Shown here piece by piece: positions 1 through 64,000 of a DNA stretch of 64,000 nt. Made by a program: the position numbers and the translations under genes. The stretch is taken from NCBI GenBank assembly GCA_005883615.1, contig VBEC01000024.1:1130-65129 (forward strand). The letters are read 5' to 3'. The notes under the pieces were generated by a model. That model was not told the DNA's origin and ran no database searches. It saw only the letters and a program-made list of their open reading frames with translations. This stretch comes from Chloroflexota bacterium (GTDB taxonomy: Bacteria > Chloroflexota > Limnocylindria > Limnocylindrales > CSP1-4). Numbering within the stretch: position 1 is the first letter of the stretch; every line of letters begins with the position of its first letter.

Positions 1-1676
1 CGCGCAAGGTCTCGCGCCAAGTCGACGATCTTTACGGGCTCGCCCATCTCGAGCACAAAGAGGTCGCCCGGTCCGCCGATGAGCGCAGCTTCCAGGATCA
101 GCCTGGCGGCTTCGGGAATCGTCATGAAGTAGCGGGTCATGTCGGGATGGGTGACCGTGAGCGGCACCCCCTCGGCGAGCTGCCGCTGGAACAACGGGAC
201 AACGCTTCCTGACGAGCCGAGGACGTTGCCGAAGCGGACCGCCACGTACGGTCGTCCGGACCGCCGAGCCGCGTCGGCAACGGCGATCTCGGCCAGGCGC
301 TTGGTCGCGCCCATCACAGACGAAGGTTCCACTGCCTTGTCGGTTGACACGAGCACGAACCGCTCGACTCCGGTCTCGAGAGCGGCGGTGAGCGCCGCAA
401 GGGTCCCGCCCAGGTTTGTATATACCGCGTCGGCCGGATGGGCCTCCATCATCGGAACGTGCTTGTAGGCTGCCGCGTGGAGGACGAGCACCGGCTGATC
501 CTCGCCGAGGACGCGCCGCATGGTGTCCACGCTCGCGACGTTGGCCAGGCGATCGACGAGCTGTGCACGCTTGCGGCCGCCGCGCGAGGCGGTCCCCGAA
601 TCGCGGGCCCCGAGCAGGGCCAGTTCACGTTCGATGTCGTACAGGGGCCCTTCCGCTCGGTCGAGCAGGACGAGCCGCCCGGGGTCGAGTTCGAAGACCT
701 GGCGGGCCAGCTCCGACCCAATCGAACCGCCGGCGCCCGTGACGAGGACCGTGCGCCCCGCGACGAGCTCACGGAGCCCGGTCTCGTCGATCATGATCGG
801 CTCGCGGCGGAGGAGGTCATCGACGCGCACTTCACGGATGGCCGTGGCGTTGGCACGACCAGATACGAGGTCTTCGAGGGCCGGCACGGTGCGCGTCTCC
901 ATGCCGAGTCGAGTGGCGTCCTCGACCGCCCGCCGGATGACCTCGCCGGCTGCGTTTGGCATCGCGATGAGCAGGCGCCTCGCGCCGGTGGCGCGGGCTA
1001 TCTCGGGCAGCTCGTCGATGGTGCCCAGCACCCGCACCCCGCGCAGGATCTGGTTGCGTTTGCTCCTGTCGTCATCGATCAGGCCCACCACCCGCTGCCC
1101 CAGGCCATCGCGAGCGGCACCCATTGTGCGCAGCACGGCGGCGCCAACCTCGCCGGCGCCGTAGACGAGAACCAGGACCGGGGCCGGCCGCGAGATCCCG
1201 CGATCCTTATCGCGTCGTCGGTCGGGGTCGCCCGGCCGCCAGCTGTGCCACTCGGTCGATGCCCGGATCAGGAAGCGAGCTCCGCCGAATCCCGCAAGTG
1301 TCAGCATGCCCTCGAGGATGAAGAAGGACCGTGGGAAGATCCCCACGTCGGTGACGGTGCCGCCCACTCGCAGGGGCACGAGGATCGTGTAGAAGGCGAC
1401 GATCCCCACGAGCGAGCCGAGCGCGACGACCACCGCGATCCGGGCGAGTTCGCCGATGCTCGCGTATGCCCATGCCCTGGAATAGAGCCCGCCGAGGTAA
1501 TTGACCGGCGGTCGAACGACCAGTGGAAAGAGCGCGGCCGGGAAATAGATCAGCGCCTCTTCGCTCAGCCGGAGCGTGTCGAAGCGGAGGGCCATCGCGC
1601 CGAAAATGGCGAGCGCGACGACCAACAGGTCGATCACGAAGAGATGGCGGCCGCGAATCGCCCCGATCCCCAGCAT
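1..1676 (-). CDS. CapD/PglF-like polysaccharide biosynthesis nucleotide-sugar dehydratase (3' end runs off the window)
   Basis: Manual translation from ATG at 1676 gives MLGIGAIRGRHLFVIDLL with N-terminal TMs, then VLVTGAGGSIGSEL, VRFGNVLGSSGSV and FVLEMGEPVKIVDLAR, which are CapD-family motifs. Absent from the ORF track because it has no stop in the window. Confidence 0.92.
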   Translation of the reverse strand, partial: MLGIGAIRGRHLFVIDLLVVALAIFGAMALRFDTLRLSEEALIYFPAALFPLVVRPPVNYLGGLYSRAWAYASIGELARIAVVVALGSLVGIVAFYTILVPLRVGGTVTDVGIFPRSFFILEGMLTLAGFGGARFLIRASTEWHSWRPGDPDRRRDKDRGISRPAPVLVLVYGAGEVGAAVLRTMGAARDGLGQRVVGLIDDDRSKRNQILRGVRVLGTIDELPEIARATGARRLLIAMPNAAGEVIRRAVEDATRLGMETRTVPALEDLVSGRANATAIREVRVDDLLRREPIMIDETGLRELVAGRTVLVTGAGGSIGSELARQVFELDPGRLVLLDRAEGPLYDIERELALLGARDSGTASRGGRKRAQLVDRLANVASVDTMRRVLGEDQPVLVLHAAAYKHVPMMEAHPADAVYTNLGGTLAALTAALETGVERFVLVSTDKAVEPSSVMGATKRLAEIAVADAARRSGRPYVAVRFGNVLGSSGSVVPLFQRQLAEGVPLTVTHPDMTRYFMTIPEAARLILEAALIGGPGDLFVLEMGEPVKIVDLARDLA

Positions 1677-1712
1677 CAGCCGCCCCCGGCGAACGTGTGC
1701 ATCCGGGCGAGT

Positions 1713-2354
1713 CTAGTGCGGTCCGGTGCGCCGGAGCACCTGCCCGATGGTCCTGCCCAGGATCGCCAGGTCGCCCCGCGCGCTCCTGTCCCGCAAATAC
1801 GCGGCATCCATCTCCAGCTTGAGAGGTAGGACGCGCTCGCGGTAGGCACGATCGAGATGCTCGGTGGTCGGGCCATCTGCACCGACCTCGTGCGCTAGGT
1901 CCGCCGCTTCGAGCGCGAGGAGCGCCTCCTCGTCCCGATAGGCCAATGCCGTCGGCCCAGTGATGCCCGGCCGGGCGCGGAACACCAGGGCGTGAACCGG
2001 GTCCGCGGGATCGACGTAGCGGGGATCTTCGGGTCGCGGTCCCACGAGCGCCATGTCGCCCTTCACGACGTTCCAGAGCTGAGGCAGCTCATCGAGCTTC
2101 GTGCGTCGAAGGAACCGACCGAGCTTCGTGATGCGCGGGTCGCCCAACGCAGTGACAGCCGGCCCGGAGACGTTGCCGGGGCGCATGGTTCTGAGCTTGT
2201 ACAACGTGAATGGCCCGTCGGCACCCATCCGTGCCGCGCGGTGCAGCGCTGGGCCTCGAGACGTGAGCCGGACCGCCAGCGCCAGGATTGCGAGGACGGG
2301 TGTCGCCAGCAGCAGGGTGACGCCCGCCAGGAGCCGTTGGGCGGCATACGGCAT
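1713..2354 (-). CDS. Monotopic phosphoglycosyltransferase (bacterial sugar transferase, PglC/WcaJ C-terminal type)
   Basis: YKLRTM, GRFLRRTKLDELPQLWNVVKGDMALVGPRPE motifs. Confidence 0.93.
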   Translation of the reverse strand: MPYAAQRLLAGVTLLLATPVLAILALAVRLTSRGPALHRAARMGADGPFTLYKLRTMRPGNVSGPAVTALGDPRITKLGRFLRRTKLDELPQLWNVVKGDMALVGPRPEDPRYVDPADPVHALVFRARPGITGPTALAYRDEEALLALEAADLAHEVGADGPTTEHLDRAYRERVLPLKLEMDAAYLRDRSARGDLAILGRTIGQVLRRTGPH

Positions 2355-2360
2355 TGCAGT

Positions 2361-3107
2361 TCAGCCCGGCTTCGTCAGCACGGCCCCAAGGTGCGAACGG
2401 AGGAACGGTAGAGCCGTCAGGGCCCGATAGCGTCGGGGACTTGCGGCCAGCGGACTCCGCATCAAGGGCGGCAGGAGGGTCATGGTCTTCGATTCGATCG
2501 CCCAGCCCGGGAACAGCCCGGCCAACACCCGGCGAGTCACCGGTCGTACCGCGCGATTGCGCGGGCTCGGGTAACGCAGGTCGTAGACCACGAGCCGTCC
2601 GCCAGGCCGAAGAACGCGGCCGATTTCCGCGGCAACTCGGCCCCGGAACCAGTCGTCCGGCACAGAGCTGAGTAGCGTCAGCGCAGCCGCGGCATCCACG
2701 ACTTCGTCCGCCAGTTGGATGCGATCCGCGCTACCCAGCAAAAACTCCCCCTGGGGCACCGCTTCGCGAGCCTCTGCTAGCGACGACTCGAGGATATCGA
2801 CGCCAATGTATCGAGCGGGCGAGCAACCAGCGCGGGCCAGGATGATTGCCAGGGCGCCCGAGCCGCAGCCAACGTCCAGCAGCGTCCCGTCGGCGATCGG
2901 GCAAAGTGCCTCACGAAGCCACTTCTCTCGCTCGCGCAGACCGATAACAGATCCCGCCGACCGGTCCAGCCACCGTTCGGCATACCCAGAGGACGCGTAG
3001 CCCGCATAGATCGCCCTCGTCCGTTCGATGATCGCCGACCTTGTCCGCTCGGAGTCCGGGTCTTGCGAGGCCTTGAGAGATGTTGCGTGCTCGTCGAAGG
3101 GACTCAT
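2361..3107 (-). CDS. Class I SAM-dependent methyltransferase
   Basis: LLDVGCGSG motif I, GVDIL, VLRPGGRLVVYD; embedded in glycan operon. Confidence 0.85.
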   Translation of the reverse strand: MSPFDEHATSLKASQDPDSERTRSAIIERTRAIYAGYASSGYAERWLDRSAGSVIGLREREKWLREALCPIADGTLLDVGCGSGALAIILARAGCSPARYIGVDILESSLAEAREAVPQGEFLLGSADRIQLADEVVDAAAALTLLSSVPDDWFRGRVAAEIGRVLRPGGRLVVYDLRYPSPRNRAVRPVTRRVLAGLFPGWAIESKTMTLLPPLMRSPLAASPRRYRALTALPFLRSHLGAVLTKPG

Positions 3108-4129
3108 GTCGGCTCACCGGGAGCGGCAGATCCCGATTGGGGTCGCCGCAGCCAGCCCGAGGACAAGCGAACGAGCCCTTCCCACGTCCCCAGGCCATAT
3201 GCCCCGTGAATGAGCAACATCGCGAACAGAACGCGGAGCGTCGACTCTCCTTCGTGTCGCATTCGCCGAGCGGCAATCGATAGGACCCCGACGTACGAGG
3301 TCGCGGCGGTCAACGTCAGGACCCACAGGCGGCGATCCAGGAAGCCAGCCAGGACGCCGGCAGACAACCCGACGACGAGTGCTGCGGGGGCCAGGTGGCG
3401 CAACCGGATCGCCGAGCGATGCTTACGGAAGACCAGGACCTTGCCCATGGCATACCCACGGTACTGAGCCGCCACGTCGCGCCAGGTGTCGCGCGGCTCG
3501 TAGAGCACCCTCACGGCCGGTTCCAACCAGATCGTTCCGCCCGCCTCGCGGATCCGGTGGCTCAGCTCGTTGTCCTCGTTGCGAATCATTTCTGGATCGA
3601 ACTGGCCCACGGTGTCAAACACCCAACGCGGCCACATGCCGGGAAACACGCCTTCGACGTACATGCCAGTCTGCGCGTAGTTGTACGTCGAATTGCCGAC
3701 GCCGAACGGGCTCGCCGTAGCACGCGCGATTGCTCGCTGCACCGGGTTTCGTCCGGCTCGCTCGATGATCCCGCCGACCGCCCAGGCCCCCGTACGCTCG
3801 AGTGCTTCGACCGCACGTTCCACATATTCGCTGGAAGGCACCGAGTGCCCGCTGATCGCCCCGACGATCGAACCTCGAGTTTGATTGATGCCCACGTTCA
3901 ATCCCGCGGCCGTACTGCGCCCGGGGTTCTCGACGAGCCGGATCCGCGAATCGGCCCGAGCCATCTCGGACACGATCCTACGAGTCGCGTCTCGCGAGCC
4001 CCCATCCGCGACGATGATCTCGAGGCGGTCCTTCGGGTAGGTCTGCTCCTGCAGGGCCGCGAGGCAGGCGGCAATCGTGCCCTCCTCGTTGAGGACCGGG
4101 ACGATGAGCGACACGTAAGGTCGTTCCAC
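3104..4129 (-). CDS. GT2 glycosyltransferase, ExoA-like
   Basis: VSLIVPVLNEE, ADGGSRD, RNEDNELSHRI, C-terminal TMs. Confidence 0.9.
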   Translation of the reverse strand: MERPYVSLIVPVLNEEGTIAACLAALQEQTYPKDRLEIIVADGGSRDATRRIVSEMARADSRIRLVENPGRSTAAGLNVGINQTRGSIVGAISGHSVPSSEYVERAVEALERTGAWAVGGIIERAGRNPVQRAIARATASPFGVGNSTYNYAQTGMYVEGVFPGMWPRWVFDTVGQFDPEMIRNEDNELSHRIREAGGTIWLEPAVRVLYEPRDTWRDVAAQYRGYAMGKVLVFRKHRSAIRLRHLAPAALVVGLSAGVLAGFLDRRLWVLTLTAATSYVGVLSIAARRMRHEGESTLRVLFAMLLIHGAYGLGTWEGLVRLSSGWLRRPQSGSAAPGEPT

Positions 4130-5593
4130 TCAGTCAGCCTGCCCGCGCAGCATCCCGGGGATCGTCCCCTCGAGGGCGAGTCCGCCGAGCGCGAGGATGG
4201 CCAGAAGCGCTCTGAGCCCGATCGACCCGGCGGCCGGACCCGAGGTTGCCGCCAGCGTAATCAGGGAGGCGCCGGCGACCAGCAGCGTCATCCGCCACCA
4301 GGGGAATCCGACCCTCACTCGCCTTCCATTCGCGAGCAGGCGAACGGTGGCGACCGCCGTGAATTGGCCAACAACCACCGACAGCGCCGTCCCCGCGCTG
4401 CCGAGGGCGGGCGCGAGCACCAGGTTTGACAAGAAAGTCACGGCGACGCCGCAGATCGCGGCAATGCCGAGGTCGCGCATGGCGCTGTCCATGGCACTCG
4501 GAAGGCACGCGACAACGTACAGCCCCATTGCGAGGGCTGCGACAAGCATGGCCCCAACTGCGGGCAGTACGGCCGGAAAACGGCCACCGGTCAGGAGCCC
4601 GACGACCTCCGGGGAGACCAGGGCCAGGCCAACGACGCCGGTCGCGACGACCGCGAGGATGCGCTGTCCATCGAGCGCGATGTGCCGCAATGCTGCATCG
4701 CCTCGGCCTAGCGCATAGGCGCGTGGCTGCCAGGCCAGCTGGAACCCCGCGACCATCAGCGCGGCGACAGAGCCGAAGCGCAAGGCCACCGAAAACTCGC
4801 CAGCAGCCACCGCGCCTGCCGTTCGATAGAGGTATGCCCGGTTGACGAAGTCGGCGATGCACGTCGCGGCAATGGCAGGAGCCAGCGGAAGCCCGAGCTG
4901 GAGCAGACGGCGCGCATCGGGTAGCTGTGGGCGGGCGCCGATGCTGTGCCTCAGCGCGAGGGCCGCGACTGCCGCCGTGCCGCCCCAGCTCGCCAGCAGC
5001 GCGACCATCAGCGCGACCGTGTCGGCTCGCCATTGGAGGAGCAATACGATCGCAAGAGCGGCGTTGGCTCCGAGGTAGGCGCCTTCGAGGAGCGCATAGG
5101 CGCCCGCGCGTCCCTGGACTCGCAGAACGGTCAGCGCCAGGGTGTGGAAGACCCCTCCGAACAGGATCAGGCCCACGAGTGCGATCGCCGGTGCGTGGGC
5201 GGACTCGCCAAGGAGCACCTGGCTGATAGGGCCCGACGCGAGGATGAGGATGGCGGCGACCGGGAGTACCACGATCCCCGCAATGGCATACCAGGTTCCG
5301 AACAGGGCCCTGCGGTCCTGGGTGCGTTCATCGAAGGCGAGGCGCGTCGTCGCGACGTCCATGCCGAGGACCAGCGTGCTCACGCCTGCGCCGGCCAGCG
5401 CGCTGATCACGTCGAACCGCCCGAATTCGGAGGGCGTCAGCAGGCGCGTCAGGACCGGCAGCATCAGGAATCCGATGGCCTTGCCGGCCACGGCGCCGAG
5501 CGCGAAGACCAGCGAATCGCGCGTAAGCCGGCCGAAGCCCGGGCGCACACTCAAGACGTCGCCCGGTGCGACCACGCCCAGCGTCTCGGTCAT
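4130..5593 (-). CDS. Wzx-like oligosaccharide flippase
   Basis: About 12-14 TMs; LPVLTRLLTPSEFG motif. Start moved to ATG 5593, which has TAGAGT 7 nt upstream. Confidence 0.85.
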   Translation of the reverse strand: MTETLGVVAPGDVLSVRPGFGRLTRDSLVFALGAVAGKAIGFLMLPVLTRLLTPSEFGRFDVISALAGAGVSTLVLGMDVATTRLAFDERTQDRRALFGTWYAIAGIVVLPVAAILILASGPISQVLLGESAHAPAIALVGLILFGGVFHTLALTVLRVQGRAGAYALLEGAYLGANAALAIVLLLQWRADTVALMVALLASWGGTAAVAALALRHSIGARPQLPDARRLLQLGLPLAPAIAATCIADFVNRAYLYRTAGAVAAGEFSVALRFGSVAALMVAGFQLAWQPRAYALGRGDAALRHIALDGQRILAVVATGVVGLALVSPEVVGLLTGGRFPAVLPAVGAMLVAALAMGLYVVACLPSAMDSAMRDLGIAAICGVAVTFLSNLVLAPALGSAGTALSVVVGQFTAVATVRLLANGRRVRVGFPWWRMTLLVAGASLITLAATSGPAAGSIGLRALLAILALGGLALEGTIPGMLRGQAD

Positions 5594-5705
5594 TCCCGGC
5601 ACTCTACTCGCTGGCCAGCGCTTGACGGCGCCACTCTGAACTCCCATCAGGACAGCGGTACGTTCAGCCTCAATCCTGCCGGCCTGTCCGCCTACACTTC
5701 GGCCA

Positions 5706-6530
5706 ATGACGGACGATCCAGCTGCGCGCTCGCTTTCGATCGTGCTGCCGGCGTTCAACGAAGCCGCCCGACTTGAGCCTGCGCTCGACGAGCTGTTCGG
5801 CTACCTTCGGCGCAGAGATGGCCGCGGACGCGCCGGCCTGCCGGGCCCAGCCAGCCTGCCCGCCGCCATCGAGATCCTGGTCGTCGACGACGGAAGCACG
5901 GACCGAACCGCGGAGCTCGTTCGCGCCCGATCTGAGTTCGGCGTTCACGAGGGTGCGCCGCTACTCAGCTTGCTGTCAGTCGCGCACGTCGGCAAGGGAG
6001 CCGCCGTCCGGGCAGGGATGCTCGCGGCCACCGGGGATCTGATCGTGTTTGCCGACGCGGACATGGCAACGCCCCCCGACCAGATCCCGCTGCTCGTGCA
6101 GGCGCTTGCCAACCACGACCTCGCGCTCGGGAGCCGGATCCAGCCGGACGGGTCGGACATGCGCCGCTCCCAGCCGGGTTACCGGCGGGTCCTCGGCCGC
6201 ATCTTCCATGGCCTTGCCTCGGCGTGGGCGGTAGGACCAGTCGAGGACACGCAGTGCGGTTTCAAGGGATTCACGCGCCCCGCCTCGCGCGACCTTTTCG
6301 CGCGCCAGGAGATCACGAGCATCGTCTTCGATGTCGAGCTCATCTACCTAGCCCGTCGCCGCGGATATCGGATCGCGATCGTCCCGATCCAGTGGAGCGA
6401 CCGGCGAGGATCGCGAATGCGAACGCGGCCGGGACTTGCCATCCGCGTACTGTGGGATCTTTTCCGGATCCCGCTGATTCACCGACGCGTGGGCCGGCTT
6501 GCGCCCGTCGACGAGCGGCCATCTCCCTAG
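5706..6530 (+). CDS. GT2, dolichyl/polyprenyl-phosphate glycosyltransferase family
   Basis: IVLPAFNE, VVDDGSTD, GKGAAVRAG, FADADMATP, DTQCGFK, FDVELI. Confidence 0.92.
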   Translation: MTDDPAARSLSIVLPAFNEAARLEPALDELFGYLRRRDGRGRAGLPGPASLPAAIEILVVDDGSTDRTAELVRARSEFGVHEGAPLLSLLSVAHVGKGAAVRAGMLAATGDLIVFADADMATPPDQIPLLVQALANHDLALGSRIQPDGSDMRRSQPGYRRVLGRIFHGLASAWAVGPVEDTQCGFKGFTRPASRDLFARQEITSIVFDVELIYLARRRGYRIAIVPIQWSDRRGSRMRTRPGLAIRVLWDLFRIPLIHRRVGRLAPVDERPSP

Positions 6531-6551
6531 TCTCGCGGGGAGCCGGCCGCT

Positions 6552-7493
6552 ATGCTCGCCCGACTCTGGTACTCACGGGGGATGCGCCGGGACGTGCCGA
6601 TCCTGTCTCATAAGCCGGTGACTCGATCTCGCGACGAGCTGATCGCTCGGTGGTCCGTGCTGGCCCTCATGGCGGTGGGTCTGGCCTACACCGCGGCCCT
6701 CGTGGCCGGCATTGCCCCGGACAACTTCGATGCCCACTCGTACTGGATGGCGGATCTGGCCGATCCGTACGCCAGGTCGCGGGTGGGCACGGACTACGCC
6801 TATCTCTATTCCCCCGCGTTTGCCCAGGCGATCGAGCCACTGCGCTGGCTGCCGTGGACGATCGCCGGGGCGATCTGGACGATCGGGTTGTTCGGCCTCC
6901 TCGGATGGACGGCCGGGCGACTGGGCCTCGTGCTGCTGCTGTTCCAGCCCGTCGTCGCATCGATTGCGCTCGGGAACGTCGAAATCCCGATCGCCGCGGC
7001 AATCGTCGCGGGTTTCCGTTGGCCGGCGGCGTGGTCGTTCGTCCTGCTCTCAAAGGTCACCCCGGGCATCGGCCTGCTCTGGTTTGCCGTGCGTCGCGAA
7101 TGGCGGTCACTCGCCATCGCACTGGGGGTGACCGCCGCGATCAGCGCCGCGTCATTCGTTCTCGCACCGCACCTCTGGTTCGACTGGTTCGACGTGCTCT
7201 TCAAGAATCGCGATGCGGCTGTTCGGCTTCCGGTCCTGCCCGGGCCCATCTGGTTGCGGGTCCTCATTGCCGCGGCGATCGTGATCTGGGGGGCTCGGAC
7301 AAATCGCCGTTGGGCCGTTCCCGTCGCCGCCGGCATTGCGATGCCGGTTGGCTGGTTCACGTTCACGGTCGTCATCGTCGTGGGAATCGCCGGGCTCCTT
7401 GTACGCGACCCGGAGTGGACCGTGCGCGGGACGATCTTGCGGATCACCTCCTGGATGAGGCGCGGACGGCTGCCCCAGGCGGAAACGACATGA
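6552..7493 (+). CDS. GT87-like (DUF2029) GT-C glycosyltransferase
   Basis: NFDAHSYW, YLYSPAF, LGNVE, LSKVTPGIGLLWF; multi-TM. Start could be 6582. Confidence 0.8.
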   Translation: MLARLWYSRGMRRDVPILSHKPVTRSRDELIARWSVLALMAVGLAYTAALVAGIAPDNFDAHSYWMADLADPYARSRVGTDYAYLYSPAFAQAIEPLRWLPWTIAGAIWTIGLFGLLGWTAGRLGLVLLLFQPVVASIALGNVEIPIAAAIVAGFRWPAAWSFVLLSKVTPGIGLLWFAVRREWRSLAIALGVTAAISAASFVLAPHLWFDWFDVLFKNRDAAVRLPVLPGPIWLRVLIAAAIVIWGARTNRRWAVPVAAGIAMPVGWFTFTVVIVVGIAGLLVRDPEWTVRGTILRITSWMRRGRLPQAETT

Positions 7494-8692
7494 GTGCGCG
7501 CATCCGGCCCGATACGGCACCCCGCGGCGGTTTCCCTTTGATGGGGGGTCGCGCCGCGCGGGTAGGTGCTGCAGCGCGCATCCGAGGAGTCGGGGTGGCG
7601 CTTGCGATCGACCGCCCCCTCGTCACCGCCTTTGTCCTGTCGCGGCTCGTAGTGCTGCTGGCCGCCGTCGCGGCCGAATACCTCCTCGCCCGCAACCCGC
7701 TGCTTACCAGCGGCGACGCTGCTCCACTGCTCAGGAGCCTCACCAGCTGGGACGGGATGTACTACCTCGGCATCGCCCGCGACGGCTACCATGCCGCGGC
7801 CGTCTCGGGCGCCTACCACGACTACGCGTTCGCACCCCTCTACCCGATGCTCGTCCGGGTGCTGTCCGCCCCGTGGCCAGGATTCGCGGGCCTTGTTGCG
7901 GTGGTCGTGTCGAACGTAGCATTCCTGGCCGCGCTCGGCCTCCTCGTTCGCCTGGGCGAGCCCTACCTGGGCCGCCGTCGCGCCCGCCTTGCCGCCATGA
8001 TCCTGGCCTTCTTTCCGTTCGCCGCAGTCTTCTCCATGGCGTACACGGAGAGCCTGTTCCTCGCGCTATCGCTGGCAGCCTTCCTTGCCGCGGAGCGCGG
8101 TAGCCGCGGCTGGGCAGGAGTCTTCCTGGCGCTGGCAACGCTCGCCAGGCTGCAGGGCGTGGTCCTCTTCGTCCCGCTCGGTCTGCTGATACTCGCGAGA
8201 GACGGCTGGCGCCCACACCTCTCGTTAGCGTGGCTGGCCCTGGGTCCCATTGCGGCCGCAGGCTTCCTTGCCTACGCCAATGGCGTGGCGGGCTCCTCGA
8301 CGGCGTTCCTCGATGCCCAGACGGCCTGGGGGCGCGCCGGCATCGGTGGTGCGGCCGAGGCCAGCGGCAGCCTCGCCGCCGGGTTCAACTCGCCCCTCGC
8401 CGTGTACCAGGGCAGCCTATTGCTGACGCTTTGCGGGGCGCTGTTCCTGCTCGTCTACGTACGGCCCGACCGCATCCCCCTGGCGTATGCCCTGGTCCCC
8501 GTCTTGTACATCGGGGCGGAGCTCTCGAGCGGACTGCTCGAGGCCGTTGGCCGAATCACGATGCTCGCTTTCCCCTATGCCTGGATTCTCGCTCGGCGCA
8601 GCAGCGGGTTCCGGCGCTCCTGGAGCCTGCTGTCGGTCGCGCTCCTGGCTCTCGTATCCGCCCTTTATTTCGCCGGCTTCTACGTGCCGTGA
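7490..8692 (+). CDS. GT-C mannosyltransferase, PIG-V/GT76-like
   Basis: SWDGMYYLGIARDGY, AFAPLYP, FSMAYTESLF, ATLARLQG. ATGA overlap with the upstream stop. Confidence 0.85.
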   Translation: MSARIRPDTAPRGGFPLMGGRAARVGAAARIRGVGVALAIDRPLVTAFVLSRLVVLLAAVAAEYLLARNPLLTSGDAAPLLRSLTSWDGMYYLGIARDGYHAAAVSGAYHDYAFAPLYPMLVRVLSAPWPGFAGLVAVVVSNVAFLAALGLLVRLGEPYLGRRRARLAAMILAFFPFAAVFSMAYTESLFLALSLAAFLAAERGSRGWAGVFLALATLARLQGVVLFVPLGLLILARDGWRPHLSLAWLALGPIAAAGFLAYANGVAGSSTAFLDAQTAWGRAGIGGAAEASGSLAAGFNSPLAVYQGSLLLTLCGALFLLVYVRPDRIPLAYALVPVLYIGAELSSGLLEAVGRITMLAFPYAWILARRSSGFRRSWSLLSVALLALVSALYFAGFYVP

Positions 8693-10809
8693 GGGGATCG
8701 ACCGAGCAGGCCCGGCTGCTGTTGCAGCCGGTGCCCTGGCTGGCATCGCCTGCTGCCCGCCTGTTCCTTACCAGCGGAACGCTGCTCTTCGTCGAGCTGC
8801 TGCTCATCCGCTGGATTCCGGCCAACGTGATCTACGTCGGCTTCTTCCGGAACTTCCTGTTGATGGCGAGCTTCCTGGGCATTGGTGTCGGGATCCTGTG
8901 GGGTCGCGATCAGCGCCGAATCGCGATCTCGCCCTTCGGACCACTGCTGCTGGCGGTCGCGGTTCTCGTCACGCAGGTCCAGTTGGGGATCCAGCTGCGC
9001 TCGCCCGACGAGATCTTCTTTGGCCTCGCCGAGAACACCCGGGCGGACGTCAACTTCCTGGTTTTGCCCGTTCTGGTGGTGCTGGCGACCGTGATCATGG
9101 CCGGCCTGGCGATCCCGCTGGGCTCCCTCCTGACGTCCATGCCTCCGCTGCGCGCATATGCCATCGACATCGTTGGCTCGATGACCGGAGTCGCCGCGTT
9201 CACCGGTCTGTCCGCAGCCGGCACGTCGCCCTCCACGTGGTTCGCGGTCGTCGCGGTCCTGGTCGGGCTGCTCGGGCTCGGCACCGGCATCCGCCGGTCG
9301 TCCGTGATCACGGCGTTTACCGTCGGCGGCGCCCTTGCTGTCGTAACCCTTGCTGCCAAGCCAGCGCGAACCTGGTCGCCCTACTACCGAATCGACGTCT
9401 ACGACTCCGGCGGCATCTCCGAGGTGGACGTAAATGGGATTCCGCACCAGGCGATGTGGCCGATCGATCGGATCTCGGACCCGTTCTATGAGCAGATCTA
9501 TCGCTGGTTCCCGGATCGGCATTACGCCCAGGTCCTCGTCGTCGGCGCCGGGACAGGAACCGACGTGGCACTCGCACTCGCCCACGGCGCCGGCCATGTC
9601 GACGCGGTCGAGATCGACCCGCGGATCCAGGAAATCGGGGTCCAGCAGCACCCAAATCGGCCGTACGACGACCCGCGGGTCACTCGCTACGTCGACGACG
9701 GCCGGGCGTTTCTCCACAAGACGAGCACGAAGTACGACCTGGTGATCTTCGCCTTGCCGGACTCGTTGACCCTGGTCAGCACGTCGGCCAACCTGCGGCT
9801 CGAGTCGTTCCTGTTCACGCGCGAAGCGTTCAGCGAGGTCCGCAGTCACCTCGGATCCGACGGGACGTTCGTGCTCTACAACTTCTACCGCCAGGAGTGG
9901 CTGCCGCAGAAGATCGCCCGCATGCTCGACGAGAGCTTCGGATCGCCCCCGATCGTGCGGACGTATTCGGACCAGACGTCGGCGACACTAGCGGCCGGTC
10001 CGGCAATCGCCGCCCTTGGGGGCAAGCCGCCGCCTGGCGACGCGATCGACCGGATCGATCTTGCCTCGGCCCCGGCGCCGGCGACGGATGACTGGCCATT
10101 CCTCTACCTCCGGGAGCCATTTATCGCGCCGTACTACCTCGCCGCGCTGGCCATCATCCTCGTCTTCGCCGTGCTGCTCGTCAGTCGGGCCGCGGTGCGA
10201 AGCGGGACATCGTTGCGCCGCTTCAGCCCCCACTTCTTCTTCCTTGGCGTTGCCTTCTTGCTGCTGGAGACCCGCAGCCTGGTGTCGTTCAGCCTGCTCT
10301 TCGGAACCACGTGGCTCGTGAACTCACTCGTGTTCTTCGCGATCCTGGCCAGCGTTCTGGGGGCGATCGCCATCAATGCGCGATTCCCGATCCGCGATCC
10401 GAGGCCCCTCTACGCGGCGTTGTTCGCCTCGATCGCGGTCAGCTTCGTGCTCTCGCCGACGGCTCTCCTGGTTGACCCGCCCGAGGTGCGCTACGTCCTG
10501 GCGGCCGGGCTGACGTTCGCCCCGGTTTTCTTCGCGAACCTGGTCTTCAGCCATTCCTTCCGCGACACGAAGACGGCCGATATGGCGTTCGCCTCGAACC
10601 TCCTCGGGGCGATGGTCGGCGGTGCGGTCGAATACCTGGCCTTGATCACCGGCTATCAGGCCTTGTTGCTGGTGGTGGCGGCACTCTACGGCTGTGCTTT
10701 TGTCCTGTCCCGCCGAGTGCACTGGCTGGCGGACCGAGAGCTCATGCCCAACGAGCTGGGCCTACCGGAGACCGGCACGAACAAGCCCGGCCTGGCGGTA
10801 GGCCCATGA
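8689..10809 (+). CDS. Membrane-fused spermidine-synthase-like SAM-binding protein
   Basis: N- and C-terminal TM blocks around VLVVGAGTGTDV...DAVEIDP...DDGRAFL...YDLVIF. GTG start overlaps the upstream TGA. Confidence 0.8.
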   Translation: MRGSTEQARLLLQPVPWLASPAARLFLTSGTLLFVELLLIRWIPANVIYVGFFRNFLLMASFLGIGVGILWGRDQRRIAISPFGPLLLAVAVLVTQVQLGIQLRSPDEIFFGLAENTRADVNFLVLPVLVVLATVIMAGLAIPLGSLLTSMPPLRAYAIDIVGSMTGVAAFTGLSAAGTSPSTWFAVVAVLVGLLGLGTGIRRSSVITAFTVGGALAVVTLAAKPARTWSPYYRIDVYDSGGISEVDVNGIPHQAMWPIDRISDPFYEQIYRWFPDRHYAQVLVVGAGTGTDVALALAHGAGHVDAVEIDPRIQEIGVQQHPNRPYDDPRVTRYVDDGRAFLHKTSTKYDLVIFALPDSLTLVSTSANLRLESFLFTREAFSEVRSHLGSDGTFVLYNFYRQEWLPQKIARMLDESFGSPPIVRTYSDQTSATLAAGPAIAALGGKPPPGDAIDRIDLASAPAPATDDWPFLYLREPFIAPYYLAALAIILVFAVLLVSRAAVRSGTSLRRFSPHFFFLGVAFLLLETRSLVSFSLLFGTTWLVNSLVFFAILASVLGAIAINARFPIRDPRPLYAALFASIAVSFVLSPTALLVDPPEVRYVLAAGLTFAPVFFANLVFSHSFRDTKTADMAFASNLLGAMVGGAVEYLALITGYQALLLVVAALYGCAFVLSRRVHWLADRELMPNELGLPETGTNKPGLAVGP

Positions 10810-11888
10810 ACGATCTGGGGCTATTGCGGTTCGGGACGACGCCGCAGCTGAGCAGGAACGCAATGGCCCGCGGGGTCGGGAACAGGCTCCGTTCGTTGGG
10901 CGCGCCTGGGAACCGCGCCCGGCTACGTGATGTGTCGATGGCCGGCACAGTCATGGTTGGCTTCGTCATCGGTCTCGCGCAGGCCCTGGGGCGCGCCGAG
11001 GCTGGAACGGACAACATCCTTTACTGGCACGACACGGGAAATGGGCTTGCGTACCCGGCGCAGTGGATGATCTCGTCGAGCTGGTGGGTCTACCCACCGC
11101 CGCTGGGGCAATCCCTCGAGTTCATCCATCCCATCGGCTTCCCGGCCTATCTCGTCGCTTCGAGCGTTCTCCTGTTCGCGGCCCTGGCCTACGTGGCGAG
11201 AGGCTGGTCTCTGCCGCTCGTCGGCCTCGGTTTCCTCGGGATCGCGTTCCCGTCACCGCCCACCCTGATCCTTGCACAGCCGTTTGGCTGGGCGCTCCTG
11301 GGCAACGTGCAACTGCTCATGGCTGCAGCGATCGTGGCCGGCATGCGTTGGCCAGCCGCGTGGGCCGTCCCCCTGTTGACCAAGATCGGTCCCGGCGTCG
11401 GGCTGTTGTGGTTTGCGGTCCGGCACGAATGGCGCAACCTGTCCATCGCGCTCGCAGCAACGCTCGCGATCTCGGCCGCGTCCTTCCTCCTCTCGCCGTC
11501 GGACTGGGCCAACTGGCTGCGTTTTGTGGCGAGCAACCTGAACTCGCCCATGGACTCGAAGGTCGTGGCGACCATCGCGATTCCGACGGTCCCCATCCCG
11601 TTCATCGTCCGAGCTGCGATGAGCGCCGGCCTTGTCGTCTGGGGTGCTCGTACGAATCGCATCTGGACGGTTCCCGTCGCGGCGGGCTGGGCAATCCCGG
11701 CCCTCTACATGTGGTCATTCCTGCCGATCTGGCTGGGCGTGATCGGCGTGCGAGCGACCCCGGCAGCTCACTCCTCCAGGGCGGCTGCGATCGGTGACCA
11801 GGGTGGAAACCGGGTTGTGCCCGGCCTCGACGGGCCCCAGGAAACCAGGCTTCGAGACGCACTGAGCGCTCCAGCCGAAGGCGAATGA
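10806..11888 (+). CDS. GT87-like GT-C glycosyltransferase
   Basis: GTDNILYW, VYPPP, LGNVQ, LTKIGPGVGLLWF; clear paralog of 6552 and 15315. Confidence 0.8.
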   Translation: MNDLGLLRFGTTPQLSRNAMARGVGNRLRSLGAPGNRARLRDVSMAGTVMVGFVIGLAQALGRAEAGTDNILYWHDTGNGLAYPAQWMISSSWWVYPPPLGQSLEFIHPIGFPAYLVASSVLLFAALAYVARGWSLPLVGLGFLGIAFPSPPTLILAQPFGWALLGNVQLLMAAAIVAGMRWPAAWAVPLLTKIGPGVGLLWFAVRHEWRNLSIALAATLAISAASFLLSPSDWANWLRFVASNLNSPMDSKVVATIAIPTVPIPFIVRAAMSAGLVVWGARTNRIWTVPVAAGWAIPALYMWSFLPIWLGVIGVRATPAAHSSRAAAIGDQGGNRVVPGLDGPQETRLRDALSAPAEGE

Positions 11889-14230
11889 GGCCCCCTCTTC
11901 ACGCCCCGACGCCTGTTCCGACGTCGAGCCGTCTCGTGCTGGCAATCTTCTTGCTCTCGGGTGCCGCGGGGCTCATCTATGAGGTGGTGTGGGCCCGGCA
12001 ACTGGTTCTCGTGTTCGGCAATACCACTCAGGCTGTCTCCGCGATTCTCACCGGCTTCTTCGGCGGAATGGCTATTGGCAGCGCCTTTGGCGGGCGTCTG
12101 GCCGATCGGGTCAGGCGCCCACTACGGCTGTATGGCGCGATCGAGCTCGTCCTGGTTGTCATCGTGTTGATCACGCCGATCACGTTTCGGCTGCTCCACG
12201 AGGTCTACCGGGCTGCCTTTGGGACGCTGGAGGCAACCCCGCTTGCCCTGGCACTCGTCCGGTTCGGGCTGGCGCTGCTGGCACTCGCCCCGGCGACGGT
12301 CCTGATGGGCGCCACACTGCCCACGTTGACCCGCTACCTGACTCGAGGTGCTGCCGATCTGACCGCTGCATTCGGGAAGCTGTATGCGGCGAACACGATT
12401 GGCGCAATCGTCGGAACTGCGCTGTCGGGGTTCGTCCTCATCGAGATCCTGGGCCTGTCGGGCACCCTCGCTTTTGGGGCTGCCTGCTCGGGCGCGGCAG
12501 GTCTCCTGGCCCTCGGTCTCGATCGACGATCCGTGGCGCTCACCGCCCGGGAATCGGGTCTCGTCCGACTCTCCGAGAACACCGCGAGCCCAGATCCGCC
12601 GGCCTCGCCAGAGCTGGACATGGGCACACGGACCTCGCGTTTCAGGCTTGCCCTGGCGATTGCATTCGTGTCGGGCCTGACGTCGCTCGCCTACCAGGTT
12701 CTATGGATGCGACTGGTCGCGTCCGGCACCGGCAACCTGACCTACATCTTCACGATGATCCTCGCCACGTTCCTCACCGGGATCGCGCTCGGGGCGATGG
12801 CTTTCAACATCATCCGCCAGCGGATAACGCAGACGGTCGCCGTCCTCGCAGTCACCCAGGTCGCCACGGCCATCCTTGTGCTCGGCGGAATGGTGGTCCT
12901 CGACGCGCACTTCGGTGAGTCCGGCTCGTTTGCGGCGTTTCTGCAGAAGACGATCCTGGTCGTGCTGCCAACCACATTCGTCATCGGGATCAGCTTCCCT
13001 GCATCGGCCGCGCTTCTCGCTGGACCCGCCCACCAGAGCGGTAGTCGCTCCGGTCTCCTCCTCGCTGTGAACACGATCGGCGCCATCGTCGGAACCTTCG
13101 TAGTCCCGTTCCTGGTAATCCCTGCCGTCGGATCAGCAACCGCCCTTGGACTGGTGGCGCTCGCGAATGCGGCAACGGGTGTTGCCCTGGCGCTGGCCGG
13201 TGGCGTCGAGAGCCGACTCTGGAGAACGAGCACCGCCACCGCGGGCGCAGCGCTGCTGGTTGTCGTGAGCGTGGCGCTCCTGAGCGGAAGTCTCTTCGTG
13301 GATCCGAGCATCAGCCGCATCAAGAGCGTCGGCGGGACGATATTCCGCTCGGCTGAAGATGAGATCGCCTCGGTTCAGGCAGGCAGCCTTGGCGGGTCGA
13401 AGCAACTGTGGGTGACGGGTACCTCCATGACTGCCCTGACGGTCGACGCGCGGCTGATGTTGGTCCTGCCCCTGATGCTTCGGCCGGCGGCCACCAGCAA
13501 TCTGACCATCGCCTTCGGGATGGGCTCGGCATACCGCGAGTCGATACGGGCCGGCCTGAATACGGACGCCGTGGATATCGTCCCGTCCGTTCCGTTGATG
13601 TTCGGACAGTTCTACCCGGACGCCGCGGCCATCCTTGCTCGGCCACAAGGCCATGTGATCATTGCCGACGGTCGAAACCACGTCGAGCTGACCGCTCGGA
13701 CCTACGACATGGTGGTGGTCGATCCTCCCCCGCCGATCCAGAGTTCGGGGGTTTCCGTCATTTCGTCACACGAGTTCTACCAGGCCACGAAGGCGCGCCT
13801 GACGCCCGGGGGCGTGATGATGCAATGGGTGCCGTTCGGTCAAACGATCGATGAGTTCAAGGCCCACGTCCGGACATTCCGCGACGTGTTCCCGAACGTG
13901 ATCGTAGCCAACGGGCCGGGCGGGAATGGGTTCTTCATGCTCGGGTCGGATGCCGCCATCGGCTTCGATCCGGTGGCGATCCGCGCCGTCCTCTCACGGC
14001 CTGGGATCGTCGATGACCTCTCGAGTGCCTATGACTCGCCCAAGCACGCGCAGGATGACTGGGCGGCGCTCATTCCCACCCTCGTGCGGCTCGAAGGCAG
14101 CCAGGTGGCCGCTTTCGCGGGCCCGGGCCCACTGATCACGGACGATCGCCCGTTGCCCGAGTACTTCGTTCTACGGCAGCGCTTTGGCCCGCCATCGCCG
14201 GCGCTAACGCTCGAGGAGGTGGCGCCGTAA
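11885..14230 (+). CDS. Fused MFS-like membrane domain / spermidine-synthase-like protein
   Basis: LSGAAGLIYEVVWARQL, LYAANTIGAIVG, SLAYQVLWMR repeats; C-terminal AFGMGS, DGRNH, YDMVVVDPPPP. Confidence 0.85.
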   Translation: MRPPLHAPTPVPTSSRLVLAIFLLSGAAGLIYEVVWARQLVLVFGNTTQAVSAILTGFFGGMAIGSAFGGRLADRVRRPLRLYGAIELVLVVIVLITPITFRLLHEVYRAAFGTLEATPLALALVRFGLALLALAPATVLMGATLPTLTRYLTRGAADLTAAFGKLYAANTIGAIVGTALSGFVLIEILGLSGTLAFGAACSGAAGLLALGLDRRSVALTARESGLVRLSENTASPDPPASPELDMGTRTSRFRLALAIAFVSGLTSLAYQVLWMRLVASGTGNLTYIFTMILATFLTGIALGAMAFNIIRQRITQTVAVLAVTQVATAILVLGGMVVLDAHFGESGSFAAFLQKTILVVLPTTFVIGISFPASAALLAGPAHQSGSRSGLLLAVNTIGAIVGTFVVPFLVIPAVGSATALGLVALANAATGVALALAGGVESRLWRTSTATAGAALLVVVSVALLSGSLFVDPSISRIKSVGGTIFRSAEDEIASVQAGSLGGSKQLWVTGTSMTALTVDARLMLVLPLMLRPAATSNLTIAFGMGSAYRESIRAGLNTDAVDIVPSVPLMFGQFYPDAAAILARPQGHVIIADGRNHVELTARTYDMVVVDPPPPIQSSGVSVISSHEFYQATKARLTPGGVMMQWVPFGQTIDEFKAHVRTFRDVFPNVIVANGPGGNGFFMLGSDAAIGFDPVAIRAVLSRPGIVDDLSSAYDSPKHAQDDWAALIPTLVRLEGSQVAAFAGPGPLITDDRPLPEYFVLRQRFGPPSPALTLEEVAP

Positions 14231-15305
14231 TTGCCGCGCGAATGGCTAGCTCTCGGGCGACGTCGCGACCTTCAATGGGTGCCGATTTCCGTCGCAGGCC
14301 GAGAGCGATTCCCGATGCCATCACCAGCATTGCCAGCGCCGGAAGGAACAGCAACGCCAATGGCTGCGCCACGAGGACCAGCGGCGGCAGAACCGCGCGC
14401 TCCATTCGTCGGATGGACCACGCTGCGAGGACCAGGGGTACCGCCGAGTAGAGGCCCAGATAGGGCACCATCAGCATCGGAGCCGACAACGCGATCGTGA
14501 GCGAGGCGTCCTGGTCGAGCCGCCAGACGGCGAGGACCAGGATCACTCCTGCGAGCGCAGCGATCGCAGGTGCCGCCCAGGGAAGCGATGTCGTGAAACC
14601 CACGTCGCCGGGCACTCCGCCCGAGAAGGTTTCAGGTGCACGCCTCAGCGTGGCTATCCACGCGCCGTACTGGTCCGGGCCGGCTACCGCGATGGCAATG
14701 CCCGTGGACGTGATGGCGGCACCTGCCGCCCCGAGCAGTGCCTTTCGGCGCCACACGGCCATCCAGAGCAGGAAGCACAAGATGATCGGTTTCGGTAGCG
14801 CGGCAACAGCGACGCCGAGCGGCAGACCCGTCAGCACCCTGTCCTTGCGCGTCGCGACCAGGGTCAATGCCACGACGATGACGACGTTGAAGTTTCCCAA
14901 TGCGGTGTCCTGGAAGACCGGGAGGAACGTGACAGCGGTCACGGCTGCCAGAAGTCCTCCGTCGAGAAACCGGACGGTCGAACTAGCCAGAAGCGCGAGC
15001 TTGAAAAGGGCCCATACGACGAGGGGCACGGGCAGCAGCAGGATCGGAGCTGTGAGAGCGGCGGCTAGCGGTGGATAGAGATAGGAAGGATCGGTGTAGA
15101 TCGATGCGCCGTCGAGCAGGTTATGAGCTGCCGTGAGGTTTCTCGCGCCATCGACCGCCCATGCCCCGACACTCCGATTCGCCAGCATCGCGAGGACCAT
15201 CGCGCCGACGCCCATCGCCGTAGCAAAACCCGCAGCCGCGAACTCCCAGTCCGTCAGGCGCGCGTTGGGGCCGAACCGTCGAAACGCGAGTGACGGGCCC
15301 GTCAT
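14136..15305 (-). CDS. GT87-like GT-C glycosyltransferase
   Basis: AVDG, YLYPPLAA, LGNFN, LPKP; 3' end overlaps the convergent gene by 95 nt. Confidence 0.72.
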   Translation of the reverse strand: MTGPSLAFRRFGPNARLTDWEFAAAGFATAMGVGAMVLAMLANRSVGAWAVDGARNLTAAHNLLDGASIYTDPSYLYPPLAAALTAPILLLPVPLVVWALFKLALLASSTVRFLDGGLLAAVTAVTFLPVFQDTALGNFNVVIVVALTLVATRKDRVLTGLPLGVAVAALPKPIILCFLLWMAVWRRKALLGAAGAAITSTGIAIAVAGPDQYGAWIATLRRAPETFSGGVPGDVGFTTSLPWAAPAIAALAGVILVLAVWRLDQDASLTIALSAPMLMVPYLGLYSAVPLVLAAWSIRRMERAVLPPLVLVAQPLALLFLPALAMLVMASGIALGLRRKSAPIEGRDVARELAIRAAITAPPPRALAPAMAGQSAAVERSTRATGDRP

Positions 15306-15314
15306 CGGAGGGTC

Positions 15315-16364
15315 CTAGTCGCCCAGCGACCTGAAGTAGGTCCGGCGCCTGGACCGGCTGGTCGGGACGGGTTCGAGTTCCAGTTGCGGCGGGGCGAAGG
15401 ATGTCATTCCGATCCGGCGGATCACGGAGTCGAGGTGCGATCGCGCCGCGGTACCCCGCCTAAGCCGGGAAGCAGCGATCCAGAAGGGCAAGAACGCCAT
15501 TCCGTACAGCGCTGGTATAGCCCAGCCCGCGGCGATCGGGACCGTCCATGCTCGGTTGGTGCGTGCCCCCCACAGGAGGAGGATTGCCGCTATCGCCAGT
15601 CGAAGCCCAAAGGGAATTGGAAACAGCGGCTGTGGCGGATCCGACAGGTCGTAGTTCCGGATCGCAAAAGCGATCCAATCGGTCCACAGGTGTGGGGCGA
15701 AGCCGAACGAGACTGCCACGACGGCGATGGTCGACGCGGCCGCCACCCCCGCAGCCCGCCATTCGCCGCGAAATACATGCCACAGTCCTCCGATCGCGGG
15801 CCCGGTCTTGGTAACGACCAGGCCTGCCCAGCCGGCAGAGTGTCGGATCGAAACGATCACCAAAGCCGCCAGGATCCACTGCATGTTTCCCAGCAGGGCA
15901 TATCCGAGGAAGGTTTCCACGTAGGGGACATGGATCCCCACGACCGGCAGGAGCCCGATTGCGACGAGGGGGAGGGACCATCGACCCGCGCAATACCAGA
16001 AGCAGGCAAAGATCAGGATGGTCCAGCCCATCAGGAAGGCAGACCACCCGATGGGTTGCAGCAGCGTGCTTATCTGCGCGACTGGCGGCGGGTAGAAGAG
16101 GAACTGACCGCCGTCCAACTGGCTCCAGCGGTCTGGGTAGAGTTCACTGGACGTCCCTGCCAGCCAGTAGGCCTGGGCGTCGCCTGGCGTTGGCAGGATG
16201 CGAGTGACCTGGGCGATGGCAACGAGAAGGCCGATCACCAGCATCGCGTCGCGATGGAGGTCTCGCCGCCAAGGCAAAGTGAGGCGCTTCGACCGCGCGC
16301 GGGCGTCGCCGACGTTCCAGCCTGGGTTCCCGGTGAGTTCAGCCACCCTGCCGCGCTCCAGCAA
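15315..16364 (-). CDS. GT87-like GT-C glycosyltransferase
   Basis: PGDAQAYW, FYPPPVAQ, LGNMQ, VTKTGP, WGARTNRAW. Confidence 0.8.
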   Translation of the reverse strand: MLERGRVAELTGNPGWNVGDARARSKRLTLPWRRDLHRDAMLVIGLLVAIAQVTRILPTPGDAQAYWLAGTSSELYPDRWSQLDGGQFLFYPPPVAQISTLLQPIGWSAFLMGWTILIFACFWYCAGRWSLPLVAIGLLPVVGIHVPYVETFLGYALLGNMQWILAALVIVSIRHSAGWAGLVVTKTGPAIGGLWHVFRGEWRAAGVAAASTIAVVAVSFGFAPHLWTDWIAFAIRNYDLSDPPQPLFPIPFGLRLAIAAILLLWGARTNRAWTVPIAAGWAIPALYGMAFLPFWIAASRLRRGTAARSHLDSVIRRIGMTSFAPPQLELEPVPTSRSRRRTYFRSLGD

Positions 16365-16582
16365 TCGACTTTGCCCAGGCGTTCGTGCACGGAGGGTCGT
16401 TCAACCGCACGTCCGCGCGATTCGCCTGGCCCCTGCCTGGTTCTGAAGTACTAGGCAGAAAGTAGCATCGGCAACGTGCATTGACCATAGTTCCTGAGAT
16501 GTCCGTTGCCATCGGACACCGCCGCTCGCCAGGCAGTTGAGCGCGCAACGACCTGATCTGACCCCGATGCTATTCTCGGACA

Positions 16583-17797
16583 GTGACCCCATCCGCGACC
16601 ATCGAGCCTGCCTGTCCACCTGAGCAGCGGAGGCGGGTCGAAGGCGAGAGACCGATCGGCCGGGCGTTGGTCGCCGTTCGGCGGCCCTTCGACGCCATCC
16701 CGAGGGCCACATGGGATGCCCTGGCGGATCGAAACCCGTGGGCAACGCCGTTCTCGCGGTGGGCATTCCATCGGGCGTGGTGGGACGCTTATGGCACAGT
16801 CGCCCACGACGAGACGCTGGTCGTCGTGGATGCCGGAACTGCGGGCGGCGAGGGCAACGCTGCGCAGCCCGCGGCAATCGTGCCACTCATGCATCGACAC
16901 GAGGTCGAGCCGTCCGACGAGCTGACCCGGACAAAGCTTCGCCACGGCTCCGAGACGAACCTGACGCCCGTGCCGGCCACCGCGACGGCGGTCTTCATGG
17001 GCGCCTCCTATCACGCGGACTACGCGACCTTCCTCGCCGACCCTTCCGACATGCCCGCAGTGACGGATGCCGTAGCCGAGCACCTGGCCGGCCCGCCCGC
17101 GCCGGGCGAGGTGCCGTGGGACGTGGTCGACCTGCGCCGCCTGCGCTGCGGCGATCCGAACGCCGATGGACTCGCTGCGGCGTTCGGTCGTCGCGAGATC
17201 TCATGCGGCTGGACTCTGAACGTCGAACGCGAAGACGTCTGTCCCGTCCTTACGCTGCCCGAGGGCATCGACTTCGAGGAGTATCTCGAGACGCTGGAAA
17301 AGAAGCATCGCCACGAGATCCGGCGCAAGATTCGGAGGGCCGCCGCGGCCGGCCAGATCGAGTTGGTCGAGTCGAGCGATCCGCTGAGCGAGCTGCCCGC
17401 GTTCATCGAGCTCCACCAGAAGAAATGGGGAGCAGACGGCCTCTTCCCCCCGACACCCGGAGGTGAGCGGAGCCGAACCTTCGTGCGCCGCATGTTCGAG
17501 GAGTTTGGCTCCCACGGCATGCTGCGCTTGAGCTTCCTGTCGGTCGGCGGGCGGCGAGTCGCGGCCGGGGTCCACTTCGACGACGGCCACACTGTCGCGT
17601 ACTACAACGCGGGAATCGACCCGGATGCAAAGGACCTGTCGCCCGGCGTGGTCATGATCGCCTGGCTCATCAGGCGGGCGATTGAGCTGGGGCGACGCCG
17701 GGTCGACTTCCTGCGCGGCAACGAGCCTTACAAGTACGAATGGGGCGCTGTGGACGAGCCGCTCCAGCGTGTCCTCGTCCGGCGCACAGCGATCTGA
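16583..17797 (+). CDS. GNAT-family protein, CelD/BcsL (Acetyltransf_6)-like
   Basis: KKHRHEIRRKIRR, YYNAGIDP, LSPGVVMI, VDFLRGNEPYKYEWGA. Confidence 0.88.
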   Translation: MTPSATIEPACPPEQRRRVEGERPIGRALVAVRRPFDAIPRATWDALADRNPWATPFSRWAFHRAWWDAYGTVAHDETLVVVDAGTAGGEGNAAQPAAIVPLMHRHEVEPSDELTRTKLRHGSETNLTPVPATATAVFMGASYHADYATFLADPSDMPAVTDAVAEHLAGPPAPGEVPWDVVDLRRLRCGDPNADGLAAAFGRREISCGWTLNVEREDVCPVLTLPEGIDFEEYLETLEKKHRHEIRRKIRRAAAAGQIELVESSDPLSELPAFIELHQKKWGADGLFPPTPGGERSRTFVRRMFEEFGSHGMLRLSFLSVGGRRVAAGVHFDDGHTVAYYNAGIDPDAKDLSPGVVMIAWLIRRAIELGRRRVDFLRGNEPYKYEWGAVDEPLQRVLVRRTAI

Positions 17798-17799
17798 GA

Positions 17800-18994
17800 T
17801 TGCCCGCCACCGGCCCGACGTTCAAGGCCGCTCCACCTCCGGATCCCTGCGTCGAGCCGCTCGTGCTGCCGCCCTTGCCCGGGCGGCCCCAGGTGCGTGT
17901 CGTCGAGGTCCTCGCCACGGGGGGCAGCGGCGGCGCCCAGGAGCACTTGTACTCGCTGCTTTCGCGCCTGGATCGCTCGAGGTTTGAGCCGAGCGTAGTC
18001 TTGCTCTCGCCCGGGCCCACCACGCGCAAGATCGCGAGATTGGGCGTGTTCGTCCTCGTCCTCGATGAGCCCGACGACGCGACGGCCGTTGGTGCCCTGG
18101 CCGCCTACATGGCCGGCATCCGCCCGGACGTCATCCACAACCACATGTATCGGGCGGAGCTCGTAGGAACGCGCGCCGCCACGGGGCTGGCTGAGGTCGG
18201 TTTGCCGAGGCCCTACGTCGTCTCGACCGTCCACTCGTCGCGCGTCCGGTCGGCTGAAGACCGGGCGCAGCTGCGCCTCCTTACCCCGAAGATGGACCAG
18301 CTGATCGCGGTAGGAAGGCCGAATCGGAGCCCCGGTGGAGCTGATCTACAACGGAGTCGACCTTGACCGCTACGAGCGGCAGGAACCGTGCTGCACGTTG
18401 CCCGAGGAATACGGCATGGAGCCAGGCGCGCAGCTGGTCGGGGTGGTCGCTCGCCTCGAGCCCGAGAAGGGGCACCCGACGCTTCTCGAGGCATGGCCGA
18501 AGGTCCTCCAATCATGCCCCGAGGCCTACCTCCTGATCATCGGCGAGGGGAGCCGCCGGGCCGAGCTCGAGCGCCAGGTGTCGGAGCTGCGGATAGCCCA
18601 CCGCGTCGTATTCACCGGCCGCCGAGATGACATCCCGGCGGTCACGGCCGCCCTGGAGATAGCCGTGCTGCCCTCGTACCGCGAGGCGCAGGGGCTCACC
18701 ATCCTGGAGGCGATGGCTCTCCGCCGCCCGGTGGTGGCATCTGCCGTGGGAGGGATCCCGGAGATGATCGAGGACGGGCTCACCGGGTTGCTGGTACCTC
18801 CGCGCGACCCCGAGGCACTCGCCACTGCCATCGTCCGGCTCCTGCGCGACCACTCGCTCGCGGATACGCTCGGGCGCGCCGGCCACGACATGGTCCATGA
18901 TCGCTTCTGCATCGAGCTCATGGTCAAGGCGATCGAGCGTATCTACGATCGCGGCGCGCGCTGCGTGCGCCTGACGGACGCCGCCGCGAGCTGA
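17800..18994 (+). pseudogene. GT4 (GT-B) glycosyltransferase split by a frameshift near 18313
   Basis: N-domain (VLATGGSGGAQ...DVIHNH...STVHS...DQLIAV) is in one frame and the C-domain (EGRIGAPVELIYNGVD...ARLEPEKG...EAQGLTILEAMA) in another; a TAG at 18311 precedes the second frame. Confidence 0.8.
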
Positions 18995-19025
18995 ACCGGC
19001 GCGGCCGCCGGGCGGGCCGCCCAGA

Positions 19026-19958
19026 CTACGGCGAGATCGCCGCCAGCAGGATCGCGTACGTGTTGGGGTTCACGACCGGCGTGCCGAGGATCATGGTCAG
19101 AATGGCGAGCCGATACGACCAATCCGGCCGAGAGCGGACGACGACGATCAGCGCTAGCCCAAGGACCAGGACTGCGGCCCACAGCCAGGGGATGCCCAAC
19201 TGCCACGTCAAGCTGAAGGCTGACGGATGGATTCCTGCGGCAACGCCGAGATAGGCAACATGATTGGCCCAGCCCGCTCCTGCAAGGCTGATCAGGGCGC
19301 AGATCGCGAGGCTCCCGGCAGTCCAGGCAAGTGCCTCCCACCGCCGCTGCCCGACGAGCCACAGGGCGAGGGCCACCGGCCAGATCTTGACCGCGATCAT
19401 CACGCCCAGGATCCCGCCGCTCCACGGGCGATCCCGAAGTGCCCACAGGGCGACCGCTCCCGCCAGCAGGTAGCCGTTGACATTGCCTAGTCCCACCTCC
19501 ATCGCCAGCGGGATGCACAACGCGGCGATGGCAAGACCAGTCGCGGCGGGGCGCCGGCGCGCCAGCCACAGAATCGCTCCGAGGATCGCGATCATTGAAC
19601 CAAGCCACCAGATCGCAACGCCGATGCCGCCGGGCATCGCAGCCAGTGGGCGCCACAGGACGGCGATGAATGGGGGCGAAATGAAGGGAGCCGTCCAGAA
19701 CGGCGGTTGAATGGCGACAGCTCGATCACCCGGCGACAGGGCATATAGCGGATGGCCTGCGTTGAGGCGTTCCGCAGCGGCTAGATAGTTGTAGGCGTCG
19801 CCCAGGAGGTAGTTGCGAGTTTGCTCTACGTACACGATGAGGGCCGCAAGGAGGAGGCCGACGCCGAGGGAGATCGCGATCGAGCGGCGCGATGCGGTCC
19901 AGCCCTTGCCCGAGGCTCCGCCGATGGACCAGGTTCGAGATCCGGGGCGGCTCAACAC
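19026..19958 (-). CDS. GT87-like GT-C glycosyltransferase
   Basis: LGDAYNYL, RLNAGHPLY, SPPFIAVLWRPLA, LGNVN, AVKIWP; close paralog of 33344. Confidence 0.8.
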   Translation of the reverse strand: MLSRPGSRTWSIGGASGKGWTASRRSIAISLGVGLLLAALIVYVEQTRNYLLGDAYNYLAAAERLNAGHPLYALSPGDRAVAIQPPFWTAPFISPPFIAVLWRPLAAMPGGIGVAIWWLGSMIAILGAILWLARRRPAATGLAIAALCIPLAMEVGLGNVNGYLLAGAVALWALRDRPWSGGILGVMIAVKIWPVALALWLVGQRRWEALAWTAGSLAICALISLAGAGWANHVAYLGVAAGIHPSAFSLTWQLGIPWLWAAVLVLGLALIVVVRSRPDWSYRLAILTMILGTPVVNPNTYAILLAAISP

Positions 19959-20071
19959 GGCGCCACCCTAGCACGGGAACGGGCCGTCATTGCCGGCGTG
20001 AAAGTACTGCCCGGCGCCCGGTGACGATCGGAGGCCGGACAGCCGCCTTCGGCCACGGTTAGCATCCCGGC

Positions 20072-21526
20072 GTGCCCCGTCCGCATCGGCTCGTCCTGAC
20101 GATTCCACAACTCTGGGTCTTCCTCGCCATCGCGCTGCCAGTGCTCGCGGCTCTGATCGCGTCGTTGTCCGCCATCGACCTGGCCTATCAGGTTCGGGCA
20201 GGGCAGCTCATGCTCGATCGCGGCTCGATCCTGATGGCCGACCCCTTCACGTTTACCGTCGGCGGATCGCGCTGGATGGACCAGCAGTGGGCTTCCCAGG
20301 TGCTCCTCGCAGGCGTCTTCGGGGTTGCGGGCTGGCCCGGTCTGGCCGTCCTCCGCGCGATCCTGGTGGCGTTGATTTTCTGGCTCATCCTGGCCAGCTG
20401 CCGCGCTGCCGGTGCTGACCGTCGATCCGCCGCCTGGCTGACCCTGGCCGGGTTCGGGGTGGCTGCGGTCGCCCTGGCCCTTCGGCCCCAGTTGCTGGGG
20501 ATGTTCCTCTTCGCCTTGACCGTCTGGATTGTCGCCGGCCGCCACACGCACCCCCGACGGGTCTGGCTGGTGCCGGTCATCGTCGCGCTGTGGGCGAATG
20601 TCCACGGCAGTTTCTTCCTGGCGGTCGTCCTGCTGGCGCTGGCCTGGTTCGAAGATGGGGGATCGCTTCGGGATGGCCTCAGGCCCGGACTATCGCGGCC
20701 TCCGCTTCTTACGATCGCCGCGGCCGCTCTCGCGGCTGCCGTCGTCAACCCATACGGCCTGGAGGTCTGGTCCTACGCCCTTGGCCTGGCCACCAATCCA
20801 AGCGTGACCGAACGCGTCACAGAATGGCAGCCAACGACGCTTCGGACCTTTGCGGGAGCTGCGTTCTTCATGTCTCTAGGGGCAGCTACCGTCATGCTGG
20901 CCAGGCGTGGCAGGCCCGCATCATGGCCCGCCCTCACGGGGCTGGCGGTGTTCGCACTGATCGCCTTGTATGCCCAGCGAGGTATCGCCTGGTGGGCCCT
21001 GGCGGCGCCGGTCATCCTGGCGGGACTCCTCGTCTCACACGGGACGGATGGTGGCCCGAGCATCCCGGATCGGCGGTCGGCCGCGAATGGATTGCTTGCA
21101 ATGGTCGTTGCCGCGGCAATCGTCCTCGCGCTGCCATGGTGGCGGTCGTGGGCGGCCGGCGGAGCGACCACTGCCCTCCTGACCGATTCGCCGGAGCCTG
21201 TCAGCACCGCCCTGGCCGGCCTTACCAGACCCGGCGATCGGATCTTCGCGCCACAACCCTGGGGGTCCTGGCTCGAGTTCGCTGTACCGAATCGCCTCGT
21301 CGCGGTGGACTCGCGGGTCGAGCTGTTCCCGCCGGCGGTGTGGGACGACTACGAGGCGGTGTCGGGCGGCAATTCGAATTGGTCAACGGTTCTCGATCGC
21401 TGGAGCACCCAGGCCGTCGTCGCCCGTTCCGATCAACAGGCCGGCCTGTTGCCGCTCATCTCCCAGGATCCGAGGTGGCGGCTCGCCTTCAGAGACGCGA
21501 CGGCCTCCGTGTTCGTGCGCCGCTGA
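20072..21526 (+). CDS. Multi-TM putative GT-C-fold membrane protein
   Basis: DLAYQVRAGQ...DPFTF...WMDQQW, ALRPQ, LWANVHGSF, EWQP and C-terminal periplasmic WGSWLEF...VDSRVELF; pattern typical of uncharacterised GT-C-like proteins. Confidence 0.65.
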   Translation: MPRPHRLVLTIPQLWVFLAIALPVLAALIASLSAIDLAYQVRAGQLMLDRGSILMADPFTFTVGGSRWMDQQWASQVLLAGVFGVAGWPGLAVLRAILVALIFWLILASCRAAGADRRSAAWLTLAGFGVAAVALALRPQLLGMFLFALTVWIVAGRHTHPRRVWLVPVIVALWANVHGSFFLAVVLLALAWFEDGGSLRDGLRPGLSRPPLLTIAAAALAAAVVNPYGLEVWSYALGLATNPSVTERVTEWQPTTLRTFAGAAFFMSLGAATVMLARRGRPASWPALTGLAVFALIALYAQRGIAWWALAAPVILAGLLVSHGTDGGPSIPDRRSAANGLLAMVVAAAIVLALPWWRSWAAGGATTALLTDSPEPVSTALAGLTRPGDRIFAPQPWGSWLEFAVPNRLVAVDSRVELFPPAVWDDYEAVSGGNSNWSTVLDRWSTQAVVARSDQQAGLLPLISQDPRWRLAFRDATASVFVRR

Positions 21527-22564
21527 CGGTGCCCAGAGGGTCGCCAGCGATGCGACGACGGCAACAACAGGCAGGATTTCCCCCGGCAGCCAGCCCAGCA
21601 GCGGCAACCCCAGCGCGAGCCACCAACCGCGGTCGGCGAGCAGAGCGGCTGGCAGCAACAGCCCGACAAGGTAGTGCGGATGGAAGAACGGCCCAAACAG
21701 GAGGGCACTCGTGAACGCCGCCACGAGGGCCACCTCAGCGTCCCGTCGGCGGGCGGCCAGCACTGTCACGGCGACCGCAAAGATGATCCCCACCGGCACT
21801 GCGAACCGAGCGACCGACTGCCCGACGCCGATCGCTTCGAGAGTCGTTGCGAGGCTCAGGTTGTGCGGTCCCGTACTGATGTCGCCGAGGCCGCGGAGAA
21901 TGGTCACATAGTCGACGTAACCGGCGATGCCGACGATTGGCAGCGTCAGGCCGATGATCACGAGGCCCCAGATGACGACCCAGGCGACCGAACGGGGGCG
22001 GCCTCGAGCGAGCCATCCGATTAGCACGACGGCGAAGGGGTAGCGAACGGCGAGGATCGCTGCGAGCGCGACCGACCCGAGAGGTCGATCGAGCCACCGC
22101 CAGACGACCGCAGAGAGAGCGAACAGGACGATGCTGAGATTGCCCAGATTGAGGTCGTACAGGACCGGGAACGACAGCATTGCCACGCCGAACGTAGCGA
22201 TGCGAACCTCACGCCTTACTGGTAGCAGGGCGCAGCCGAGGGCGAGCAGGATCAGCCGGCCAACGAACCAGGTTGTCACGGCCCCTGTGCCCAGCAGGGT
22301 GATCGGAATCAGCAGGACGGCCAACGGCGGTGGGTAGAGGTACAGGTCGGCGTACGCCCCCTGGTTGTAGGCGTCGGCCGTCCCCGGCGGATAGAGGGCG
22401 ACGCCCGACGCAAGTCGCCTCGCAGCAAGCTCGTACGCTCGGAAGTCGTAGCCGAAGCCCGCGCTCGACGGCAATACGACGAGGGCAGTCAGGATGACCA
22501 GGAGTCCTATCACCCCTAGCGCGAAGGCGCCCAGTCTCGGCGTGAGCAGCTTTCCGCCTGGCAT
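21383..22564 (-). CDS. GT87-like GT-C glycosyltransferase
   Basis: GYDFRAYE, YLYPPPLA, LGNLS, HPHY; 144-nt convergent overlap. Confidence 0.8.
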   Translation of the reverse strand: MPGGKLLTPRLGAFALGVIGLLVILTALVVLPSSAGFGYDFRAYELAARRLASGVALYPPGTADAYNQGAYADLYLYPPPLAVLLIPITLLGTGAVTTWFVGRLILLALGCALLPVRREVRIATFGVAMLSFPVLYDLNLGNLSIVLFALSAVVWRWLDRPLGSVALAAILAVRYPFAVVLIGWLARGRPRSVAWVVIWGLVIIGLTLPIVGIAGYVDYVTILRGLGDISTGPHNLSLATTLEAIGVGQSVARFAVPVGIIFAVAVTVLAARRRDAEVALVAAFTSALLFGPFFHPHYLVGLLLPAALLADRGWWLALGLPLLGWLPGEILPVVAVVASLATLWAPSAAHEHGGRRVSEGEPPPRILGDERQQAGLLIGTGDDGLGAPAIENR

Positions 22565-22635
22565 GCGCCTCGATCATACTGGCGGGCTTCGGCGGAGCGC
22601 GGGCCGTGGGAGCGGCCTTGACCGAGGTTGAGAGC

Positions 22636-23496
22636 ATGAGCGGCGTGAACGTGGACGACCGGGATTCGAGGGCCGTGCCTGGTGGATCGCCGGTGGCTTC
22701 TGCAGGGCATGAGCGCCGAGCATCGATCGCCGTGGTGATGCCGGCGTACAACGAAGCGGATCGAATTGAGCAGACACTGGCGAGCATCGCCCGATATTTC
22801 GGCGAGCATGACGTGGACTGGCCGATCGTGCTGGCCGACGATGGGTCGACGGACGGCACGGTGGAGCGAGCCACCACAGCAGCCCGCCGCCTGGAGTTGC
22901 CCCTTCGCCTGCTGACGTTCGAGCACCGCGGCAAGGCAGCCACCGTCCGCGACGCAATGCTGGCCGTCGCCGCCGAGACCGAAGTCGACTACCTCATGAT
23001 GCTCGACGCCGACGACGAGCTGCCGATCAGCCAGCTGGACCACATCAGCTGGTCGGCCGACGCTCGCACCATCTACATCGGACGCCGAGTTGCAGAGACT
23101 CACGGCAGCCAGGGAGTGATGCCGACGCCCTTGCGGCGCCTGATGTCCGGCACCATGCGGCTCGCGTCGCGGGTCCTGCTGGGTCTGACCTACCCCGATA
23201 CGCAATGCGGCTTCAAGCTCTTCCCGCGCGATTACGCCCGGGCGTTGTTCGGTCGCCAATGGACGACGGGCTGGGTTTTCGATGCCGAGCTCCTGGCGAT
23301 CGCCACCCGCGTCTTGCGGCTGCCCGTGCAGGAAGTCGAGGTCACGTGGCAGCCCCGAGGTGAGAGCAAGGTCGGGGCATCGGCGATGCTCGTGAGCGGA
23401 CTGGCCATGCTAGGAGTCGGCGTCCGGTTCAGGCTGGGTCTCTACGATCGCCCGCGGCGCCCGAAGCCCGCTCGAAGCCGCCTCTCGAGCACATAG
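22636..23496 (+). CDS. GT2, polyprenyl-phosphate glycosyltransferase family
   Basis: VVMPAYNE, ADDGSTD, GKAATVR, MLDADDE, DTQCGFK, FDAELL. Confidence 0.88.
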   Translation: MSGVNVDDRDSRAVPGGSPVASAGHERRASIAVVMPAYNEADRIEQTLASIARYFGEHDVDWPIVLADDGSTDGTVERATTAARRLELPLRLLTFEHRGKAATVRDAMLAVAAETEVDYLMMLDADDELPISQLDHISWSADARTIYIGRRVAETHGSQGVMPTPLRRLMSGTMRLASRVLLGLTYPDTQCGFKLFPRDYARALFGRQWTTGWVFDAELLAIATRVLRLPVQEVEVTWQPRGESKVGASAMLVSGLAMLGVGVRFRLGLYDRPRRPKPARSRLSST

Positions 23497-23526
23497 GCCC
23501 GAGGTCCTTTGATAGAGTCCGCTGGC

Positions 23527-24729
23527 ATGAGTGAGTCGGCGGACCTGGACGTCGCTGTTCTCGGCGGGGGCGGCCATGTCGGTTTGCCGTTGAGTCTGGC
23601 CTTTGCGCGGGCCGGTCTCCGCGTCGGCATCTACGACACCAACGAGGCCACGCTCGAGCGGATCCGCGACGGGCACATGCCCTTCCGGGAAGCAGGTGCC
23701 GATCAGCTCCTGTGCGAACTTCTTCCCACCGGACGCCTCGATCTGGGCGCTGACGCGGCGATGATCGAGCGCACTCGTCAGCTCGTCGTCGTGATCGGTA
23801 CGCCCGTCGACGAATTCCTGGGGCCGTCGATGACCGTCTTCGAACGCGCGGTGGAGGAGATCGCGCCGCACCTGCAGTCCGGCACCCTCGTCGTGCTAAG
23901 GAGCACCGTCTACCCGGGGACCACCGCATTCGTGGCCCAGGAGCTCAGCGCCCGTGGCGCCTCGGTGGATGTCGCCTTCTGCCCGGAACGAATTGCCGAG
24001 GGGCATGCGCTCGAGGAGCTCCACTCGCTACCCCAGATCATCGGTGCGGACCAGTCGCGAGCAGGCGATCGAGCCGAAGCCCTGTTCTCGCATCTCGCCG
24101 GCAAGACCATCCGGACCACCACCAAGGAGGCCGAGCTCGCCAAGCTCTTCACCAACACGTGGCGGTACATGAAGTTCGCCGTCGCGAACCAGTTCTTCAT
24201 GGTCGCCAACGAGGCGAGAGTCGACTATTCGCGGGTGCTGCGGGCCATCCGCGAGGACTATCCCCGGGCCGCAGACCTGCCAGGGCCGGGCTTCGCGGCC
24301 GGGCCGTGCCTGTTCAAGGACACGATGCAGCTGGCAGCCTTCACCAGCGATCACTTCCCGATGGGCCAGGCGGCGATGCAGGTCAACGAAGGGATGCCGG
24401 CCTATATCGTGTCGGCCATGGAGCGTCACTACGAGACCCTGCGCGACCGCACCGTCGGCATCCTGGGCATGGCATTCAAGGCCGAATCCGACGATCCGCG
24501 CGCCTCGCTGAGCTTCAAGCTGCGAAAGCTCCTGGCCTGGGCCGGCGCGCGCGTCCTGTGCACGGACCCGTATGTCGTCGATCCCCGGTTCGTGCCGCTC
24601 GAAAGGGTGCTGGCCGAGAGCGACATCCTGGTTCTCGGGGCGCCTCATGCCGCTTATCGCAGCCTGCCGGTCGATGGCCGCGACGTCGTCGACGTGTGGG
24701 GCGCGATGGGAGAGGGGATCCGGCTCTGA
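23527..24729 (+). CDS. Nucleotide-sugar 6-dehydrogenase (UDP-Glc/GDP-Man/UDP-HexNAc DH family)
   Basis: GGGGHVGLP, VIGTPVD, LRSTVYPG, FCPERIAEG, catalytic AGPCLFKD, GMAFKAESDDPR. Confidence 0.92.
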   Translation: MSESADLDVAVLGGGGHVGLPLSLAFARAGLRVGIYDTNEATLERIRDGHMPFREAGADQLLCELLPTGRLDLGADAAMIERTRQLVVVIGTPVDEFLGPSMTVFERAVEEIAPHLQSGTLVVLRSTVYPGTTAFVAQELSARGASVDVAFCPERIAEGHALEELHSLPQIIGADQSRAGDRAEALFSHLAGKTIRTTTKEAELAKLFTNTWRYMKFAVANQFFMVANEARVDYSRVLRAIREDYPRAADLPGPGFAAGPCLFKDTMQLAAFTSDHFPMGQAAMQVNEGMPAYIVSAMERHYETLRDRTVGILGMAFKAESDDPRASLSFKLRKLLAWAGARVLCTDPYVVDPRFVPLERVLAESDILVLGAPHAAYRSLPVDGRDVVDVWGAMGEGIRL

Positions 24730-24761
24730 TCGGAGTCCGGGCCGGCGACCATGGAACGGCC

Positions 24762-25706
24762 ATGTCGCGACGTCCGTGGAACATCGTGCTGCCCGTGGTA
24801 TTCGCGCTCGTCAGCGGCCGTCTGGCGCTGGAATCCGTGCTGGATTTCCGGAGCGTCGGGTCCCACGCGTCGATCTACACCGATGCTGCGCGGGCATGGC
24901 TGGCTGGGGGCGACCCATGGCAGGTGGGCCCGCCCGCTGCGATCTTCGCGGGGCCGCCGCCGATGCTCCTGCCCTTCGTGCCCTTCGTAGGCCTGCCACT
25001 CGACATCACCCGCCTGGTCTGGGTTGGCGGCAGTCTCGCGCTGGCCATCTGGACCCTGCGGCGGATCGGGCTGCCGGGGTACTGGTTGGCGTTCCCACCC
25101 CTATTCCAGGCCATCCAGCTCGGTCACCCCGAGGTGCTCGTCCTCTGGCTGCTGGTCAGCGGCGGGGTTGCCAGCGGCCTCGCGGCGGTCATCAAGCCCT
25201 ATGCCGGCTTCGCACTCCTCGCCGAGCGGCGCTGGGCTGCGATCACCCTGGGCCTGCTGGTCGTGGCGGTGACGGCCGCGTTCCTGCCGTGGCCGAGATT
25301 CGTGGAGGACTTTCCCAGGATCTCCGCGACGCTGGCGGAGCAGTCGCATGGCGATTCGACCTTCGGGGTGCCACTCGCGATGGCCGTGGCGGTCCTCGCG
25401 CTCGCATCGCTCGGCGTCCGTCGAGGCCTGTGGCTCGCGGCACCGGTCCTCTGGCCTTCCGCCCAGCCGATCTACAAGGTCACCGCGATTCCCTGGATAT
25501 CGCCCGTTCTGGCGCTGTTCTGGGCTGTTCCAATTCCGGGCGCTACGCTCGCCGGGCTGCTGGCCGAGGTGGCGCTGCTTCAGGCAGCCCGGCGCTGGCA
25601 CCTGCCGGCCTGGCTGGAGTCGGGGACGCAGCCGGCCGGCCTCGCCCGGGCTCCCGAGTCGCCGGTCCCGCTATCGGAACCCGCCCGGCTCGCGGCGCGG
25701 GCCTGA
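24762..25706 (+). CDS. Divergent GT87-like GT-C glycosyltransferase
   Basis: GSHASIYT, AGPPPML, LGHPE, VIKPY align to the D/YPP/GN/K pattern of the other paralogs. Confidence 0.65.
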   Translation: MSRRPWNIVLPVVFALVSGRLALESVLDFRSVGSHASIYTDAARAWLAGGDPWQVGPPAAIFAGPPPMLLPFVPFVGLPLDITRLVWVGGSLALAIWTLRRIGLPGYWLAFPPLFQAIQLGHPEVLVLWLLVSGGVASGLAAVIKPYAGFALLAERRWAAITLGLLVVAVTAAFLPWPRFVEDFPRISATLAEQSHGDSTFGVPLAMAVAVLALASLGVRRGLWLAAPVLWPSAQPIYKVTAIPWISPVLALFWAVPIPGATLAGLLAEVALLQAARRWHLPAWLESGTQPAGLARAPESPVPLSEPARLAARA

Positions 25707-26728
25707 TGCGGATCCTCGTCACCGGTGCGGCCGGTTTCATCTGCGGCTACCTGATCCCTGAGCTGTTGCAGGCAGGGCACCAGGTCGTAGGGCTGGACAA
25801 TTTCAGCAAGTACGGCCGTCTCGCAAAGTCGTACGACGATCACGCGGGCTACCAGTTCGTCGAGGGCGACGCCAAGGATGTCGATCTTCTGCGCAGGCTG
25901 GCAGCGGACTGCGATCAGGTCGTGGCGGCGGCGGCCATGATCGGTGGCATCAGCTACTTCCACGAGTTCGCGTACGACCTGCTCGCGGAGAACGAGCGAA
26001 TCCTCGCGTCAACGTTCGATGCCGCGATAGAAGCTCGTCGCGAGGGGCACCTCGAACGGATCGTGGTGATCAGCTCGTCGATGGTCTTCGAGTCCGCGGT
26101 CACGTTCCCGACGCCAGAGGGCGCGGAACTGACGAGTCCGCCGCCGCGCTCGACGTACGGTTTCCAGAAGCTCGCCTCCGAATACTTCGCCAAAGGTGCG
26201 TGCGAGCAGTACGGTCTGCCGTACACGATCCTTCGGCCGTTCAACTGCGTCGGCATCGGAGAGCGACGGGCGGTCCGCGACACGGACGTCATGAGCGGTA
26301 ACGTGAAGCTGGCCCTTTCTCACGTCGTGCCCGATCTCGCACTCAAGATCCTCAAGGGCCAGGATCCCCTGCACATCCTCGGCGATGGCACACAGGTCCG
26401 CCACTACACCTACGGCGGCGATCTCGCGCGCGGCATCCGGCTCGCAATGGAGTCGCCTGCCGCGATCAATGACGACTTCAACCTGTCGACGCCGCAGGGC
26501 ACAACGGTCTTGCAGCTTGCCGAGAGCATCTGGCGCAAGATCCAAGGCGATTCTCGCCCGTTCCGGTCCGTCTCGGATCCGCCCTTCGAGCATGACGTGC
26601 AGCTCCGCGTGCCAGACACGCGGAAGGCTCACCGGGTGCTGGGTTTCGAGGCCGGCACCAGCCTCGATGAGATGCTCGACGAGGTGGTTCCGTGGATCCG
26701 GACGGAGCTGCAAGCGGGTCGGCTGTGA
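25706..26728 (+). CDS. NAD-dependent epimerase/dehydratase (extended SDR)
   Basis: MRILVTGAAGFICG, SSSMVF, YGFQK, RPFNCVG, GDGTQVR; TGATG overlap. Confidence 0.92.
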   Translation: MRILVTGAAGFICGYLIPELLQAGHQVVGLDNFSKYGRLAKSYDDHAGYQFVEGDAKDVDLLRRLAADCDQVVAAAAMIGGISYFHEFAYDLLAENERILASTFDAAIEARREGHLERIVVISSSMVFESAVTFPTPEGAELTSPPPRSTYGFQKLASEYFAKGACEQYGLPYTILRPFNCVGIGERRAVRDTDVMSGNVKLALSHVVPDLALKILKGQDPLHILGDGTQVRHYTYGGDLARGIRLAMESPAAINDDFNLSTPQGTTVLQLAESIWRKIQGDSRPFRSVSDPPFEHDVQLRVPDTRKAHRVLGFEAGTSLDEMLDEVVPWIRTELQAGRL

Positions 26729-27453
26729 CCGAGGACGCGCCAGATTTGTCGGTCGTCATGCCGGTGTACAACGAGGGCGAGGCGGTCGAGCCAGTTCTCC
26801 GAGCCCTCGACAGCGCCGTCCGCACGCCGCACGAGATCCTGGTTGTCTACGACTTCGACGGGGACACGACTGTGCCGGTGATCGTCCGCCTGACGCCCGA
26901 GATCGACGGGCTCCGCGGCCTTCGCAATGACCTGGGGCGAGGCGTGCTCAATGCCATGAAGGCCGGGCTGGCCGAGGCGCGCGGCTCCTATCTCCTGATT
27001 TCAATGGCCGACGGCTCAGACGATCCGGCATGCATCGACTCGATGGTGGAATTGGCGCGGTCGGGCGCCGACGTCGTGGCTGGCAGTCGCTATATGCGCG
27101 GGGGACGCCAGATCGGTGGGCCTCCGCTGAAGCGGCTGATGAGTCGAGTGGCGGGTTTGACCTTGCACTGGTTCGCTGGCGTCGCCACTCACGATCCGAC
27201 CAACAACTTCAAGATCTACAGGCGGCAGTTCATCGACTCGGTGCGCATCGAGAGCAGCGCGGGATTCGAGTTGGCCCTCGAGCTGACGGTGAAAGCGACT
27301 CTGGCCGGGCGGCCCGTTGCCGAGCTCCCCACGACCTGGCGCGACCGCACCGCCGGCCAGAGCAACTTCAAGCTCCGCGCGTGGCTACCGCACTACCTGC
27401 GCTGGTATGGGGTTGCCTTCCGAGGCCGGCTGCGGCGGATGCTCCCCGTCTGA
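26725..27453 (+). CDS. GT2, DPM1-like polyprenyl-phosphate glycosyltransferase
   Basis: LSVVMPVYNE, VYDFDGD, MADGSDDP, AGSRYMRGG, DPTNNFK. Confidence 0.88.
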   Translation: MTEDAPDLSVVMPVYNEGEAVEPVLRALDSAVRTPHEILVVYDFDGDTTVPVIVRLTPEIDGLRGLRNDLGRGVLNAMKAGLAEARGSYLLISMADGSDDPACIDSMVELARSGADVVAGSRYMRGGRQIGGPPLKRLMSRVAGLTLHWFAGVATHDPTNNFKIYRRQFIDSVRIESSAGFELALELTVKATLAGRPVAELPTTWRDRTAGQSNFKLRAWLPHYLRWYGVAFRGRLRRMLPV

Positions 27454-28704
27454 CCACTCGAGCGAGTCGCTTTCGGCGGGCCCGTGAGTGAGCTGCCAGA
27501 CGCTCCCAAGGGTAACGGCGAGGACTGTCAGGGCGCCGAGAACCGACAGGAGCCCGTTCTGCGGTAGTAGCTGTGCGATACCCGCTGTCGCCGGGACGGC
27601 CGACATGAGGTTGGCAGTGAAGGCCAAGCCGAAAACGAGCCATAGCGCGCGAAGCCGGACCTCGGGGAGGAGAAGCGCGAGGAAGACAAGGGCCGCAAAC
27701 GCATAGCGTTCGTGCATCGTCGTCAGGAGCGAGAAGGCAACCAGCGCCGACGCTGCAATTCCAAGCACGAGGTTCCGGAAGGTCGGCCGCTGGTAGACGG
27801 CGATGAAGACGACGGCTTCGGCCAGCCCGGTCATGACGAAGGCCAGAGAGCGCACCGACACGGGGCCCAGCAGGGCCCCGCTATCCGACAGGAAATTTCC
27901 GCCGGCGGCCTGCTGGAGCAGCCACCAGACGTTCCAGGCGCGCAGGGAGAGCACGCCGAACACCTCGTTTTGATAGTGGTTCAGGTTGCGCGCGTAGCCG
28001 GCGACACCGCCGTCGGCAAGAAAGGGAACCCACAGGACGGCGGCCGTTCCGGCCGTGACTGCGGCCAATCGGATCGCACCACCAAGTCCAAAACGCGCCA
28101 CCGCCCAGGCGGCGAACGGGACGAAGAAGGGCAGGGCCTGCGGTTTCGTCATGACGGCGACTCCGAGGGCGACCGCCGCCAGGTTGGGGTGTCGGCCTCC
28201 GGCGAGCAGGACGGCGACGAGCCCCGCCAGCACGTAGATCGATTCGAACTGTCCCCACCATGCGCTGACGTAGATGAGCGCGGGATGCAGCGCAATCGCG
28301 AGGCCCGCGACGATCGCCCAGCGAAGCCGGTCGCGGAGGGCGAAAGCGACACCCAGCGCGAGCGCGAGGTCGGCGACACTGGCGGGCAGCTTCACGACGG
28401 CCCGCACCAGCGGATCGCCGGCGTCGACGGCGTGGCCGGCGAGGCCCAGGATCCCGCCCATCAGCGCGAACAGATAGGCCATCACGGGTGGGAAGCTGAG
28501 GTCCAGACGATAGGCCTGGCCGAACGGGGCACGGCCGATGTCGCGGACCCAGCCAACGAATTGGTCGAGATCGTCTCTGAAGCCATCCGTCGGCAGCAGA
28601 ATCAGCCGGATGAGGATGGCTGCCGCGAGGCCGGCAACGACGACGGGCCCGGCCCACGTGGGGCGCCGGGCCGAGAAGGTCGCGCGGGCGCGAACGGGCA
28701 CCAT
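27385..28704 (-). CDS. GT-C glycosyltransferase (ALG6/PIG-M-like bacterial homolog)
   Basis: DDLDQFVGW, SFPPVMAY, VKLP, SAWWGQFES, TKPQ, TMHERY; TAATG coupling at 28704. Confidence 0.78.
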   Translation of the reverse strand: MVPVRARATFSARRPTWAGPVVVAGLAAAILIRLILLPTDGFRDDLDQFVGWVRDIGRAPFGQAYRLDLSFPPVMAYLFALMGGILGLAGHAVDAGDPLVRAVVKLPASVADLALALGVAFALRDRLRWAIVAGLAIALHPALIYVSAWWGQFESIYVLAGLVAVLLAGGRHPNLAAVALGVAVMTKPQALPFFVPFAAWAVARFGLGGAIRLAAVTAGTAAVLWVPFLADGGVAGYARNLNHYQNEVFGVLSLRAWNVWWLLQQAAGGNFLSDSGALLGPVSVRSLAFVMTGLAEAVVFIAVYQRPTFRNLVLGIAASALVAFSLLTTMHERYAFAALVFLALLLPEVRLRALWLVFGLAFTANLMSAVPATAGIAQLLPQNGLLSVLGALTVLAVTLGSVWQLTHGPAESDSLEWSDGEHPPQPASEGNPIPAQVVR

Positions 28705-29498
28705 TATCGACCCGCCTCCGGGAGCGGGCCTTCCATATGCGGCGAACCCCCTCTGCGGACGCCCCGTGCAGTCGTTCTGCCAGCCCACGCTGCGACCGGG
28801 ACCAGGAGCACCGGAACGTTCTCGAGCGAATAGAGAATGCCGGCATTGGAACCGTGCCCGTTGGTCAGTGAGCGAACCCAGTCAAGGGTCATCGGCAACA
28901 TGAGCACACCAACCAGAAGGAGCGAGATCGCGACTGTCCACCACCGCCAATCGCGGACGCCGACAAGCGCGAACGGGAGAAGCGTTGGCTTGACGAGGAT
29001 CAGTGCACTGACCCACGAATACCGGAGCGCGACGGCAAATACGGCGACGAGCCAAATAGTTGGCGTGCCGTACACGTAGATCATGAACGACCAGGGGAAG
29101 AAGGCGACAAGCGCGAGGATCGAGGCCACGGCCCACATGGCAGGCCGAAACGAAAAGAGCATCCATCCAGTGATCGCGATCGGAATTGCGTACCAGGCGA
29201 CTGCGGGCAGAAGGCTGAATGGCACGAACAAGGCAAGCATCTGGGGCGGATAGAGAACCGCCCCGGCCTCCAGGTCGTAAGGCCCGGCCAGTTGTTGCGG
29301 TGGATAGAACGATCCGCCGGCCAGCCACCGGTGGGTGGCATCCATGTAGAGCTTGTAGTCGAAGCCCGTGTGATGCCACAGGTCAGCGTTCGTGGCCAAT
29401 TGGCTCGCTTCAAGGACAATCAACAGAACGAGGCACCCGCAAACTGCCAGAAGCCCATCCTGCACGAGGCGGCTTCGCAACTGTTGAGCCTGGATCAT
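28704..29498 (-). CDS. GT87-like GT-C glycosyltransferase (short)
   Basis: GFDYKLYM, VLYPPQ, YGTPT, LVKPTL. Start at ATG 29498 has TAAGCT 7 nt upstream. Confidence 0.7.
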   Translation of the reverse strand: MIQAQQLRSRLVQDGLLAVCGCLVLLIVLEASQLATNADLWHHTGFDYKLYMDATHRWLAGGSFYPPQQLAGPYDLEAGAVLYPPQMLALFVPFSLLPAVAWYAIPIAITGWMLFSFRPAMWAVASILALVAFFPWSFMIYVYGTPTIWLVAVFAVALRYSWVSALILVKPTLLPFALVGVRDWRWWTVAISLLLVGVLMLPMTLDWVRSLTNGHGSNAGILYSLENVPVLLVPVAAWAGRTTARGVRRGGSPHMEGPLPEAGR

Positions 29499-29650
29499 CG
29501 CGGGAAGCTTAGTATCCGAGGCCCGGCCCATCGACCACCCATTCGGGGGATTGGAGCGGCCGGCGCGCCCATGGACGATCGGGTGGGCCCAGGCCGTCGC
29601 CTGCTGTCCCCGCTTGACTCCCTGCAGGCCTTGGGAAGAAACGAGCCCTG

Positions 29651-30409
29651 GTGATTTTGAAAGAAGACGCGCGCGGCATTCTCGCCGACCGGACCGCAGA
29701 GCCACTTGTCGCAGTCGTGATCCCTGCTCTAAACGAGGAGGGCAAGATTGGCCGCGTGCTGGACAAGTTCCCGCGGGACGGCCGATTCGAGGCGATCGTC
29801 GTCGATGACGGTTCCACGGACGGAACCGGTGAGGAGGCGCGCGAGCATGGCGCAGCCCTGGTCATCCGCCACGATGCTCGACAGGGCGTCGGAGGGGCGA
29901 TACGCGACGGTTGGGAGGCCGGCCTTGCCCGCAACCGGCCCTATCTGGCATTGCTGTCGGGTGACGACCAGCACGAACCGTCCGAGCTCGTCGGCGCTTT
30001 CGATCGGTTGCTCGCGACGGGCGCCGACTATGTCCAGGGCTCACGCTGGCGCAAAGGTGGGCGAGTCGAGGGCCCTTCGAGCGGCCGTGCGCTGGGGACC
30101 CGCTTCTACTCGGCGGTCTTCAGCGTGCTGACGCTGCGGCTCGTCACGGACGCCACCAATGGCTTCCGCATATTCCGCTCCGAGATCCTGGGGGACCCCG
30201 CGATCAACATCCGCCAGCCGTGGCTGGACAGCTACGACCTGGAGCCCTACGTGTTGTACAAGGCGATCCAGCGCGGCTACAAGGTCATCGAGCATCCCTG
30301 CACGGTCGTCTACCATGCCCGCGGCGGGTATACCAAGATGCGCGGACTGCGTGACTGGTGGCGCCTGTTCCGACCGGCATTGCTGCTGCGAACGGGGGTC
30401 AAGAGATGA
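29651..30409 (+). CDS. GT2, DPM1-like polyprenyl-phosphate glycosyltransferase (paralog A)
   Basis: VVIPALNE, VVDDGSTD, SGDDQH, QGSRW, DATNGFR. Confidence 0.88.
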   Translation: MILKEDARGILADRTAEPLVAVVIPALNEEGKIGRVLDKFPRDGRFEAIVVDDGSTDGTGEEAREHGAALVIRHDARQGVGGAIRDGWEAGLARNRPYLALLSGDDQHEPSELVGAFDRLLATGADYVQGSRWRKGGRVEGPSSGRALGTRFYSAVFSVLTLRLVTDATNGFRIFRSEILGDPAINIRQPWLDSYDLEPYVLYKAIQRGYKVIEHPCTVVYHARGGYTKMRGLRDWWRLFRPALLLRTGVKR

Positions 30410-31407
30410 ACGGGGTCTTCGAGCAGGCTTTTCGCGGTCGGCGCGTCCTCGTCACAGGCGGTGCGGGCTTCGTCGGGGGAGCGGTAGCTCAACGCCTCGT
30501 TGAGCTCGGCGCTCAGGTCACAGTTCTGGACGACCTCTTTACGGGCCTGCCCGAAACCGTTCCCAATGGCGCACGGTTCGTTCAGGGCTCGGTCACCGAT
30601 CAGGCCCTGATCAACGACCTCGTGGCCGAGAACGCGCTCGTGTTCCACCTGGCAGCGCGCAACATCATCGCCTCAACAAAGAACCCCCGCGACGACTTCG
30701 AGACGAACATCGGCGGGACGCTGAACGTGCTGATGGCGGCTCGCGAAACGAAGGTCGACCGGATCGTCTACTCGTCGTCGACGTCGATCTACGGGAACCC
30801 TCGCTCGATCCCGATCAACGAAGACGACCTGCTCATTCCGCTCACGCCGTATGCCGTGAGCAAGCTCGGGGGGGAGCACTACTGCTTCGCCTTCTACGAG
30901 AGCTACGGGCTGCCCATCGGGTGCGTCCGCTATTCGAACATCTACGGTCCGGGCCAGCGGCCCGACAACCCGTACTGCGGGGTCGTCTCGAAGTTCCTGG
31001 CCATGACCGACGACGGTGCCCCGATATCCATCCACGGGGACGGCGAACAGACACGAGACTTCACGTTCATCGATGACGCGGTCGATGCGACGCTGCTGAC
31101 CGCGATCCATCCGCGGGCCGAAGGCGAGGTCTTCAACGTCGGCACGGGCATTGAAACCTCCGTCAACCAGCTCGCGCGGATGATCGGTCGGGCTCTCGAC
31201 ATCCCGGTCACTCTGGAGCACATCGACCGGCGCGACGTCGACAACATCCGACGACGCGTCGTGAACATCGAAAAGGCGCGCCGGATGCTTCGCTGGGCCC
31301 CTCAGATCACTCTGGAGCAGGGCCTCGCGCGGACGGCAATCTGGTTCCGGGAGACCGGATTCGCGGCTGAGCGGGACGCTCCGGCCACAGGGGCCGCGAC
31401 GCACTGA
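30406..31407 (+). CDS. NAD-dependent epimerase (UDP-hexose 4-epimerase-like SDR)
   Basis: VTGGAGFVG, YSSSTSIYG, PYAVSK, RYSNIYGPGQ, QTRDFTFIDD. Confidence 0.92.
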   Translation: MNGVFEQAFRGRRVLVTGGAGFVGGAVAQRLVELGAQVTVLDDLFTGLPETVPNGARFVQGSVTDQALINDLVAENALVFHLAARNIIASTKNPRDDFETNIGGTLNVLMAARETKVDRIVYSSSTSIYGNPRSIPINEDDLLIPLTPYAVSKLGGEHYCFAFYESYGLPIGCVRYSNIYGPGQRPDNPYCGVVSKFLAMTDDGAPISIHGDGEQTRDFTFIDDAVDATLLTAIHPRAEGEVFNVGTGIETSVNQLARMIGRALDIPVTLEHIDRRDVDNIRRRVVNIEKARRMLRWAPQITLEQGLARTAIWFRETGFAAERDAPATGAATH

Positions 31408-31577
31408 TCGCGTCGGTCCAGGCCCATTGCACGAGCTCCACCTTTGGATGCGACCGTCCTCCCAGAGGGTACTAACGGAGTGTTGCCAGTTGGCATCGCC
31501 TTCACGAACATAGCCTCCGAGCGTGGCGATTCTGAGAGATTCATGTCCACGCCTGCTAACGCGAGAGCTCGAGTGAA

Positions 31578-32576
31578 TTGAGATACCTGATCACGGGCGG
31601 TGCCGGCTTCATCGGGTCGCATGTTGCTGACCGCCTCGTCGGGCGCGGCGATACCGTCAGCCTTCTCGACGATCTCTCCACCGGGAGCACGGCCAACATC
31701 CAACATCTTCTGTCGGGTCCCTCGTCCGCCGCGGTCCGATTCACCGAAGGGTCGGTGCTGGACCACAGCCTCGTGAGCCAGCTCACACGCGAGGTCGATG
31801 TGATCGTCCACCTTGCCGCGACGGTGGGCGTCGAGCTGGTCGTCAAGAAGCCACTTGAAACCCTGCTCAACAATGTCCGGGGAACCGAGATCGTGCTCGA
31901 TGTCGCCGTTCAAAGGGGGACCAAGGTCCTCGTGACCTCGACATCCGAGATCTACGGAAAGAACGCCGCCGGCGCCCTGCACGAGGAATCAGACCGAATC
32001 CTTGGTTCGCTCCTCAAGGCGCGCTGGGCCTACGCGACCTCAAAGGAGGTCGATGAAATCTTCGCGTTCGAGTACTGGCGGCAGCGGAAATTACCGACCG
32101 TCGTGGCCCGCCTGTTCAACTGCGTCGGCCCCCGCCAGACAGGCGCGTACGGCATGGTTGTGCCGCGCTTTGTCCGGCAGGCCCTGACCGGGGAGGATCT
32201 CACCGTTTTCGGTGACGGGACGCAATCGCGCTGCTTCTGCCATGTCATGGATGCGGTCGGCGGTCTCGTGGCGCTCCTGGACTGCGACGAGGCGATCGGC
32301 GATGTGTTCAACGTCGGGTCGCAGAACGAGATCAGCGTCCGATCGCTCGCCGAGTTGCTGATTGAGATGACGGCCTCCTCGTCATCCATTCGCTACGTGC
32401 CATACAGCGAGGCCTACGAGCCGGGCTTCGAGGACATGGAGAGACGGCTGCCTGACATTTCCAAGATCACGGGGCTGACCGGCTGGGTTCCTCGGCAGGG
32501 GCTGAAGGAAATCCTGGAGGATGTCATCGAATACGAGCGCCGCCCCCTGGCAGGGGCAGAGGCCGCTGATGTTTGA
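31578..32576 (+). CDS. NAD-dependent SDR, UDP-glucuronate decarboxylase/ArnA-C-like
   Basis: ITGGAGFIGSH, TSTSEIYGK, RWAYATSK, RLFNCVGPRQ, QSRCFCHV. Confidence 0.85.
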   Translation: MRYLITGGAGFIGSHVADRLVGRGDTVSLLDDLSTGSTANIQHLLSGPSSAAVRFTEGSVLDHSLVSQLTREVDVIVHLAATVGVELVVKKPLETLLNNVRGTEIVLDVAVQRGTKVLVTSTSEIYGKNAAGALHEESDRILGSLLKARWAYATSKEVDEIFAFEYWRQRKLPTVVARLFNCVGPRQTGAYGMVVPRFVRQALTGEDLTVFGDGTQSRCFCHVMDAVGGLVALLDCDEAIGDVFNVGSQNEISVRSLAELLIEMTASSSSIRYVPYSEAYEPGFEDMERRLPDISKITGLTGWVPRQGLKEILEDVIEYERRPLAGAEAADV

Positions 32577-33297
32577 AGACCTCAGCGAGGCGCCGCTGGT
32601 TGCGGTTGTGATTCCCGCGCTCAACGAGGCGGGCAAGGTTGGACGAGTGCTCGATGGGATACCTCGTGATGGCCGGTTCGAGGCCATCGTCGTGGATGAC
32701 GGTTCGACGGACCAGACTTCAGATGAGGCACGAGCTCATGGAGCGGCCGTGGTGCTGCGCCACGACCTGAGAGCTGGCAAAGGAGTCGCGATTCGGGACG
32801 GATGGGAGGAAGGTATCCGGCGTGGCCGGCCATATCTGGCGATCATCGATGCCGACGACCAGCACGATGCGGCGGATCTTGCGAGCGCCCTGGACGACCT
32901 CCTCGCCAGGGATGCTGACTACCTCCAGGGCTCACGTTGGATGCGTGGCGGGCGAGTCGTGGGGCCTGCCGGCGGGCGGGGTTTCGGGACCCGCGTGTAT
33001 TCGTTGGCCTTCAGCATCCTTGCGATGCGCCGCGTAAGCGACGCGACCAATGGCTTCCGGATCTTAAAGGCCTCGATCCTGAAGGACCCGGCAATCGATC
33101 TCCATCAATCCTGGCTCACAAGCTACGACCTCGAGCCGTACGTCCTCTACAAAGCGATCCGTCTCGGTTATCGCGTTGTCGAGCACCCCGTAACTGTCCG
33201 CTACCACGGCGATGGCTACACCAAGATGCAGGGGGTTCGGGACTGGTGGCGGCTGTTTCGGCCCGCCCTCCTTCTACGGACCGGCCTCAAGCACTGA
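32569..33297 (+). CDS. GT2, DPM1-like polyprenyl-phosphate glycosyltransferase (paralog B)
   Basis: Colinear with 29651 gene; DADDQH motif. Confidence 0.88.
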   Translation: MFEDLSEAPLVAVVIPALNEAGKVGRVLDGIPRDGRFEAIVVDDGSTDQTSDEARAHGAAVVLRHDLRAGKGVAIRDGWEEGIRRGRPYLAIIDADDQHDAADLASALDDLLARDADYLQGSRWMRGGRVVGPAGGRGFGTRVYSLAFSILAMRRVSDATNGFRILKASILKDPAIDLHQSWLTSYDLEPYVLYKAIRLGYRVVEHPVTVRYHGDGYTKMQGVRDWWRLFRPALLLRTGLKH

Positions 33298-33343
33298 CCA
33301 AACGATCCGCCTGAGGCGCGTCCGGGTCTTCGGATCGTCCGGT

Positions 33344-34345
33344 CTAGGTCGGCGGTCGCGCCGGCGCGCGTGTTGGCGCGTTGGAGGTCCGGGCAAACGG
33401 GATCGCGATCGTCACCAGCAGACTGATCTGCTCGAAGTACACGACAGGCGACACGATGACCGAGGCTGCCGCCGCGACGGCGAACGACGCGGCTGGTCTT
33501 TGCCGCAACAGCCAGATCAGGGCAAGGCAGACCACGCCCACAACCGGAGTTACCAGCGGCACGAGATCATGAGGCAGGCCCCAGCTCCCGGCAATTCCAG
33601 CGAGGCTGAGTCGCGATACGCCAGTCGTGCTCGTCTGCTGCGCTATGGACAGGAACTCGACATGGCTGTCCCAGCCCGCCCCAATCACGCTCACCGCGAG
33701 AATTGCGATGCCCGAGGGGATTGACCAACCGACCGCGGCCGTCCGCCTCCGGACCAGGAGCCACCAGCCAAAGACGCCCTGTGTGAGCTTGATTGCGGTT
33801 ACGGCCGCGACGGCAACTCCAGCTATTTGTGGCCGATCGTTGCGGTCCGCCCACCAGATCAGGCCGTAGACCGGGAACAGGAACGCGCCCACGTTTCCGG
33901 CAACGCACAACAGCGCGACAGCAGGACTGAGCAGGATCAGGAGCCACAACCCCGACGCTCTCGATCGCCGGACGAGCCATGCGACGGTGATCACACTGAC
34001 AACCGCTGCGGCTATCCACCACGCGTACATCGCGACGTCGCCCAGGGCGGCGAGCGGCCGCCATAGAACGGCAATCGGGGGCGGATTGAGGAGGGGCACC
34101 GTCCAGTACGGGGGATTAGGTGGTCCCATGCGATCGCCGGGTTGGATGGCGTAAAGATCGTGGCCGGCGTTGAGCCTTTGGCCCGCGGCGTAGTAGTTGG
34201 AAACGTCGCCTCCGATCCTGGTCGGATCGAAGAACTCCGGAAAGAAGACCGCGACGATGCCGACCATCGCGAGCAGGAAAAGCACGGCAGCCGCCCGCAG
34301 GAGCCGCTCGGGTCCGAGCCTGACTACGACCCGAACACCGGGCAT
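33344..34345 (-). CDS. GT87-like GT-C glycosyltransferase
   Basis: GGDVSNYY, RLNAGHDLY, NPPPIAVLWRPLA, AGNVG, AIKL. Confidence 0.8.
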   Translation of the reverse strand: MPGVRVVVRLGPERLLRAAAVLFLLAMVGIVAVFFPEFFDPTRIGGDVSNYYAAGQRLNAGHDLYAIQPGDRMGPPNPPYWTVPLLNPPPIAVLWRPLAALGDVAMYAWWIAAAVVSVITVAWLVRRSRASGLWLLILLSPAVALLCVAGNVGAFLFPVYGLIWWADRNDRPQIAGVAVAAVTAIKLTQGVFGWWLLVRRRTAAVGWSIPSGIAILAVSVIGAGWDSHVEFLSIAQQTSTTGVSRLSLAGIAGSWGLPHDLVPLVTPVVGVVCLALIWLLRQRPAASFAVAAAASVIVSPVVYFEQISLLVTIAIPFARTSNAPTRAPARPPT

Positions 34346-34398
34346 TTCCCGGAGTGCATCCAGCCGAGCGGTCGCCGGGCGGATGTGCGTGTCCCGAC

Positions 34399-35499
34399 TC
34401 AGATGCGGGTCGTGGCCCAGTACCGCTCGGCGGCGGCGCCTTCGAGGCCGCCCAGCGCCGCGACCTTTGTCGCGAAGGTGCGCACGGCCTTGGCCATTTC
34501 GCCGCCACCGCCAAAGAGCCGATCGATCTGGCTGCTGTAAATCGTCAGGCCCGTGATCTTTCGCTCGAGCTGGTCGGAGACATTCGCGTACTCGGGCCAC
34601 AGGGACACGTCCGCGGGGAGGCGCGCGAGGGCGTGCGGGGGAAGATCCTCGAGCCGGCTGAACTCGCGCCACCAGGCGTACGGGAAATCCTCGTAGAAGG
34701 TGACGATACCCGCCCATTCCGGCCCGGGCATGACCCATCGACGACCATCGCCCAGCATCGCCATGCCTGCGTCACGAACAAGCTGGTGGTCGACGTGGTT
34801 GCCGATGCCGAGCGGAAAATAGACCTTCTGCGGTTCGAGGCGGGCGATCTCGCGACGGAGAATATCCGCCGGGTTGCGATCGTCCGTGCGCGGCATCCCC
34901 AGGAGCTGGTCGTCGCCCTCATAGCCGCGGAACACGGCGTCCGGCAGGTCCAGGAACACGACCGACGCCTCAGCGAAATACGCATAACGCTCGTCTTCCA
35001 GTCGCCGGGCGGCCATCAGATCGCCGGCCGCCTCCGCGGAAACGAGCTCCTCGGTCAGGATGGCACCCTGCGTCGGCTCGTCGTCGATCAGGGGTCGTTG
35101 GCCGATCGCCTCATTGTGGATGTTCGCGCGGCGGTACCACGACGACCGCTGCCAGAAGCGCTTGGCGGCCGCATCGGCTTCGGTTTGGGTGGCCTCCAGC
35201 CGGTCGGTGATGGCGGACCACGCTGGAACGACTTCGCCGGACGGGTCGCCCGGGTAGACCGGACAGTCGTTGGTCAGGCTCGAACGGTTGAACGCCTCGC
35301 TCACCGGCCATAGCGTCTTCGTCCCGAAGCCGAGCGCCTCGCGCTGGTACGAAGTCAGGGAATCCTCGCCGAGCGAGCTCGCTCCCGAATACGCGGTGAT
35401 GATGGTGACGTTCTGTCCGAGCTCGCGGAGGCTCGCAATCAGCCCCCCGCAGGAGAGGGCTACATCGTCGGGATGAGGCGCGACGAAGACATGGGCCAT
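34399..35499 (-). CDS. PIG-L/LmbE-family deacetylase
   Basis: APHPDD, RRLED, FLDLPDA, NHVDH, FYEDFPY, YSSQ. Confidence 0.88.
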   Translation of the reverse strand: MAHVFVAPHPDDVALSCGGLIASLRELGQNVTIITAYSGASSLGEDSLTSYQREALGFGTKTLWPVSEAFNRSSLTNDCPVYPGDPSGEVVPAWSAITDRLEATQTEADAAAKRFWQRSSWYRRANIHNEAIGQRPLIDDEPTQGAILTEELVSAEAAGDLMAARRLEDERYAYFAEASVVFLDLPDAVFRGYEGDDQLLGMPRTDDRNPADILRREIARLEPQKVYFPLGIGNHVDHQLVRDAGMAMLGDGRRWVMPGPEWAGIVTFYEDFPYAWWREFSRLEDLPPHALARLPADVSLWPEYANVSDQLERKITGLTIYSSQIDRLFGGGGEMAKAVRTFATKVAALGGLEGAAAERYWATTRI

Positions 35500-35540
35500 G
35501 GCCGCGCGAGTATACCGAGGGCTACCTGCGAGCCGTCTCC

Positions 35541-36212
35541 TCAGGCGTCGTGGGGGAAGCCCTCGCTGCCGATCAGCGGCACGAAGACGCATGGCCCGTC
35601 GGAGCGTTCGACCCACTCATTGCCCTGTCGTATCACGACCAGCAGCTCCTGCCGGTCGCGCGGCCCAACCGGGATCACCATCCGGCCACCGTCCGGGTCG
35701 AGCTGCTCGCGCAACGCCATCGGGATGGTCGGTGCGGCGGCCGTGACGATGATTCTGGGCCAGGGCGCCTCTTCGGGGACGCCGGCGCTTCCGTCGCCGG
35801 CTCGAACGACGACCGCGTCGGCGAGGCCGAGCTCCTGCAAGCGCCCGCGCGCCTGCGCGATGAGGTCCTCCTGGCGCTCGATCGTGGTCACCTCGGCTCC
35901 CAGCTTCGCGAGTATCGCAGCCTGGTAGCCCGACCCCGTCCCGATCTCGAGCACCCGATCGCCGGGGCGAACGTCCAGCAGCTCGGTCATCCGGGCAACG
36001 ATGTACGGCTGGCTGATCGTCTGGCCTGCCTCGATCGGAAGGGCTTCGTCCGCATATGCCTGCGAACGCCGCCAACCGGGCACGAACAGCTCGCGCGGCA
36101 CCTCGCCCATGGCCTTGAGCACGCGCTCGTCTCTGACCCCCCTGCCCCGCAGCTGACCGGCGACCATCGCCGCGCGCTGGGCCTCGAGCGACCGCTGGCC
36201 GCCGATGCGCAT
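35541..36212 (-). CDS. pcm: Protein-L-isoaspartate O-methyltransferase
   Basis: VPRELFVP, AYADEALPIEAGQTISQPYIVA, VLEIGTGSGYQAA, IIVTAAAP, CVFVPLIG. Confidence 0.96.
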   Translation of the reverse strand: MRIGGQRSLEAQRAAMVAGQLRGRGVRDERVLKAMGEVPRELFVPGWRRSQAYADEALPIEAGQTISQPYIVARMTELLDVRPGDRVLEIGTGSGYQAAILAKLGAEVTTIERQEDLIAQARGRLQELGLADAVVVRAGDGSAGVPEEAPWPRIIVTAAAPTIPMALREQLDPDGGRMVIPVGPRDRQELLVVIRQGNEWVERSDGPCVFVPLIGSEGFPHDA

Positions 36213-36246
36213 CGCTTGAGGATACGCCGGCCCTGATATTCAGAAG

Positions 36247-36852
36247 CTAAGGGCTGGCGCTCGCCTTGGGGGTTGCCGTCGGCTTCTTGGTGGCAGTCGC
36301 GGAGGGCGATGATGACGGTGACGGCGACGGCGACGGCGACGGCGACGGGGACACCTCGGCCGAAGCCGGTGGTTCGGTCGGGCTCGGAGAGGGTGACGGA
36401 AGGGGCGTGAGGATGCCACCCGTGCCCAGGAACACGCCCCATAACAGCAGGCCTGTGAACGCGGCTACGACTGCAATCACGTAGAGCGCTGAGATCCGAT
36501 CGTCGATCCGAACGGCAACTTCCGAGGGCGTCGGGGGTGCCGGTGGGACGACAGTCCTCGCGGGCCGGCCGAAGCGTCGAGCGGGTCCGGTCGGAGCGAC
36601 GGGGAGCGGCAACTCTTCCGCCCCGACTTCCGCATCTGCGTCCTTCGTGGCGGCGGTGGTCAGAGCCGCTTCGTACGCGTCGTCGTCCTCGATCTCCCCG
36701 AGATCACCATCGACATCGTCCTCGGGGAGGGGCTCGTGGGCCGCCATGCTTTCGCTGACCCCAGCCTCGACCTCGGAGTCGCTTTCGGCCTCAGGCGCGG
36801 TCTCTTCGGGCGGGGTCGAGCCCTCTGCCTTGCCCGCATCGCCTTCAGTCAT
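36247..36852 (-). CDS. Hypothetical single-pass membrane protein with acidic N-terminus and Pro/Ser-rich tail
   Basis: D/E-rich first 80 aa, one TM (ALYVIAVVAAFTGLLLWGVFL), PSPSPS tail. Confidence 0.65.
   Translation of the reverse strand: MTEGDAGKAEGSTPPEETAPEAESDSEVEAGVSESMAAHEPLPEDDVDGDLGEIEDDDAYEAALTTAATKDADAEVGAEELPLPVAPTGPARRFGRPARTVVPPAPPTPSEVAVRIDDRISALYVIAVVAAFTGLLLWGVFLGTGGILTPLPSPSPSPTEPPASAEVSPSPSPSPSPSPSSSPSATATKKPTATPKASASP
36314..36349. repeat. Hexanucleotide tandem repeat (GACGGY/G)x6 encoding PS repeats
   Basis: gacggt gacggc gacggc gacggc gacggc gacggg; translates as (PS)n on the minus strand. Confidence 0.85.
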
Positions 36853-36973
36853 CCCGTCGTCGCTTACCTCTGAACGTAGAGATCGCGCGGTTGGCCCGCG
36901 CGCGGGCGCCAGTGTATCGAAGCGGGCCAGTCGACGTCCGGGCCCGACGCCCGCCTCGGCGTTTCTCAGGGGA

Positions 36974-39010
36974 TCAGGCTTCCCTCACCGCCGGTATCAG
37001 CAGGCCGGCGAGACCGGCCCCGATCGCCACGAGTCCGAACACGCCCAATACCGGTGCGACGCCGACAGCCGAGGCGAGCAAACCGCTCAGGCCCATGGCC
37101 AAAGTCAGTGATCCGAAGACGAGCGAGAACCGGAACCCGACCACGCGCCCCATCAGTTCAGGCGGCGTGCGCTCCTGGAACAAGGTCTGGCTCGGGATGA
37201 TGTAGATCATGTTGGCGATGCCCGAGCCGAGGAAGAGGCCAAGCGCGAGTCGCAGCTGGCCAACGAAGGCGAGCATCGCGACGCACAAGCCGAATGCAAC
37301 GTAACCCACGGCGACGAGCCGGCCCTTGGCCAGACGCGTCCCGATAATGCCGATGGCGAAACCACCGATCAGGTTGCCAATGCCGATCGAAGTCTCGAGG
37401 AAGGCGTACGCAGCCTCCGGGTTCAACGGGCCCCGGGTGAGGGCCGTGTCCGCATAGACCGCGGTGAGGGCGGTGAGCCCGCCCGCTGCAAATTGGCCAG
37501 CCGCCCCCTGAAGCGTGTTGGTGAGCAGCACCGACTCATTCCGCAGGAAACGCCAGCCGGCAAGGAGCTCCTTGCGAAGTCCGGGCCGTTTTGGCGTCGA
37601 TTCGCGCTCCCCCCTTCGGATGACCGCCGGCACGACCATCGAAGCGATCATCACGGCTGAGGCGACATACGTCGCGGAATCGAACCAGAACGCGAGCGGC
37701 AGGGCCGTCCCCAGGAAGGCCACGAAGAGGCCTGCCAGGGGATAACCAACAACGTCTGCGACGGTCTCGCCCAGCCACATTGCTGAGTTGGCACTCAGGA
37801 GCTCGTCCTTGCCGACAATCCTGGGCAGGATCGCGGTCCGCGCCGGCCGGAAGAACAGCGAGATCGTAGTGACCAGAAAAATGAGCGGATAGACGAGCAC
37901 GAGGTTGGTCAAGGCGGCGATCGGGATCAGGAGAACCACGGCACCCCGCAGGAGGTCGCTCACGACCATTGTCTCCTGGAGGCTCCAGCGATCCACGAGC
38001 GTCCCGGCAACAGGACTGAGAATCAGATTGGGCAGGGTCGCGGCGACGAACACCAGGGCGACCGCGATAGGGGACTGCGTGGCTCGCAGGACGAGGAACG
38101 CCAGGGCGATCTGGTTCGCGCGGTCACCGAACAGGCTGATGAGCTGGCCCACCCACAAGGCGGTGAAAGACCCGTTCAGGGCAAGGCGGACGAACGGATG
38201 ACCGCGCGCTCGCGCTGCGACCCGGGCGGCGACGCCGGCTTCGGGCGTAACCGGGATCCGCCGCAGCGCCGCCGAGGAGGGCGAGGCCAGGCCGGCTCCG
38301 GCGCTGCCCAGGACGAGAGGGCGCTCCAGGCTCGAAGCCTGTGCAAGCCCGGGCGAAAGGCCGGTCGACCAGGGTCGGCTCCAACCCAGTGGCGTTTGGC
38401 TGAGCGAGGCCCCCGCGTCTGCGGAAGCGGCGCGCAGTTCCTCGGACTCGTCGTAGCGGCGAACGCTCGTCGCGAAGAGGAAGAAGGCGAAACCGGCGCT
38501 CAGGAACAGGTCGCCCACCGACGCGACGTTGCGGATGACCGGGACGGGGATCGGGATGATGTCGCCGATCGGACCGGCATGCAGCAGGAAGCCCGCATCG
38601 AGCGTGGCACGCAGAACGACGTGGAACGTCGAGGGTACGTCCGCGAGCGTGAATCCGGCGGCCGTCAGCGCGCGCTCCCAGATCGGCATGTGGCCGCCGT
38701 TGATAGCGATGGCTGCGGCGTTTGAAAGGATGCCGACGAAACAGAGCAGGAGGCCTGGCTGCCGGCGGTTCAACCAAAGGCCGAACAGGAGCAACACGAA
38801 ACTCAGCGTGTAGAGCGGCAGCCGCAAGGCATCGGCCGGCCCGACGCCTGCATTGATCGCCGCCTCCGTCCCGAAGCGGACGATGACGCCGGCGAACAGG
38901 ACCGGCACGCCCCGCAGCCGGACGTCGGAAATGTTGGTGATGAAGCCGATCAGGCTGCCGCGGGCGAGAAGGCCGAGCATCAGGCCCAGGGCAATGCCCA
39001 GGAGGATCAT
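36974..39010 (-). CDS. DUF5317-like membrane domain fused to an MFS transporter (DHA3/H+ antiporter-like)
   Basis: N-terminal about 185 aa with NAAAIAINGGHMP, GPIGDIIP, SVGDLF (DUF5317 pattern); linker; 12-TM MFS with LWVGQLISLFGD, GTLVDRWS, FFRPA, FQERTPPELMGRV. Confidence 0.8.
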   Translation of the reverse strand: MILLGIALGLMLGLLARGSLIGFITNISDVRLRGVPVLFAGVIVRFGTEAAINAGVGPADALRLPLYTLSFVLLLFGLWLNRRQPGLLLCFVGILSNAAAIAINGGHMPIWERALTAAGFTLADVPSTFHVVLRATLDAGFLLHAGPIGDIIPIPVPVIRNVASVGDLFLSAGFAFFLFATSVRRYDESEELRAASADAGASLSQTPLGWSRPWSTGLSPGLAQASSLERPLVLGSAGAGLASPSSAALRRIPVTPEAGVAARVAARARGHPFVRLALNGSFTALWVGQLISLFGDRANQIALAFLVLRATQSPIAVALVFVAATLPNLILSPVAGTLVDRWSLQETMVVSDLLRGAVVLLIPIAALTNLVLVYPLIFLVTTISLFFRPARTAILPRIVGKDELLSANSAMWLGETVADVVGYPLAGLFVAFLGTALPLAFWFDSATYVASAVMIASMVVPAVIRRGERESTPKRPGLRKELLAGWRFLRNESVLLTNTLQGAAGQFAAGGLTALTAVYADTALTRGPLNPEAAYAFLETSIGIGNLIGGFAIGIIGTRLAKGRLVAVGYVAFGLCVAMLAFVGQLRLALGLFLGSGIANMIYIIPSQTLFQERTPPELMGRVVGFRFSLVFGSLTLAMGLSGLLASAVGVAPVLGVFGLVAIGAGLAGLLIPAVREA

Positions 39011-39082
39011 GTGTCGACCGTAACGCCCCGCGGGGCGCTTCGTACCGTTAGGTGGGTCTTGTCCGCCCGAGAGCGACGGGCG

Positions 39083-40495
39083 CTAGCGGACGTCGGCGCC
39101 AGTCCCAGCCTCGAGGAATGCGCTCGATGCGCTCATGCTCCCGGCAGCCTGCGCGATCAACGGCACCGGCCGCAGGTCCAGCGTGCCACCCGGGTCGGCG
39201 ACCCCCTCGACCCAACCCGTCTTGACGAAGGCATCGACCACCGACGGATCGAACTGGATCCCCGCGAATTTCCGAAGCTCTCCGAGCGCTTGCTCCGCCG
39301 TCAGCGGCTTCATCCGGTATGGACGGGCAGCCGTCATCGCCTCGAACGCGTCGGCGACGTGGAGGACCCTGGCCAACTTCGGAATCTCGTCACCGATCAA
39401 ACGGTCCGGGTAGCCCGAGCCGTTGTACCACTCGTGGTGGTGCCGGATGATCGGCAGCTCCGGGGCCAGTTTGGTGACCGGCGCGATGATCTCGGCGCCC
39501 AGGACCGGGTGGGCATTCATCTTCATCCGCTCATCCCGCGTCAGGCGCTCCTGCTTGAGCAGGATGTTGTCGGGAACGCCGATCTTGCCGACGTCATGGA
39601 GGAGCCCGCCCCATTCCAGGGCCTCCAACTCCGGCTCGCCAAGGCGCATCACCCGCCCGATGTCGGTCGCGATCTGCATCACGCGTTTGGAATGGTTGCT
39701 GGTGAACGGGTCACGCTTGTCCACGGCCTGCGCCAGGCTGGCGATGGTCTGCGTGAACATCTCCCGCATTTCGACGAATCGGTGGTACGCCACCCTTGTC
39801 GTGTAAAGGGGCAAGGCAAACAGAAGAGTTGCCCACCATCCGACGTCAGGGACCTGGTATATCCGCGCCATCAGCCATGCAAGCGGAGCAAGTGCGAATA
39901 GGTTTGTTCCGAACCCTCTCGCGTCGCCGAGTGCGACGACCTTGAAATCTTGTCCGGTACGCAGTGCAACGAGGGTTGCAGTGATGAACACATTCGCCAC
40001 GAAGAAAACACCGGCGCCTGACAGAGTCCCCAAGAAATCGGGCCAGACAGCCGCGGGGCTTGTCTGGATCGTGCTGCACACAATCCCGCCGAGAACAGCA
40101 GGCAGAACGATTACCGCGTGATTCGCGAGGGTCCCGTACCAAGGCACTCGGCCGCGCAGTTCGCGGACTTCGAACGTGCCCACTGCTCCGACCCACCCCG
40201 CGGCGACCGGACCGCCGAGGCTCATTGCGGCAACGATCGGGGCGATGGAGACTGCCACTATCGTGCCCCGGGGCATCCGGACAGGCAAAGCCGAGGCACA
40301 TAACGCCACGAGGATCCAGAAGACGACACCGCCCAGGACGCTGGCCAACCCGTGATCCGAGGGCAGGATGGCGATGTCTTGCTTGATGCCAAGCACCCAT
40401 CCAGGCCTGGCGGAAAACACAAGACTCGTGGCTGCGAGCGAAACAGCACTCGAAACCACGAGTCCGAATATGTAGAGCTTCAGGGACCTGGGCAT
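39083..40495 (-). CDS. Membrane-sensor (about 7 TM, MASE-like) HD-GYP c-di-GMP phosphodiesterase
   Basis: Hydrophobic N-half; DKRDPFTSNHS, LLHDVGKIG, HPVLG, HHHEWYNGSGYP, VADAFEAMT, RPYR. Confidence 0.93.
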   Translation of the reverse strand: MPRSLKLYIFGLVVSSAVSLAATSLVFSARPGWVLGIKQDIAILPSDHGLASVLGGVVFWILVALCASALPVRMPRGTIVAVSIAPIVAAMSLGGPVAAGWVGAVGTFEVRELRGRVPWYGTLANHAVIVLPAVLGGIVCSTIQTSPAAVWPDFLGTLSGAGVFFVANVFITATLVALRTGQDFKVVALGDARGFGTNLFALAPLAWLMARIYQVPDVGWWATLLFALPLYTTRVAYHRFVEMREMFTQTIASLAQAVDKRDPFTSNHSKRVMQIATDIGRVMRLGEPELEALEWGGLLHDVGKIGVPDNILLKQERLTRDERMKMNAHPVLGAEIIAPVTKLAPELPIIRHHHEWYNGSGYPDRLIGDEIPKLARVLHVADAFEAMTAARPYRMKPLTAEQALGELRKFAGIQFDPSVVDAFVKTGWVEGVADPGGTLDLRPVPLIAQAAGSMSASSAFLEAGTGADVR

Positions 40496-40515
40496 CGGAG
40501 TCCTGTACGACTTAC

Positions 40516-40555
40516 ATGCCCACGCACTCTATACCCTCCGAGTTATCGCGGGCAT
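40516..40555 (-). other. Intergenic RNA hairpin between peptide gene and HD-GYP gene
   Basis: Arms ATGCCCGCG / CGTGGGCAT (9 bp incl. one G-U) with inner ACTC/GAGT stem. Confidence 0.5.
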
Positions 40556-40568
40556 TAGGTCATGCGTA

Positions 40569-40658
40569 CTAGAAGCCCCTAAATGACGCTCCGCCGGCAA
40601 GAGCAGTGGCCGCCACTGCCCCGAGGACAGTGAGCAGGCGATACAGCCTAGCCTTCAT
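40569..40658 (-). CDS. 29-aa signal-peptide-like small protein MKARLYRLLTVLGAVAATALAGGASFRGF (putative signalling-peptide precursor)
   Basis: Manual translation; SD AAAGGA 7 nt upstream of ATG; basic n-region, hydrophobic h-region, short polar/aromatic tail; lies between riboswitch and HD-GYP gene. Confidence 0.8.
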   Translation of the reverse strand: MKARLYRLLTVLGAVAATALAGGASFRGF

Positions 40659-40684
40659 CTGTCGATCCTTTGTCCTTGCCTTGT

Positions 40685-40717
40685 CTACCAGGGCTTGGTC
40701 GCGCTCTCAGGATTCAC
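40685..40717 (-). CDS. 10-aa uORF MNPESATKPW
   Basis: GTG start 7 nt after a perfect GAGGAGG, TAG stop at 40685. Confidence 0.4.
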   Translation of the reverse strand: MNPESATKPW

Positions 40718-40750
40718 GCTCGATCCTCCTCGCGGCCTTCGTGTCCAAGA

Positions 40751-40786
40751 AACACGAAAACCGACCAGACTGATTAGGTCGGTCGG
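40751..40786 (-). terminator. Intrinsic terminator forming the riboswitch expression platform
   Basis: CCGACCGAC-CTAATCA-GTC(T)GGTCGG followed by TTTTCGTGTTTCTT. Confidence 0.8.
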
Positions 40787-40851
40787 TTGCACTACTCGCT
40801 CCGCCCCACCCTAAGTGCCCATTTCAGGTGGGGCTTCGGCGCATTCCGAGC
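40783..40851 (-). ncRNA. Cyclic di-GMP-II riboswitch aptamer
   Basis: TCGGAA...GAA-GCCCCACC-TGAAATGGGCACTTAG-GGTGGGGC-GGAGCGAGTAGTGCAA-CCGA: P1 TCGG/CCGA, 8-bp stem, loop GGGCAC able to pseudoknot with GTGC, and the conserved GAG..AGTAGTGCAACCG 3' segment of the class II consensus. Confidence 0.88.
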
Positions 40852-40863
40852 GTCTTCACATCG

Positions 40864-40889
40864 CTTCCTAGTACTGAAGTACTGGGAAG
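40864..40889. promoter_or_regulatory. Near-perfect palindrome just downstream of predicted TSS (5' hairpin or operator)
   Basis: CTTCC-T-AGTAC-TGAA-GTACT-G-GGAAG. Confidence 0.55.
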
Positions 40890-40897
40890 TGAGCCGG

Positions 40898-40927
40898 ACT
40901 ATAGGTAGCCCGGAGTAGACCGGTCAA
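40898..40927 (-). promoter_or_regulatory. sigma70-type promoter for riboswitch/peptide operon
   Basis: TTGACC-N18-TATAGT on the minus strand. Confidence 0.75.
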
Positions 40928-40946
40928 TACGTCAGGTTACCTATCC

Positions 40947-43900
40947 TCACAGAGAATCCAAGGGCGGTGGCTCGATTCCGAGCTGGTCCCGCATCATCGT
41001 GGCATAGTGTCCGTACTGTTCGGCGGCCGCCGCGTGAGCGCCCGTCAGTCGGTAAAGTCTGAGAAGCGAGACCTCGATACCGTCGGCGTCTGGATCGATT
41101 TCAACAGCGCGCCGAGCGATCGCGATCGCGCGATCGAAGTGAGCTTGCCGGGTGTCGTCCGAAACCGATCTTTCAACCACCTCCAGGTACGCTGCATGGA
41201 GGGAGTCCCGGTAGCTACCAGCCCATTCCTCGTACGAGAAATCGAGTGCAAAACGGCCGGTGTAGAACGAACTGATCATCTCGATCGTATCCGAGGATGG
41301 CGCCCCTCTTACGCTCCGCAGAAGTTCTCGACAGTGCACACTTCGGGCGCGGATGAGGGTTTGGTCGAGCCAGATCACATCCGAATCGTGATGGACATAC
41401 CCCGCCGACAGGTCGTCCTTGTACCCGGGCTCGAAGGCTCTTCGCAAGAAATAGATGGTCTGGTTGAGAGAGTTGACTGCAACGACGGGCTCGAGATCTG
41501 GCCACAGCGCCTCAAGCACCTCGTCACGAGTCGCCGCCAGATTCGGGCGGGTTATCAGGAAACAGAGAAGCGACAGAACTTTGCGACGCAATTCCGTGCC
41601 GAGGATGGTCCGCTGTCCAACCGTGACTGCCACGCGTCCCAGGTCTTCAACAAAAACCGCAGGTGCCAGCCTTCGAGCCAGTCCTCTCCCCAACTCCGGA
41701 TCCGCCAGCGCTCCCTTGAGGCGCTTTGCCAGCGACCTGAGCACAAGCACATCCTCTTCGGCGCCCACGAGATCAAGAAGGCGTGCGGCCGCGGCACCGT
41801 GCTTGCCAACGGTCCGGATTCCATCCCGGAGAGGCTGGCGCCAGCGCTCGGGTCGTAATGCGACCTCGGAGGTGAGCCGACTCATGCTGTCGTCATCGAG
41901 ATCGCCAAGCCGCCCCACGATCGCCTCGGCAGCCATGCTTAGGATGGCCGGGTCCTCCAAGGCGATCGATCGAATCCCGGCGTTCATCGAGGCAGCTGGC
42001 TCCAGCACGAACCTCAACAGACGACAATAGCGAACCCATAGACCCGCACGTTGCTTGCGAGCCCATGCACTCGCGCGATCGACGATTTCAGAGGCATCGC
42101 GGCTCGATCTGCCGATCGCAATTTGCGCTTGCATGGCAAGTTGCCTTGAACCGTAAGCGGACTCTGCGGTGAATTCGTCTCTATCCAATGCGGCCACGAG
42201 GTCGGCGGCCTCTTCGAGACGAGATTGGCGGATCAGGGAATGCGCAAGCGACAGATTCCTAAGTCCGGAGAATTGTGGCTGCCAAATTGCGTAGCCATGA
42301 GCCTCGTGGAGCATCTGCTCGCCTACCAAGGCATCGCCGTACCAGTTTTCTATGTCGGCGGATTCGATCAGGACCTCCGCCTTTCCTAGCGCATGGGCCG
42401 ACGAGACAGCGACCCCAGAGGCGGCGCGGGCCTCGGCTAGTCGGCCTTCGTGCGCAAGTCCCCAAGCTAAGGCTGACTTGGCGGACGCCACTTCGTGCCC
42501 AGCTGAGGTCCCTTCCAGAAGCGTTGTGGCGTCAGACGCAGCCTTCACTGCTCCAGGCGCATCGCCCAGCGCCCGGCAAGCTGCAGCGACATTGTGGTAA
42601 GTGATCCCCAGATAGTGCTCGTGACCCCTCGCTTCCTGTTTGCGGGCCATGGCCATCAAGTGATCGCGGTAGCCGACGATGTCCCCGAACGTCGAGCTTT
42701 CGACTGCTAGGCGCAAACCTTGGGCGATCATTCGCAGATCGCCCTCCTGTGTCCGCTGCTCAAGCTCCTTGGCCCGCTCGCGCGCATCCTTGAGATTCCC
42801 AGCCGTGAAGAGCAGTGACATTAGGTTGGCAAGAGCTAGGTTCGAGATGTCGCACCGATCCTCTTCCCCAAACGATTCATATGCGAGGTGTGCCCGCCTG
42901 AGGGCCGCGCTGATTCGATCGGCGTTAATGTCAATACGCGAAAGAATCATTTGGACAACTGGGGTGGAGCTATACGCCGAAAGACTTTCGACATAGGACG
43001 CCGCGCGAGCGAACTCTCCACCACCCATGACTATTTCGACAGCGCCGATAATTACGGAGAACAAGGATGCGGTGTCACCAGTGTTCGCGTAATGGTAAGC
43101 CGCCAAACCCCAGTCCCTGCTTTCGGCAAACCGTGCGATCGTTCGGTGAAGTTCAACTACCCCTTCCGCGCCAATCTCGCGCCTGAGGCGCGCCTCCAGG
43201 AAGTCGCGCACGAGTGGATGGAAGCGCAGCGAAGAGTTGGCCAGTTCGGCGCGACGCGATATCAGCCCGAGGCGCTCAGATTCGTCAAGTGCCTGTCCGG
43301 CGTCCTCGACCGTCCGACCTGTTACGACGCTCGCAAGAACGGGATCGACGGTTTGGAGGATCGACGTGCGCATGAGAAACGCCTGCAGCGCCTCATCCAA
43401 GGTCCCGACCACTTCCTCGGCCAAGTAGTCGTGAAGCTCCCCATGCGCCCCACTGAGGTTGCGGATGAAGGAGCGCACCTGGGCGGCAGATCTGTCACGG
43501 AGGGCGGATTGGACGAGTTGCAGCGAGGCCGCCCAGCCTTCGGTTCGATGCGACAGGTCCGATAGCACGTCGGGATCGAGCGGACGGCCATAGGTATCGC
43601 GGAAGAGGCGTTCGGTCTCGTCCTGGTCGAAACGCAGATCGTCGGTCGTCAACTCGGCGATCTCGCCCTGGGCGCGGAGTCGGGCGACAGGCAAAGTCGG
43701 CACCCGTCGGCTGAGGACCACCAGCGTCATGCGCTCCGGCGCTCGCGTCACGATATCGCGCATGATCGCCTGCACCTCGGGGACATCGTCCACCAGGTGG
43801 TAGTCGTCGAATATCAGGATCGATCCCGAACCCAGTGTCCCGAGCTCGCGGATGAACGCCTCGACCACTGTGGACCGACTCGGCGCGCTGGTGCCCAGCT

Positions 43901-44324
43901 CGCGCAGGAGGCCGAACGTGCCAGGAGCGAACGTTGGGTCTATTTGGCGGCCTGCCGCGACCAGGTAATTGATGAAGCTGACCCAGTTGCGATCTTCCTC
44001 GTCGAGCCGATACCACAGGGTCGGTGGCCGACTGCGACGCGCGAAGTCCGACAGCAGCGTGGTCTTGCCATAGCCCGCTTCGGCGCTGACGAAGATCAGG
44101 CGGCTGTGGATCTTGCTGTTCAGCCAGTCGAGGAGGCGATCGCGGCGCAACGTTTCCGCGCGAAGGGGCGGTCGCTGTACTTTCGTGGCCTGGATCGGGA
44201 ACGTGCCGGATGCGTTGTCCGCTGGAGGCACGCCGCTATCAGCCCCGTCTCCGTCGTTTCGATCAGAACCGACCGACTGCTCAGGATCGGGAGCCGGGGA
44301 CGCTTGGTGGACGCCCTTGCTCAT
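40947..44324 (-). CDS. Large STAND-type transcriptional regulator: MalT-like NTPase, helical sensor region, C-terminal winged-helix plus BTAD (SARP-like)
   Basis: ATKVQRPP, Walker A AEAGYGKTT, WYRLDEED, LIFDDYHLV, TEGWAASL, YLAEEV, FHPLVRDFL; C-term RDEVLEALWPD, YEEW, AVEIDP, LGIEPPP. Start uncertain (44324 or 44393). Confidence 0.88.
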   Translation of the reverse strand: MSKGVHQASPAPDPEQSVGSDRNDGDGADSGVPPADNASGTFPIQATKVQRPPLRAETLRRDRLLDWLNSKIHSRLIFVSAEAGYGKTTLLSDFARRSRPPTLWYRLDEEDRNWVSFINYLVAAGRQIDPTFAPGTFGLLRELGTSAPSRSTVVEAFIRELGTLGSGSILIFDDYHLVDDVPEVQAIMRDIVTRAPERMTLVVLSRRVPTLPVARLRAQGEIAELTTDDLRFDQDETERLFRDTYGRPLDPDVLSDLSHRTEGWAASLQLVQSALRDRSAAQVRSFIRNLSGAHGELHDYLAEEVVGTLDEALQAFLMRTSILQTVDPVLASVVTGRTVEDAGQALDESERLGLISRRAELANSSLRFHPLVRDFLEARLRREIGAEGVVELHRTIARFAESRDWGLAAYHYANTGDTASLFSVIIGAVEIVMGGGEFARAASYVESLSAYSSTPVVQMILSRIDINADRISAALRRAHLAYESFGEEDRCDISNLALANLMSLLFTAGNLKDARERAKELEQRTQEGDLRMIAQGLRLAVESSTFGDIVGYRDHLMAMARKQEARGHEHYLGITYHNVAAACRALGDAPGAVKAASDATTLLEGTSAGHEVASAKSALAWGLAHEGRLAEARAASGVAVSSAHALGKAEVLIESADIENWYGDALVGEQMLHEAHGYAIWQPQFSGLRNLSLAHSLIRQSRLEEAADLVAALDRDEFTAESAYGSRQLAMQAQIAIGRSSRDASEIVDRASAWARKQRAGLWVRYCRLLRFVLEPAASMNAGIRSIALEDPAILSMAAEAIVGRLGDLDDDSMSRLTSEVALRPERWRQPLRDGIRTVGKHGAAAARLLDLVGAEEDVLVLRSLAKRLKGALADPELGRGLARRLAPAVFVEDLGRVAVTVGQRTILGTELRRKVLSLLCFLITRPNLAATRDEVLEALWPDLEPVVAVNSLNQTIYFLRRAFEPGYKDDLSAGYVHHDSDVIWLDQTLIRARSVHCRELLRSVRGAPSSDTIEMISSFYTGRFALDFSYEEWAGSYRDSLHAAYLEVVERSVSDDTRQAHFDRAIAIARRAVEIDPDADGIEVSLLRLYRLTGAHAAAAEQYGHYATMMRDQLGIEPPPLDSL

Positions 44325-44501
44325 GGGGCCATCAGGCCTCTGCCGGGCCAGCTTGCTCCTGGCGACGGCGGATCCGGGGTTGCGCAAGGGCATGGCGGCA
44401 ATGGTGCCCGACGCCCCTCATCCACCGATTAGCTGCGCGCACTGAGCCTCGCGTCGGCCGACCATCCCACCGTCCAGGAGGCATCCGGCGATCGCCTGCC
44501 G

Positions 44502-44705
44502 TCAACCCTCGTACTCGAAGCCGATCTTCAGCTCGACTCGATACTCCACGATCTCGCCGCCCTCCACGGCTGCGGTGGACTGGACGACCTCCACCGTCCG
44601 GATATTGCGCACGGTTTTGCTGGCCGTGGCAACTGCCTGGCGGGCCGCATCGCTCCAGGAGCGCGGGCTCGTGCCGACCATCTCGCGGATGATGATGATG
44701 CCCAT
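44502..44705 (-). CDS. Dodecin-family flavin-binding protein
   Basis: EMVGTSPRSWSDAARQAV...VRNIR...EYRVELKIGF; SD AGGAGG. Confidence 0.88.
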   Translation of the reverse strand: MGIIIIREMVGTSPRSWSDAARQAVATASKTVRNIRTVEVVQSTAAVEGGEIVEYRVELKIGFEYEG

Positions 44706-44804
44706 CAGGCTCCTCCTGCATGGTGGGTTCGCCGACGTGCGGCCGGCCGGGAGCGACAGTCTAGGCCGCTGGCGGAGCCTTCGAGGGCCGGCCGGAACAG
44801 CAGG

Positions 44805-44828
44805 AAGCCGGCCCAGCAGGGTCGGCTT
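44805..44828. terminator. GC-rich hairpin downstream of zinc-ribbon gene
   Basis: AAGCCGGCCC-AGCA-GGGTCGGCTT; weak U tract. Confidence 0.4.
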
Positions 44829-44902
44829 CGAATGAGTGACTGGCCTCGCGTCCTTCCTCCGGGTCGACCCCCGTCATCGACCAGGCTGAGGCGAGAGGCA
44901 GG

Positions 44903-45208
44903 TCAGGCGGGTGCCGCAGTCACGGTCGATTCCGCCCGGACCTTATCGAAGCAGGAGCTGCAGTACACCGGTCGGTCGTTGCGAGGCGCAAACGGCACAG
45001 TGGCCTGGCCACCACACATATGGCAGACCGCGGTGTGGAACTCCCTGGGTCCTCCCATCGTGCGGGCGCGCTTCGCGGCAGCACGACACGAAGGACATCG
45101 TTGCGGGTCGTTCAGCAGACCCTTGCTCGCGTAGAAGGCCTGCTCGCCGCCGGAGAAGACGAACTCCTCGCGGCAGTCGCGACAGGTCAGCGTCCGGTCC
45201 TGATACAC
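44903..45208 (-). CDS. Double zinc-ribbon protein (CxxC-x17-CxxC domain family)
   Basis: YQDRTLTCRDC...GEQAFY...PQRCPSC and CHMC...VPFAP...VYCSSC; GTG start with GAGGAG SD. Confidence 0.9.
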   Translation of the reverse strand: MYQDRTLTCRDCREEFVFSGGEQAFYASKGLLNDPQRCPSCRAAAKRARTMGGPREFHTAVCHMCGGQATVPFAPRNDRPVYCSSCFDKVRAESTVTAAPA

Positions 45209-45387
45209 CGGTTCTCCTCGAGAATATCCGAAGGGCACCGAGATGGGCCGGTCCGACCACGGAGTCGGAGCCGATAGACGCGAGGATATGCATGTCGTCA
45301 AGGGGTCGAAAGGGGCGATTTCGCGCGGGTCATCGGTCGACGCTGCGAATATCGAAGCTGGAGCCGCCGGGAGCGGTGAGGGCAGCC

Positions 45388-46740
45388 TCAGGCTAGCTGG
45401 TCGGCGTAGCGCTCCCCGGCATAGCCGACGAAGCGGGTCTGGGTTCGTTTGAACCACAGTTTGATCTCGCCGGTCGGTCCATTGCGATGCTTCGCCAGCT
45501 TGAGATTGATCACCTCTCCGTCCGCATCGGCGTCTTCGCCGCCGCGCTCTTTTGCGCGCCACAGGAAGACCACCAGGTCGCTGTCCTGCTCCAGCGCTCC
45601 GCTCTCCCTCAGATCGGACAGCCGCGGTTCCTTCGATTCGCGCATCTCCGGTTGGCGCGACAGCTGGGAGAGCGCAACGACCGGAACCTTGAGCTCGCGC
45701 GCGAGGGCCTTCAGTCCGCGCGAGATCTCTGACACCTCCTGAACGCGGTTCGCATCGCGGCTCGTGGTACTGGCCTGCATCAGTTGGAGATAGTCGACGA
45801 TGATCAGATCGAGGCTGGTCTCGGCCTGCAGGCGACGGGCCTTCGTTCGCAGCTCCATCGTGGAGATGCTGGGTGTGTCGTCGATGTAGATGGGCGCCTC
45901 GGAGAGGGCATTCATGGCTGGGGCGAGTCGCGTGAAGTCCATCTCTTCGAGGAACCCCGTCCGCAGCCGTTGCGAATCCACGTTGGCGACCGACGACAGG
46001 AGACGCAGGACGAGCTGCTCCTTGCCCATTTCCAGGCTGAAGATTCCAACGCTCTTCTTCTCGCGGACAGCGGCGTGTTCCGCGACATTCAGCGCGAAGC
46101 TCGTCTTGCCGACGGACGGCCTGGCCGCGATGAGGATGAGGTCGGAGTCCTGCAAGCCGGTGGTGAGCGCGTCGAGATCCGCGAAGCCCGTCCGGATACC
46201 GCTCACCTCGCCTCGGTGAGCGTGCAAGTAGTCGAGCCGGTCGTAGGCCGATACGAGCAGTTCGCGTAGCTTCGCGAAGCCCACCTCGACTCGCCGCTGG
46301 CTCACTGAGAACAGCTCGCTCTCCGCGCGGTCGATCGCCTCCTGGATCTCAGCAGGGTCCTCGTAGCCGATCCCGGCGATCTTGCCGGCGGCCGAGATCA
46401 GGTTCCGTAAGACGGCCTTTCGCTCGACGATCCGCGCGTAGGGCACCGCGTGCACGGCCGTTGGCGTCTTGTTGGCCAGCGAGGAGAGGTACGTCCGGCC
46501 GCCGATGGCTTCGAGATCCTCGGTCCGTTCGAGAGTCTCGGCAACAGTCACGATGTCGACGGGTTCGCGGCGCTCGTACAGGTCGAGCATGGCGCGGTAG
46601 ATCGACCCGTTGGCCGCCCGATAGAAGTCATCGGGCTTGAGAATCGGCGCGACCTCGACGATGGCGTCGCGGTCGATGAGGATCGAGCCGAGCACCGATT
46701 CCTCGGCCTCGAGACTCTGGGGCGGCAGACGGTCGATCAC
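45388..46740 (-). CDS. dnaB: Replicative DNA helicase
   Basis: PPQSLEAEESVLG, AARPSVGKT, FSLEM, IVDYLQLM, LSQLSR, LSDLRESGALEQD, LAKHRNGPTG. Confidence 0.98.
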   Translation of the reverse strand: MIDRLPPQSLEAEESVLGSILIDRDAIVEVAPILKPDDFYRAANGSIYRAMLDLYERREPVDIVTVAETLERTEDLEAIGGRTYLSSLANKTPTAVHAVPYARIVERKAVLRNLISAAGKIAGIGYEDPAEIQEAIDRAESELFSVSQRRVEVGFAKLRELLVSAYDRLDYLHAHRGEVSGIRTGFADLDALTTGLQDSDLILIAARPSVGKTSFALNVAEHAAVREKKSVGIFSLEMGKEQLVLRLLSSVANVDSQRLRTGFLEEMDFTRLAPAMNALSEAPIYIDDTPSISTMELRTKARRLQAETSLDLIIVDYLQLMQASTTSRDANRVQEVSEISRGLKALARELKVPVVALSQLSRQPEMRESKEPRLSDLRESGALEQDSDLVVFLWRAKERGGEDADADGEVINLKLAKHRNGPTGEIKLWFKRTQTRFVGYAGERYADQLA

Positions 46741-46902
46741 GGCAGGCGCGGCTCCTGGCGGGCTGGCGCGCTTGATTCAGAACCGCGGAAGCGGCAAGAA
46801 ACAGTCTTGACTTTCGACGGCCGAGCGTTTGTCCACGGCTCGAGGGCGGGGAATTCGTCGATTTGTTGACGCTCGGCCCGATGGTGTGGACTGGGTGTGG
46901 AT

Positions 46903-47553
46903 CTAATCGAGGCGGCGAATGACCCCGATCAGCTTGCCTTGGATCCGTACGTCGTCGAAGTACATCGGCGGATAGGCTGGGTTCGCCGGTTGCAGGCGGA
47001 CTCGATCCTTCTCCTTGAAGAAGCGTTTGAGGGTGACCGCGTTTTCATCGACCTGTGCGACAACAATGTCCCCATTGCGCGCCGTGGATTGGGGGCGGAT
47101 CAAGACGAAGTCGCCGTCCGTGATGTGCGCGTCGATCATCGAATCGCCGCGGACCTTGAGGACGTACGCGTCCCCGCTCGGCGCAAGGAGCTCCGGGATG
47201 GCCATCGTCTCCGAAGCGTCCTGGTAGGCCTCGATCGGACCACCAGCGGCGATCTCCCCGACGATCGGAACCACGTGGGAGTCGCCGACGCTCGACTGCG
47301 GCACCAGCTCACTCGAAAGCCCGAGCCTGAGGGCAGCAGTAGGCGTCAGGCGGATGGCACGCGACTGGGCGGCGCCGCGCTCGAGGTAGTTCTCCCGCTC
47401 GAGGATCTGAAGGTGGTGGTGCACCGCGGAGGTAGACGCAAGGCCTACGGCGCGAGCGATCTCCCGCACGGACGGCGGATAGCCTCGCGCACGCAGCGTG
47501 GCTGCGATGTAATCGAGGATCTTGACCTTGCGCTCGGCGTCGTGCCTGGTCAC
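46903..47553 (-). CDS. lexA: SOS repressor LexA
   Basis: GYPPSVREI wHTH, AAG cleavage site, GDSM Ser, TLKR Lys; SD AAAGGAGG. Confidence 0.98.
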   Translation of the reverse strand: MTRHDAERKVKILDYIAATLRARGYPPSVREIARAVGLASTSAVHHHLQILERENYLERGAAQSRAIRLTPTAALRLGLSSELVPQSSVGDSHVVPIVGEIAAGGPIEAYQDASETMAIPELLAPSGDAYVLKVRGDSMIDAHITDGDFVLIRPQSTARNGDIVVAQVDENAVTLKRFFKEKDRVRLQPANPAYPPMYFDDVRIQGKLIGVIRRLD

Positions 47554-47576
47554 GGGCGCCTCCTTTCAGGCCTCGA

Positions 47577-47604
47577 ATGATACAGAACAGACGTTCTATG
47601 TCAA
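47577..47604 (-). promoter_or_regulatory. lexA promoter with SOS box in the spacer
   Basis: TTGACA-N16-TATCAT (minus); AGAAC-AGAC-GTTCT at 47584-47597. Confidence 0.88.
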
Positions 47605-47750
47605 GTATGAAGTCGCCCGACCCTCGCATCAACTTGCGGTCGGGCCGGCCGGGGCCGCGACGTCACCGGCGCCCGTCCGACCCTCGCTGGTAGACTCGGC
47701 GCTCCGCGCGAGGCTGACGCCATCCCGCGGCTCCAACAGAACGGGAACCG

Positions 47751-48269
47751 ATGGCAGCCAACGACAACGACGATCGCAAGAAGCGACGGGGCTCGGGCGG
47801 TGCCGTCCGGCGCGCCCTCGGGTTCCTCGCCTTCCTGCCGGTCGCCAGCCGTGCGCCGTTGTACACGCGTCTGATGTGGGAGCTGGTCCGGGACGAGCGA
47901 ACGCCTGCCGGGCGCAAGGCTCTTCTGGCGGGTGCCCTAGGTTACCTGCTCCTCGGCCGGGACCTCATCCCCGACGATATTCCCGTCCTGGGCGGCCTCG
48001 ACGACCTCGTGGTTGTGATCGTCGCCGTGGACCTGTTCCTCGACGGCGTTCCGGCCGACGTACTGACCGAAAAGCTGATCGCGTTGGGTATCGACCGAGC
48101 TGCCTTCGAGCAGGACGTCGCCCAGATCAGACGCCTGACGCCCGGACCGATCCGCCGGCTCGTCCGGCGCCTGCCGCATGCCTTCGGCATCGCTGACCGG
48201 GCGGTCAAGGCGACCGGACTGGGGCCTCGCATCCGCTCATTTGTCTCGAAGGAGGATTCGATCGCGTGA
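47751..48269 (+). CDS. DUF1232/YkvA-family membrane protein
   Basis: LGYLLLGRDLIPDDIPVLGGLDDL. Confidence 0.85.
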   Translation: MAANDNDDRKKRRGSGGAVRRALGFLAFLPVASRAPLYTRLMWELVRDERTPAGRKALLAGALGYLLLGRDLIPDDIPVLGGLDDLVVVIVAVDLFLDGVPADVLTEKLIALGIDRAAFEQDVAQIRRLTPGPIRRLVRRLPHAFGIADRAVKATGLGPRIRSFVSKEDSIA

Positions 48270-48712
48270 AGGTGATCCTGACGACGGACGTCGCCGCACT
48301 CGGCAAGAGCGGTGAGCTCAAGAGCGTCGCCGATGGCTACGCCCAGAACTTCCTGATCCCGCGCAAGCTCGCCGTGCCCGCGGCAGGCGGTGCCTATCGT
48401 GCATGGCAGCACGACATCGCCAATCGCGAAGACAAGCGGCAACGAGAGCGCGAGGAGGCCGACATCGTGGCCACCCGCGTTGCGGGCACTACCCTGACGA
48501 TGGGTGTGAAGGTAGGCGAAGGCGGCAAGCTGTACGGCTCGATCACGGCGAAGGACGTCGCAGACGCACTCGGCCGTCGTGGTATCTCGGTCGACCGCCA
48601 CAAGGTCGACCTCGAAGAGCCCCTCAAGTCTCTCGGCACCTACAAGGTCGCGGTGAAGGTCTATCCGGGCCTGACGCCTGAAGTGACCGTCGTCGTCGAG
48701 CCGAAGGGCTAG
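48266..48712 (+). CDS. rplI: 50S ribosomal protein L9
   Basis: MKVIL...GYAQNFLIPRKLAV, GKLYGSIT, KSLG. Confidence 0.97.
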   Translation: MKVILTTDVAALGKSGELKSVADGYAQNFLIPRKLAVPAAGGAYRAWQHDIANREDKRQREREEADIVATRVAGTTLTMGVKVGEGGKLYGSITAKDVADALGRRGISVDRHKVDLEEPLKSLGTYKVAVKVYPGLTPEVTVVVEPKG

Positions 48713-48747
48713 GCTCGGAGGGGCCGCGCCCACCGACAGGTCCGGCC

Positions 48748-50361
48748 TTAGCCTCTGGCCCTCACCTCGTAGAGCGTGACGCCGCACGCGTTCAGTGGTG
48801 TCAGAGCGTACGTCGCCTGAATTCGGGCGAGCGTCGACGACGGCTGGATCACATAGATCGGGCGCCCCTGGCCGAACCGCCGATCCACTTCCCCAGGGAT
48901 CGCGTCGATGCCGTTGAACACCTCCACGTCCGGGCGCTCGCCCGCCACGAACCGCTCATACCACAGCGGTGTGCTGTACGACCACCAGGACATCACCACG
49001 GCGTTGGGCTTGACCTCTTGGAGTGCGGCTTGCGCGTAGCACTCGGCGGAAGGGTTGTCGACCCGTCCGGAGTTCAGGGCCAGCAAGGCGATGGGAACGA
49101 CCGCCAGGGCGGGCGTCACGATCTGCAGCGAGGGCACGGCGGGGATCCGCGACCAGAGCACCAGCTGGGCCCCAAGCGCGGCGAGGGCCACCAGGATCGC
49201 AACCGGGAGGAAGTAGTAGCGCTCAATGTCGGCGTTCTGATAGTTGAGCGCCGCGTACAGGGTCAGACCGGCGCTGGCCAACAACAAGAATGCCGCCCGC
49301 GGGCTGCTCCTCGCGAGCGCGATCAGTCCCACCAGCGCCAGGCCGATGACCGCCATCGCGATTGCCGGATGGGATCCGGCATCCAGGCTGCGGATGAACG
49401 CAGGCAGCGCGCCCAGAGCGTTGCCGGGCCCATCCAGCGACAGGAAGCCCATGCTCCCGCGAAAGTCGCTGCCGAGCACATACCGCCAAAAGAGGTCCCA
49501 GGTTGTCGGTGCAAAGTCGTGGTGAATCGGAGGATTCGACGCCGCTCGCAGGGGGACGTACAGGTAGACGCCCGCGCCCGCCAGGAAAGCGACCGCGAGG
49601 CCGACGATTCGACGGACGGCGAGCACCAACCCCGGCTCGCAGAGGAGCACGTACCCGGCCAGGGCCGGTCCCATGAGCACCATGAGCAGGTGGTTGCCAA
49701 GGGCCAGTCCGAACAGAAATGCCATGGCCAACAGCCACCGGTGGGGCCGCCCGCGGCGGTTCCACTCGAGTGCCAGCAGGATCAGCGCGAGGGCCAGGAG
49801 AACATGCAGGGTGTGGGGGTCGGCGCGACCCGCCGTTCGCCAAAAGGGCTGCAGCAGCCCGAATGTGAGGGCACCAATGGCCGCGACCGCCGGGGTCGCT
49901 CCGATCCAGCGGATCACGAGGTAGAGCGTCGCGACCGCAAGGGCGCTGATGACCGCCGACAGGAGGTCCATTCGATACGCGGCATCGCCGATCGGAACGA
50001 GATTGGTGAACGCCCAGCCCAGCAGCAGGTATGTTGGAAAGCCCGTTGGGTGGGTAAGTCCGAGCGTGGGCGCGGCCGCCTGGAAGATCGCCGTGTCCCA
50101 GAACCCGACGCTTCGAAGCAGATGCGATGCATAGGCGCCGAACGCGAAGACGGCAACGAGGCCGGCCACGGCCGCCTCGATCCGCCACCCCTCGAATGCA
50201 CCCAACTCGAGCGTCCCGAGCGGCTCTTCGGGACGGGCGGCAGTCCGGCGTTCGTGCGGGCCGTGCCGGGCGTCGGTTCCTGCGTCGGCCCCCGTCCCGC
50301 CTTGCCGCGTTGAGCCGCCTTCCGCGGGAAGGGGCGGGGCATCCGCGGTCAGTGGTTCCAC
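48748..50361 (-). CDS. DUF2723/TMEM260-like protein O-mannosyltransferase
   Basis: WDTAIFQ...LGLTHPTGFPTYLLLG, ALGNH, YLYVPLRA, ERYYFLP. Start uncertain; GTG 50361 chosen for overlap with the upstream stop. Confidence 0.8.
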   Translation of the reverse strand: MEPLTADAPPLPAEGGSTRQGGTGADAGTDARHGPHERRTAARPEEPLGTLELGAFEGWRIEAAVAGLVAVFAFGAYASHLLRSVGFWDTAIFQAAAPTLGLTHPTGFPTYLLLGWAFTNLVPIGDAAYRMDLLSAVISALAVATLYLVIRWIGATPAVAAIGALTFGLLQPFWRTAGRADPHTLHVLLALALILLALEWNRRGRPHRWLLAMAFLFGLALGNHLLMVLMGPALAGYVLLCEPGLVLAVRRIVGLAVAFLAGAGVYLYVPLRAASNPPIHHDFAPTTWDLFWRYVLGSDFRGSMGFLSLDGPGNALGALPAFIRSLDAGSHPAIAMAVIGLALVGLIALARSSPRAAFLLLASAGLTLYAALNYQNADIERYYFLPVAILVALAALGAQLVLWSRIPAVPSLQIVTPALAVVPIALLALNSGRVDNPSAECYAQAALQEVKPNAVVMSWWSYSTPLWYERFVAGERPDVEVFNGIDAIPGEVDRRFGQGRPIYVIQPSSTLARIQATYALTPLNACGVTLYEVRARG

Positions 50362-51731
50362 CAGTCGTAATAGGTCGAGCCCATGCCCCACAGGTTCACG
50401 ACGAAGCCGATGGCGATCGCGAGGCCGGATTCGAAGCCGACCCGTCCGGCGAGCCCACGAGCGGTGAGCAGCAACAGGAAGGGATAGATGTCCTGGGCGT
50501 AGCGATAGCCAAACTGGATGCCGCCGGGGTCGGCATGGGTCAGGTTGGGGATCAGGATCAGGGCTATCGACAGCCACGTCCCGAGACCGAACCAATCCAG
50601 GCGACGAGCCCTTATCGCCCACAGGAAGATTGGCGAGGTCAATAGGATGCTGAGCCCGCCAAGTGCGCGCGATTGCACCCATGGAAAGCCGGCGACCTGG
50701 ACGGGTGCGGCCAGGAACATCGCGTAGAGCTGCCGCGGGATGTTGTAGACGCTGAAGAAGCCGTGGCGGTACTGGGCCTCCTGGAGCAACCCCGGGATCA
50801 GGGCGTAGCCGTTCTCCGCGTAGGACCCGAAACGGAGCTGGTTGTAGAGGAGGTACGCGGCCAGCGGGATGCCGATGCCGAGTGCCATCGGCACGGCCAG
50901 CCGAACGAATCGTCTCGGGTCAATCGCCCATCGCTCGGCGCGAACGGTGGCCGGCGTCAGTGTGCCAAAGGCCTCCGACGCCTGGGAGCGTTCCCGGGCT
51001 GACCGGTGAGCAAGATAGGCCAGGAAAAATGGCAGGGCGAGAGCCATTGGCAACCGAGACAGGAAAGCGCCGGCGAACAGCAGGCCGATCAAGGCCGTTG
51101 GCGCGTCCAGCTGGCAGGCGCGAATCGCCAGCAGCATGAAGAACAGGGCGACGACGTGCGCGAAGTGCCACGAGGTCCCGACCTGAGCGGAGAACCACAC
51201 GATCGTCCCGAACCCAAAAACAAGGGATAGGGCGAGCGCAAACCGACGGCGAGCACCCATCCCGGTGGCGATCCAAAAGACCAGAGCGACATTGGCGGCC
51301 CCGAGCGCGATGGATGCCCACTCCTGGTGGAACCCGGGCCCGAAGAGCAGCACCTCGGGCAAGACGACCAGCGCCGGAACGGGTGGATAGACGACGTAGA
51401 AAAGCCCCGTTGCGCTCGGGATGACCTCGTTCAGATACGACGGCGCCGAGGTGAGCCCAAGCCGGCCATGCAGGAAGGCGTCGGCAAGGGGGACGAAGTA
51501 GTTGAGCCCGGCGGTTCTGTGGTGGTTCAACCACGCATACACGAACAGCGCGATTCCGAACAGGAAGATCGGAATCCAGCGGTCCAGTGCGGGGCTGTCC
51601 ATGGCGAGCTCGTCGGCCACGTAGCGGGCGATCGAGCCCTCGGGCATGAAGCGTCGCCAGCGGCTCGGCGGGAGATCCCCGGCCTGCGCGCCGGTCCCGG
51701 CTGTCGGCTCGATCTCGACGCGTTCGGTCAT
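50349..51731 (-). CDS. Putative GT-C membrane glycosyltransferase
   Basis: LADAFLHGRL, YPPVP, WHFAH, LSRLP, YNQLRFGS, FGYRYAQD; multi-TM. Confidence 0.65.
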   Translation of the reverse strand: MTERVEIEPTAGTGAQAGDLPPSRWRRFMPEGSIARYVADELAMDSPALDRWIPIFLFGIALFVYAWLNHHRTAGLNYFVPLADAFLHGRLGLTSAPSYLNEVIPSATGLFYVVYPPVPALVVLPEVLLFGPGFHQEWASIALGAANVALVFWIATGMGARRRFALALSLVFGFGTIVWFSAQVGTSWHFAHVVALFFMLLAIRACQLDAPTALIGLLFAGAFLSRLPMALALPFFLAYLAHRSARERSQASEAFGTLTPATVRAERWAIDPRRFVRLAVPMALGIGIPLAAYLLYNQLRFGSYAENGYALIPGLLQEAQYRHGFFSVYNIPRQLYAMFLAAPVQVAGFPWVQSRALGGLSILLTSPIFLWAIRARRLDWFGLGTWLSIALILIPNLTHADPGGIQFGYRYAQDIYPFLLLLTARGLAGRVGFESGLAIAIGFVVNLWGMGSTYYDWWNH

Positions 51732-53710
51732 TGGCCGCCGTGTTGCAGACCGTTCGCTGCGGCTGGCCTGGCGGCCCTGATCGCCTCCGGGCTGACGGCG
51801 AACACCTGGTAGTGCTGCGTGCTCACGACGGCCGGATAGCGCGCTTCGAAGGCCTTTTCGTTCGCGAGCACGTTCGGGTCCGAGACGTCCTCACTCGAGA
51901 GGACGACGTAGTCGATGGTCTCCTGCAGCAGTCGCATCTCGGTTCCAGCCTTGAACTGGAGCAGGTCCCTGACCTCCGCCTGGCGTTGCTCGTACGGGAT
52001 ACCGCTCACCCAGAGCTGGCCCCAGTAGCCCATGAAGAGGCGGCGGCCCGTGAGCATCATGACCGGGTCGTGGTGCCCGGCGCTCGTGAGGAAGAGCGCG
52101 TGGGCGTCCGTCTTGTCGCGGATCTCGCCGTCCAGGGCGATCTGTTCCGCGCTGAGCACCAGGTAGCGACCCTGTCCCTCCCACTGGGCGACGTTTTCCA
52201 GGATCGGGCCCGCGATCAACGTGGCGACGGCCGCGGCCAGCAGGAACCTGACCGTCGCTGAACGATGTCGCCGCCATGTCCGCACGACAAGTGCCGCCAC
52301 AAGGATCGTCACTGCCAGGAACCAATACACAAGGAGCTTGTTGTTGTCGCGATCCCACGGTTGGAAAACCAGCACGTTGACGATCACGAACAGAGGCATC
52401 AATCCGAGCAGCAGCCTGAAGGAGCGTGGGGGAAGGAGCCGATAGCCAAAGAAGGCCAGGACCAGCAGCGGGGCGAACAGCCCGAGGTTCTTCAACCAGA
52501 ACCACCACCATGGATCCGGTGCGCTCAGCCAGCCGAGCTCGACCCTGAACGCGGACAGGGCACTGGAGCCGCCGCGCAGCTGGAGGGCCAGCTGGGGTAG
52601 TGCAACGAGGACCCAGCTCGCATGGAAGGCGATCCATCCTGGCCACGGAATCGAGGTGATGGCGAACAGTCGCCGGTTGAGCAGGAAGACCAGGAATGGC
52701 GTGACCATCGCAATTGCCAGCAACGTCGGCAGATGCGCGAGCGGCAGGAAGCCGGCGACGACCCCCGCGAGCACGAAGAGGCGGAGTGCCCGGCGGCGAA
52801 CGGCGACGAGGAGGATGCTCAGACTGAGCATGACGAGCGGCAGCCCGTACAAGTAGGCGCGCTGCGACATGATGAAGGCGATATAAGGGTTCAGGAACTG
52901 GATATGAAGGTCGTCCTGAGCCGCCCGGTCGAATGGCGCCTTCGCCAGCGTGCCGAACAGGTCGTGCGATTGGTCGATGTTGGCGACGGTCGCCACCCAC
53001 ACGAGCGAACCTCCGAGCAGGAACAAGACGGTCGCCAGGCCGGCGATGGCCCGGTCGCCCGCTGCCAGGCGGCGAGCGAACGCGTAGAGCGATAGCGCGA
53101 GCAGCACCGACAGCACGAAGCTGTGCAACGAAAGGGCTGCCGGCGGATCCATCCCCAGGACGATCATGGCCCCCGGGGTGAGGTCGGTCAGGAAGTGGTA
53201 GCTCATCGGCAGGCCTGCGTAGAGCGTGTGCTGTGGCGGGAAGTTGTTCCCGTAGGCGAAGCTGCTGGCGATACCGAGGTGGGTCGGCCAGTCGCTCCAG
53301 AGATATTCGTGGCCCGCCCACAACCCGACGCCGTCGACAGTCATGGCGCTCGCCCACAGCGCGAGCCAGCGGATCGTGAAACCGACCATGATCAGAAGGG
53401 CGAGCGGCTCGATCCTCTCGAACAGGCTCCCGAGGATCTGTTCCGGCGACCCCGTGAAGGCCCCCAGCAATCCGCCGTGAAGGAGCAACCAGCCTGCCAG
53501 CACGACGCATCCGGCCGCAAGCGCGAAGAGGACGAGCGGTGACAGCCCGAAGAACGTCCCGAGGGGAAGCATCGCCAGCGTGCCGACGACGATGCCCAGC
53601 ACGGCTCCATGCGCGAACCGCTCGAGGGGCGTGAGGAAGGGCGTCAGGCGCACGAGAACCGCGATCCCAGGCGCGGCCAGCGCTGCCAGGAGAGCCAGCG
53701 ACGCGATCAT
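51728..53710 (-). CDS. Large putative GT-C membrane glycosyltransferase
   Basis: WSDWPTHLG...FPPQH...YHFLTD, SQRAYL, WDRDNNK, C-terminal soluble domain LTGRR...GQLW. Confidence 0.62.
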   Translation of the reverse strand: MIASLALLAALAAPGIAVLVRLTPFLTPLERFAHGAVLGIVVGTLAMLPLGTFFGLSPLVLFALAAGCVVLAGWLLLHGGLLGAFTGSPEQILGSLFERIEPLALLIMVGFTIRWLALWASAMTVDGVGLWAGHEYLWSDWPTHLGIASSFAYGNNFPPQHTLYAGLPMSYHFLTDLTPGAMIVLGMDPPAALSLHSFVLSVLLALSLYAFARRLAAGDRAIAGLATVLFLLGGSLVWVATVANIDQSHDLFGTLAKAPFDRAAQDDLHIQFLNPYIAFIMSQRAYLYGLPLVMLSLSILLVAVRRRALRLFVLAGVVAGFLPLAHLPTLLAIAMVTPFLVFLLNRRLFAITSIPWPGWIAFHASWVLVALPQLALQLRGGSSALSAFRVELGWLSAPDPWWWFWLKNLGLFAPLLVLAFFGYRLLPPRSFRLLLGLMPLFVIVNVLVFQPWDRDNNKLLVYWFLAVTILVAALVVRTWRRHRSATVRFLLAAAVATLIAGPILENVAQWEGQGRYLVLSAEQIALDGEIRDKTDAHALFLTSAGHHDPVMMLTGRRLFMGYWGQLWVSGIPYEQRQAEVRDLLQFKAGTEMRLLQETIDYVVLSSEDVSDPNVLANEKAFEARYPAVVSTQHYQVFAVSPEAIRAARPAAANGLQHGGQ

Positions 53711-53822
53711 GCTCACCTCTGGGGGCTCCATCCACGCAGCCCGAGCGCAAGGATGTCACGCATACGGGCCAGCAGCGCGAAACCAGCGGCCCGAGGGTTC
53801 ACGGCGCGCGATGATACCGCTC

Positions 53823-55136
53823 GTGATGGGCGCCTCGGCGAAGACGATCCTGCATGTCGACCTCGACGCCTTCTTTGCGGCCGTCGAGCAGCGTGACAGG
53901 CCGGAGCTGCGCGGCCGTCCCGTCGTCGTGGGCGGTGGTGGTCCCCACGACCGCGGGGTCGTATCAGCGGCGAGTTACGAGGCGCGACGCTTCGGAGTCC
54001 GTTCGGCGATGCCCTTGCGGACGGCGGCAGCGCTCTGCCCCGACGCTGTATTCCTCCCCGTCGACGGCTCGAAGTACCTGTCCGTCAGTCGTGAGGTCAT
54101 GGCCATCCTGCGCCGCTACACGCCCCAGATCGAGCCCATCTCGATCGACGAGGCGTTCCTCGACGTCACCGGCTCGATCGCGCTCTTCGGCGACGGCGAG
54201 CGAATCGGGCGCGAGATCAAGGCCGCCATCGGCGACGAGCTCGCCCTCACCGCCTCCGTCGGGGTGGCCACCACGAAGCTTGTGGCCAAGATCGCGTCGG
54301 AGCTGCGCAAACCGGACGGCCTGGTCGTCGTCCCACCGGGCGACGAGGCCGCATTCCTGGCGCCGCTGCCGATCTCCAGGTTGTGGGGCGTTGGGGGGCA
54401 AACGGCAGCTGCCCTCAGCGAGTATGGCGTCGCGACCATCGGAGACCTTGCCCGACTGGCGCCCGACCTGCTGGTCCGACGATTCGGAAAGCACGGTGCG
54501 GCACTGGTCGACCGGGCGCGCGGAATCGACGGCGATGCGGTCTCCGGGGAGGCCGCGGCCAAGTCGGTGGGTCACGAGCACACGTTCGACGTCGACACGT
54601 CCGACACGGAAATGATCGAACGAACGCTGCTGGCGATGGCCGAGGGCGTGGCTGGCCGTCTGCGCGCGGCTGGGTTGCGCGCGGCGACGGTGTCGGTCAA
54701 GATCCGCGACTCGCAGTTCCGGACCCTCACCCGCCAGCGGACGCTGAACGAGCCGACCGATATGACCGAGCCGATCTGGCAGGCGGCCCTCGAGCTGGCT
54801 CGGCCGGAAGTGCGGGGCATGCGCGTCCGTCTCCTCGGGGTCACGGCCTCCAACTTCGGCGAGCCGGGGCAGATGGGTCTCTTCGGAGGTGTCGATCTGC
54901 GCCGCCGCCGTGCGGTTGAGGCGGCGGACCGCCTTCGTCGGCGGTACGGCGATCGAGCGGTCATCCGCGCACGTCTCCTGGGAACTGGGCTCCCCGCGCC
55001 GTTCGAGCGCGACCCGACGACGGCTCCCGAGCGCCGGGTTGGACGGCCGGACCCGGAAGCGACGGCAAATCCGCTCGAGCGGCGTGCCACGAAAGGTGGC
55101 ACCAACCAGGTAGACGGTGCGCCCAACGACGCTTGA
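53823..55136 (+). CDS. dinB: DNA polymerase IV
   Basis: HVDLDAFFAAVE, SAASYEARRFG, SIDEAFLD, KIASELRKPDG, LWGVG, KSVGHE. Start 53811-53826 uncertain. Confidence 0.96.
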   Translation: MMGASAKTILHVDLDAFFAAVEQRDRPELRGRPVVVGGGGPHDRGVVSAASYEARRFGVRSAMPLRTAAALCPDAVFLPVDGSKYLSVSREVMAILRRYTPQIEPISIDEAFLDVTGSIALFGDGERIGREIKAAIGDELALTASVGVATTKLVAKIASELRKPDGLVVVPPGDEAAFLAPLPISRLWGVGGQTAAALSEYGVATIGDLARLAPDLLVRRFGKHGAALVDRARGIDGDAVSGEAAAKSVGHEHTFDVDTSDTEMIERTLLAMAEGVAGRLRAAGLRAATVSVKIRDSQFRTLTRQRTLNEPTDMTEPIWQAALELARPEVRGMRVRLLGVTASNFGEPGQMGLFGGVDLRRRRAVEAADRLRRRYGDRAVIRARLLGTGLPAPFERDPTTAPERRVGRPDPEATANPLERRATKGGTNQVDGAPNDA

Positions 55137-55188
55137 CATCGAACGCCTGTTCTGATTAGAGTCAGCGTCGTAACCGAACATGCGTTCT
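55133..55188 (+). promoter_or_regulatory. SOS promoter with two LexA boxes
   Basis: TTGACA (55133)-N18-TAGAGT; CGAAC-GCCT-GTTCT at 55140 and CGAAC-ATGC-GTTCT at 55175. Confidence 0.88.
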
Positions 55189-55242
55189 GTCCGATGTGCC
55201 CGGGCTGATCCCTTGCTTGCCCCCGGGAAAGGAGCCATTCCA

Positions 55243-55512
55243 ATGGCGATGATCCGCGTCGAGCCGGTCGCCGTGCGCGTCCGGACTGACTGGTTTGATG
55301 GGCGTCCCTGCGCGATCACGTGGGGCGCCGAGGAACTTCGAGTAAGGCGCCTTTCGGCTGTCCGCCAGGAGGCGGCCGCCTACAAAGCCTCGGTCGGGCC
55401 ACGGACGGTCTTCGAGGTCGACACCTCTCGGGCGCGACTCGCGCTGAGCTTCGAGCACAGGTCCCGACGGTGGACCATCGAAGGGCTCGACGAGGACCGG
55501 AACACCGCATAA
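55243..55512 (+). CDS. Small SOS-regulated protein, DUF6504-like
   Basis: EPVAV...P..ITW....V...FEV...L.....W.I..D beta-rich pattern; SD AAAGGAG. Confidence 0.65.
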   Translation: MAMIRVEPVAVRVRTDWFDGRPCAITWGAEELRVRRLSAVRQEAAAYKASVGPRTVFEVDTSRARLALSFEHRSRRWTIEGLDEDRNTA

Positions 55513-55695
55513 GGACCGGGCTCCCCTTCGTCGGCCGAGGGTTCCTCCGTGCTCGGACGACGCGGATCAGCCCGATGGGTGGCGGGGTGAGCGCGCCGGT
55601 ACCGTGTTCGCCCTGCCCCCGCCAAGTGGTTCCCCGACCAGGCCTTGGCGCGCTTTTCGGCGGCCCGCCCTTGTCATGCAACTACAATCTCGACC

Positions 55696-56352
55696 GTGGA
55701 GGAGGCGTCGGCCGAAGAACCCCGCTTTCGCGAGCTGACCCTCTTCGGGTTCGTCGAGCGACTCGCTTCCTCCGAGCCGGTACCGGGGGGTGGAAGCGCC
55801 TCGGCCGTAACGGGCGCTCTTGGCGCTGCTCTTGTCGCCATGGTCGCCAACCTGTCGGAGGGTCGTCCCAAATACGCCAGGTACGGCGACCTGCACGCGC
55901 GTGGAGCGGAGCTCGGTCGGCGCCTGGCCGACAGGTTCCTGGCGCTGGCGGACGAGGATGCGGCGGCTTACGGCAGGTTCGCAGCGGCGCTCAAGCTCCC
56001 TCGGGACACCGACGAGCAGCGTGCCACTCGTTCGGATGCGTTGGCTGCTGCTGCTCGAACGGCGGCGGCGGTGCCACTGTCGTGCGTCGAGACGTGCCTG
56101 GAGCTGGTGGGGGCCGCCGAATCCCTGGCGGGACGTAGCAATCAGAACGCCTCGAGCGACCTGTCCGTAGCCTCCCTGCTCGGGGAGGCGGCCGCCCGTG
56201 GCGCGGCGCAGAACGTGCTCGTGAACCTGCCATCGATCGGCGATGCGCGGATGGCGGAGGAAATGTCGAGCCGGGTGGATCACCTGCTGCACGACATCGA
56301 ACGCCTCGCCCAGCTGACTCGCGAGACGGTCGCAGCCGGAACGCTCCGATGA
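55696..56352 (+). CDS. Cyclodeaminase/cyclohydrolase family (FTCD C-terminal, FchA-like)
   Basis: LASSEPVPGGGSASA, LAMVANLS, DEDAAAY, NASSDL, NVLVNL. Confidence 0.9.
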   Translation: MEEASAEEPRFRELTLFGFVERLASSEPVPGGGSASAVTGALGAALVAMVANLSEGRPKYARYGDLHARGAELGRRLADRFLALADEDAAAYGRFAAALKLPRDTDEQRATRSDALAAAARTAAAVPLSCVETCLELVGAAESLAGRSNQNASSDLSVASLLGEAAARGAAQNVLVNLPSIGDARMAEEMSSRVDHLLHDIERLAQLTRETVAAGTLR

Positions 56353-57251
56353 GCCGTAACGGTCCCCGGCTCCTTCACGGCGCCCCGATCGCCGCAGAGA
56401 TTCGGGGGCAGGTCAAGGACGATGTTGCCGCCTTCAAGCGTCGCTACGGCTTCGCGCCAACCCTTGCCATCGTCATGGTCGGTCGCGACGCCCCGTCTGC
56501 GGTCTACCTGCAGCAGATCCTGCGAAGCTGCCGCAACGTCGGGATATCGGGGCGGCTGGTCGAAATCCCGGGGCGAGTGTCCGCCGCGGCGCTGCGCAGC
56601 CGAATCGCCCAACTGAACGATGACCCGCTGGTCGCCGGAATCATCGTCCAGATGCCGCTGCCTCGGCGTATTCCCCTCTCGGCCGTGACGGATACGCTGG
56701 ATCCTGCCAAGGACATCGACGGCATCCACCCGCTCAACGCCGGCCGCCTCGAGCTCGGGCACGAGGGTTTCGTGCCGACGACAGCCCAGGCCGCGGTCCA
56801 GCTCCTAAAGAGCTCGGGAATCTCGCTGGAAGGCCGGCGCGCGGTCGTCGTCGGGCGCTCGAACGTCGTCGGAAAACCCGCCGCCATCCTGCTCCTGCGC
56901 GAAAACACGACGGTGACGGTCTGTCACTCGCGCACGCGCGATCTTGCGGCGGAAACGCGTCGCGCCGAGGTGCTCGTCGTGGCGGTGGGCAAGCCCGGCC
57001 TCATCACGGGCTCGATGCTCAAACGCAGGGCTGTCGTGATCGACGTCGGGATCAACGTGGTCGGCGACCGAATCGTAGGCGACGTCGACTTCGAAACGGC
57101 GAAGGACGTCGTCTCGGCGATCACGCCCGTTCCCGGCGGTGTTGGCCCCGTCACGAACGCGCTGCTACTCACCCACCTGATGCGGGCCGCCGCCGCCCAG
57201 GCCCAGACTGCCGACACACCGCGTCGCGGCCTCCGCCAGGCCCGCCCATGA
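56349..57251 (+). CDS. folD: Bifunctional methylene-THF dehydrogenase/methenyl-THF cyclohydrolase
   Basis: IIVQMPLP, KDIDG, GRSNVVGKP, TVCHSRT, VIDVGIN, ITPVPGGVGPVT. Confidence 0.97.
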   Translation: MSRNGPRLLHGAPIAAEIRGQVKDDVAAFKRRYGFAPTLAIVMVGRDAPSAVYLQQILRSCRNVGISGRLVEIPGRVSAAALRSRIAQLNDDPLVAGIIVQMPLPRRIPLSAVTDTLDPAKDIDGIHPLNAGRLELGHEGFVPTTAQAAVQLLKSSGISLEGRRAVVVGRSNVVGKPAAILLLRENTTVTVCHSRTRDLAAETRRAEVLVVAVGKPGLITGSMLKRRAVVIDVGINVVGDRIVGDVDFETAKDVVSAITPVPGGVGPVTNALLLTHLMRAAAAQAQTADTPRRGLRQARP

Positions 57252-57264
57252 ACCCGATGCGCCG

Positions 57265-58983
57265 GTGACGAGCACGAAGGCGTTCCCGTCGGATCTCGAG
57301 ATCGCGCGCTCGGTGACGCCGCGGCCGATCGTCGAGGTCGCGCGCGAGCTCGGTCTTCGCGATGACGAGATCGAGCTGTACGGCCCGTGGAAGGCGAAGG
57401 TCCGCCTGGAGGCGATTCGCAGGCTCGAGGCGCAAAACCCACTCGGCAAGTACGTTGTCGTGACGGCCATCACGCCGACGCCACTCGGCGAGGGCAAGAC
57501 GACGACGACCATCGGGCTTGCCCAGGGACTCGGTCGAATCGGCCGGCGGGCCGCCGTAGCCATCAGGCAACCATCCCTCGGGCCAGTGTTCGGGATCAAG
57601 GGCGGCGCTGCCGGAGGAGGCCACAGCCAGGTGATCCCAATGGAGGACTTCAACCTGCACCTGACCGGCGACAACCACGCGGTTGGCGCCGCGCACAACC
57701 TGGCGGCCGCATTCATTGACAACAGCCTTCACCACCGGAATCCGATGGGCATCGAGGCTCAATCGATCCAATGGCCGCGTGTCGTCGACATCAGCGACCG
57801 CTCGATCCGTCGGGCCGTCATCGGGCTGGGCGGCCGCGAGAATGGACCGCCGCGCGAAACGGAGTGGCAGATCACGGTCGCCTCGGAGGTGATGGCGGTC
57901 CTCGCCCTTGCCTCGGACATCCACGACCTGCGCGCCCGCCTCGGACGAATGGTCCTCGCGCAGACGTACGACGGTGCGCCCGTCACCGCCGACGACCTGC
58001 GGGTCGCCGGAGCCATGACGGCGCTCCTGCGCGACGCCCTCAAGCCCAATCTGCTACAGACGCTGGAGGGCGGCCCCGCCTTCGTCCACGCCGGTCCCTT
58101 CGCCAATATTGCCCACGGCAACAATTCGGTCCTGGCTGATCGTCTCGGACTGGCGACCAACGAGATCGTCTGCACCGAAGCCGGGTTCGGGGCAGACATG
58201 GGTGCCGAGAAGTTCTTCAACATCAAATGCCGGGCGAGCGGGCTGCGGCCCGATGCGGCGGTCGTGGTCGCGACGATCCGGGCGCTGAAGATGCACGGCG
58301 GCGTCGGCAGGATCGTGGCCGGCAAGCCATTGGACCCCGTGCTTCAGGAGGAGAACGTACCCGCGGTTCGCGCCGGTTCGGCGAACCTCGCAAAGCAGGT
58401 CGAAAACGTCCTCGCCTTTGGCGTGCCAGTGGTCGTGGCGATCAACGCGTACCCGACCGACACTCCAGGCGAAGTCAGCGCTGTTCGCGAAGCCGCGCTC
58501 GAGGCGGGCGCTCGCGCGGCGGTCGTCAGCACGCATTTCCAGACCGGCGGCGCAGGCGCCGAAGAACTTGCTCGCGCGGTGTGGGCCGCTGCCCAGGAAG
58601 GCGCCCCAGATTTCCACATGCTCTACGCCGACGATGCATCCCTGCGCGACAAGATCGAGACGATCGCGGTGCGCATATACGGAGCGGCCGGCGTCGACGA
58701 GCTTCCGGCTGCAAGCAAGGCGTTGGCCCTCTATGAATCCCTGGGCTTCGGACGCTTGCCCGTGTGCATGGCGAAGACGCAGTACTCGTTGAGTCACGAT
58801 CCCGCTCTGCGTGGTCGACCGACGGGTTTCCGCGTTCCAATCCGGGACGTGAAACTGTCGGCGGGTGCCGGCTTCGTTACGCCGCTGCTCGGCGAGATGC
58901 GAACGATGCCCGGTCTGCCGTCCCGGCCGGGCGGCGAGAACATCGACATCGACGCGAACGGCGACATCGTCGGCCTGTTCTGA
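57265..58983 (+). CDS. fhs: Formate--tetrahydrofolate ligase
   Basis: TPTPLGEGKTTT, IKGGAAGGG, NLHLTGD, GPFANIAHG, TEAGFGADMGAEKF, CMAKTQYS, TMPGLP. Confidence 0.98.
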   Translation: MTSTKAFPSDLEIARSVTPRPIVEVARELGLRDDEIELYGPWKAKVRLEAIRRLEAQNPLGKYVVVTAITPTPLGEGKTTTTIGLAQGLGRIGRRAAVAIRQPSLGPVFGIKGGAAGGGHSQVIPMEDFNLHLTGDNHAVGAAHNLAAAFIDNSLHHRNPMGIEAQSIQWPRVVDISDRSIRRAVIGLGGRENGPPRETEWQITVASEVMAVLALASDIHDLRARLGRMVLAQTYDGAPVTADDLRVAGAMTALLRDALKPNLLQTLEGGPAFVHAGPFANIAHGNNSVLADRLGLATNEIVCTEAGFGADMGAEKFFNIKCRASGLRPDAAVVVATIRALKMHGGVGRIVAGKPLDPVLQEENVPAVRAGSANLAKQVENVLAFGVPVVVAINAYPTDTPGEVSAVREAALEAGARAAVVSTHFQTGGAGAEELARAVWAAAQEGAPDFHMLYADDASLRDKIETIAVRIYGAAGVDELPAASKALALYESLGFGRLPVCMAKTQYSLSHDPALRGRPTGFRVPIRDVKLSAGAGFVTPLLGEMRTMPGLPSRPGGENIDIDANGDIVGLF

Positions 58984-59089
58984 CGTTCCTCGCGGCTGGC
59001 TGGGTCGCCAGTCGGCCGCCATGAAGATGCGGTCCCACCTCGTTCCCGGGGCTGTAGGGTGCCAGAATGCGGGTGGAGGTGGCACCAGG

Positions 59090-59260
59090 GTGAGCGCGAC
59101 GCACGCAGACGAGGATCACGCCGACCAGGGCCACGCCGACGAGGATCTCCTCGGTCCGGTCGACTACACAGCCTGGGGGGCCGGAGCCCTCGGTGTCGCC
59201 ATCGGCCTCGTGATGTGGCTCTGCTTCGTCCTGGCGAGCAGCGGCTCGACGGTAGGCTGA
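59090..59260 (+). CDS. 56-aa membrane protein with His/Asp-rich N-terminus
   Basis: VSATHADEDHADQGHADEDLLGPVD + one TM; GGAGGT SD. Confidence 0.6.
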   Translation: MSATHADEDHADQGHADEDLLGPVDYTAWGAGALGVAIGLVMWLCFVLASSGSTVG

Positions 59261-59298
59261 CTGAACCGCCGCCTAATCGCCGAGCCGACCGCTGACAC

Positions 59299-59967
59299 GT
59301 GTTGACCCTCGTCCTGACCAGACACGGGCTGACGTCTCGGTCCCGACCGGAGCAACACCTCGGGCAGAAGATCGACGTGCCACTCTCGGAGGGGGGGCGA
59401 GCCCAGGCCGCCGCGCTTGCCGCCCGGCTGGAACCCGTCGATTTCGAGCGGATCATCAGCAGCCCGTTGCTTCGGGCCCGCCAAACGGCCGAGATCGTGG
59501 CTGGTGGACGCGAAGTCGAGATCGAGCCGCGACTGGCGGAGATGGACTACGGACGCTGGGAAGGCCTGACCTACGAACAGATCAACGAAACGGACGCAGA
59601 GGAACGGCGGCGCTGGGAGGAAGACCCGGCCTCACGCGCATACCCGGGCGGCGAATCGGGCAACGACGTCGCGGCCCGGGTGCGAGCGTTCCTTGCCGAC
59701 CTCGTCGACGACCACGTCAGGCGGCACGGACACGCGGGCACAACGGAATGGCCGGTGCTGGCGGTAGCGCACAGCAGCACGAACAGAATCCTGATGTGCG
59801 TCGCTCTGGACCTACCCGTCCGAGAGTTCCGCCAGCGCTTTTCCCAGGGACAGGTCAATCTGACCGTCCTGCGTTTCGAGCACGGTGACGGTCCTACGGA
59901 CGCGCGCCTGATTCTCGCAAATGACCTCGCTCACGTCCGTCCAGCTGGGGCGACTCCCTGGGAGTGA
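59299..59967 (+). CDS. Histidine phosphatase (phosphoglycerate mutase-like) family
   Basis: TRHG, SSPLLRARQTA, EMDYGRWEG, PGGES, VAHS. Confidence 0.92.
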   Translation: MLTLVLTRHGLTSRSRPEQHLGQKIDVPLSEGGRAQAAALAARLEPVDFERIISSPLLRARQTAEIVAGGREVEIEPRLAEMDYGRWEGLTYEQINETDAEERRRWEEDPASRAYPGGESGNDVAARVRAFLADLVDDHVRRHGHAGTTEWPVLAVAHSSTNRILMCVALDLPVREFRQRFSQGQVNLTVLRFEHGDGPTDARLILANDLAHVRPAGATPWE

Positions 59968-61217
59968 GAGTCGAATCGCTCAGCGTCCTGAAGCGGGATG
60001 GTGGCCTGCTTTTCGGGACCCGCGTCGTCCGCATGTTCGGATACGGATTCCTCGCGGTCGTCCTCGCCCTCTACCTCGCCGAGCTCGGCTTCGATGGCGG
60101 CCAGCTCGGGCTCCTTCTGAGCCTCACGCTCGTCGGCGACACGCTCATCTCGCTCTGGCTGACGACCAGCGCGGACCGCATCGGCCGACGCCGCGTGTTG
60201 ATTACCGGTGCCCTACTCATGATCGGGGCGGGCGTCGCCTTCGTGGCCACGCGGAATCTCGCCCTGCTGGTCGTTGCGGCAACGGTCGGTGTCATCAGCC
60301 CCTCGGGCAACGAGGTCGGGCCGTTCCTGGCGATCGAACAGGCCTCCCTTGCCGAAACGATCCCGGACGCGCAACGCACGGCAGTGTTCGCCTGGTACAA
60401 CCTCGTTGGGTCGGTCGCGACTGCGTCGGGGTCGCTGGCCTCCGGCCTCCTCGCCCAGGCGCTGCAGTCCGCCGGCCTGGCGCCCGTTGAGAGCTACCGG
60501 TCGATCGTCCTCGGTTACGCGGCTCTGGGCGTCGTCCTCGTGCTTGCCTTCAGCCGGTTGTCGGCCGCCATCGAGGTTCGGCCCGAAGCACGTTCCCCGC
60601 TCGCCGGCCGCTTCGGGCTGCATCGATCGCGGGGCATCGTTGTACGCCTGGCGGCCTTGTTTTCGCTCGACGCATTCGGCGGCGGACTGGTCACCCAGAG
60701 TTTGCTGGCCTACTGGTTCCACGTCCGCTTCGGCGCCGATCCCGCCCTGCTCGGTGCGATCTTCTTCGGTGCCAATATTCTTGCCGCGGTTTCGGCGTTG
60801 TCGGCGGCCCGGCTGGCGGCCCGGATCGGGCTCATCAACACGATGGTGTTCACGCACCTGCCGTCGAATGTGCTGCTGCTCCTCGTGCCGTTCATGCCGA
60901 ATCTGCCCCTCGCGATCCTGGTACTGCTGGCTCGCTTCAGCATCAGCCAGATGGACGTACCGACCCGCCAGTCCTACACGATCGCGGTCGTCGACCCGGA
61001 CGAGCGGTCTGCGGCAGCAGGAGTAACCGGTATCGCGCGCACGACCGGGGCGGCTCTCTCGCCGCTCGTTGCGGCTCCCATGATCACGATGCCGGAGTTA
61101 GCGGCACTGCCGTTCGTTCTCGCCGGTGGCCTCAAGATCGTCTACGACCTCGTTCTGTACCGGCTCTTCCGATCCACGCCTGCGCCTGGCGAACGCCCGT
61201 CTCGCGCTCGCAAGTAG
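59964..61217 (+). CDS. MFS transporter
   Basis: 12 TM; ADRIGRRR, SPSGNEVGPF, SQMDVPTRQSY. Confidence 0.92.
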   Translation: MRVESLSVLKRDGGLLFGTRVVRMFGYGFLAVVLALYLAELGFDGGQLGLLLSLTLVGDTLISLWLTTSADRIGRRRVLITGALLMIGAGVAFVATRNLALLVVAATVGVISPSGNEVGPFLAIEQASLAETIPDAQRTAVFAWYNLVGSVATASGSLASGLLAQALQSAGLAPVESYRSIVLGYAALGVVLVLAFSRLSAAIEVRPEARSPLAGRFGLHRSRGIVVRLAALFSLDAFGGGLVTQSLLAYWFHVRFGADPALLGAIFFGANILAAVSALSAARLAARIGLINTMVFTHLPSNVLLLLVPFMPNLPLAILVLLARFSISQMDVPTRQSYTIAVVDPDERSAAAGVTGIARTTGAALSPLVAAPMITMPELAALPFVLAGGLKIVYDLVLYRLFRSTPAPGERPSRARK

Positions 61218-61232
61218 GCGCGCCCCCGCCGA

Positions 61233-61892
61233 TCAGTCGGCGGGGCGGCGGCGGCCCGGCGTGCCAAGGCGCCACCAGACAAACAGCCCGATGGCAGCGA
61301 TCACGCCGATCGCGACGAGCAGGTCGAAGGGCTGGAGCGCGTGGCGGATGTCCTGCCAGCGCGCCCCGAGGAGCACCCCCGCGTAGACGAGAGCCGCCGA
61401 CCAGAAGAACGCCCCTGCCGTCGAGTAGGCAATGAACCGCGGCAGGGGCATCCGCGCAACACCCGCCGGAAAGCTGATGAACGTGCGCACGATCGGCAGG
61501 AGGCGGCTGAAGAACGCGGTTGCCGATCCGTAGCGCTCGAAGAAGTGCTCCGCCAGCTCCAGCTCGTGGGGCCGGATGAGCAGGTAGCGCCCGTATCGTT
61601 CCAGGAACGGCCGCCCACCCCACGCGCCGATCGCGTAACCGATGAGCGACCCCACGGTGTTCCCCACGGTGGCCGCCACGACGACGACCCAGAAGTTCCA
61701 TGGCGCCGCGGTAAGCCGTTCCGTCTGTGTAGGGTCGGAAACGAGGAAACCCGCGTACGGCAGGATGAGCTCGGAAGGCAGTGGCACCATCGCCGACTCG
61801 ATCGCCATGGCGACGGCTACACCGATGTAGCCAACAGCGCCATACAGGCCGTTGAGGAAGGGGATGACCACGCCGTCGATAAAGGCGAGCAC
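61233..61892 (-). CDS. DedA-family membrane protein
   Basis: ESAMVPLPSE, GSLIGYAIG, SRLLPIVRTFISFPAG. Confidence 0.94.
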   Translation of the reverse strand: MLAFIDGVVIPFLNGLYGAVGYIGVAVAMAIESAMVPLPSELILPYAGFLVSDPTQTERLTAAPWNFWVVVVAATVGNTVGSLIGYAIGAWGGRPFLERYGRYLLIRPHELELAEHFFERYGSATAFFSRLLPIVRTFISFPAGVARMPLPRFIAYSTAGAFFWSAALVYAGVLLGARWQDIRHALQPFDLLVAIGVIAAIGLFVWWRLGTPGRRRPAD

Positions 61893-61936
61893 GGCGCCGA
61901 AGGATACCGGAGGCGGCGAGGCCCTATCCTCGCGCC
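61893..61936. promoter_or_regulatory. 44-bp divergent leaderless promoter region (dedA / hutH)
   Basis: TATCCT on each strand, 8 nt and 6 nt from the two GTG starts. Confidence 0.65.
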
Positions 61937-63553
61937 GTGGCTCCCATAGTGCTGACCGGCAGCGACCTCACGATCGAGCAGGTCGAGGCGGTTGCCCGGC
62001 GCGGCGCAGGTGTCGTGCTCGAGGACCAGGCTCGGGCGAGGATGCAGCGCTCGCGCGACGTCGTCGAGCGACTCGTCGCCGACGGCGAAGTCGTGTACGG
62101 CGTAACCACCGGTTTCGGCGATCTGGCGACGACGTTCATTGAGCCCGCAAGAACCGGGCGGCTCCAGGAAAACCTCCTGATGAGCCACGCGGTTGGGGTC
62201 GGGCACGTCTTTCCGCAGGAGGTCGTTCGCGCGATGCTCGTGCTGCGCGCCAACACTCTGGCCCTTGGTTACTCTGGCTGTCGTCCGCTCATCGTCGACA
62301 CGCTCCTGGCCTTCCTCACGAACGGCGTCCATCCGGTGGTACCGGAGCAGGGTAGCGTGGGCGCCTCGGGAGATCTGGCGCCGCTTGCCCACCTCGCGTT
62401 GCCGATCATCGGACGCGGCGAGGTGGAGCTCGAGGGCCGTCGCATTCCCGCGCTCGTCGGGCTACGTGAGGTCGGGCTGGAGCCCCTCGCACTCGAGGCC
62501 AAGGAGGGCCTGGCGCTCCTCAACGGAACGCAGATGATGTCCGCGGTCGGAGCACTTCTGCTGGCCGACGCGGACCGCCTGGTGCGGACCGCCAGCGTCG
62601 CCGCTGCATTGAGCCTCGAGGCGCTCCTCGGCACCGACGTCGCCTTTGCGGCGCCGTACCACGCCGCCCGTCCGCACCCCGGCCAGGCGTCCGTGGCAGC
62701 AGACCTGCGCACGCTTCTGGCTGGGTCCACCCTTCAGCACAGCCACCACGGCGATGTCCACAAGGTCCAGGATCCCTATTCGCTTCGCTGCGTGCCGCAG
62801 GTCCACGGCGCGGTGCGGGACGCCCTGGACCACCTCCGGCGGGTGCTCCTCATCGAGATCAACGCCGCCACGGACAACCCGCTGGTGTTCCCTGATGGAG
62901 CGGTAGCCGGGCCCGAAACAGTCGGGACCGGTCACGGCCAGGTGATCAGCGGCGGCAACTTCCACGGCGAGCCTGTCGCCCTCGCCCTCGACTTCGCGAA
63001 ACTGGCTGTGGCCGAACTCGGGTCCATCAGCGAACGCCGAACGGCGCTGCTCGTCGACCCACGTCTCAACGGCGGCCTGCCCGCGTTCCTGGCCTCGGAG
63101 CCCGGGATCCACTCGGGGATGATGCTGTACCAGTACACGGCGGCTGCCCTCGTGTCCGAGAACAAGGTCCTGGCGCACCCGGCGTCTGTTGACTCGATTC
63201 CAACGAGTGCCAATCAGGAGGACCACGTGTCGATGGGCTCCATCGCCGCTCGTCACGCCCGCACGGTCCTCCAGAACTCGCAGCAGGTCCTCGCGATCGA
63301 GCTGCTCGTCGCGGCGCAGGCTCTCGACCTGCGCCTCTCCCAGGTTGGCGCAGCCCTCCCCGGAACGGGCGTGCGCCAGGCTCGATCGCTCGTTCGGGAC
63401 CGGATCGCCCACCTCGATGACGACCGCGAGCCCGGGCCCGACCTCGCGGCCGCCATGGAGCTCGTGCGCTCCGGGGCGCTCGCCGACCTCGTTCGCGGTG
63501 ATGGGGCCGCGTCGGCGGATTCGGCCACCAAGAGCGACCGCGCCGGCGGGTAG
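61937..63553 (+). CDS. hutH: Histidine ammonia-lyase
   Basis: YGVTTGFG, MIO-forming GSVGASGDLAPL, KEGLALLNGT, QDPYSLRC, GGNFHG, NQEDHVSMG. Confidence 0.95.
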   Translation: MAPIVLTGSDLTIEQVEAVARRGAGVVLEDQARARMQRSRDVVERLVADGEVVYGVTTGFGDLATTFIEPARTGRLQENLLMSHAVGVGHVFPQEVVRAMLVLRANTLALGYSGCRPLIVDTLLAFLTNGVHPVVPEQGSVGASGDLAPLAHLALPIIGRGEVELEGRRIPALVGLREVGLEPLALEAKEGLALLNGTQMMSAVGALLLADADRLVRTASVAAALSLEALLGTDVAFAAPYHAARPHPGQASVAADLRTLLAGSTLQHSHHGDVHKVQDPYSLRCVPQVHGAVRDALDHLRRVLLIEINAATDNPLVFPDGAVAGPETVGTGHGQVISGGNFHGEPVALALDFAKLAVAELGSISERRTALLVDPRLNGGLPAFLASEPGIHSGMMLYQYTAAALVSENKVLAHPASVDSIPTSANQEDHVSMGSIAARHARTVLQNSQQVLAIELLVAAQALDLRLSQVGAALPGTGVRQARSLVRDRIAHLDDDREPGPDLAAAMELVRSGALADLVRGDGAASADSATKSDRAGG

Positions 63554-63563
63554 ACTCCCGGGA

Positions 63564-64000
63564 GTGGCAATCCGGATCGTCGAGGTGACGGACGAGGCGA
63601 CGTTCGGGCTGATGCCGCCGTGCGCCGATCCCGGCTTCGACCATCGGACGTGCGACTACTGGGAGGACGCGAACCGCGGATCGAAGGCCGCCCGAGCCGC
63701 CTGGCTGACCCCCTCGACCACTGCCCCTCGAGGTCGCCCGAGCCCTTCCGAGAACCCCTTCGCGCCCGCCGAGCGGCCGGTCTTCAATCCCTTCGCGCGC
63801 AGGGACGATGATCCTCCTCTCGCGACACTCTTCGGGGCCGGCCCGGCGGATGCCGCGGACAACCCCTTTGCGCCCCAGCGCGAGGCTCGACCGCCGATCA
63901 AGCCCGACGCCCCGCGCAAGCTCCAGCTGCTCGGCCGAGGATTGGTCGTGTTCGGAAGCTATGCCAAGACGATGCTCGTGGACGAGGCGCCCGTCGCCTA
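63564..64000 (+). CDS. Putative GNAT-family protein, N-terminal part (runs off the window)
   Basis: Manual translation MAIRIVEVTDE...CADPGFDHRTCDYWED...FGSYAKTMLVDEAPVA resembles the CxxCx(Y/F)WE-type actinobacterial GNATs; TAGACT 7 nt before GTG. Confidence 0.55.
   Translation, partial: MAIRIVEVTDEATFGLMPPCADPGFDHRTCDYWEDANRGSKAARAAWLTPSTTAPRGRPSPSENPFAPAERPVFNPFARRDDDPPLATLFGAGPADAADNPFAPQREARPPIKPDAPRKLQLLGRGLVVFGSYAKTMLVDEAPVA

Follow-up and report, generated by a model that had tools for sequence, protein, structure and literature searches.

In mycobacteria and corynebacteria, the PIM, lipomannan (LM) and LAM pathway comprises PgsA1, PatA, the GT4 enzymes PimA and PimB', the GT2 enzyme Ppm1 and the GT87 enzymes PimE, MptA, MptB and MptC. 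It uses one mannose donor, and its genes are scattered. A simpler logic is followed by the three-component periplasmic glycosylation systems (GtrA/GtrB/GtrC; ArnC/ArnE-F/ArnT; PpgS/Rv3779; RgtE with RgtA-D; CsbB/GtcA/YfhO): a GT2 makes a polyprenyl-phosphate sugar and a GT-C transfers the sugar outside the membrane. The ALG and GPI assembly of the eukaryotic ER lumen involves DPM1, the enzymes ALG3, ALG6, ALG8, ALG9 and ALG12, PIG-A, PIG-L, PIG-M and PIG-V, and STT3. For Chloroflexota, a literature search found no paper on GT87, PIMs or lipoglycans.

The locus described here lies in a window of 64,000 nucleotides (the whole stretch of DNA analysed) from an uncultured soil bacterium of the Chloroflexota, order Limnocylindrales. 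Between positions 5706 and 34345, nine divergent PimE-like GT87 genes, three other GT-C genes and five genes for soluble DPMS-like GT2 enzymes are present (Table 1), that is, 12 GT-Cs and five lipid-carrier sugar-loading enzymes within 29 kb. The first-pass annotation had proposed this same cluster of GT87-like proteins, GT-Cs and lipid-P-sugar synthases, and it is confirmed by Pfam, paralogy, motifs and predicted folds. Based on approximately 16 GT87-like genes in 3.06 Mb, 0.15 such genes would be expected by chance in 28.6 kb, where nine are observed (Poisson P ~1e-13). The genes are tightly packed and their start and stop codons overlap, which is counted as operon structure in favor of a glycan-assembly reading. 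We propose, with a probability of about 0.7, that the locus encodes a lineage-variable assembly line for a surface glycoconjugate, with most of the assembly taking place at the outer face of the cytoplasmic membrane. Its most likely function is extracytoplasmic heteroglycan assembly from several polyprenyl-phosphate sugars, and the gene content fits the earlier suggestion of such assembly from several different lipid-linked sugars in a non-actinobacterial host; homologs of the genes bear the NCBI name Candidatus Limnocylindrales.

Table 1. Genes of the locus and its flanks, in window coordinates.
Feature	Position	Strand	Evidence and remarks
PglF/CapD-like membrane UDP-sugar 4,6-dehydratase	3-1676	-	Pfam Polysacc_synt_2 289 bits; runs off window start
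PglC/WbaP-type small phosphoglycosyl transferase	1713-2354	-	Pfam Bac_transf 150 bits
SAM-dependent methyltransferase	2361-3107	-	Pfam Methyltransf_11/25
Ordinary cytoplasmic GT2	3104-4129	-	341 aa; Pfam Glycos_transf_2 82.8 bits
Wzx/MOP-type flippase	4130-5758	-	Pfam Polysacc_synt 37 bits, Polysacc_synt_3
DPMS-like GT2 no. 1	5706-6530	+	Soluble; putative polyprenyl-P-sugar synthase; core gene
GT87-like A	6552-7493	+	313 aa; Pfam GT87 52.5 bits
PIG-V/PMT_2-like GT-C	7490-8692	+	Pfam Mannosyl_trans2 (PIG-V) 43 bits, PMT_2 28 bits
Polytopic membrane protein, central spermidine-synthase-like domain	8689-10809	+	Pfam Spermine_synth 37 bits
GT87-like B	10806-11888	+	360 aa; Pfam GT87 20.2 bits, under cut-off
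MFS-like/spermidine-synthase-like fused membrane protein	11885-14230	+	NCBIfam NF037959 94.9 bits (cut-off 40); core gene
GT87-like C	14136-15305	-	389 aa; Pfam GT87 39.6 bits
GT87-like D	15315-16364	-	349 aa; Pfam GT87 28.6 bits
FemAB-like/GNAT (Acetyltransf_6) transferase	16583-17797	+	Pfam 115 bits; core gene
GT4 glycosyltransferase	17740-18994	+	Pfam; core gene; BshA/PimB'/MshA/PimA neighbourhood
GT87-like E	19026-19958	-	310 aa; Pfam GT87 74.1 bits; E/I clade
STT3/DPY19/PglB/ArnT/AftA-like-fold GT-C	20072-21526	+	AlphaFold2 pLDDT 89.8; Foldseek; C-terminal soluble domain
GT87-like F	21383-22564	-	393 aa; Pfam GT87 53.2 bits
DPMS-like GT2 no. 2	22606-23496	+	Family matches, motifs
Nucleotide-sugar 6-dehydrogenase (UDP-Glc/UDP-ManNAc dehydrogenase family)	23509-24729	+	Pfam; TIGR03026 266 bits, over cut-off
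GT87-like G	24762-25706	+	314 aa; Pfam GT87 26.0 bits
SDR nucleotide-sugar epimerase/dehydratase no. 1	25706-26728	+	Pfam Epimerase 138 bits
DPMS-like GT2 no. 3	26692-27453	+	Family matches, motifs
ALG6/PimE/PIG-M-like GT-C	27385-28704	-	AlphaFold2 pLDDT 85.9; Foldseek
GT87-like H	28704-29531	-	275 aa; blastp to paralogs, motifs
DPMS-like GT2 no. 4	29651-30409	+	80% identical in G009
SDR epimerase/dehydratase no. 2	30358-31407	+	72-73% identical in G009, G022
SDR enzyme no. 3	31578-32576	+	Nearest families: UDP-xylose synthase, ArnA decarboxylase domain, LegB
DPMS-like GT2 no. 5	32521-33297	+	Family matches, motifs
GT87-like I	33344-34345	-	333 aa; Pfam GT87 68.9 bits; E/I clade
PIG-L/LmbE-family de-N-acetylase	34399-35616	-	Pfam PIG-L 58.5 bits; core gene

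None of the nine GT87-like ORFs is interrupted, and all show a coding signature (GC3 of 0.73-0.85). Seven pass the 25-bit cut-off of Pfam GT87 (PF09594), and the assignments to GT87 and GT-C have HMM support. A profile of the nine proteins retrieves PimE (PDB ID: 9dm5) with an E value of 2.8e-8, and as in the PIM/LM/LAM pathway, the functional residues of PimE are shared. The activity of PimE requires D58/Y62, Y92, Q163 and K195 (PMC12041525), and the D..YPP..GN..K pattern initially read from the sequence falls on the positions of these required residues. Conservation at these positions extends across the window copies and their relatives: of the 59 proteins that cover the position of the catalytic Asp, 57 have this residue, it is kept in eight of the nine window copies, and Lys or Arg is retained in all nine. 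In the GT87 proteins, the Asp, located where the first outer loop has its tip, would act as the catalytic base and the Lys would hold the phosphate. In contrast to the 415-aa chain of PimE, the window proteins are minimal (275-393 aa).

The proposed subfamilies {A, B, D} and {E, I} are upheld by blastp and by the tree. GT87-like A has the complete PimE-type residue set (D, Y, Y, GN, K) and an ortholog in the relative G022 (57% identity). GT87-like B, with complete motifs, is 43% identical to A (blastp) and, as the sister of D (tree support 100/99), is an in-lineage duplicate inside the A clade. Asn replaces Y62 in GT87-like C, Ser or Asn stands at the Y92 position in the E/I clade, and GT87-like F and its orthologs have Arg in place of the K195 equivalent. 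A Pfam search with GT87-like H gave no match; this protein is linked by blastp to G (E 1e-6) and F (E 6.5e-6), contains the D, Y, Y, P and K residues with GT instead of GN, and forms a supported clade with relatives. In GT87-like G, the catalytic Asp is replaced by His, Y92 by Gly and the Asn of GN by His. A 718-aa ORF spanning 24572-26728 was rejected as a fusion: its N-terminal part is out-of-frame junk, and the true genes are GT87-like G and epimerase no. 1.

That most of the paralogs are decaying or non-catalytic, and the expansion of little biochemical meaning, is highly improbable. The His of GT87-like G, a frameshift in the core GT4 gene and the scores of B and H, which lie under the Pfam cut-off, would agree with decay, but the intact ORFs, their high GC3 and the retention of the Asp and Lys/Arg positions do not. 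In addition, the clade-specific substitutions (Ser at Y92 for E/I, Arg at K195 for F) recur in orthologs from other genera, which points to purifying selection, and even the changes in GT87-like G, including Asp to His, are maintained in the ortholog from a second species of the genus.

Among the other GT-Cs, the PIG-V/PMT_2-like protein, whose gene begins with an ATG overlapping the GT87-like A stop codon, is 58-66% identical to its counterparts in G012 and G022. The protein encoded at 27385-28704 bears the JGI name 'Gpi18-like mannosyltransferase'; the best Foldseek match of its model is ALG6 (6snh, TM 0.66), followed by PimE, PIG-M and ALG3. At least 854 homologs were found (E<=1e-5), the best among the matches listed being 50-60% identical, and some match Pfam Alg6_Alg8 or GT87. 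For the protein encoded at 20072-21526, the best fold match is STT3 (TM 0.60), followed by DPY19, PglB, ArnT and AftA. No Pfam match was obtained among 31 members of its family, and a PDB sequence search was without a match. This family comprises 4,925 clusters at E<=1e-30 and occurs in 71 of 121 Chloroflexota genomes, frequently adjoining GT87 genes. The locus thus resembles eukaryotic assembly in its fold matches to ALG6, ALG3, PIG-M and STT3, its Pfam matches to PIG-V and PIG-L, its DPM1-like soluble GT2 and its pair of GT4 and de-N-acetylase, which corresponds to the first two GPI steps. However, the likeness is at the fold or superfamily level only (12-17% identity) and does not imply common origin, and no genes for an ethanolamine-phosphate transferase or a transamidase were seen.

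These matches also bear on an ALG/OST-like route, which we consider unlikely. Here, the PglC-type transferase, GT2 and methyltransferase of the left flank would build a short polyprenyl-diphosphate glycan, for which the PglF/DegT-like enzymes would supply a first sugar resembling bacillosamine, and Wzx would flip this glycan. The GT87, ALG6-like and PIG-V-like enzymes would then extend the glycan outside from polyprenyl-phosphate sugars, and the STT3-fold protein would transfer it en bloc to protein or wall. The left flank indeed encodes Bac_transf, Polysacc_synt_2, GT2, methyltransferase and Wzx proteins, and the contig continues past the window edge (contig 1-1130) with a DegT-type aminotransferase after the PglF/CapD-like gene. 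The small phosphoglycosyl transferase is predicted to prime a polyprenyl-PP-sugar, and the best NCBIfam matches of the flanking GT2 are MftF and EpsD. STT3, DPY19 and PglB are the top fold matches of the 20072 protein, and its first outer loop carries invariant Asp residues. In at least 14 sampled genomes, drawn from several families, a gene of this protein family is the immediate neighbour of GT87 genes. Consistent with this route, Lombard (2016, PMC4973528) reports that the eukaryotic lumenal ALG/PIG enzymes have DUF2029 and PMT proteins as their nearest relatives among prokaryotes. Unlike STT3, however, the 20072 protein contains AWWAL instead of the WWDxG motif, and the single-sugar transferases ArnT and AftA fit its fold about equally well. 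The left-flank PglC/PglF/DegT/Wzx block is not beside the locus in five relatives (G009, G022, G011, G012 and G023) and may therefore be a separate neighbouring cluster. By its content, this block would suit a polyprenyl-PP-linked glycan, a point counted against the assembly-line reading.

The five DPMS-like GT2 proteins have in common the DDGSTD, DxD and GSR motifs, and their best family matches are dolichyl-P-hexose transferase, AglJ, PpgS and ArnC. For no. 4, the only one of the five so tested, the best solved relative is an archaeal DPMS (5mlz, E 2e-11). GT2 no. 1 is 70-74% identical in four other genera, and no. 2 is 60% identical in G022, there also beside an F-type GT87. Four of the five genes adjoin a gene for a nucleotide-sugar enzyme: the dehydrogenase, epimerase no. 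1 and GT2 no. 3 are together in G007 as well, and a module of GT2 no. 4, epimerase no. 2 and an E/I-type GT87 recurs in G009 and G022. None of the GT2, SDR or PIM-type genes has an equivalog-level match; all score under curated cut-offs. Like the three-component systems, the locus pairs GT2 synthases with GT-Cs, and where genes for a dehydrogenase, an epimerase, a GT2 and a GT-C form a module, the arrangement is reminiscent of the L-Ara4N (Arn) route and of the GalA route of Rhizobium.

Such small GT2/SDR/GT87 units recur and move independently between genera, and the alternating gene directions give at least eight transcription units. Both observations would suit independent synthase and GT-C modules of the Gtr/Arn/PpgS type, each decorating a different pre-existing wall polymer, lipid or protein, and precedents exist in GtrABC, ArnC/ArnT, PpgS/Rv3779, RgtE/RgtA-D and CsbB/YfhO. 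This possibility is nevertheless doubtful. The GT-C to synthase ratio is 12:5, and 11 GT87s accompany two synthases in G009, so many GT-Cs must draw on a common donor, as happens when a polymer is elongated and branched. Unlike the three-component systems, the locus has no GtrA- or ArnE/F-type flippase gene (only one GtrA-type flippase was found genome-wide), and it has a dedicated primer-type core (GT4, PIG-L, FemAB-like), which accompanies it in five genera and points to glycan building beyond decoration.

The same locus, with the same right-hand anchor of PIG-L, PCMT and a DUF5317-MFS gene, is found in at least five other genera. Conserved across genera are the GT4, the PIG-L deacetylase (65-69% identity in G009, G022 and G023), the FemAB-like protein (60-64% in five genera), the MFS/spermidine-synthase-like proteins (53-68% in four genera for the fused one) and DPMS-like GT2s. 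The polytopic protein encoded at 8689-10809 (57-67% identity in G011 and G022) has the nucleotide-binding motif GAGTGT, compared with GGG(D/E)G in spermidine synthases (aligned to PDB 1uir). The closest solved relatives of the GT4, judged from an intact relative, are BshA, PimB', MshA and PimA. In the window, a deletion of ~30 nt near 18310-18325 has left this gene in two frames (tblastn against the intact G009 gene and frame reading); this reflects either a pathway broken in the population or an error of MAG assembly. The frameshifted GT4, the lack of the catalytic Asp in GT87-like G, the lack of equivalog-level matches and the lack of a GtrA-type flippase gene in the locus are counted against the assembly-line reading.

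Identities across genera are 53-80% for core genes but only 30-57% for GT87 genes, whose tree is of the birth-and-death type and whose complement varies between genera. GT87 is present in 94 of 121 sampled Chloroflexota genomes (phylum median of 3 per genome), and the family of the host has a median of 8 and a maximum of 18; G009 has 11 copies in ~28 kb. Of the "extreme" expansion claimed earlier, the nine copies are thus real, but GT87 is common in the phylum and the expansion is family-wide rather than specific to this genome. Elsewhere in the genome, a cassette (C2:47.8-54.1 kb) encodes inositol-3-P synthase (Ino1), PIP synthase, two PatA-like acyltransferases and a GT4, a further likeness to the PIM/LM/LAM pathway along with the soluble Ppm1/DPMS-like GT2 and the GT4 of the PimB'/PimA/MshA neighbourhood in the locus. 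Because of this cassette, the glycan may be lipid-anchored, and an acceptor with a lipid anchor resembling that of PIM, lipomannan or GPI is considered most likely. The idea is also favored by the solved relatives of the core GT4 and by PIP-synthase-like genes, which were found in 36 of 41 Limnocylindrales genomes. On the other side, a sister family with small genomes has PIP synthase with only 0-1 GT87, so PI synthesis alone is no argument that the locus acts on PI lipids.

From the observed gene families, predicted folds, conserved functional residues, conserved and variable synteny and genome counts, we infer the donor sugars, acceptor, topology and order of steps of the proposed assembly line, and a single product for all genes. 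Cytoplasmic nucleotide sugars would be diversified by the dehydrogenase and three SDR epimerase/dehydratases, loaded as different sugars onto polyprenyl phosphate by the five soluble DPMS/Ppm1/PpgS-like GT2s, and flipped across the membrane. There, 12 GT-Cs (nine minimal PimE-like GT87s, one PIG-V/PMT_2-like, one ALG6-like and one STT3/ArnT-fold protein with an outer soluble domain) would add sugars singly to a growing acceptor. This acceptor would be primed by the core BshA/PimB'/MshA-like GT4, the PIG-L-type de-N-acetylase and the FemAB-like transferase, which would yield a glucosamine-based primer. Unlike the PIM/LM/LAM pathway, with its single donor, scattered genes and actinomycetotal hosts, this route would belong to a member of the Chloroflexota, use five different synthases with sugar-modifying partners, add the PIG-L deacetylase, FemAB-like transferase and MFS/spermidine-synthase-like proteins, and be encoded in one hypervariable clustered locus. 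The product is probably an undescribed surface glycan with a synthesis resembling that of the mycobacterial lipoglycan, and the variable GT87 complement would give each genus its own glycan structure.

The window (G000:C68:1130-65129) belongs to a 3.06-Mb assembly that is 94% complete and has a G+C content of about 67%; by the names of homologs, the source genome falls in Candidatus Limnocylindrales (Chloroflexota). Its segment from 5706 to 34345 contains 27 genes, one of which (GT4) is broken into two frames. Intergenic gaps in this locus are at most 218 nt, and start and stop codons overlap at several junctions, as with ATGA at 7490 and GTGA at 8689. Coding frames were chosen via GC3 and then backed by homology. 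An ORF of 718 residues at 24572-26728 was considered as a GT87-epimerase fusion and rejected: the first 378 residues are spurious, being an Arg/Gly/Pro-rich translation of the wrong frame, and the true genes within it are a GT87-like gene in a different frame and an epimerase that begins at 25706. Elsewhere in the window, minus-strand ORFs of 513 and 675 residues (50349-51890 and 51728-53755) have a strong coding signature, and neither matches a Pfam family at E ≤ 1e-4.

All nine GT87-like genes claimed in the first-pass annotation are real. Seven exceed the gathering score of Pfam GT87 (PF09594, 25 bits), and 10806 and 28704 are linked to other copies by blastp (Table). The two subfamilies proposed for them, 6552/10806/15315 and 19026/33344, are borne out by both blastp and the tree. 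By hydropathy, each protein would have some 6-10 hydrophobic (membrane-spanning) segments.

Table. Features of the glycosyltransferase locus, its left flank and the PIM-type cassette on contig C2. Positions are window coordinates unless a contig is named; the last column gives the identity of core genes in related genera to the window gene.
Feature	Position (strand)	Match or context	Core identity
Left-flank block	3-5758 (-) and C68:1-1130	DegT-type aminotransferase, PglF-like dehydratase, PglC-type phosphoglycosyl transferase, methyltransferase, GT2, Wzx	
GT2 no. 1	5706		70-74%
GT87-like A	6552	PF09594 52.5 bits	
PIG-V/PMT_2-like GT-C	7490-8692	Pfam PIG-V 43 bits, PMT_2 28 bits	
GT87-like B	10806	PF09594 20.2 bits, under cut-off; 43% identity to 6552	
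GT87-like C	14136	PF09594 39.6 bits	
GT87-like D	15315	PF09594 28.6 bits	
GT4	17740-18994 (+)		77-80%
GT87-like E	19026	PF09594 74.1 bits	
STT3-fold GT-C, C-terminal soluble domain	20072-21526 (+)	AlphaFold2 pLDDT 89.8	
GT87-like F	21383	PF09594 53.2 bits	
GT2 no. 2	22606	adjoins dehydrogenase 23509	
GT87-like G	24762-25706 (+)	PF09594 26.0 bits	
GT2 no. 3	26692	adjoins epimerase 25706	
ALG6-like GT-C (predicted fold)	27385-28704	AlphaFold2 pLDDT 85.9	
GT87-like H	28704	PF09594 no match; blastp to 24762 E 1e-6, to 21383 E 6.5e-6	
GT2 no. 4	29651	adjoins 30358	80% (in G009)
GT2 no. 5	32521	adjoins 31578	
GT87-like I	33344	PF09594 68.9 bits	
FemAB-like transferase			60-64%
MFS/spermidine-synthase fusion			53-68%
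PIG-L			65-69%
Epimerase no. 2			72-73%
PIM-type cassette	C2:47.8-54.1 kb, within L023 (C2:47800-59700)		
PIP synthase	C2 cassette	150 bits (NCBIfam equivalog cut-off 170)	
Ino1 (inositol-3-phosphate synthase)	C2 cassette	534 bits (cut-off 638)	
Two PatA-like acyltransferases	C2 cassette	123 and 135 bits (cut-off 209)	
GT4 and PHP-family hydrolase	C2 cassette		

A profile built from the nine window proteins retrieves the solved structure of PimE (9dm5, E 2.8e-8). In PimE, D58 is the catalytic base, and Y62, Y92, Q163, and K195 are each needed for activity (PMC12041525). The D..YPP..GN..K pattern noticed at first pass falls exactly on these D58/Y62, Y92, Q163, and K195 positions. At the D58 position, which lies at the tip of the first outer loop, Asp is retained in eight of the nine copies and replaced by His in 24762, so the possibility raised at first pass that most copies lack catalytic residues does not hold. 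The Y62 position is likewise Tyr in eight copies (Asn in 14136), and the K195 position is Lys in eight (Arg in 21383). Asn occupies the Q163 position in seven copies, with His in 24762 and Thr in 28704, and the Y92 position is Tyr in six, Ser or Asn in the clade of 19026 and 33344, and Gly in 24762. When 62 GT87-like proteins from the source genome and eight relatives were aligned to a common HMM, the catalytic Asp was found in 57 of the 59 that possess this position. Only 24762 and its ortholog from another species of the genus (L015) depart from this, each with His for the Asp, Gly at Y92, and His for the Asn of GN. The 24762 protein may be a pseudo-enzyme or an enzyme with altered chemistry; a more distant member of its clade still has the catalytic Asp. 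The remaining substitutions are clade-bound and common to orthologs (Ser/Asn at Y92 in the 19026/33344 clade, Arg for K195 in the 21383 clade). Across orthologs, this residue pattern indicates purifying selection and not decay; a pseudogene reading of the copies was rejected on this conservation, and so eight of the nine look catalytically competent.

Per-genome counts show that GT87 is ordinary in Chloroflexota and that its expansion is a family trait. In an even sample of 121 genomes from the phylum, 94 have at least one GT87 (median 3, 95th percentile 10, three genomes at 12), and the 1.1-Mb genomes of the sister family have 0-1 each. The source genome, with 12-13 by Pfam and 15-16 by iterated HMM, is near the upper end of the range of its own family (25 genomes, range 1-18). 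The extreme GT-C expansion put forward in the first-pass annotation stands as a matter of density, with nine GT87 copies observed in 28.6 kb against 0.15 expected from the genome-wide density (about 16 copies), but it is not specific to this genome, as the family median is 8.

The same locus is present in six relatives from other genera (G009, G022, G012, G011, G007, and G023), where it is bounded by PIG-L, PCMT, and DUF5317-MFS genes and shares a set of core genes with the window (Table). Across these genera, identity between GT87 genes is no more than 30-57%, and their number and order vary, with eleven in G009. In a maximum-likelihood tree of GT87, at least eight clades with support extend across genera, and 10806 and 15315 are sisters (support 100/99), which shows a duplication within the lineage. 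The GT87 set evolves by birth and death while the core stays fixed, in the manner of an O-antigen-type locus. Two genomes of the same genus (63% and 85% complete, 270-290 contigs) were too fragmented for comparison of the whole locus, and a search of genome contigs with GT87-like E as query gave 53 pattern matches and no relatives. In the nine-contig relative G007, the dehydrogenase/epimerase/GT2 module (L009, G007:C9:1-20000) is in several overlapping ORF pieces (among them 1700-2842, 1864-2451, 2292-2711, and 2479-2883), which look like frameshift errors of assembly.

Beside the GT87 copies and the PIG-V/PMT_2-like protein, the locus encodes two proteins that are recognizable by predicted structure. 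The first, 27385, has no significant Pfam match; its homologs at E ≤ 1e-5 number at least 854, the best among the matches listed being 50-60% identical, and some are labelled Candidatus Limnocylindrales (NCBI) or "Gpi18-like mannosyltransferase" (JGI). Its model is matched by Foldseek with a probability of 1.00 to ALG6 (TM 0.66), PimE, PIG-M (GPI mannosyltransferase I), and ALG3, and in its first outer loop D45 is invariant and D47 is found in at least 90% of members. The model of the second, 20072, is matched with the same probability to STT3 (TM 0.60), DPY19, PglB, ArnT, and AftA, and D36 and D57 of its first outer loop are invariant. Based on the predicted GT-C membrane fold and the conserved acidic residues in this loop, both are assigned to the GT-C enzymes. 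The oligosaccharyltransferase WWDxG motif was sought in 20072 and is absent, its sole WW being that of AWWAL, with no Asp following. This protein has no match in the PDB at the sequence level, and none of 31 members of its family matches Pfam. Among 1.84 billion representatives, 4,925 clusters belong to the family at E ≤ 1e-30, and it is present in 71 of the 121 sampled Chloroflexota genomes. In at least 14 of these genomes, drawn from several families, coordinate comparison puts a member no more than about 3 kb from a GT87 gene; the two form a conserved neighbourhood in Chloroflexota.

As for the donors, the five small GT2 proteins (252-296 aa with the boundaries used here, 28-32% identity to 5706) match PF00535 at 60-79 bits and have in common the motifs DDGSTD, DxD, GSR, and Asp-x4-Phe, with D119 at the acidic DxD-type position. 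The top NCBIfam matches of four of them include dolichyl-phosphate hexose transferase, AglJ, PpgS, and ArnC, which are ranked lower for 22606, and the scores of all five are far under the equivalog cut-offs. For 29651, the best solved relative is the Pyrococcus DPMS (5mlz, E 2e-11). The GT2 domain, the DxD motif, and the closest relatives together class all five as putative polyprenyl-phosphate-sugar synthases. Four of the five adjoin a nucleotide-sugar enzyme, an arrangement that supports the proposal made at first pass of several distinct lipid-linked sugars, one of which is probably derived from a uronic acid. With NCBIfam, a specific sugar could be assigned to none of the three SDR enzymes and none of the five GT2 enzymes. 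The pairing of a lipid-phosphate-sugar synthase with GT-Cs that act outside the membrane has precedents in PIM/LM/LAM synthesis and in Gtr- and Arn-type systems. In contrast to Gtr-type three-component systems, in which a GtrA-family flippase is encoded alongside the GT2 and GT-C, the locus has no GtrA-type match (PF04138); the single match in the genome is on contig C99.

The nature of the acceptor is suggested by the core genes. The closest solved relatives of the GT4 are BshA, PimB', MshA, and PimA, and because this enzyme is accompanied by a PIG-L-family de-N-acetylase and a FemAB-like transferase (which has no solved relative at the sequence level), a glucosamine-based primer is suggested. 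The GT4 gene is split by a deletion of about 30 nt near 18310-18325, and some 10-11 residues are missing after "...MDQLIAV" relative to the orthologs in G009, G022, G011, and G023; it is intact in five relatives, and the split is either a real lesion or an error of the MAG assembly. The conserved core also includes two polytopic membrane proteins with spermidine-synthase-like domains (8689-10809 and 11885-14230, both on the plus strand; 53-68% identity across genera). In the former, GAGTGT takes the place of the aminopropyltransferase GGG(D/E)G, and the replacement of the acidic residue may favour SAM over decarboxylated SAM. A lipid anchor of the PIM/LM or GPI kind is plausible, with a probability of roughly one in three, given a PIM-type cassette on contig C2 of the source genome, its matches all under the NCBIfam equivalog cut-offs, and PIP-synthase-like genes in 36 of 41 genomes from the order. 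Beyond this cassette, on the opposite strand, is a 1,860-residue ORF with a Pfam GT87 match at C2:58894-59259.

An alternative primer, linked to polyprenyl diphosphate, could be offered by the left-flank block, the gene content of which is that of a putative bacillosamine-type priming unit. Transcription in this block runs away from the GT87 locus, and the block is kept outside the main explanation because its PglC and Wzx genes are syntenic with the locus in none of the five other genera examined. If the two did act together, the whole of the ER-lumenal logic would have its counterpart in bacteria: a primer carried on polyprenyl diphosphate would be flipped by a Wzx/Rft1-like protein, elaborated outside the membrane by ALG/PIG-like GT-Cs using several Dol-P-sugar-like donors, and handed en bloc to protein or wall by the hitherto unrecognised STT3-fold family of 20072. 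We regard this scheme as improbable; were it true, the organisation of the lumenal half of N-glycan and GPI assembly in eukaryotes would have a living model in Terrabacteria. Overall, the observation made at first pass stands, and its interpretation is supported in part.

Limnocylindria are abundant soil and freshwater bacteria, and we know of no cultured representatives. The literature searched contained no description of their envelope and nothing relevant on GT87, DUF2029, lipoglycans, or PIM in Chloroflexota or Limnocylindria; nor does it describe such a density of GT-Cs (twelve in 29 kb), so many different donors, the STT3-fold partner family outside Pfam, or the lineage itself. Assembly outside the membrane from lipid-linked sugars has been studied in depth mainly for the lipoglycans of actinobacteria, which modulate immunity and are targets of drugs. 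From the locus, and from the variable forms it takes in related genera, a heavy investment by these bacteria of soil and freshwater in a surface glycan built in this manner from several lipid-linked sugars is predicted. The locus supplies nine naturally minimised PimE-like enzymes for structure-function studies, together with a large STT3-fold GT-C family that lacks a Pfam model and is genetically tied to GT87 genes. It also makes a testable case that glycolipid assembly of the PIM/LM or GPI kind predates Actinomycetota and reaches beyond them in Terrabacteria. Finally, the turnover of GT87 genes between genera around a fixed core resembles diversification of the O-antigen type, which would suggest that phages or predators exert pressure on these soil bacteria.

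Follow-up and report, generated by a model that had tools for sequence, protein, structure and literature searches.

DUF5317, a membrane domain apparently coupled to a co-encoded mini-peptide, is fused to an MFS transporter behind a predicted c-di-GMP-II riboswitch in Limnocylindria

The signal peptidase II LspA (MEROPS A8) is a small polytopic membrane protein with four TM helices, a β-cradle after TM1, and a conserved Asp pair and Asn at the outer-leaflet boundary, where β elements lie on the membrane. It cleaves N-in/C-out signal-anchor segments beside small residues, and its substrates carry a lipobox Cys (L-[AS]-[GA]-C). In GxGD proteases (PilD/FlaK, presenilin and SPP), a TM helix begins with an x-G-D motif, another conserved Asp sits in the neighbouring TM helix, and the active site faces the cytoplasm. 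In peptidase-containing ABC transporters (PCATs), a cytoplasmic C39 Cys protease located N-terminal to the exporter acts ahead of ATP-driven export on a Gly-Gly small peptide encoded nearby. In pheromone systems, namely SHP/Rgg with Eep and PptAB, and AgrD/AgrB/AgrC, a precursor of ~20-45 aa whose N-terminus is basic and whose body is hydrophobic is encoded together with a polytopic membrane enzyme for its processing, an exporter and a receptor in the membrane; the output is a transcription factor or a histidine kinase. LplT-Aas is a precedent for joining an MFS transporter to a membrane-associated enzyme that works on the substrate being transported; this enzyme forms the C-terminal part and is cytoplasmic. 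Here, we compare these systems with a locus from Limnocylindria, an uncultured soil class of Chloroflexota that is abundant globally. The locus lies in a 64,000-nt stretch of contig VBEC01000024.1 (assembly GCA_005883615.1), hereafter the window.

The ORF at 36974..39010 on the minus strand encodes 678 aa, made up of a DUF5317 domain (PF17248), a linker of ~85 aa and a complete MFS_3/DHA3-type transporter, a type associated with efflux. The DUF5317 domain (aa 1-183, 38462..39010, minus strand), delimited by its Pfam match, an AlphaFold model, conservation and topology, has five TM helices and a four-stranded β element in an outer loop. PF17248 matches aa 30-178 at 82.9 bits (cut-off 25; E=3e-23), over profile positions 2-150 of 151. 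The cytoplasmic linker (aa 184-267, 38210..38461, minus strand) ranges from 59 to 147 aa across 54 fusions (median 99), and the only part of it conserved at 80% or more is an island, L-x-R-P-x-x-L-G (aa 228-235, nt 38306-38329). The remainder (aa 268-678 and the stop codon, 36974..38209, minus strand) is a 12-TM transporter matched above cut-off by PF05977 MFS_3 (aa 280-667, E=2.6e-30, 105.8 bits) and PF07690 MFS_1 (aa 285-630, 89.4 bits). It also matches NCBIfam TIGR00900 (DHA3-type) over the entire model (positions 1-364 of 364), but at 198.6 bits stays below the cut-off of 319.6, and is, therefore, a superfamily member and not the named equivalog. Weaker NCBIfam matches include EntS, Mef, Tap and LplT, among them the LplT part of LplT-Aas fusions, and no solved homologue of the MFS half was found with phmmer. 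The sequence-only reading, centred on 38450-39010 (aa 1-187, the DUF5317 part of the ORF), had proposed a DUF5317-like domain joined to a full MFS transporter in one ORF, which the Pfam and NCBIfam matches bear out. The motifs that it quoted are located at aa 97-109 (NAAAIAINGGHMP, nt 38684-38722), aa 146-152 (GPIGDII, nt 38555-38575) and aa 164-169 (SVGDLF, nt 38504-38521).

The DUF5317-MFS fusion is genuine and conserved class-wide. Both domains are encoded in a single ORF in 70 of 80 species-representative relatives (Chloroflexota, Ca. Limnocylindria), and for 60 relatives the alignment to the fusion protein of the window runs over the full length. In six others the ORF is still open where the contig ends, and four are frame-split, every one of them a long-read MFD MAG. 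Contigs from four independent soil metagenome runs cover the fusion ORF without a single inserted or deleted letter, and one soil metagenome contig of 3,013 nt spans 36900-39359 with no differences. An assembly artefact or recent chance fusion, the caveat attached to the sequence-only reading, had been considered after a first protein search gave relatives of at most 342 aa and two split-gene contexts in differing frames; it is ruled out by the exhaustive search, which recovered the many intact fusions, by the restriction of splits to long-read MFD MAGs and by the absence of indels in the reads. A seemingly natural pair of unfused DUF5317 and MFS genes (P0174/L175) was set aside as uninformative, since it comes from a long-read assembly with many split genes. 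Frameshifts in long-read MAGs are an annotation hazard that can conceal a conserved fusion from protein-database searches.

PF17248 is matched by all 89 aligned relatives, the family falls at 50% identity into about 1,400 sequence clusters, and we found no publication on it in the literature searched. The AlphaFold model of the window's DUF5317 reached a pLDDT of 94.1 and a pTM of 0.85, and a second family model a pLDDT of 89. These predicted models show a fold without a solved counterpart: Foldseek retrieved no PDB structure of this fold with either (best E-values 1.1 and 1.7, TM at most 0.32), and the family profile had no match among PDB sequences at E<=10, LspA chains included. The fusion to the MFS N-terminus, the five TM helices and the positive-inside pattern place the N-terminus of the domain outside and its C-terminus inside. 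Its invariant residues are N81, G93, N97, N104, G106, M108, P109, D150, S164, G166, D167 and G173, of which the family-wide polar set comprises N97, N104, the G-x-M-P of positions 106-109, D150 and the S-x-G-D of positions 164-167. D150 (codon at nt 38561-38563) and D167 (nt 38510-38512), the Asp residues of the two quoted Gly-Asp motifs, are each kept in 259 of 260 clade sequences and are also invariant in remote standalone DUF5317 members at 27-38% identity, so the earlier expectation that both would be conserved holds. The His of the NGGHMP motif fared otherwise: its position varies among the 260 sequences (Y in 113, H in 51, R in 25, F in 23 and W in 19), and it was rejected as a catalytic residue. 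H130 and N161 are conserved within the clade only.

According to the DSSP strings of both models, D150 belongs to a β-strand of the outer loop rather than to a TM helix, and a β-hairpin separates it from D167. In the predicted structures, the invariant polar residues surround this hairpin where TM4 and TM5 reach the extracytoplasmic side; D150 and D167 would be adjacent there and may line a pocket. Helix 165-183 has S164 at its N-cap and D167 at N3; S164-x-x-D167 is a classical helix capping box, and its conservation could, therefore, also be explained by structure alone.

The fusion gene is the last member of a class-conserved order: regulator, riboswitch, 10-codon mini-ORF, peptide gene, HD-GYP gene and fusion. 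The sole sigma-70-like match in 35400-41100 is a promoter-like site (TTGACC-18-TATAGT, 40898..40927, minus strand), and RNA contigs start at 40862-40876, about 20-35 nt downstream of it. At the operon head is a predicted c-di-GMP-II riboswitch, whose aptamer (RF01786, 40772..40856, minus strand) scores 59.2 bits (gathering score 53.5; E=2.5e-11) over model positions 1-84 of 84. RF01786 exceeded the gathering score in all eight relatives tested (56-68 bits), and an nhmmer model of the riboswitch matched 60 clade loci and no remote locus, with compensatory changes visible as stem covariation. The expression platform is a terminator/anti-P1 hairpin (40750..40788, minus strand), in which AACCGACCGACC, overlapping the 3' part of the aptamer, pairs with GUCUGGUCGGUU, followed by a U-tract; a hairpin and U-run were predicted in most of 21 folded relatives. 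Since the terminator hairpin and the aptamer P1 are mutually exclusive, the element would act as an ON switch. A canonical aptamer and a terminator competing with P1 are shared with described RF01786 operons; here, the host is a member of the Chloroflexota (Limnocylindria), and no paper linking this riboswitch to Chloroflexi or to HD-GYP, DUF5317-MFS or mini-ORF operons was found in the literature searched. No riboswitch was found at remote standalone DUF5317 genes; like the 10-aa ORF and the MFS fusion, it is specific to the clade.

The mini-ORF (40685..40717, minus strand) encodes MNPESATKPW from a GTG start preceded by the SD sequence AGGAGG. In 50 of 61 clade loci it is exactly 10 codons long, and all 50 have K8 and an aromatic residue at position 10; its typical clade ending is K-G-W before the stop, all four Pro codons are in use at Pro3, and in-frame repeat expansions occur in three loci (L028, L029 and L075). 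Between the peptide gene, described below, and the fusion lies a gene for a predicted HD-GYP c-di-GMP phosphodiesterase of 470 aa, membrane-anchored by ~7 TM helices (39083..40495, minus strand; PF13487 HD_5, E=5e-39, aa 254-419). Its N-terminal part weakly matches MASE9, and it carries the motifs LHDVGK (HD, aa 299), HHHEW (HHE, aa 352) and GSGYP (GYP, aa 359). In 75 of 80 relatives, the HD-GYP gene immediately precedes the fusion, and HD_5 genes adjoin three remote DUF5317 subtypes as well; a further remote group (P0298-like) has neither exporter nor HD-GYP nearby. In soil metatranscriptomes, the mini-ORF region and the peptide gene are transcribed, as part of a leader RNA that contains both small ORFs and reads through into the HD-GYP gene. 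No RNA contig was seen there over the fusion gene, such contigs showing presence and not absence. A defence-system reading was discarded, the only PADLOC match being a trivial HD similarity to Cas3.

The peptide gene (40569..40658, minus strand) encodes the 29-aa single-pass peptide MKARLYRLLTVLGAVAATALAGGASFRGF, with an ATG start 7 nt after an AGGA SD sequence. It is present in 59 of the 60 clade loci having enough upstream sequence, with the consensus end AGGAS[LF][RK]GF, and matches no Pfam or NCBIfam family. ORFs of 10 and 29 codons are easy for gene callers to overlook, and both of these are missed by family libraries despite their conservation. A 201-aa ORF downstream of the fusion (36247..36852), present in 21 of 80 loci and without a family match, was rejected as the peptide gene and lies outside the core. 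We searched 23,509 six-frame segments (1.24 Mb) with an HMM of the 29-aa peptide. About 105 matches were obtained at E<1e-3, all of them in DUF5317 loci and on the DUF5317 strand, mostly no more than a few hundred nt away from DUF5317 or its operon; the runner-up match within the window had E=8. Among 63 remote standalone DUF5317 loci, 35 have the peptide gene by HMM and 36 when one variant is counted, which was the only addition from a generic search for small TM ORFs in the 28 loci without an HMM match. Opposite-strand candidates, a design-based control, numbered zero near remote DUF5317 genes. The gene is not adjacent in the other 27 loci; adjacency is, thus, frequent but not universal. Three more divergent DUF5317 subtypes have a small N-basic hydrophobic ORF close by, which is a peptide HMM match in L170 and L171/172 and merely similar in design in L173/174; the order in L171 is peptide, HD-GYP, DUF5317, without an MFS. 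These patterns show, at the level of gene content, that the DUF5317 family is coupled to a ~30-aa peptide far beyond Limnocylindria, and the peptide gene noticed next to the fusion by the sequence-only reading is real.

The peptides share a design: their N-terminus is basic, they have a single TM helix and a patch of small residues (AGG/GAG), and they terminate in [RK]-G-[FW] or [RK]-W-x. The positive-inside rule predicts their C-terminus on the same outer face as the invariant DUF5317 residues. Position 111 of DUF5317 and the peptide end vary together in what amounts to a Trp swap: the peptide ends in basic-G-aromatic when this position is W or Y (60 of 61) and has basic-W when it is small (39 of 40), although few independent evolutionary events underlie the pattern. 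Two divergent peptide paralogues stand in tandem next to one DUF5317 gene in L135, L136 and L151, and L153 has two similar copies. Together with the expansions of the 10-aa ORF, such paralogues are more in keeping with substrates or cargo than with a subunit of fixed stoichiometry. The residues beyond the R-W of the peptide, from 0 to 6, are poorly conserved, which counts against a defined released product.

We consider it probable that DUF5317 is a partner of the mini-peptide. As the explanation of the whole, we tentatively favour, with somewhat less than even confidence, that DUF5317 is a dedicated outer-face module for the recognition and processing of this co-encoded peptide. The peptide helix would dock laterally on DUF5317, and its basic-aromatic C-terminal end would enter an acidic, Asn-lined pocket. 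The Asp pair would then probably hydrolyse the chain beside the small-residue patch, so that an unrelated fold would work in the manner of signal peptidase or LspA; we lean slightly against actual hydrolysis. Points that tell against processing are the lack of peptidase similarity, the capping-box alternative, the variable peptide tail, the 27 of 63 remote loci without the peptide, the P0298-like group, the small number of Trp-swap events and the lack of RNA contigs over the fusion gene. In Limnocylindria, the module is joined to an MFS exporter and placed with the 7TM HD-GYP protein and the 10-aa ORF behind the predicted riboswitch. With ON-type control, high c-di-GMP should turn on a unit for small-peptide production and export and, at the same time, an enzyme that lowers c-di-GMP, as negative feedback. 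The arrangement resembles the pheromone systems in the set of parts encoded together, and by this analogy the 7TM HD-GYP protein could be a receptor; the locus has no homology to Eep (S2P), AgrB or PptAB, and its output would be c-di-GMP turnover. A more speculative extension, which we regard as unlikely, is that DUF5317 founds a new family of outward-facing membrane aspartyl hydrolases with co-encoded N-in/C-out mini-proteins as substrates, the Limnocylindria fusion releasing ...[KR]-G-[WF] peptides that are sensed by the 7TM HD-GYP protein, with the loop closed via the riboswitch.

The sequence-only reading had made DUF5317 an intramembrane aspartyl peptidase of the LspA/GxGD kind that cleaves a leader before MFS export, as a proton-driven analogue of a PCAT. 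The two invariant Asp residues, one belonging to an x-G-D motif (S-[IV]-G-D) with which a TM helix starts, the Gly-Gly patch of the co-encoded peptide and the fused exporter speak for it. However, no peptidase family in Pfam was matched by 89 DUF5317 members even at E<=10 (A8, A24, A22 and presenilin included), and neither LspA nor GxGD, prepilin or presenilin proteases appeared among the Foldseek PDB matches of the two models. Fold, profile and Pfam searches hence rule out homology to LspA and GxGD proteases, and DUF5317 is not related to any known peptidase. Like LspA, it is small and polytopic, is predicted to have an Asp pair and Asn at the outer-leaflet boundary with β elements on the membrane and would perform the same cleavage. 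It differs in that it has five TM helices and its β element lies between TM4 and TM5; the 4-TM and β-cradle fold was not recovered by Foldseek from either model, and the candidate peptides carry A-G-G or G-A-G and no Cys in place of a lipobox. The two invariant Asp residues flank the β-hairpin on the predicted outer face as a candidate dyad. GxGD proteases have their first Asp in a TM helix adjacent to the second and a cytoplasm-facing site, whereas D150 is in a loop strand and the DUF5317 site is predicted to face outward. The likeness to PCATs is limited to a processing-type domain N-terminal to an exporter and a small Gly-Gly peptide nearby: there is neither a C39 peptidase nor an ABC exporter, nor any homology to them. 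The conserved Asp/Asn/Ser cluster lies outside, so any processing would take place there, as with LspA or signal peptidase, and not ahead of export. What survives of the proposed peptide handling is the neighbouring conserved gene and its genetic tie to DUF5317, not the kinship to LspA/GxGD peptidases, and we regard the reading as a whole as very unlikely.

Three other explanations leave aside peptide cleavage by DUF5317. The mini-peptide could serve DUF5317 (and, in the clade, the fused MFS) as a stable small subunit or as a regulator, as in AcrZ-AcrB, KdpF or MgrB-PhoQ, with the Asp pair only binding the terminal Arg/Lys and S-x-x-D serving as helix cap. An Ala/Gly/Ser-rich helix suits helix packing, an end of R/K plus an aromatic residue is typical of interfacial anchors, the tail beyond R-W is variable, S164 and D167 hold capping positions, and the Trp swap suits contact as well as catalysis. 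Nevertheless, twelve invariant positions (two Asp and three Asn among them) at 27% identity exceed usual packing needs, and the divergent tandem paralogues, the multi-copy expansions of the 10-aa ORF and the absence of an adjacent peptide from nearly half of the remote loci fit poorly; we judge this non-catalytic partnership possible but rather improbable. A peptide that is short, cationic, hydrophobic and aromatic at its end might instead be a membrane-active effector, similar to leaderless bacteriocins or PSMs, from which DUF5317 protects the producer or which it passes to the MFS. Some loci do have several tandem paralogues, an exporter is fused in the clade, and c-di-GMP control would suit a biofilm-linked product. 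Its hydrophobicity, however, is uniform and TM-like rather than amphipathic, class-wide conservation is extreme for an antagonistic peptide, remote groups lack an exporter, and no PADLOC or bacteriocin-family match was found, which makes an effector quite unlikely. Finally, by analogy with LplT-Aas, DUF5317 could be unconnected with the peptide, as an outer-leaflet enzyme or binding domain directed at lipids or ions and feeding the MFS, with the peptide serving the HD-GYP receptor or being a separate small protein. The weak matches of the MFS half to LplT and to the LplT part of LplT-Aas fusions agree with this, as do the GT-C-type PMT_2 gene directly downstream of DUF5317 in L171 and an Asp/Asn cluster that could bind a cation; DUF5317, however, is N-terminal, membrane-integral and outward-facing. 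Moreover, the peptide stays with DUF5317 in loci without HD-GYP and MFS, the adjacency is strand-specific and highly non-random, and the Trp swap ties the two together, so that we give independence of DUF5317 and the peptide little credence.

The analysis provides a first functional handle on DUF5317: its topology is fixed, the invariant residues of its outer face form a short list, and a cognate mini-peptide accompanies it in distant lineages. In Limnocylindria, the domain is embedded in a predicted c-di-GMP circuit of riboswitch and HD-GYP protein. If DUF5317 is catalytic, it would represent a new class of membrane peptidase; if it is not, it would be one half of a new pair of small protein and receptor tied to second-messenger control.

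A 678-aa minus-strand ORF (36974..39010) encodes, in a single frame, a DUF5317 domain (PF17248; aa 30-178, E 3e-23, above the Pfam cut-off) and an MFS transporter (aa 280-667, covered by Pfam MFS_3 and MFS_1). In NCBIfam, the MFS half matches TIGR00900 (DHA3-type) over the entire model, with lesser matches to EntS, Mef, Tap and LplT. The segment 38450-39010, for which the sequence-only reading had proposed an LspA/GxGD-type peptidase, corresponds to aa 1-187, and the motifs it quoted lie at aa 97-109, 146-152 and 164-169. An initial homologue search returned only relatives of at most 342 aa (120/120), and in two genomic contexts a DUF5317 gene preceded an MFS gene in a different frame; the Arg/Pro-rich C-terminal tails of these split genes arise from reading the beginning of the MFS out of frame. 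An exhaustive search of representatives retrieved 1,398 clusters at E<=1e-3, including many intact fusions of 646-726 aa (38-62% identity). A scan of GTDB species representatives yielded 80 loci, the majority labelled Chloroflexota or 'Ca. Limnocylindria': 70 carry both domains in one ORF, six end within the still-open ORF and four are frame-split, every one a long-read MFD MAG. Sixty relatives align end to end with the fusion, and in four independent studies of soil metagenomes, contigs span the gene with zero indels. The fusion, first noticed from the sequence, is thus neither an artefact nor a pair of split genes; it is real and goes back to the ancestor of the class.

In long-read MFD MAGs (L001, L003, L016, L037, L042 and L175), frameshifts break the fusion gene and its neighbours (HD_5, PCMT and a regulator). 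As a result, databases contain hundreds of truncated 'DUF5317-only' proteins whose out-of-frame tails are rich in Arg and Pro, and these mask the fused architecture in word-indexed searches. The cytoplasmic linker between the domains (59-147 aa) is variable except for one conserved island, L-x-R-P-x-x-L-G (aa 228-235, nt 38306-38329, minus strand), possibly a motif for docking or regulation.

The AlphaFold model of the DUF5317 domain (89 sequences; pLDDT 94.1, pTM 0.85) contains five TM helices (2-17, 35-53, 63-79, 87-103 and 165-183), an amphipathic helix (20-28) and a long loop (104-164) with four short β-strands (108-111, 130-133, 150-154 and 161-164) and two short helices; a standalone member at 30% identity gave the same plan (pLDDT 89.4). 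A 12-TM MFS has a cytoplasmic N-terminus. Since the DUF5317 C-terminus is joined to it through the linker and the domain has five TM helices, its topology is N-out/C-in, consistent with the basic loops 1-2 and 3-4 and the acidic loops 2-3 and 4-5. Among 260 clade sequences, D150, D167 and S164 are each conserved in 259, N97 in 257, N104 in 251 and G166 in all, with G106, M108, P109, P153 and P155 close to invariant; the His of the NGGHMP motif is not conserved. Remote standalone members (27-38% identity) also keep N81, G93, N97, N104, G106, M108, P109, D150, S164, G166, D167 and G173 invariant, and conservation of H130 and N161 is clade-specific. The two aspartates are predicted to lie at the outward-facing end of the membrane, on either side of the 150-154/161-164 hairpin, from which their modelled adjacency follows. 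S164 is the N-cap and D167 the N3 residue of helix 165-183, a capping box, which is a caveat on the S-x-x-D conservation.

Foldseek searches of both models against the PDB gave no match (best E 1.1 and 1.7, TM <=0.32), with no LspA, FlaK/PilD, presenilin homologue or SPP among the matches listed. The family profile found nothing among PDB sequences, and the 89 members matched zero peptidase families in Pfam at E<=10. Membership of a known peptidase family is thereby ruled out. The conserved site faces outwards, unlike that of a PCAT, so the proposed PCAT-like geometry does not apply. The earlier idea of an aspartate pair acting on a neighbouring peptide was thus right in spirit: the conserved pair and the peptide partner stand, while kinship with LspA or GxGD proteases and the export geometry fall.

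The peptide is a 29-aa single-pass product, MKARLYRLLTVLGAVAATALAGGASFRGF (40658..40569, minus strand), with its own SD. It occurs in 59 of the 60 clade loci having enough flank, has the C-terminal consensus AGGAS[LF][RK]GF-stop and matches nothing in Pfam or NCBIfam. Remote standalone DUF5317 genes lie in unrelated neighbourhoods, where no MFS and no riboswitch were found; they nevertheless have small ORFs built like the 29-aa one next to them. Of 23,509 six-frame segments (1.24 Mb) searched with a peptide HMM, built after adding 80 remote loci from metagenomes, about 105 matched at E<1e-3, all of them on the DUF5317 strand at DUF5317 loci and the majority no more than a few hundred nt away from DUF5317 or its operon; elsewhere in the 64-kb window, no match was better than E = 8. 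Of the 63 remote loci whose downstream flank reaches 450 nt or more, the HMM found the peptide in 35, usually 126-340 nt downstream, as two subtypes (…LGAG[MI][RK]W· and …AGRRW·) that are in tandem in some loci. A design-based search added one variant and gave zero candidates on the opposite strand. Three further divergent DUF5317 subtypes likewise have small ORFs nearby. That of locus L170 is MKTVRRIMIALGSLAALALAGGAHWRAG; L171/172 repeat the order peptide, two HD-GYP genes, DUF5317; in L173/174, a hydrophobic ORF of 38 aa with a basic N-terminus lies 40 nt upstream, and a PAS-GAF-HD-GYP gene downstream. At L168, a convergent HD-GYP gene is present and no peptide was found. The peptide travels with DUF5317 rather than with the operon.

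In L135, L136, L151 and L153, two peptide genes adjoin one standalone DUF5317 gene, the pair in the first three comprising one of each subtype (…GAG[MI][RK]W and …AG[RQ]RW) arranged in tandem. In L171/L172 (4591-6237), a PMT_2 (GT-C type) glycosyltransferase gene directly follows DUF5317.

Where DUF5317 position 111 is W/Y, the peptide ends basic-G-aromatic (60/61), and where it is small or polar, the peptide has basic-W (39/40). This correlation, which rests on few independent events, hints at direct contact between the two.

In the window, the 29-aa ORF is followed by an HD-GYP gene (39083..40495, minus strand) and then the fusion. The HD-GYP product is a predicted membrane-anchored phosphodiesterase with HD, HHE and GYP motifs, encoded upstream of the fusion in 75/80 relatives. 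The 450-nt spacer preceding it has several elements, including a promoter-like site. A full-length c-di-GMP-II riboswitch lies at 40772-40856 (minus strand; 59.2 bits vs 53.5); Rfam detected the same aptamer in 8/8 relatives and nhmmer in 60 clade loci, with stem covariation. A competing terminator hairpin (about 40750-40788, minus strand), in which the aptamer 3' part AACCGACCGACC can pair with GUCUGGUCGGUU before a U-run, was predicted in most of 21 relatives folded. Because the aptamer 3' part is shared with the terminator, a ligand-stabilised P1 should prevent termination, and we infer from sequence that the riboswitch would be an ON switch.

A 10-codon ORF, MNPESATKPW (40717..40685, minus strand), opens with GTG behind a strong SD. 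It is exactly 10 codons long in 50/61 loci, with the consensus M-x-P-[EDQ]-x-x-x-K-[GPST]-[WFY]-stop; neither Lys8 nor the terminal aromatic varies, and all four codons are used for Pro3. Its …KG[WF] unit shows in-frame tandem repeat expansions in three loci (L028, L029 and L075). This short ORF could yield a peptide as its product or serve as a regulatory leader peptide. Soil metatranscriptome contigs span 40489-40876, and a 949-nt RNA contig of a related strain connects the leader with HD-GYP; both the leader and the small ORFs are therefore expressed as RNA, with read-through. RNA contigs from three soil metatranscriptomes (40477-40876, minus strand) stop right by the HD-GYP start codon (at 40489 or 40477), and the 5' end of HD-GYP contains a terminator-like site (40424-40439). 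A short, separate transcript of the leader and its two mini-ORFs may accumulate.

In all four DNA runs, a 5-fold depth spike covers the HD-domain core (39348-39483), probably from k-mers common to other HD-GYP genes; two runs yielded a contig skipping 114 nt (39454 to 39569), which would be an in-frame 38-aa deletion variant of the HD-GYP gene. G+C falls to 0.61 at 40000-44000 (0.66-0.69 elsewhere), spanning the leader region and a 1,148-aa AAA/BTAD (SARP-like) regulator gene (40947..44393). Downstream of the fusion lies a 201-aa ORF (36247-36852, minus strand), whose product has an acidic N-terminus, a single TM helix and a tail rich in Pro and Ser. It matches no family and can be recognised in just 21/80 relatives; farther downstream, PCMT and PIG-L genes are syntenic in about 55/80.

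The conserved core unit is DUF5317 plus an approximately 30-aa N-in/C-out peptide, whose invariant C-terminal motif must share the outer face with the invariant acidic/Asn cluster of DUF5317. On this ground, we read DUF5317 as what would be a dedicated recognition and processing module for the peptide. A non-catalytic partnership is a less probable alternative, with which the capping-box explanation of S-x-x-D and the variable peptide tail after R-W agree. Divergent peptide paralogues in tandem, multi-copy versions of the 10-aa ORF and the number of invariant polar residues in DUF5317 favour a substrate or cargo over a fixed subunit.

DUF5317 has no solved fold and no characterised homologue, and our literature search found no paper mentioning DUF5317 or PF17248. 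Its peptide coupling and its riboswitch/HD-GYP embedding were likewise undescribed there, and the c-di-GMP-II class was linked neither to Chloroflexi nor to an HD-GYP/DUF5317-MFS/mini-ORF gene set. We thus place the system outside known kinds, with a putative function. The MFS fusion, HD-GYP and riboswitch are lineage-specific additions to the DUF5317-peptide core; with DUF5317 as recognition and processing module, they would turn it into a c-di-GMP-induced peptide-handling/export operon with negative feedback built in.

Follow-up and report, generated by a model that had tools for sequence, protein, structure and literature searches.

A predicted class-II c-di-GMP ON switch in the leader of an HD-GYP operon of Candidatus Limnocylindria

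What does the leader of this Chloroflexota operon sense, in which direction does it switch, and which of the genes behind it responds? The stretch analysed here, 64,000 nucleotides long and called the window throughout, carries on its minus strand a segment that a sequence-only reading had taken for a class-II c-di-GMP riboswitch acting as a transcriptional ON switch for its own phosphodiesterase. Riboswitches for c-di-GMP upstream of c-di-GMP turnover genes were noted at the discovery of both classes (PMC12564702), and cases of feedback on the turnover genes of a riboswitch's own ligand are called rare in reviews (PMC6366702).

The aptamer and its leader

The Rfam family of c-di-GMP-II RNAs, RF01786, matches 40856..40772(-) over its full model (1-84 of 84) with 59.2 bits, above the family's gathering score of 53.5; the E value is 1.3e-10 when the whole 64-kb window is searched and 1.5e-12 when the local region is searched. 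The covariance-model check that the sequence-only reading had proposed for itself thus came out in its favour, and the class-II hallmarks that it had listed are present, read on the minus strand: GGAA after P1, the loop GGGCAC and GGAGCGAGUAGUGCAACCG, together with a long P3 stem formed by GCCCCACC/GGUGGGGC. The complete Rfam collection, applied to 40300..41000 with E values up to 1 admitted, gave no second known RNA. The leader elements up to the aptamer are placed as follows, with the roles of the core nucleotides taken solely from the Rfam consensus.

40898..40927 (-): sigma-70-type promoter, with -35 TTGACC at 40927..40922, an 18-nt spacer and -10 TATAGT at 40903..40898
40864..40889 (-): 5'-terminal leader hairpin P0, CUUCCCAGUAC-UUCA-GUACUAGGAAG, from alignment A4
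40772..40856 (-): c-di-GMP-II aptamer, from RF01786 and alignment A1
40849..40846 (UCGG) with 40782..40779 (CCGA), plus 40851-40777 (-): aptamer helix P1, from the Rfam alignment
40843..40841 with 40799..40797 (-): aptamer helix P2
40837/40836 and 40801/40800 (-): k-turn G.A pairs of the aptamer
40834..40827 with 40810..40803 (-): aptamer helix P3
40818..40815 with 40792..40789 (-): aptamer pseudoknot
40788..40783 (-): conserved core AACCGA

Scanning with the downstream HD-GYP protein, at one genome per species, gave 80 loci with orthologues that are 61-71% identical, nearly all of them in MAGs of Chloroflexota / Candidatus Limnocylindria. In 75 of these loci the HD-GYP orthologue is preceded, at a distance of 280-370 nt, by the core motif GTGCAACCG; for the other five, the available upstream DNA is too short. 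Because the motif recurs in this way ahead of an orthologous gene, a chance origin of the predicted aptamer is excluded. Twelve of the 15 orthologous loci tested also reach the Rfam gathering score, at 53.6-67.4 bits, and we are all but certain that the class-II aptamer is genuine.

Alignment A1, which holds 73 sequences, bears the Rfam structure in 91% of its cells, with compensatory changes at 9 pairs, a value reached in 0 of 500 shuffles. P3 shows such changes in 6 of its 8 pairs, and P2 is 98.6% paired. P1 has four well-kept pairs and one further pair, far fewer than the 11 bp of the RF01786 consensus; its one compensatory change falls in locus L067, where the helix reads GUUCGC/GCGAAC with a G-C to C-G swap. 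The k-turn nucleotides G26/A27 and G62/A63 are invariant across the 73 loci, and the GCAC/GUGC pairs of the pseudoknot, between the GGGCAC loop and the 3' GUGC, are present in 73 of 73. Since these nucleotides never vary, the k-turn and the pseudoknot agree with the family and offer no proof by covariation. In the ligand pocket, AGUnGUGCAACCG, T69 and G71-G79 are invariant and A70 is kept in at least 90% of the loci. The invariant columns of A1 coincide with the conserved nucleotides of RF01786, namely the k-turn G.A pairs, GGGCAC and AGUnGUGCAACCG.

The register of P1 had to be corrected. The sequence-only reading placed its 3' strand at 40783-40786, within a duplicated CCGACC that is real (CCGACCGACC, 40786..40777). 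The actual strand is the second CCGA copy, 40782..40779, which pairs with UCGG at 40849..40846: the Rfam alignment requires this register, and the L067 swap fits no other. The candidate register 40786..40783 was rejected on the same two grounds; that CCGA copy is part of the conserved unpaired AACCG core of the family. The warning that a 6-bp hairpin could still form with P1 in place, leaving the switch leaky, rested on a register 4 nt off and falls with it, because folding of the aptamer leaves neither CCGA copy free.

Upstream of the aptamer, a consensus scan found a promoter with 10 of 12 consensus matches, and the arrangement CGTATTGACC - 17/18 nt - CCTATAGTCC is kept in about 70 related loci, which would put the start of transcription near 40891. 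In alignment A4, hairpin P0 is paired in 84.5% of cells and 10 of its 11 pairs have a compensatory change in at least one sequence; it probably serves as a 5' stabiliser. The segment 40856..40772(-) is best explained as a functional class-II c-di-GMP aptamer, with ligand binding predicted from its conserved anatomy, and as part of the 5' leader of an operon kept throughout Candidatus Limnocylindria.

Hairpin T, helix H2ext and the direction of switching

The leader runs from the promoter through P0 and the aptamer to a hairpin that we call T with its U-tract, then to a helix that we call H2ext and a strong Shine-Dalgarno sequence (SD).

40757..40788 (-): hairpin T and U-tract, a candidate intrinsic terminator, from folding and conservation
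40788..40778 (-): T 5' arm, AACCGACCGAC, comprising the AACCGA core and the P1 3' strand
40770..40759 (-): T 3' arm, GUC-U-GGUCGGUU
40760..40757 (-): U-tract UUUU, followed by CGUGUUUC
40733..40763 (-): helix H2ext, CGGUUUUCGUGU at 40763..40752 with ACACGAAGGCCG at 40744..40733
40730..40725 (-): SD AGGAGG, with a 7-nt spacer to the start of a mini-ORF

A hairpin with a U-run 3' of the aptamer had been described correctly, except that its stem comprises 8 bp and a further 3 bp across a 1-nt bulge where 9 bp had been counted. T has a folding energy of -15 kcal/mol (z -2.46) and is 97.4% paired across the 73 loci; its 3' arm is followed by UUUUCGUGUUUC, and in 70 of the 73 loci a run of U3-5 comes right after GGUCGG. 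It is a GC-rich hairpin with a U-tract, lies upstream of an ORF and is the only such combination in the leader. T shares 11 nucleotides with the aptamer, the AACCGA core and the P1 3' strand, and because it takes these, T and the ligand-bound aptamer are mutually exclusive, which yields ON logic. In a secondary-structure model of the nascent RNA up to the U-tract, T comes out about 16-18 kcal/mol more stable than the aptamer secondary structure, and the unconstrained fold contains T, not P1. Given this preference, T would be the default state, and only ligand together with tertiary energy could hold the aptamer. On these models the logic is very probably ON, with high c-di-GMP turning transcription on. 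The ON claim of the sequence-only reading is upheld to the extent that the hairpin and U-tract overlap the 3' part of the aptamer, an architecture that predicts ligand to mean ON; the termination step that it took along goes further than this architecture does.

The U-tract is short, four U and then CGUGUUUC, which counts against reading T as a terminator. A crude script run on this one window found no canonical hairpin with a U-rich tail after its roughly 45 long ORFs; this window-wide lack neither supports nor excludes T as a terminator.

Helix H2ext, absent from the earlier account, is the best-covarying element of the expression platform. It is 97.8% paired, with compensatory changes in 6 of 12 pairs, a result matched by 0 of 500 shuffles, and RNAalifold predicts it independently. 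The length of its U-run covaries with that of the opposing purine run (3/3, 4/4, 5/5). The last 5 nt of the T 3' arm and the U-tract are used again in H2ext, whose base therefore cannot coexist with T. Its U's stay U and their partners alternate between A and G, with C-G replacements in only 2-4 of the 73 loci in a genome of 67% GC, which suggests that the U's are constrained beyond pairing, as a terminator tail as well. We infer that H2ext captures the terminator 3' arm after read-through and would thereby fix the ON fold beside the SD. A purely terminator-based model assigns the strictly conserved H2ext no necessary role.

In the mechanism that we propose and regard as probable, absence of ligand would allow the 3' arm GUC-GGUCGGUU to strip the weak 4-bp P1 and the AACCGA core from the aptamer; T would form beside UUUU and RNA polymerase would terminate, making OFF the default. 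With c-di-GMP bound, P1, core and pseudoknot would be locked, T could not nucleate and the polymerase would read through. After read-through, the freed T 3' arm and U-tract would pair with the purine strand AAGGCCG to form H2ext and so hold the leader in its ON conformation immediately before the SD. The two small peptides would then be induced by high c-di-GMP, as would, at a lower level, the HD-GYP enzyme and a transporter, closing a negative feedback loop if the enzyme hydrolyses c-di-GMP.

H2ext can form only with the T 3' arm free, that is, in the aptamer-folded state, and the leader could on that account be read as an OFF switch in which ligand binding promotes H2ext and H2ext represses expression. 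We regard this as extremely improbable. What follows H2ext is CGAGGAGG, with the SD AGGAGG and without a U-run, so the helix does not qualify as a terminator; its end lies 2-5 nt short of the SD, whose modelled accessibility it leaves undiminished (0.59 in aptamer-forced and 0.60 in free folds, a likeness on which SD sequestration was also rejected as the output); and the sole leader hairpin with a U-tract is T, the competitor of the aptamer. Rather more can be said for a translational ON switch working on full-length mRNA, alone or together with termination, with T as an anti-aptamer sequestor only. Without ligand, the mini-ORF would be kept from translation by pairing of the freed P1 5' strand ACGCUCGG (40853..40846) with UCGAGCGU (40723..40716), a segment made up of the spacer between SD and start and the first two nucleotides, GU, of the GUG start codon; once ligand is bound, formation of P1 and H2ext would release the start region. 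Complementarity of 7-8 bp exists in 49 of 73 loci at a median duplex energy of -13 kcal/mol, the long-range helix appears in unconstrained MFE structures, and the modelled accessibility of the start region is 0.33 in the free and 0.53 in the aptamer-forced state, lower when free in 49 of 73 loci. Both segments are conserved in nucleotide sequence without a coding or aptamer reason, L060 carries a compensatory CGUUCG/CGAACG change, the weak U.G/U-A base of H2ext suits reversibility, and canonical terminators are rare in the genome by the single-window script. Nevertheless, covariation of the long-range helix does not rise above shuffles, cognate pairing is no better than non-cognate pairing in the 24 loci where the P1 5' strand varies (p 0.33), and SD accessibility itself is equal between the states. 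Moreover, L007, L008, L011, L013 and L033 have lost the complementarity and keep the aptamer, T and H2ext. We therefore rate the translational reading as unlikely.

Because L007, L008 and L011 retain T and H2ext without long-range pairing potential, and because the models give equal SD accessibility in both states, termination is the simplest output, and we lean towards a switch that acts mainly by termination at T. The long-range start-region helix is possibly a second layer working in the same direction, not the core mechanism.

Downstream cistrons and RNA evidence

The genes that would receive this output come in an order that begins with two small ORFs, the HD-GYP gene being third in line.

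40685..40730 (-): SD and 10-codon mini-ORF MNPESATKPW, GTG 40717 to TAG 40685, from conservation
40568..40657 (-): 29-codon ORF, MKARLYRLLTVLGAVAATALAGGASFRGF, conserved in about 65 loci
40504..40568 (-): long intercistronic hairpin of roughly 65 nt, between the 29-codon ORF and HD-GYP
39083..40495 (-): HD-GYP phosphodiesterase gene, 470 aa, Pfam HD_5 at 5.4e-39
36974..39010 (-): DUF5317-MFS fusion gene, 678 aa, Pfam DUF5317 and MFS_1/MFS_3, the next gene on the same strand

Across the 80 loci the order is SARP-like regulator, riboswitch, 10-codon ORF, 29-codon ORF, HD-GYP, DUF5317-MFS, orf201 and PCMT. The mini-ORF has the strongest SD of the leader, directly 3' of the switch, and occurs in 72 of 73 loci; in 68 its length is 9-11 codons. 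Its consensus is M-x-P-[ED]-x-x-x-K-G-[WFY], and 71 loci combine K at -3 with a C-terminal W/F/Y. In the 58 ten-codon ORFs checked at codon level, four synonymous codons serve for Pro3, an acidic residue (E or D) occupies position 4 in 44, and translation stops at TAG or TAA. Four loci hold tandem-repeat versions, for example MESTSVTKGW-TVLAVTKGW x3. The 29-codon ORF, a 'hypothetical protein' in public gene calls, has the consensus MKxRLxRLxxxLSxVAxxALAGGASL[KR]GF* in about 65 loci (alignment A3); its product comprises a part resembling a signal peptide or TM helix, an A-x-A and an 8-residue tail ending in [KR]-G-F. Both consensus peptides thus end in [KR]-G-aromatic, and a search of NCBIfam matched neither.

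Between the 29-codon ORF and the HD-GYP gene the spacer is 72-77 nt long in most loci; its MFE fold, at -25 to -35 kcal/mol, is a long and irregular hairpin with stem sequences that vary among loci. Its apical motif GGAGGG(A/U)AUAGAGU (GGAGGGAUUAGAGU) is conserved. The spacers align poorly, and MAFFT with RNAalifold gave no consensus structure for them, the long hairpin being shared by the single-sequence folds; Rfam returned no family for it. In L010, L013 and L028 the base of the hairpin includes the HD-GYP SD.

The HD-GYP protein has intact motifs, LLHDVGK and HHEWYNGSGYP (HHHEWYNGSGYP), the latter following the family pattern HHExxDGxGYP. Its relatives in the PDB are V-cGAP3 (5z7c), PmGH (4mcw) and PA4781 (4r8z), the best by sequence being V-cGAP3, which is specific for 3'3'-cGAMP. 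As the relatives include a cGAMP-specific enzyme, c-di-GMP is a presumed substrate, and the feedback loop shares that presumption. The N-terminus is a multi-TM domain weakly resembling MASE9, at 20.7 bits with Pfam PF20972 (E 4e-4, residues 56-235), below the cut-off of 24.3 for membership. The DUF5317-MFS gene is syntenic in 77 of 80 loci, and NCBIfam places its product in the H+ antiporter / EntS-like efflux subfamily; a literature search on DUF5317 found nothing.

RNA from this operon is present in soil. The window sequence is of soil origin, occurring in 20 soil metagenome runs, and four small soil metatranscriptomes contain RNA contigs of the own strain, all within 40422..40913. These metatranscriptomes consist of assembled contigs, which show presence, not absence, and not termination efficiency. 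The own-strain contigs cover about 40876 to 40489 without a break, crossing T with similar depth on both sides of it, so that either T was inefficient or the switch stood mostly at ON in the sampled soils. Three of these contigs stop at 40489/40490; with own-strain depths of 2-4, the four metatranscriptomes yielded no own-strain contig for the HD-GYP body or the gene upstream. In a larger run, a 949-nt RNA contig of a 97%-identical strain, at depth 49, joins 40797 to 39849. This contig shows that read-through RNA exists and that the leader is co-transcribed with HD-GYP, the operon being, at least in part, one transcript. More RNA comes from the leader and small ORFs than from the HD-GYP coding region, and because coverage drops at the HD-GYP start, the enzyme may be controlled mainly by the intercistronic hairpin.

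The claim that the switch serves its own phosphodiesterase accordingly needs restating. An HD-GYP gene does lie downstream on the same strand, joined to the leader by an RNA contig. The enzyme is nevertheless third and not the immediate target, and the own-strain RNA contigs of the window span the leader and small ORFs with none in the HD-GYP body, which makes the phosphodiesterase only part of the output.

How far the output shifts away from the enzyme depends on how the RNA is read. The riboswitch might mainly control a stable RNA of about 400 nt for the two peptides, bounded by P0 and the hairpin ending near 40504, with HD-GYP expressed much lower and governed chiefly by the intercistronic hairpin, and with the phosphodiesterase loop minor. 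The confinement of the own-strain contigs to 40422 to 40913 with three ends at 40489/40490, the conserved length and fold of the spacer hairpin, with a base that includes the HD-GYP SD in L010, L013 and L028, and the position of the mini-ORF, with the strongest leader SD, next to the switch all speak for such an RNA. Yet the depths are low (2-4) and contigs show presence rather than absence, the depth-49 contig of the 97%-identical strain runs from the aptamer into HD-GYP, and 80 of 80 loci have the gene order and spacing of one operon; we consider this reading possible but doubtful. Riboswitch-derived sRNAs are known in Listeria, and the terminated leader (P0, aptamer and T, about 140 nt) might likewise be a stable sRNA, acting in trans or as a ligand sponge. 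It would have protective hairpins at both ends, and in four large soil metatranscriptomes contig depth is 700-5300 in the aptamer region and 5-78 just downstream. The high depth, however, sums many strains, strain-specific downstream parts fail the 90% likeness filter, the high-depth contigs run past 40751 into the H2 and SD of other strains, and own-strain depth is equal on either side of T, all of which makes a leader sRNA very unlikely. Metatranscriptome depth was rejected as a measure of termination as well, the 100- to 1000-fold excess of the aptamer being confounded by strain collapse and the likeness filter.

We accordingly keep the reading of a single operon under an ON switch, within which the HD-GYP feedback loop is, by our estimate from the sequences, probably real and a secondary output. 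That the primary output of the riboswitch is the pair of small peptides, and not the enzyme, is a tentative proposal that we hold less likely than its converse. The same tentative reading would make the decapeptide a leaderless peptide, encoded in some genomes as a tandem multi-copy precursor, and the 29-residue product a pre-peptide whose signal-like part ends in A-x-A and which would release GGASL[KR]GF. The co-encoded DUF5317-MFS transporter could export the peptides, or they could act in the membrane, where they might modulate the MASE9-like HD-GYP protein.

Known systems and biological meaning

The closest described relative of this predicted switch is found in Clostridioides difficile, in which four class-II riboswitches are terminator-based ON switches (PMC6366702). 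One of them, Cdi-2-4 upstream of pilA1, has an aptamer of the same family, RF01786, forms a terminator without ligand and permits read-through with c-di-GMP (PMC6366702). Here, by contrast, the host belongs to a high-GC uncultured class of Chloroflexota, not to the Clostridia; the predicted regulon consists of mini-ORFs, HD-GYP and a transporter instead of pili or adhesins; P1 has only 4 bp; and there is an additional covarying helix, H2ext, with its predicted capture of the terminator 3' arm and U-tract.

The competition between sensor and terminator has a parallel outside the family. The pbuE (ydhL) adenine riboswitch of Bacillus subtilis is an ON switch that works without a separate antiterminator, the 3' part of its aptamer being the 5' arm of the terminator. 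There, ligand binding and terminator formation are in kinetic competition, and the structures predicted here resemble it in setting aptamer directly against terminator; aptamer class and ligand differ. We know of no downstream partner helix of the H2ext kind in pbuE, nor of a mini-ORF as its first cistron.

Like other riboswitches of turnover genes, the present one precedes a gene for making or degrading its own ligand, with the difference that the enzyme is the third cistron. Our literature search found neither a characterised riboswitch-HD-GYP example nor one conserved across a class-level lineage, and no report linking a class-II c-di-GMP riboswitch to Chloroflexota. The enzyme itself resembles the MASE9-HD-GYP proteins TM1467 of T. 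maritima and HdgA of S. venezuelae (bioRxiv 10.1101/2021.11.05.467447) in combining an integral-membrane N-terminal domain with an HD-GYP domain that has all catalytic motifs, although here MASE9 stays below the Pfam cut-off. The MASE9 survey mentions no riboswitch or neighbouring small ORF (bioRxiv 10.1101/2021.11.05.467447). The predicted H2ext lock and the putative peptide-coding first cistrons are without a described counterpart.

With these findings the class-II family reaches a high-GC phylum. In Candidatus Limnocylindria, an uncultured Chloroflexota class abundant in soil and freshwater, the aptamer is fixed throughout ahead of the HD-GYP operon, together with a promoter and a neighbouring regulator gene. 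As a natural system, the locus is a clean candidate for negative feedback, induced by the ligand, on a second messenger, and its covarying platform of T and H2ext lends itself to the question of how an ON switch, once read-through has happened, makes its decision final. If the mini-ORFs with their [KR]-G-aromatic C-terminus encode functional peptides, c-di-GMP would be linked to small-protein or peptide signalling; should the peptide reading be true, an uncultured lineage that is abundant in soil would have its intracellular c-di-GMP coupled to a small-protein regulator or a peptide signal.

The riboswitch promoter and its upstream neighbour

Upstream of the c-di-GMP-II aptamer, the leader carries its promoter and a 5′-terminal hairpin (P0), preceded by a gene on the same strand.

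Features upstream of the aptamer (window positions)
40864–40935, minus strand: promoter CGTATTGACC ... CCTATAGTCC, very strongly conserved, with the P0 region
40947–44393, minus strand: gene encoding 1148 aa, with an AAA ATPase at the N-terminus and a winged helix plus BTAD (SARP-like) at the C-terminus

The P0 hairpin is supported by covariation and begins 1–2 nt after the inferred transcription start, and a GATAGGTA box lies upstream of the promoter. The SARP-like gene, which ends 20 nt upstream of the promoter, is syntenic in 67 loci, and its product may be a transcription factor acting on this promoter.

Putative termination signals and loci that lack them

Across the whole window, no canonical terminator of the hairpin plus U-rich type lies after any of the ~45 long ORFs, and T runs of at least four are rare (57, both strands together). 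The conserved hairpin–UUUU that directly follows the aptamer, the candidate intrinsic terminator, therefore stands out. The aptamer and the 10-codon ORF are retained but the hairpin and U-tract are absent in three related loci (L067:3656-3820, L074:3654-3818 and L060:3629-3793), the first of which has in their place a possible Shine–Dalgarno-pairing hairpin, GCUCC/GGAGC. These loci may represent translational variants of the same switch.

Small ORFs and the intercistronic hairpin

Features downstream of the aptamer (window positions)
40685–40717, minus strand: conserved 10-codon ORF, MNPESATKPW, directly 3′ of the riboswitch
40568–40657, minus strand: conserved ORF of 29 codons, whose product has a segment resembling a signal peptide or transmembrane helix, followed by ALA and the tail GGASFRGF
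40504–40568, minus strand: long hairpin in the spacer that separates the 29-codon ORF from the HD-GYP gene, conserved in length and in its apical motif GGAGGGAUUAGAGU
36974–39010, minus strand: DUF5317 membrane domain fused to an MFS efflux-type transporter (EntS/Mef-like)

The 10-codon ORF is found in 72 of the 73 aligned leaders; it follows the consensus M-x-P-[ED]-x-x-x-K-G-[WFY] and stops at TAG or TAA. Conservation across these related loci acts at the amino-acid level, and the peptide matches no known family. At its position, four loci (L007 (3674+), L008, L011 and L021) carry tandem repeats of the unit, such as MEILAITKGW-SLLSITKGW-GIRSITKGW or MESTSVTKGW followed by three copies of TVLAVTKGW, which look like a multi-copy peptide precursor. 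The 29-codon product, a ‘hypothetical protein’ in public annotations, ends in [KR]-G-F, similar to the K-G-W end of the shorter peptide.

The intercistronic hairpin matches no Rfam family, and three independent RNA contigs end ~13 nt past it, at 40489/40490; it could have a role in processing, stability or attenuation. The DUF5317–MFS gene adjoins HD-GYP in 77 of 80 loci, and the literature searched yielded no paper mentioning DUF5317.

Leader abundance in soil RNA

Contigs over the aptamer region (40732–40899) reach depths of 700–5300, summed over many strains, in the large soil metatranscriptome runs X26, X27, X30 and X34. Taken over those many strains, leaders of this riboswitch family thus belong to the RNAs that are well represented in these soils.
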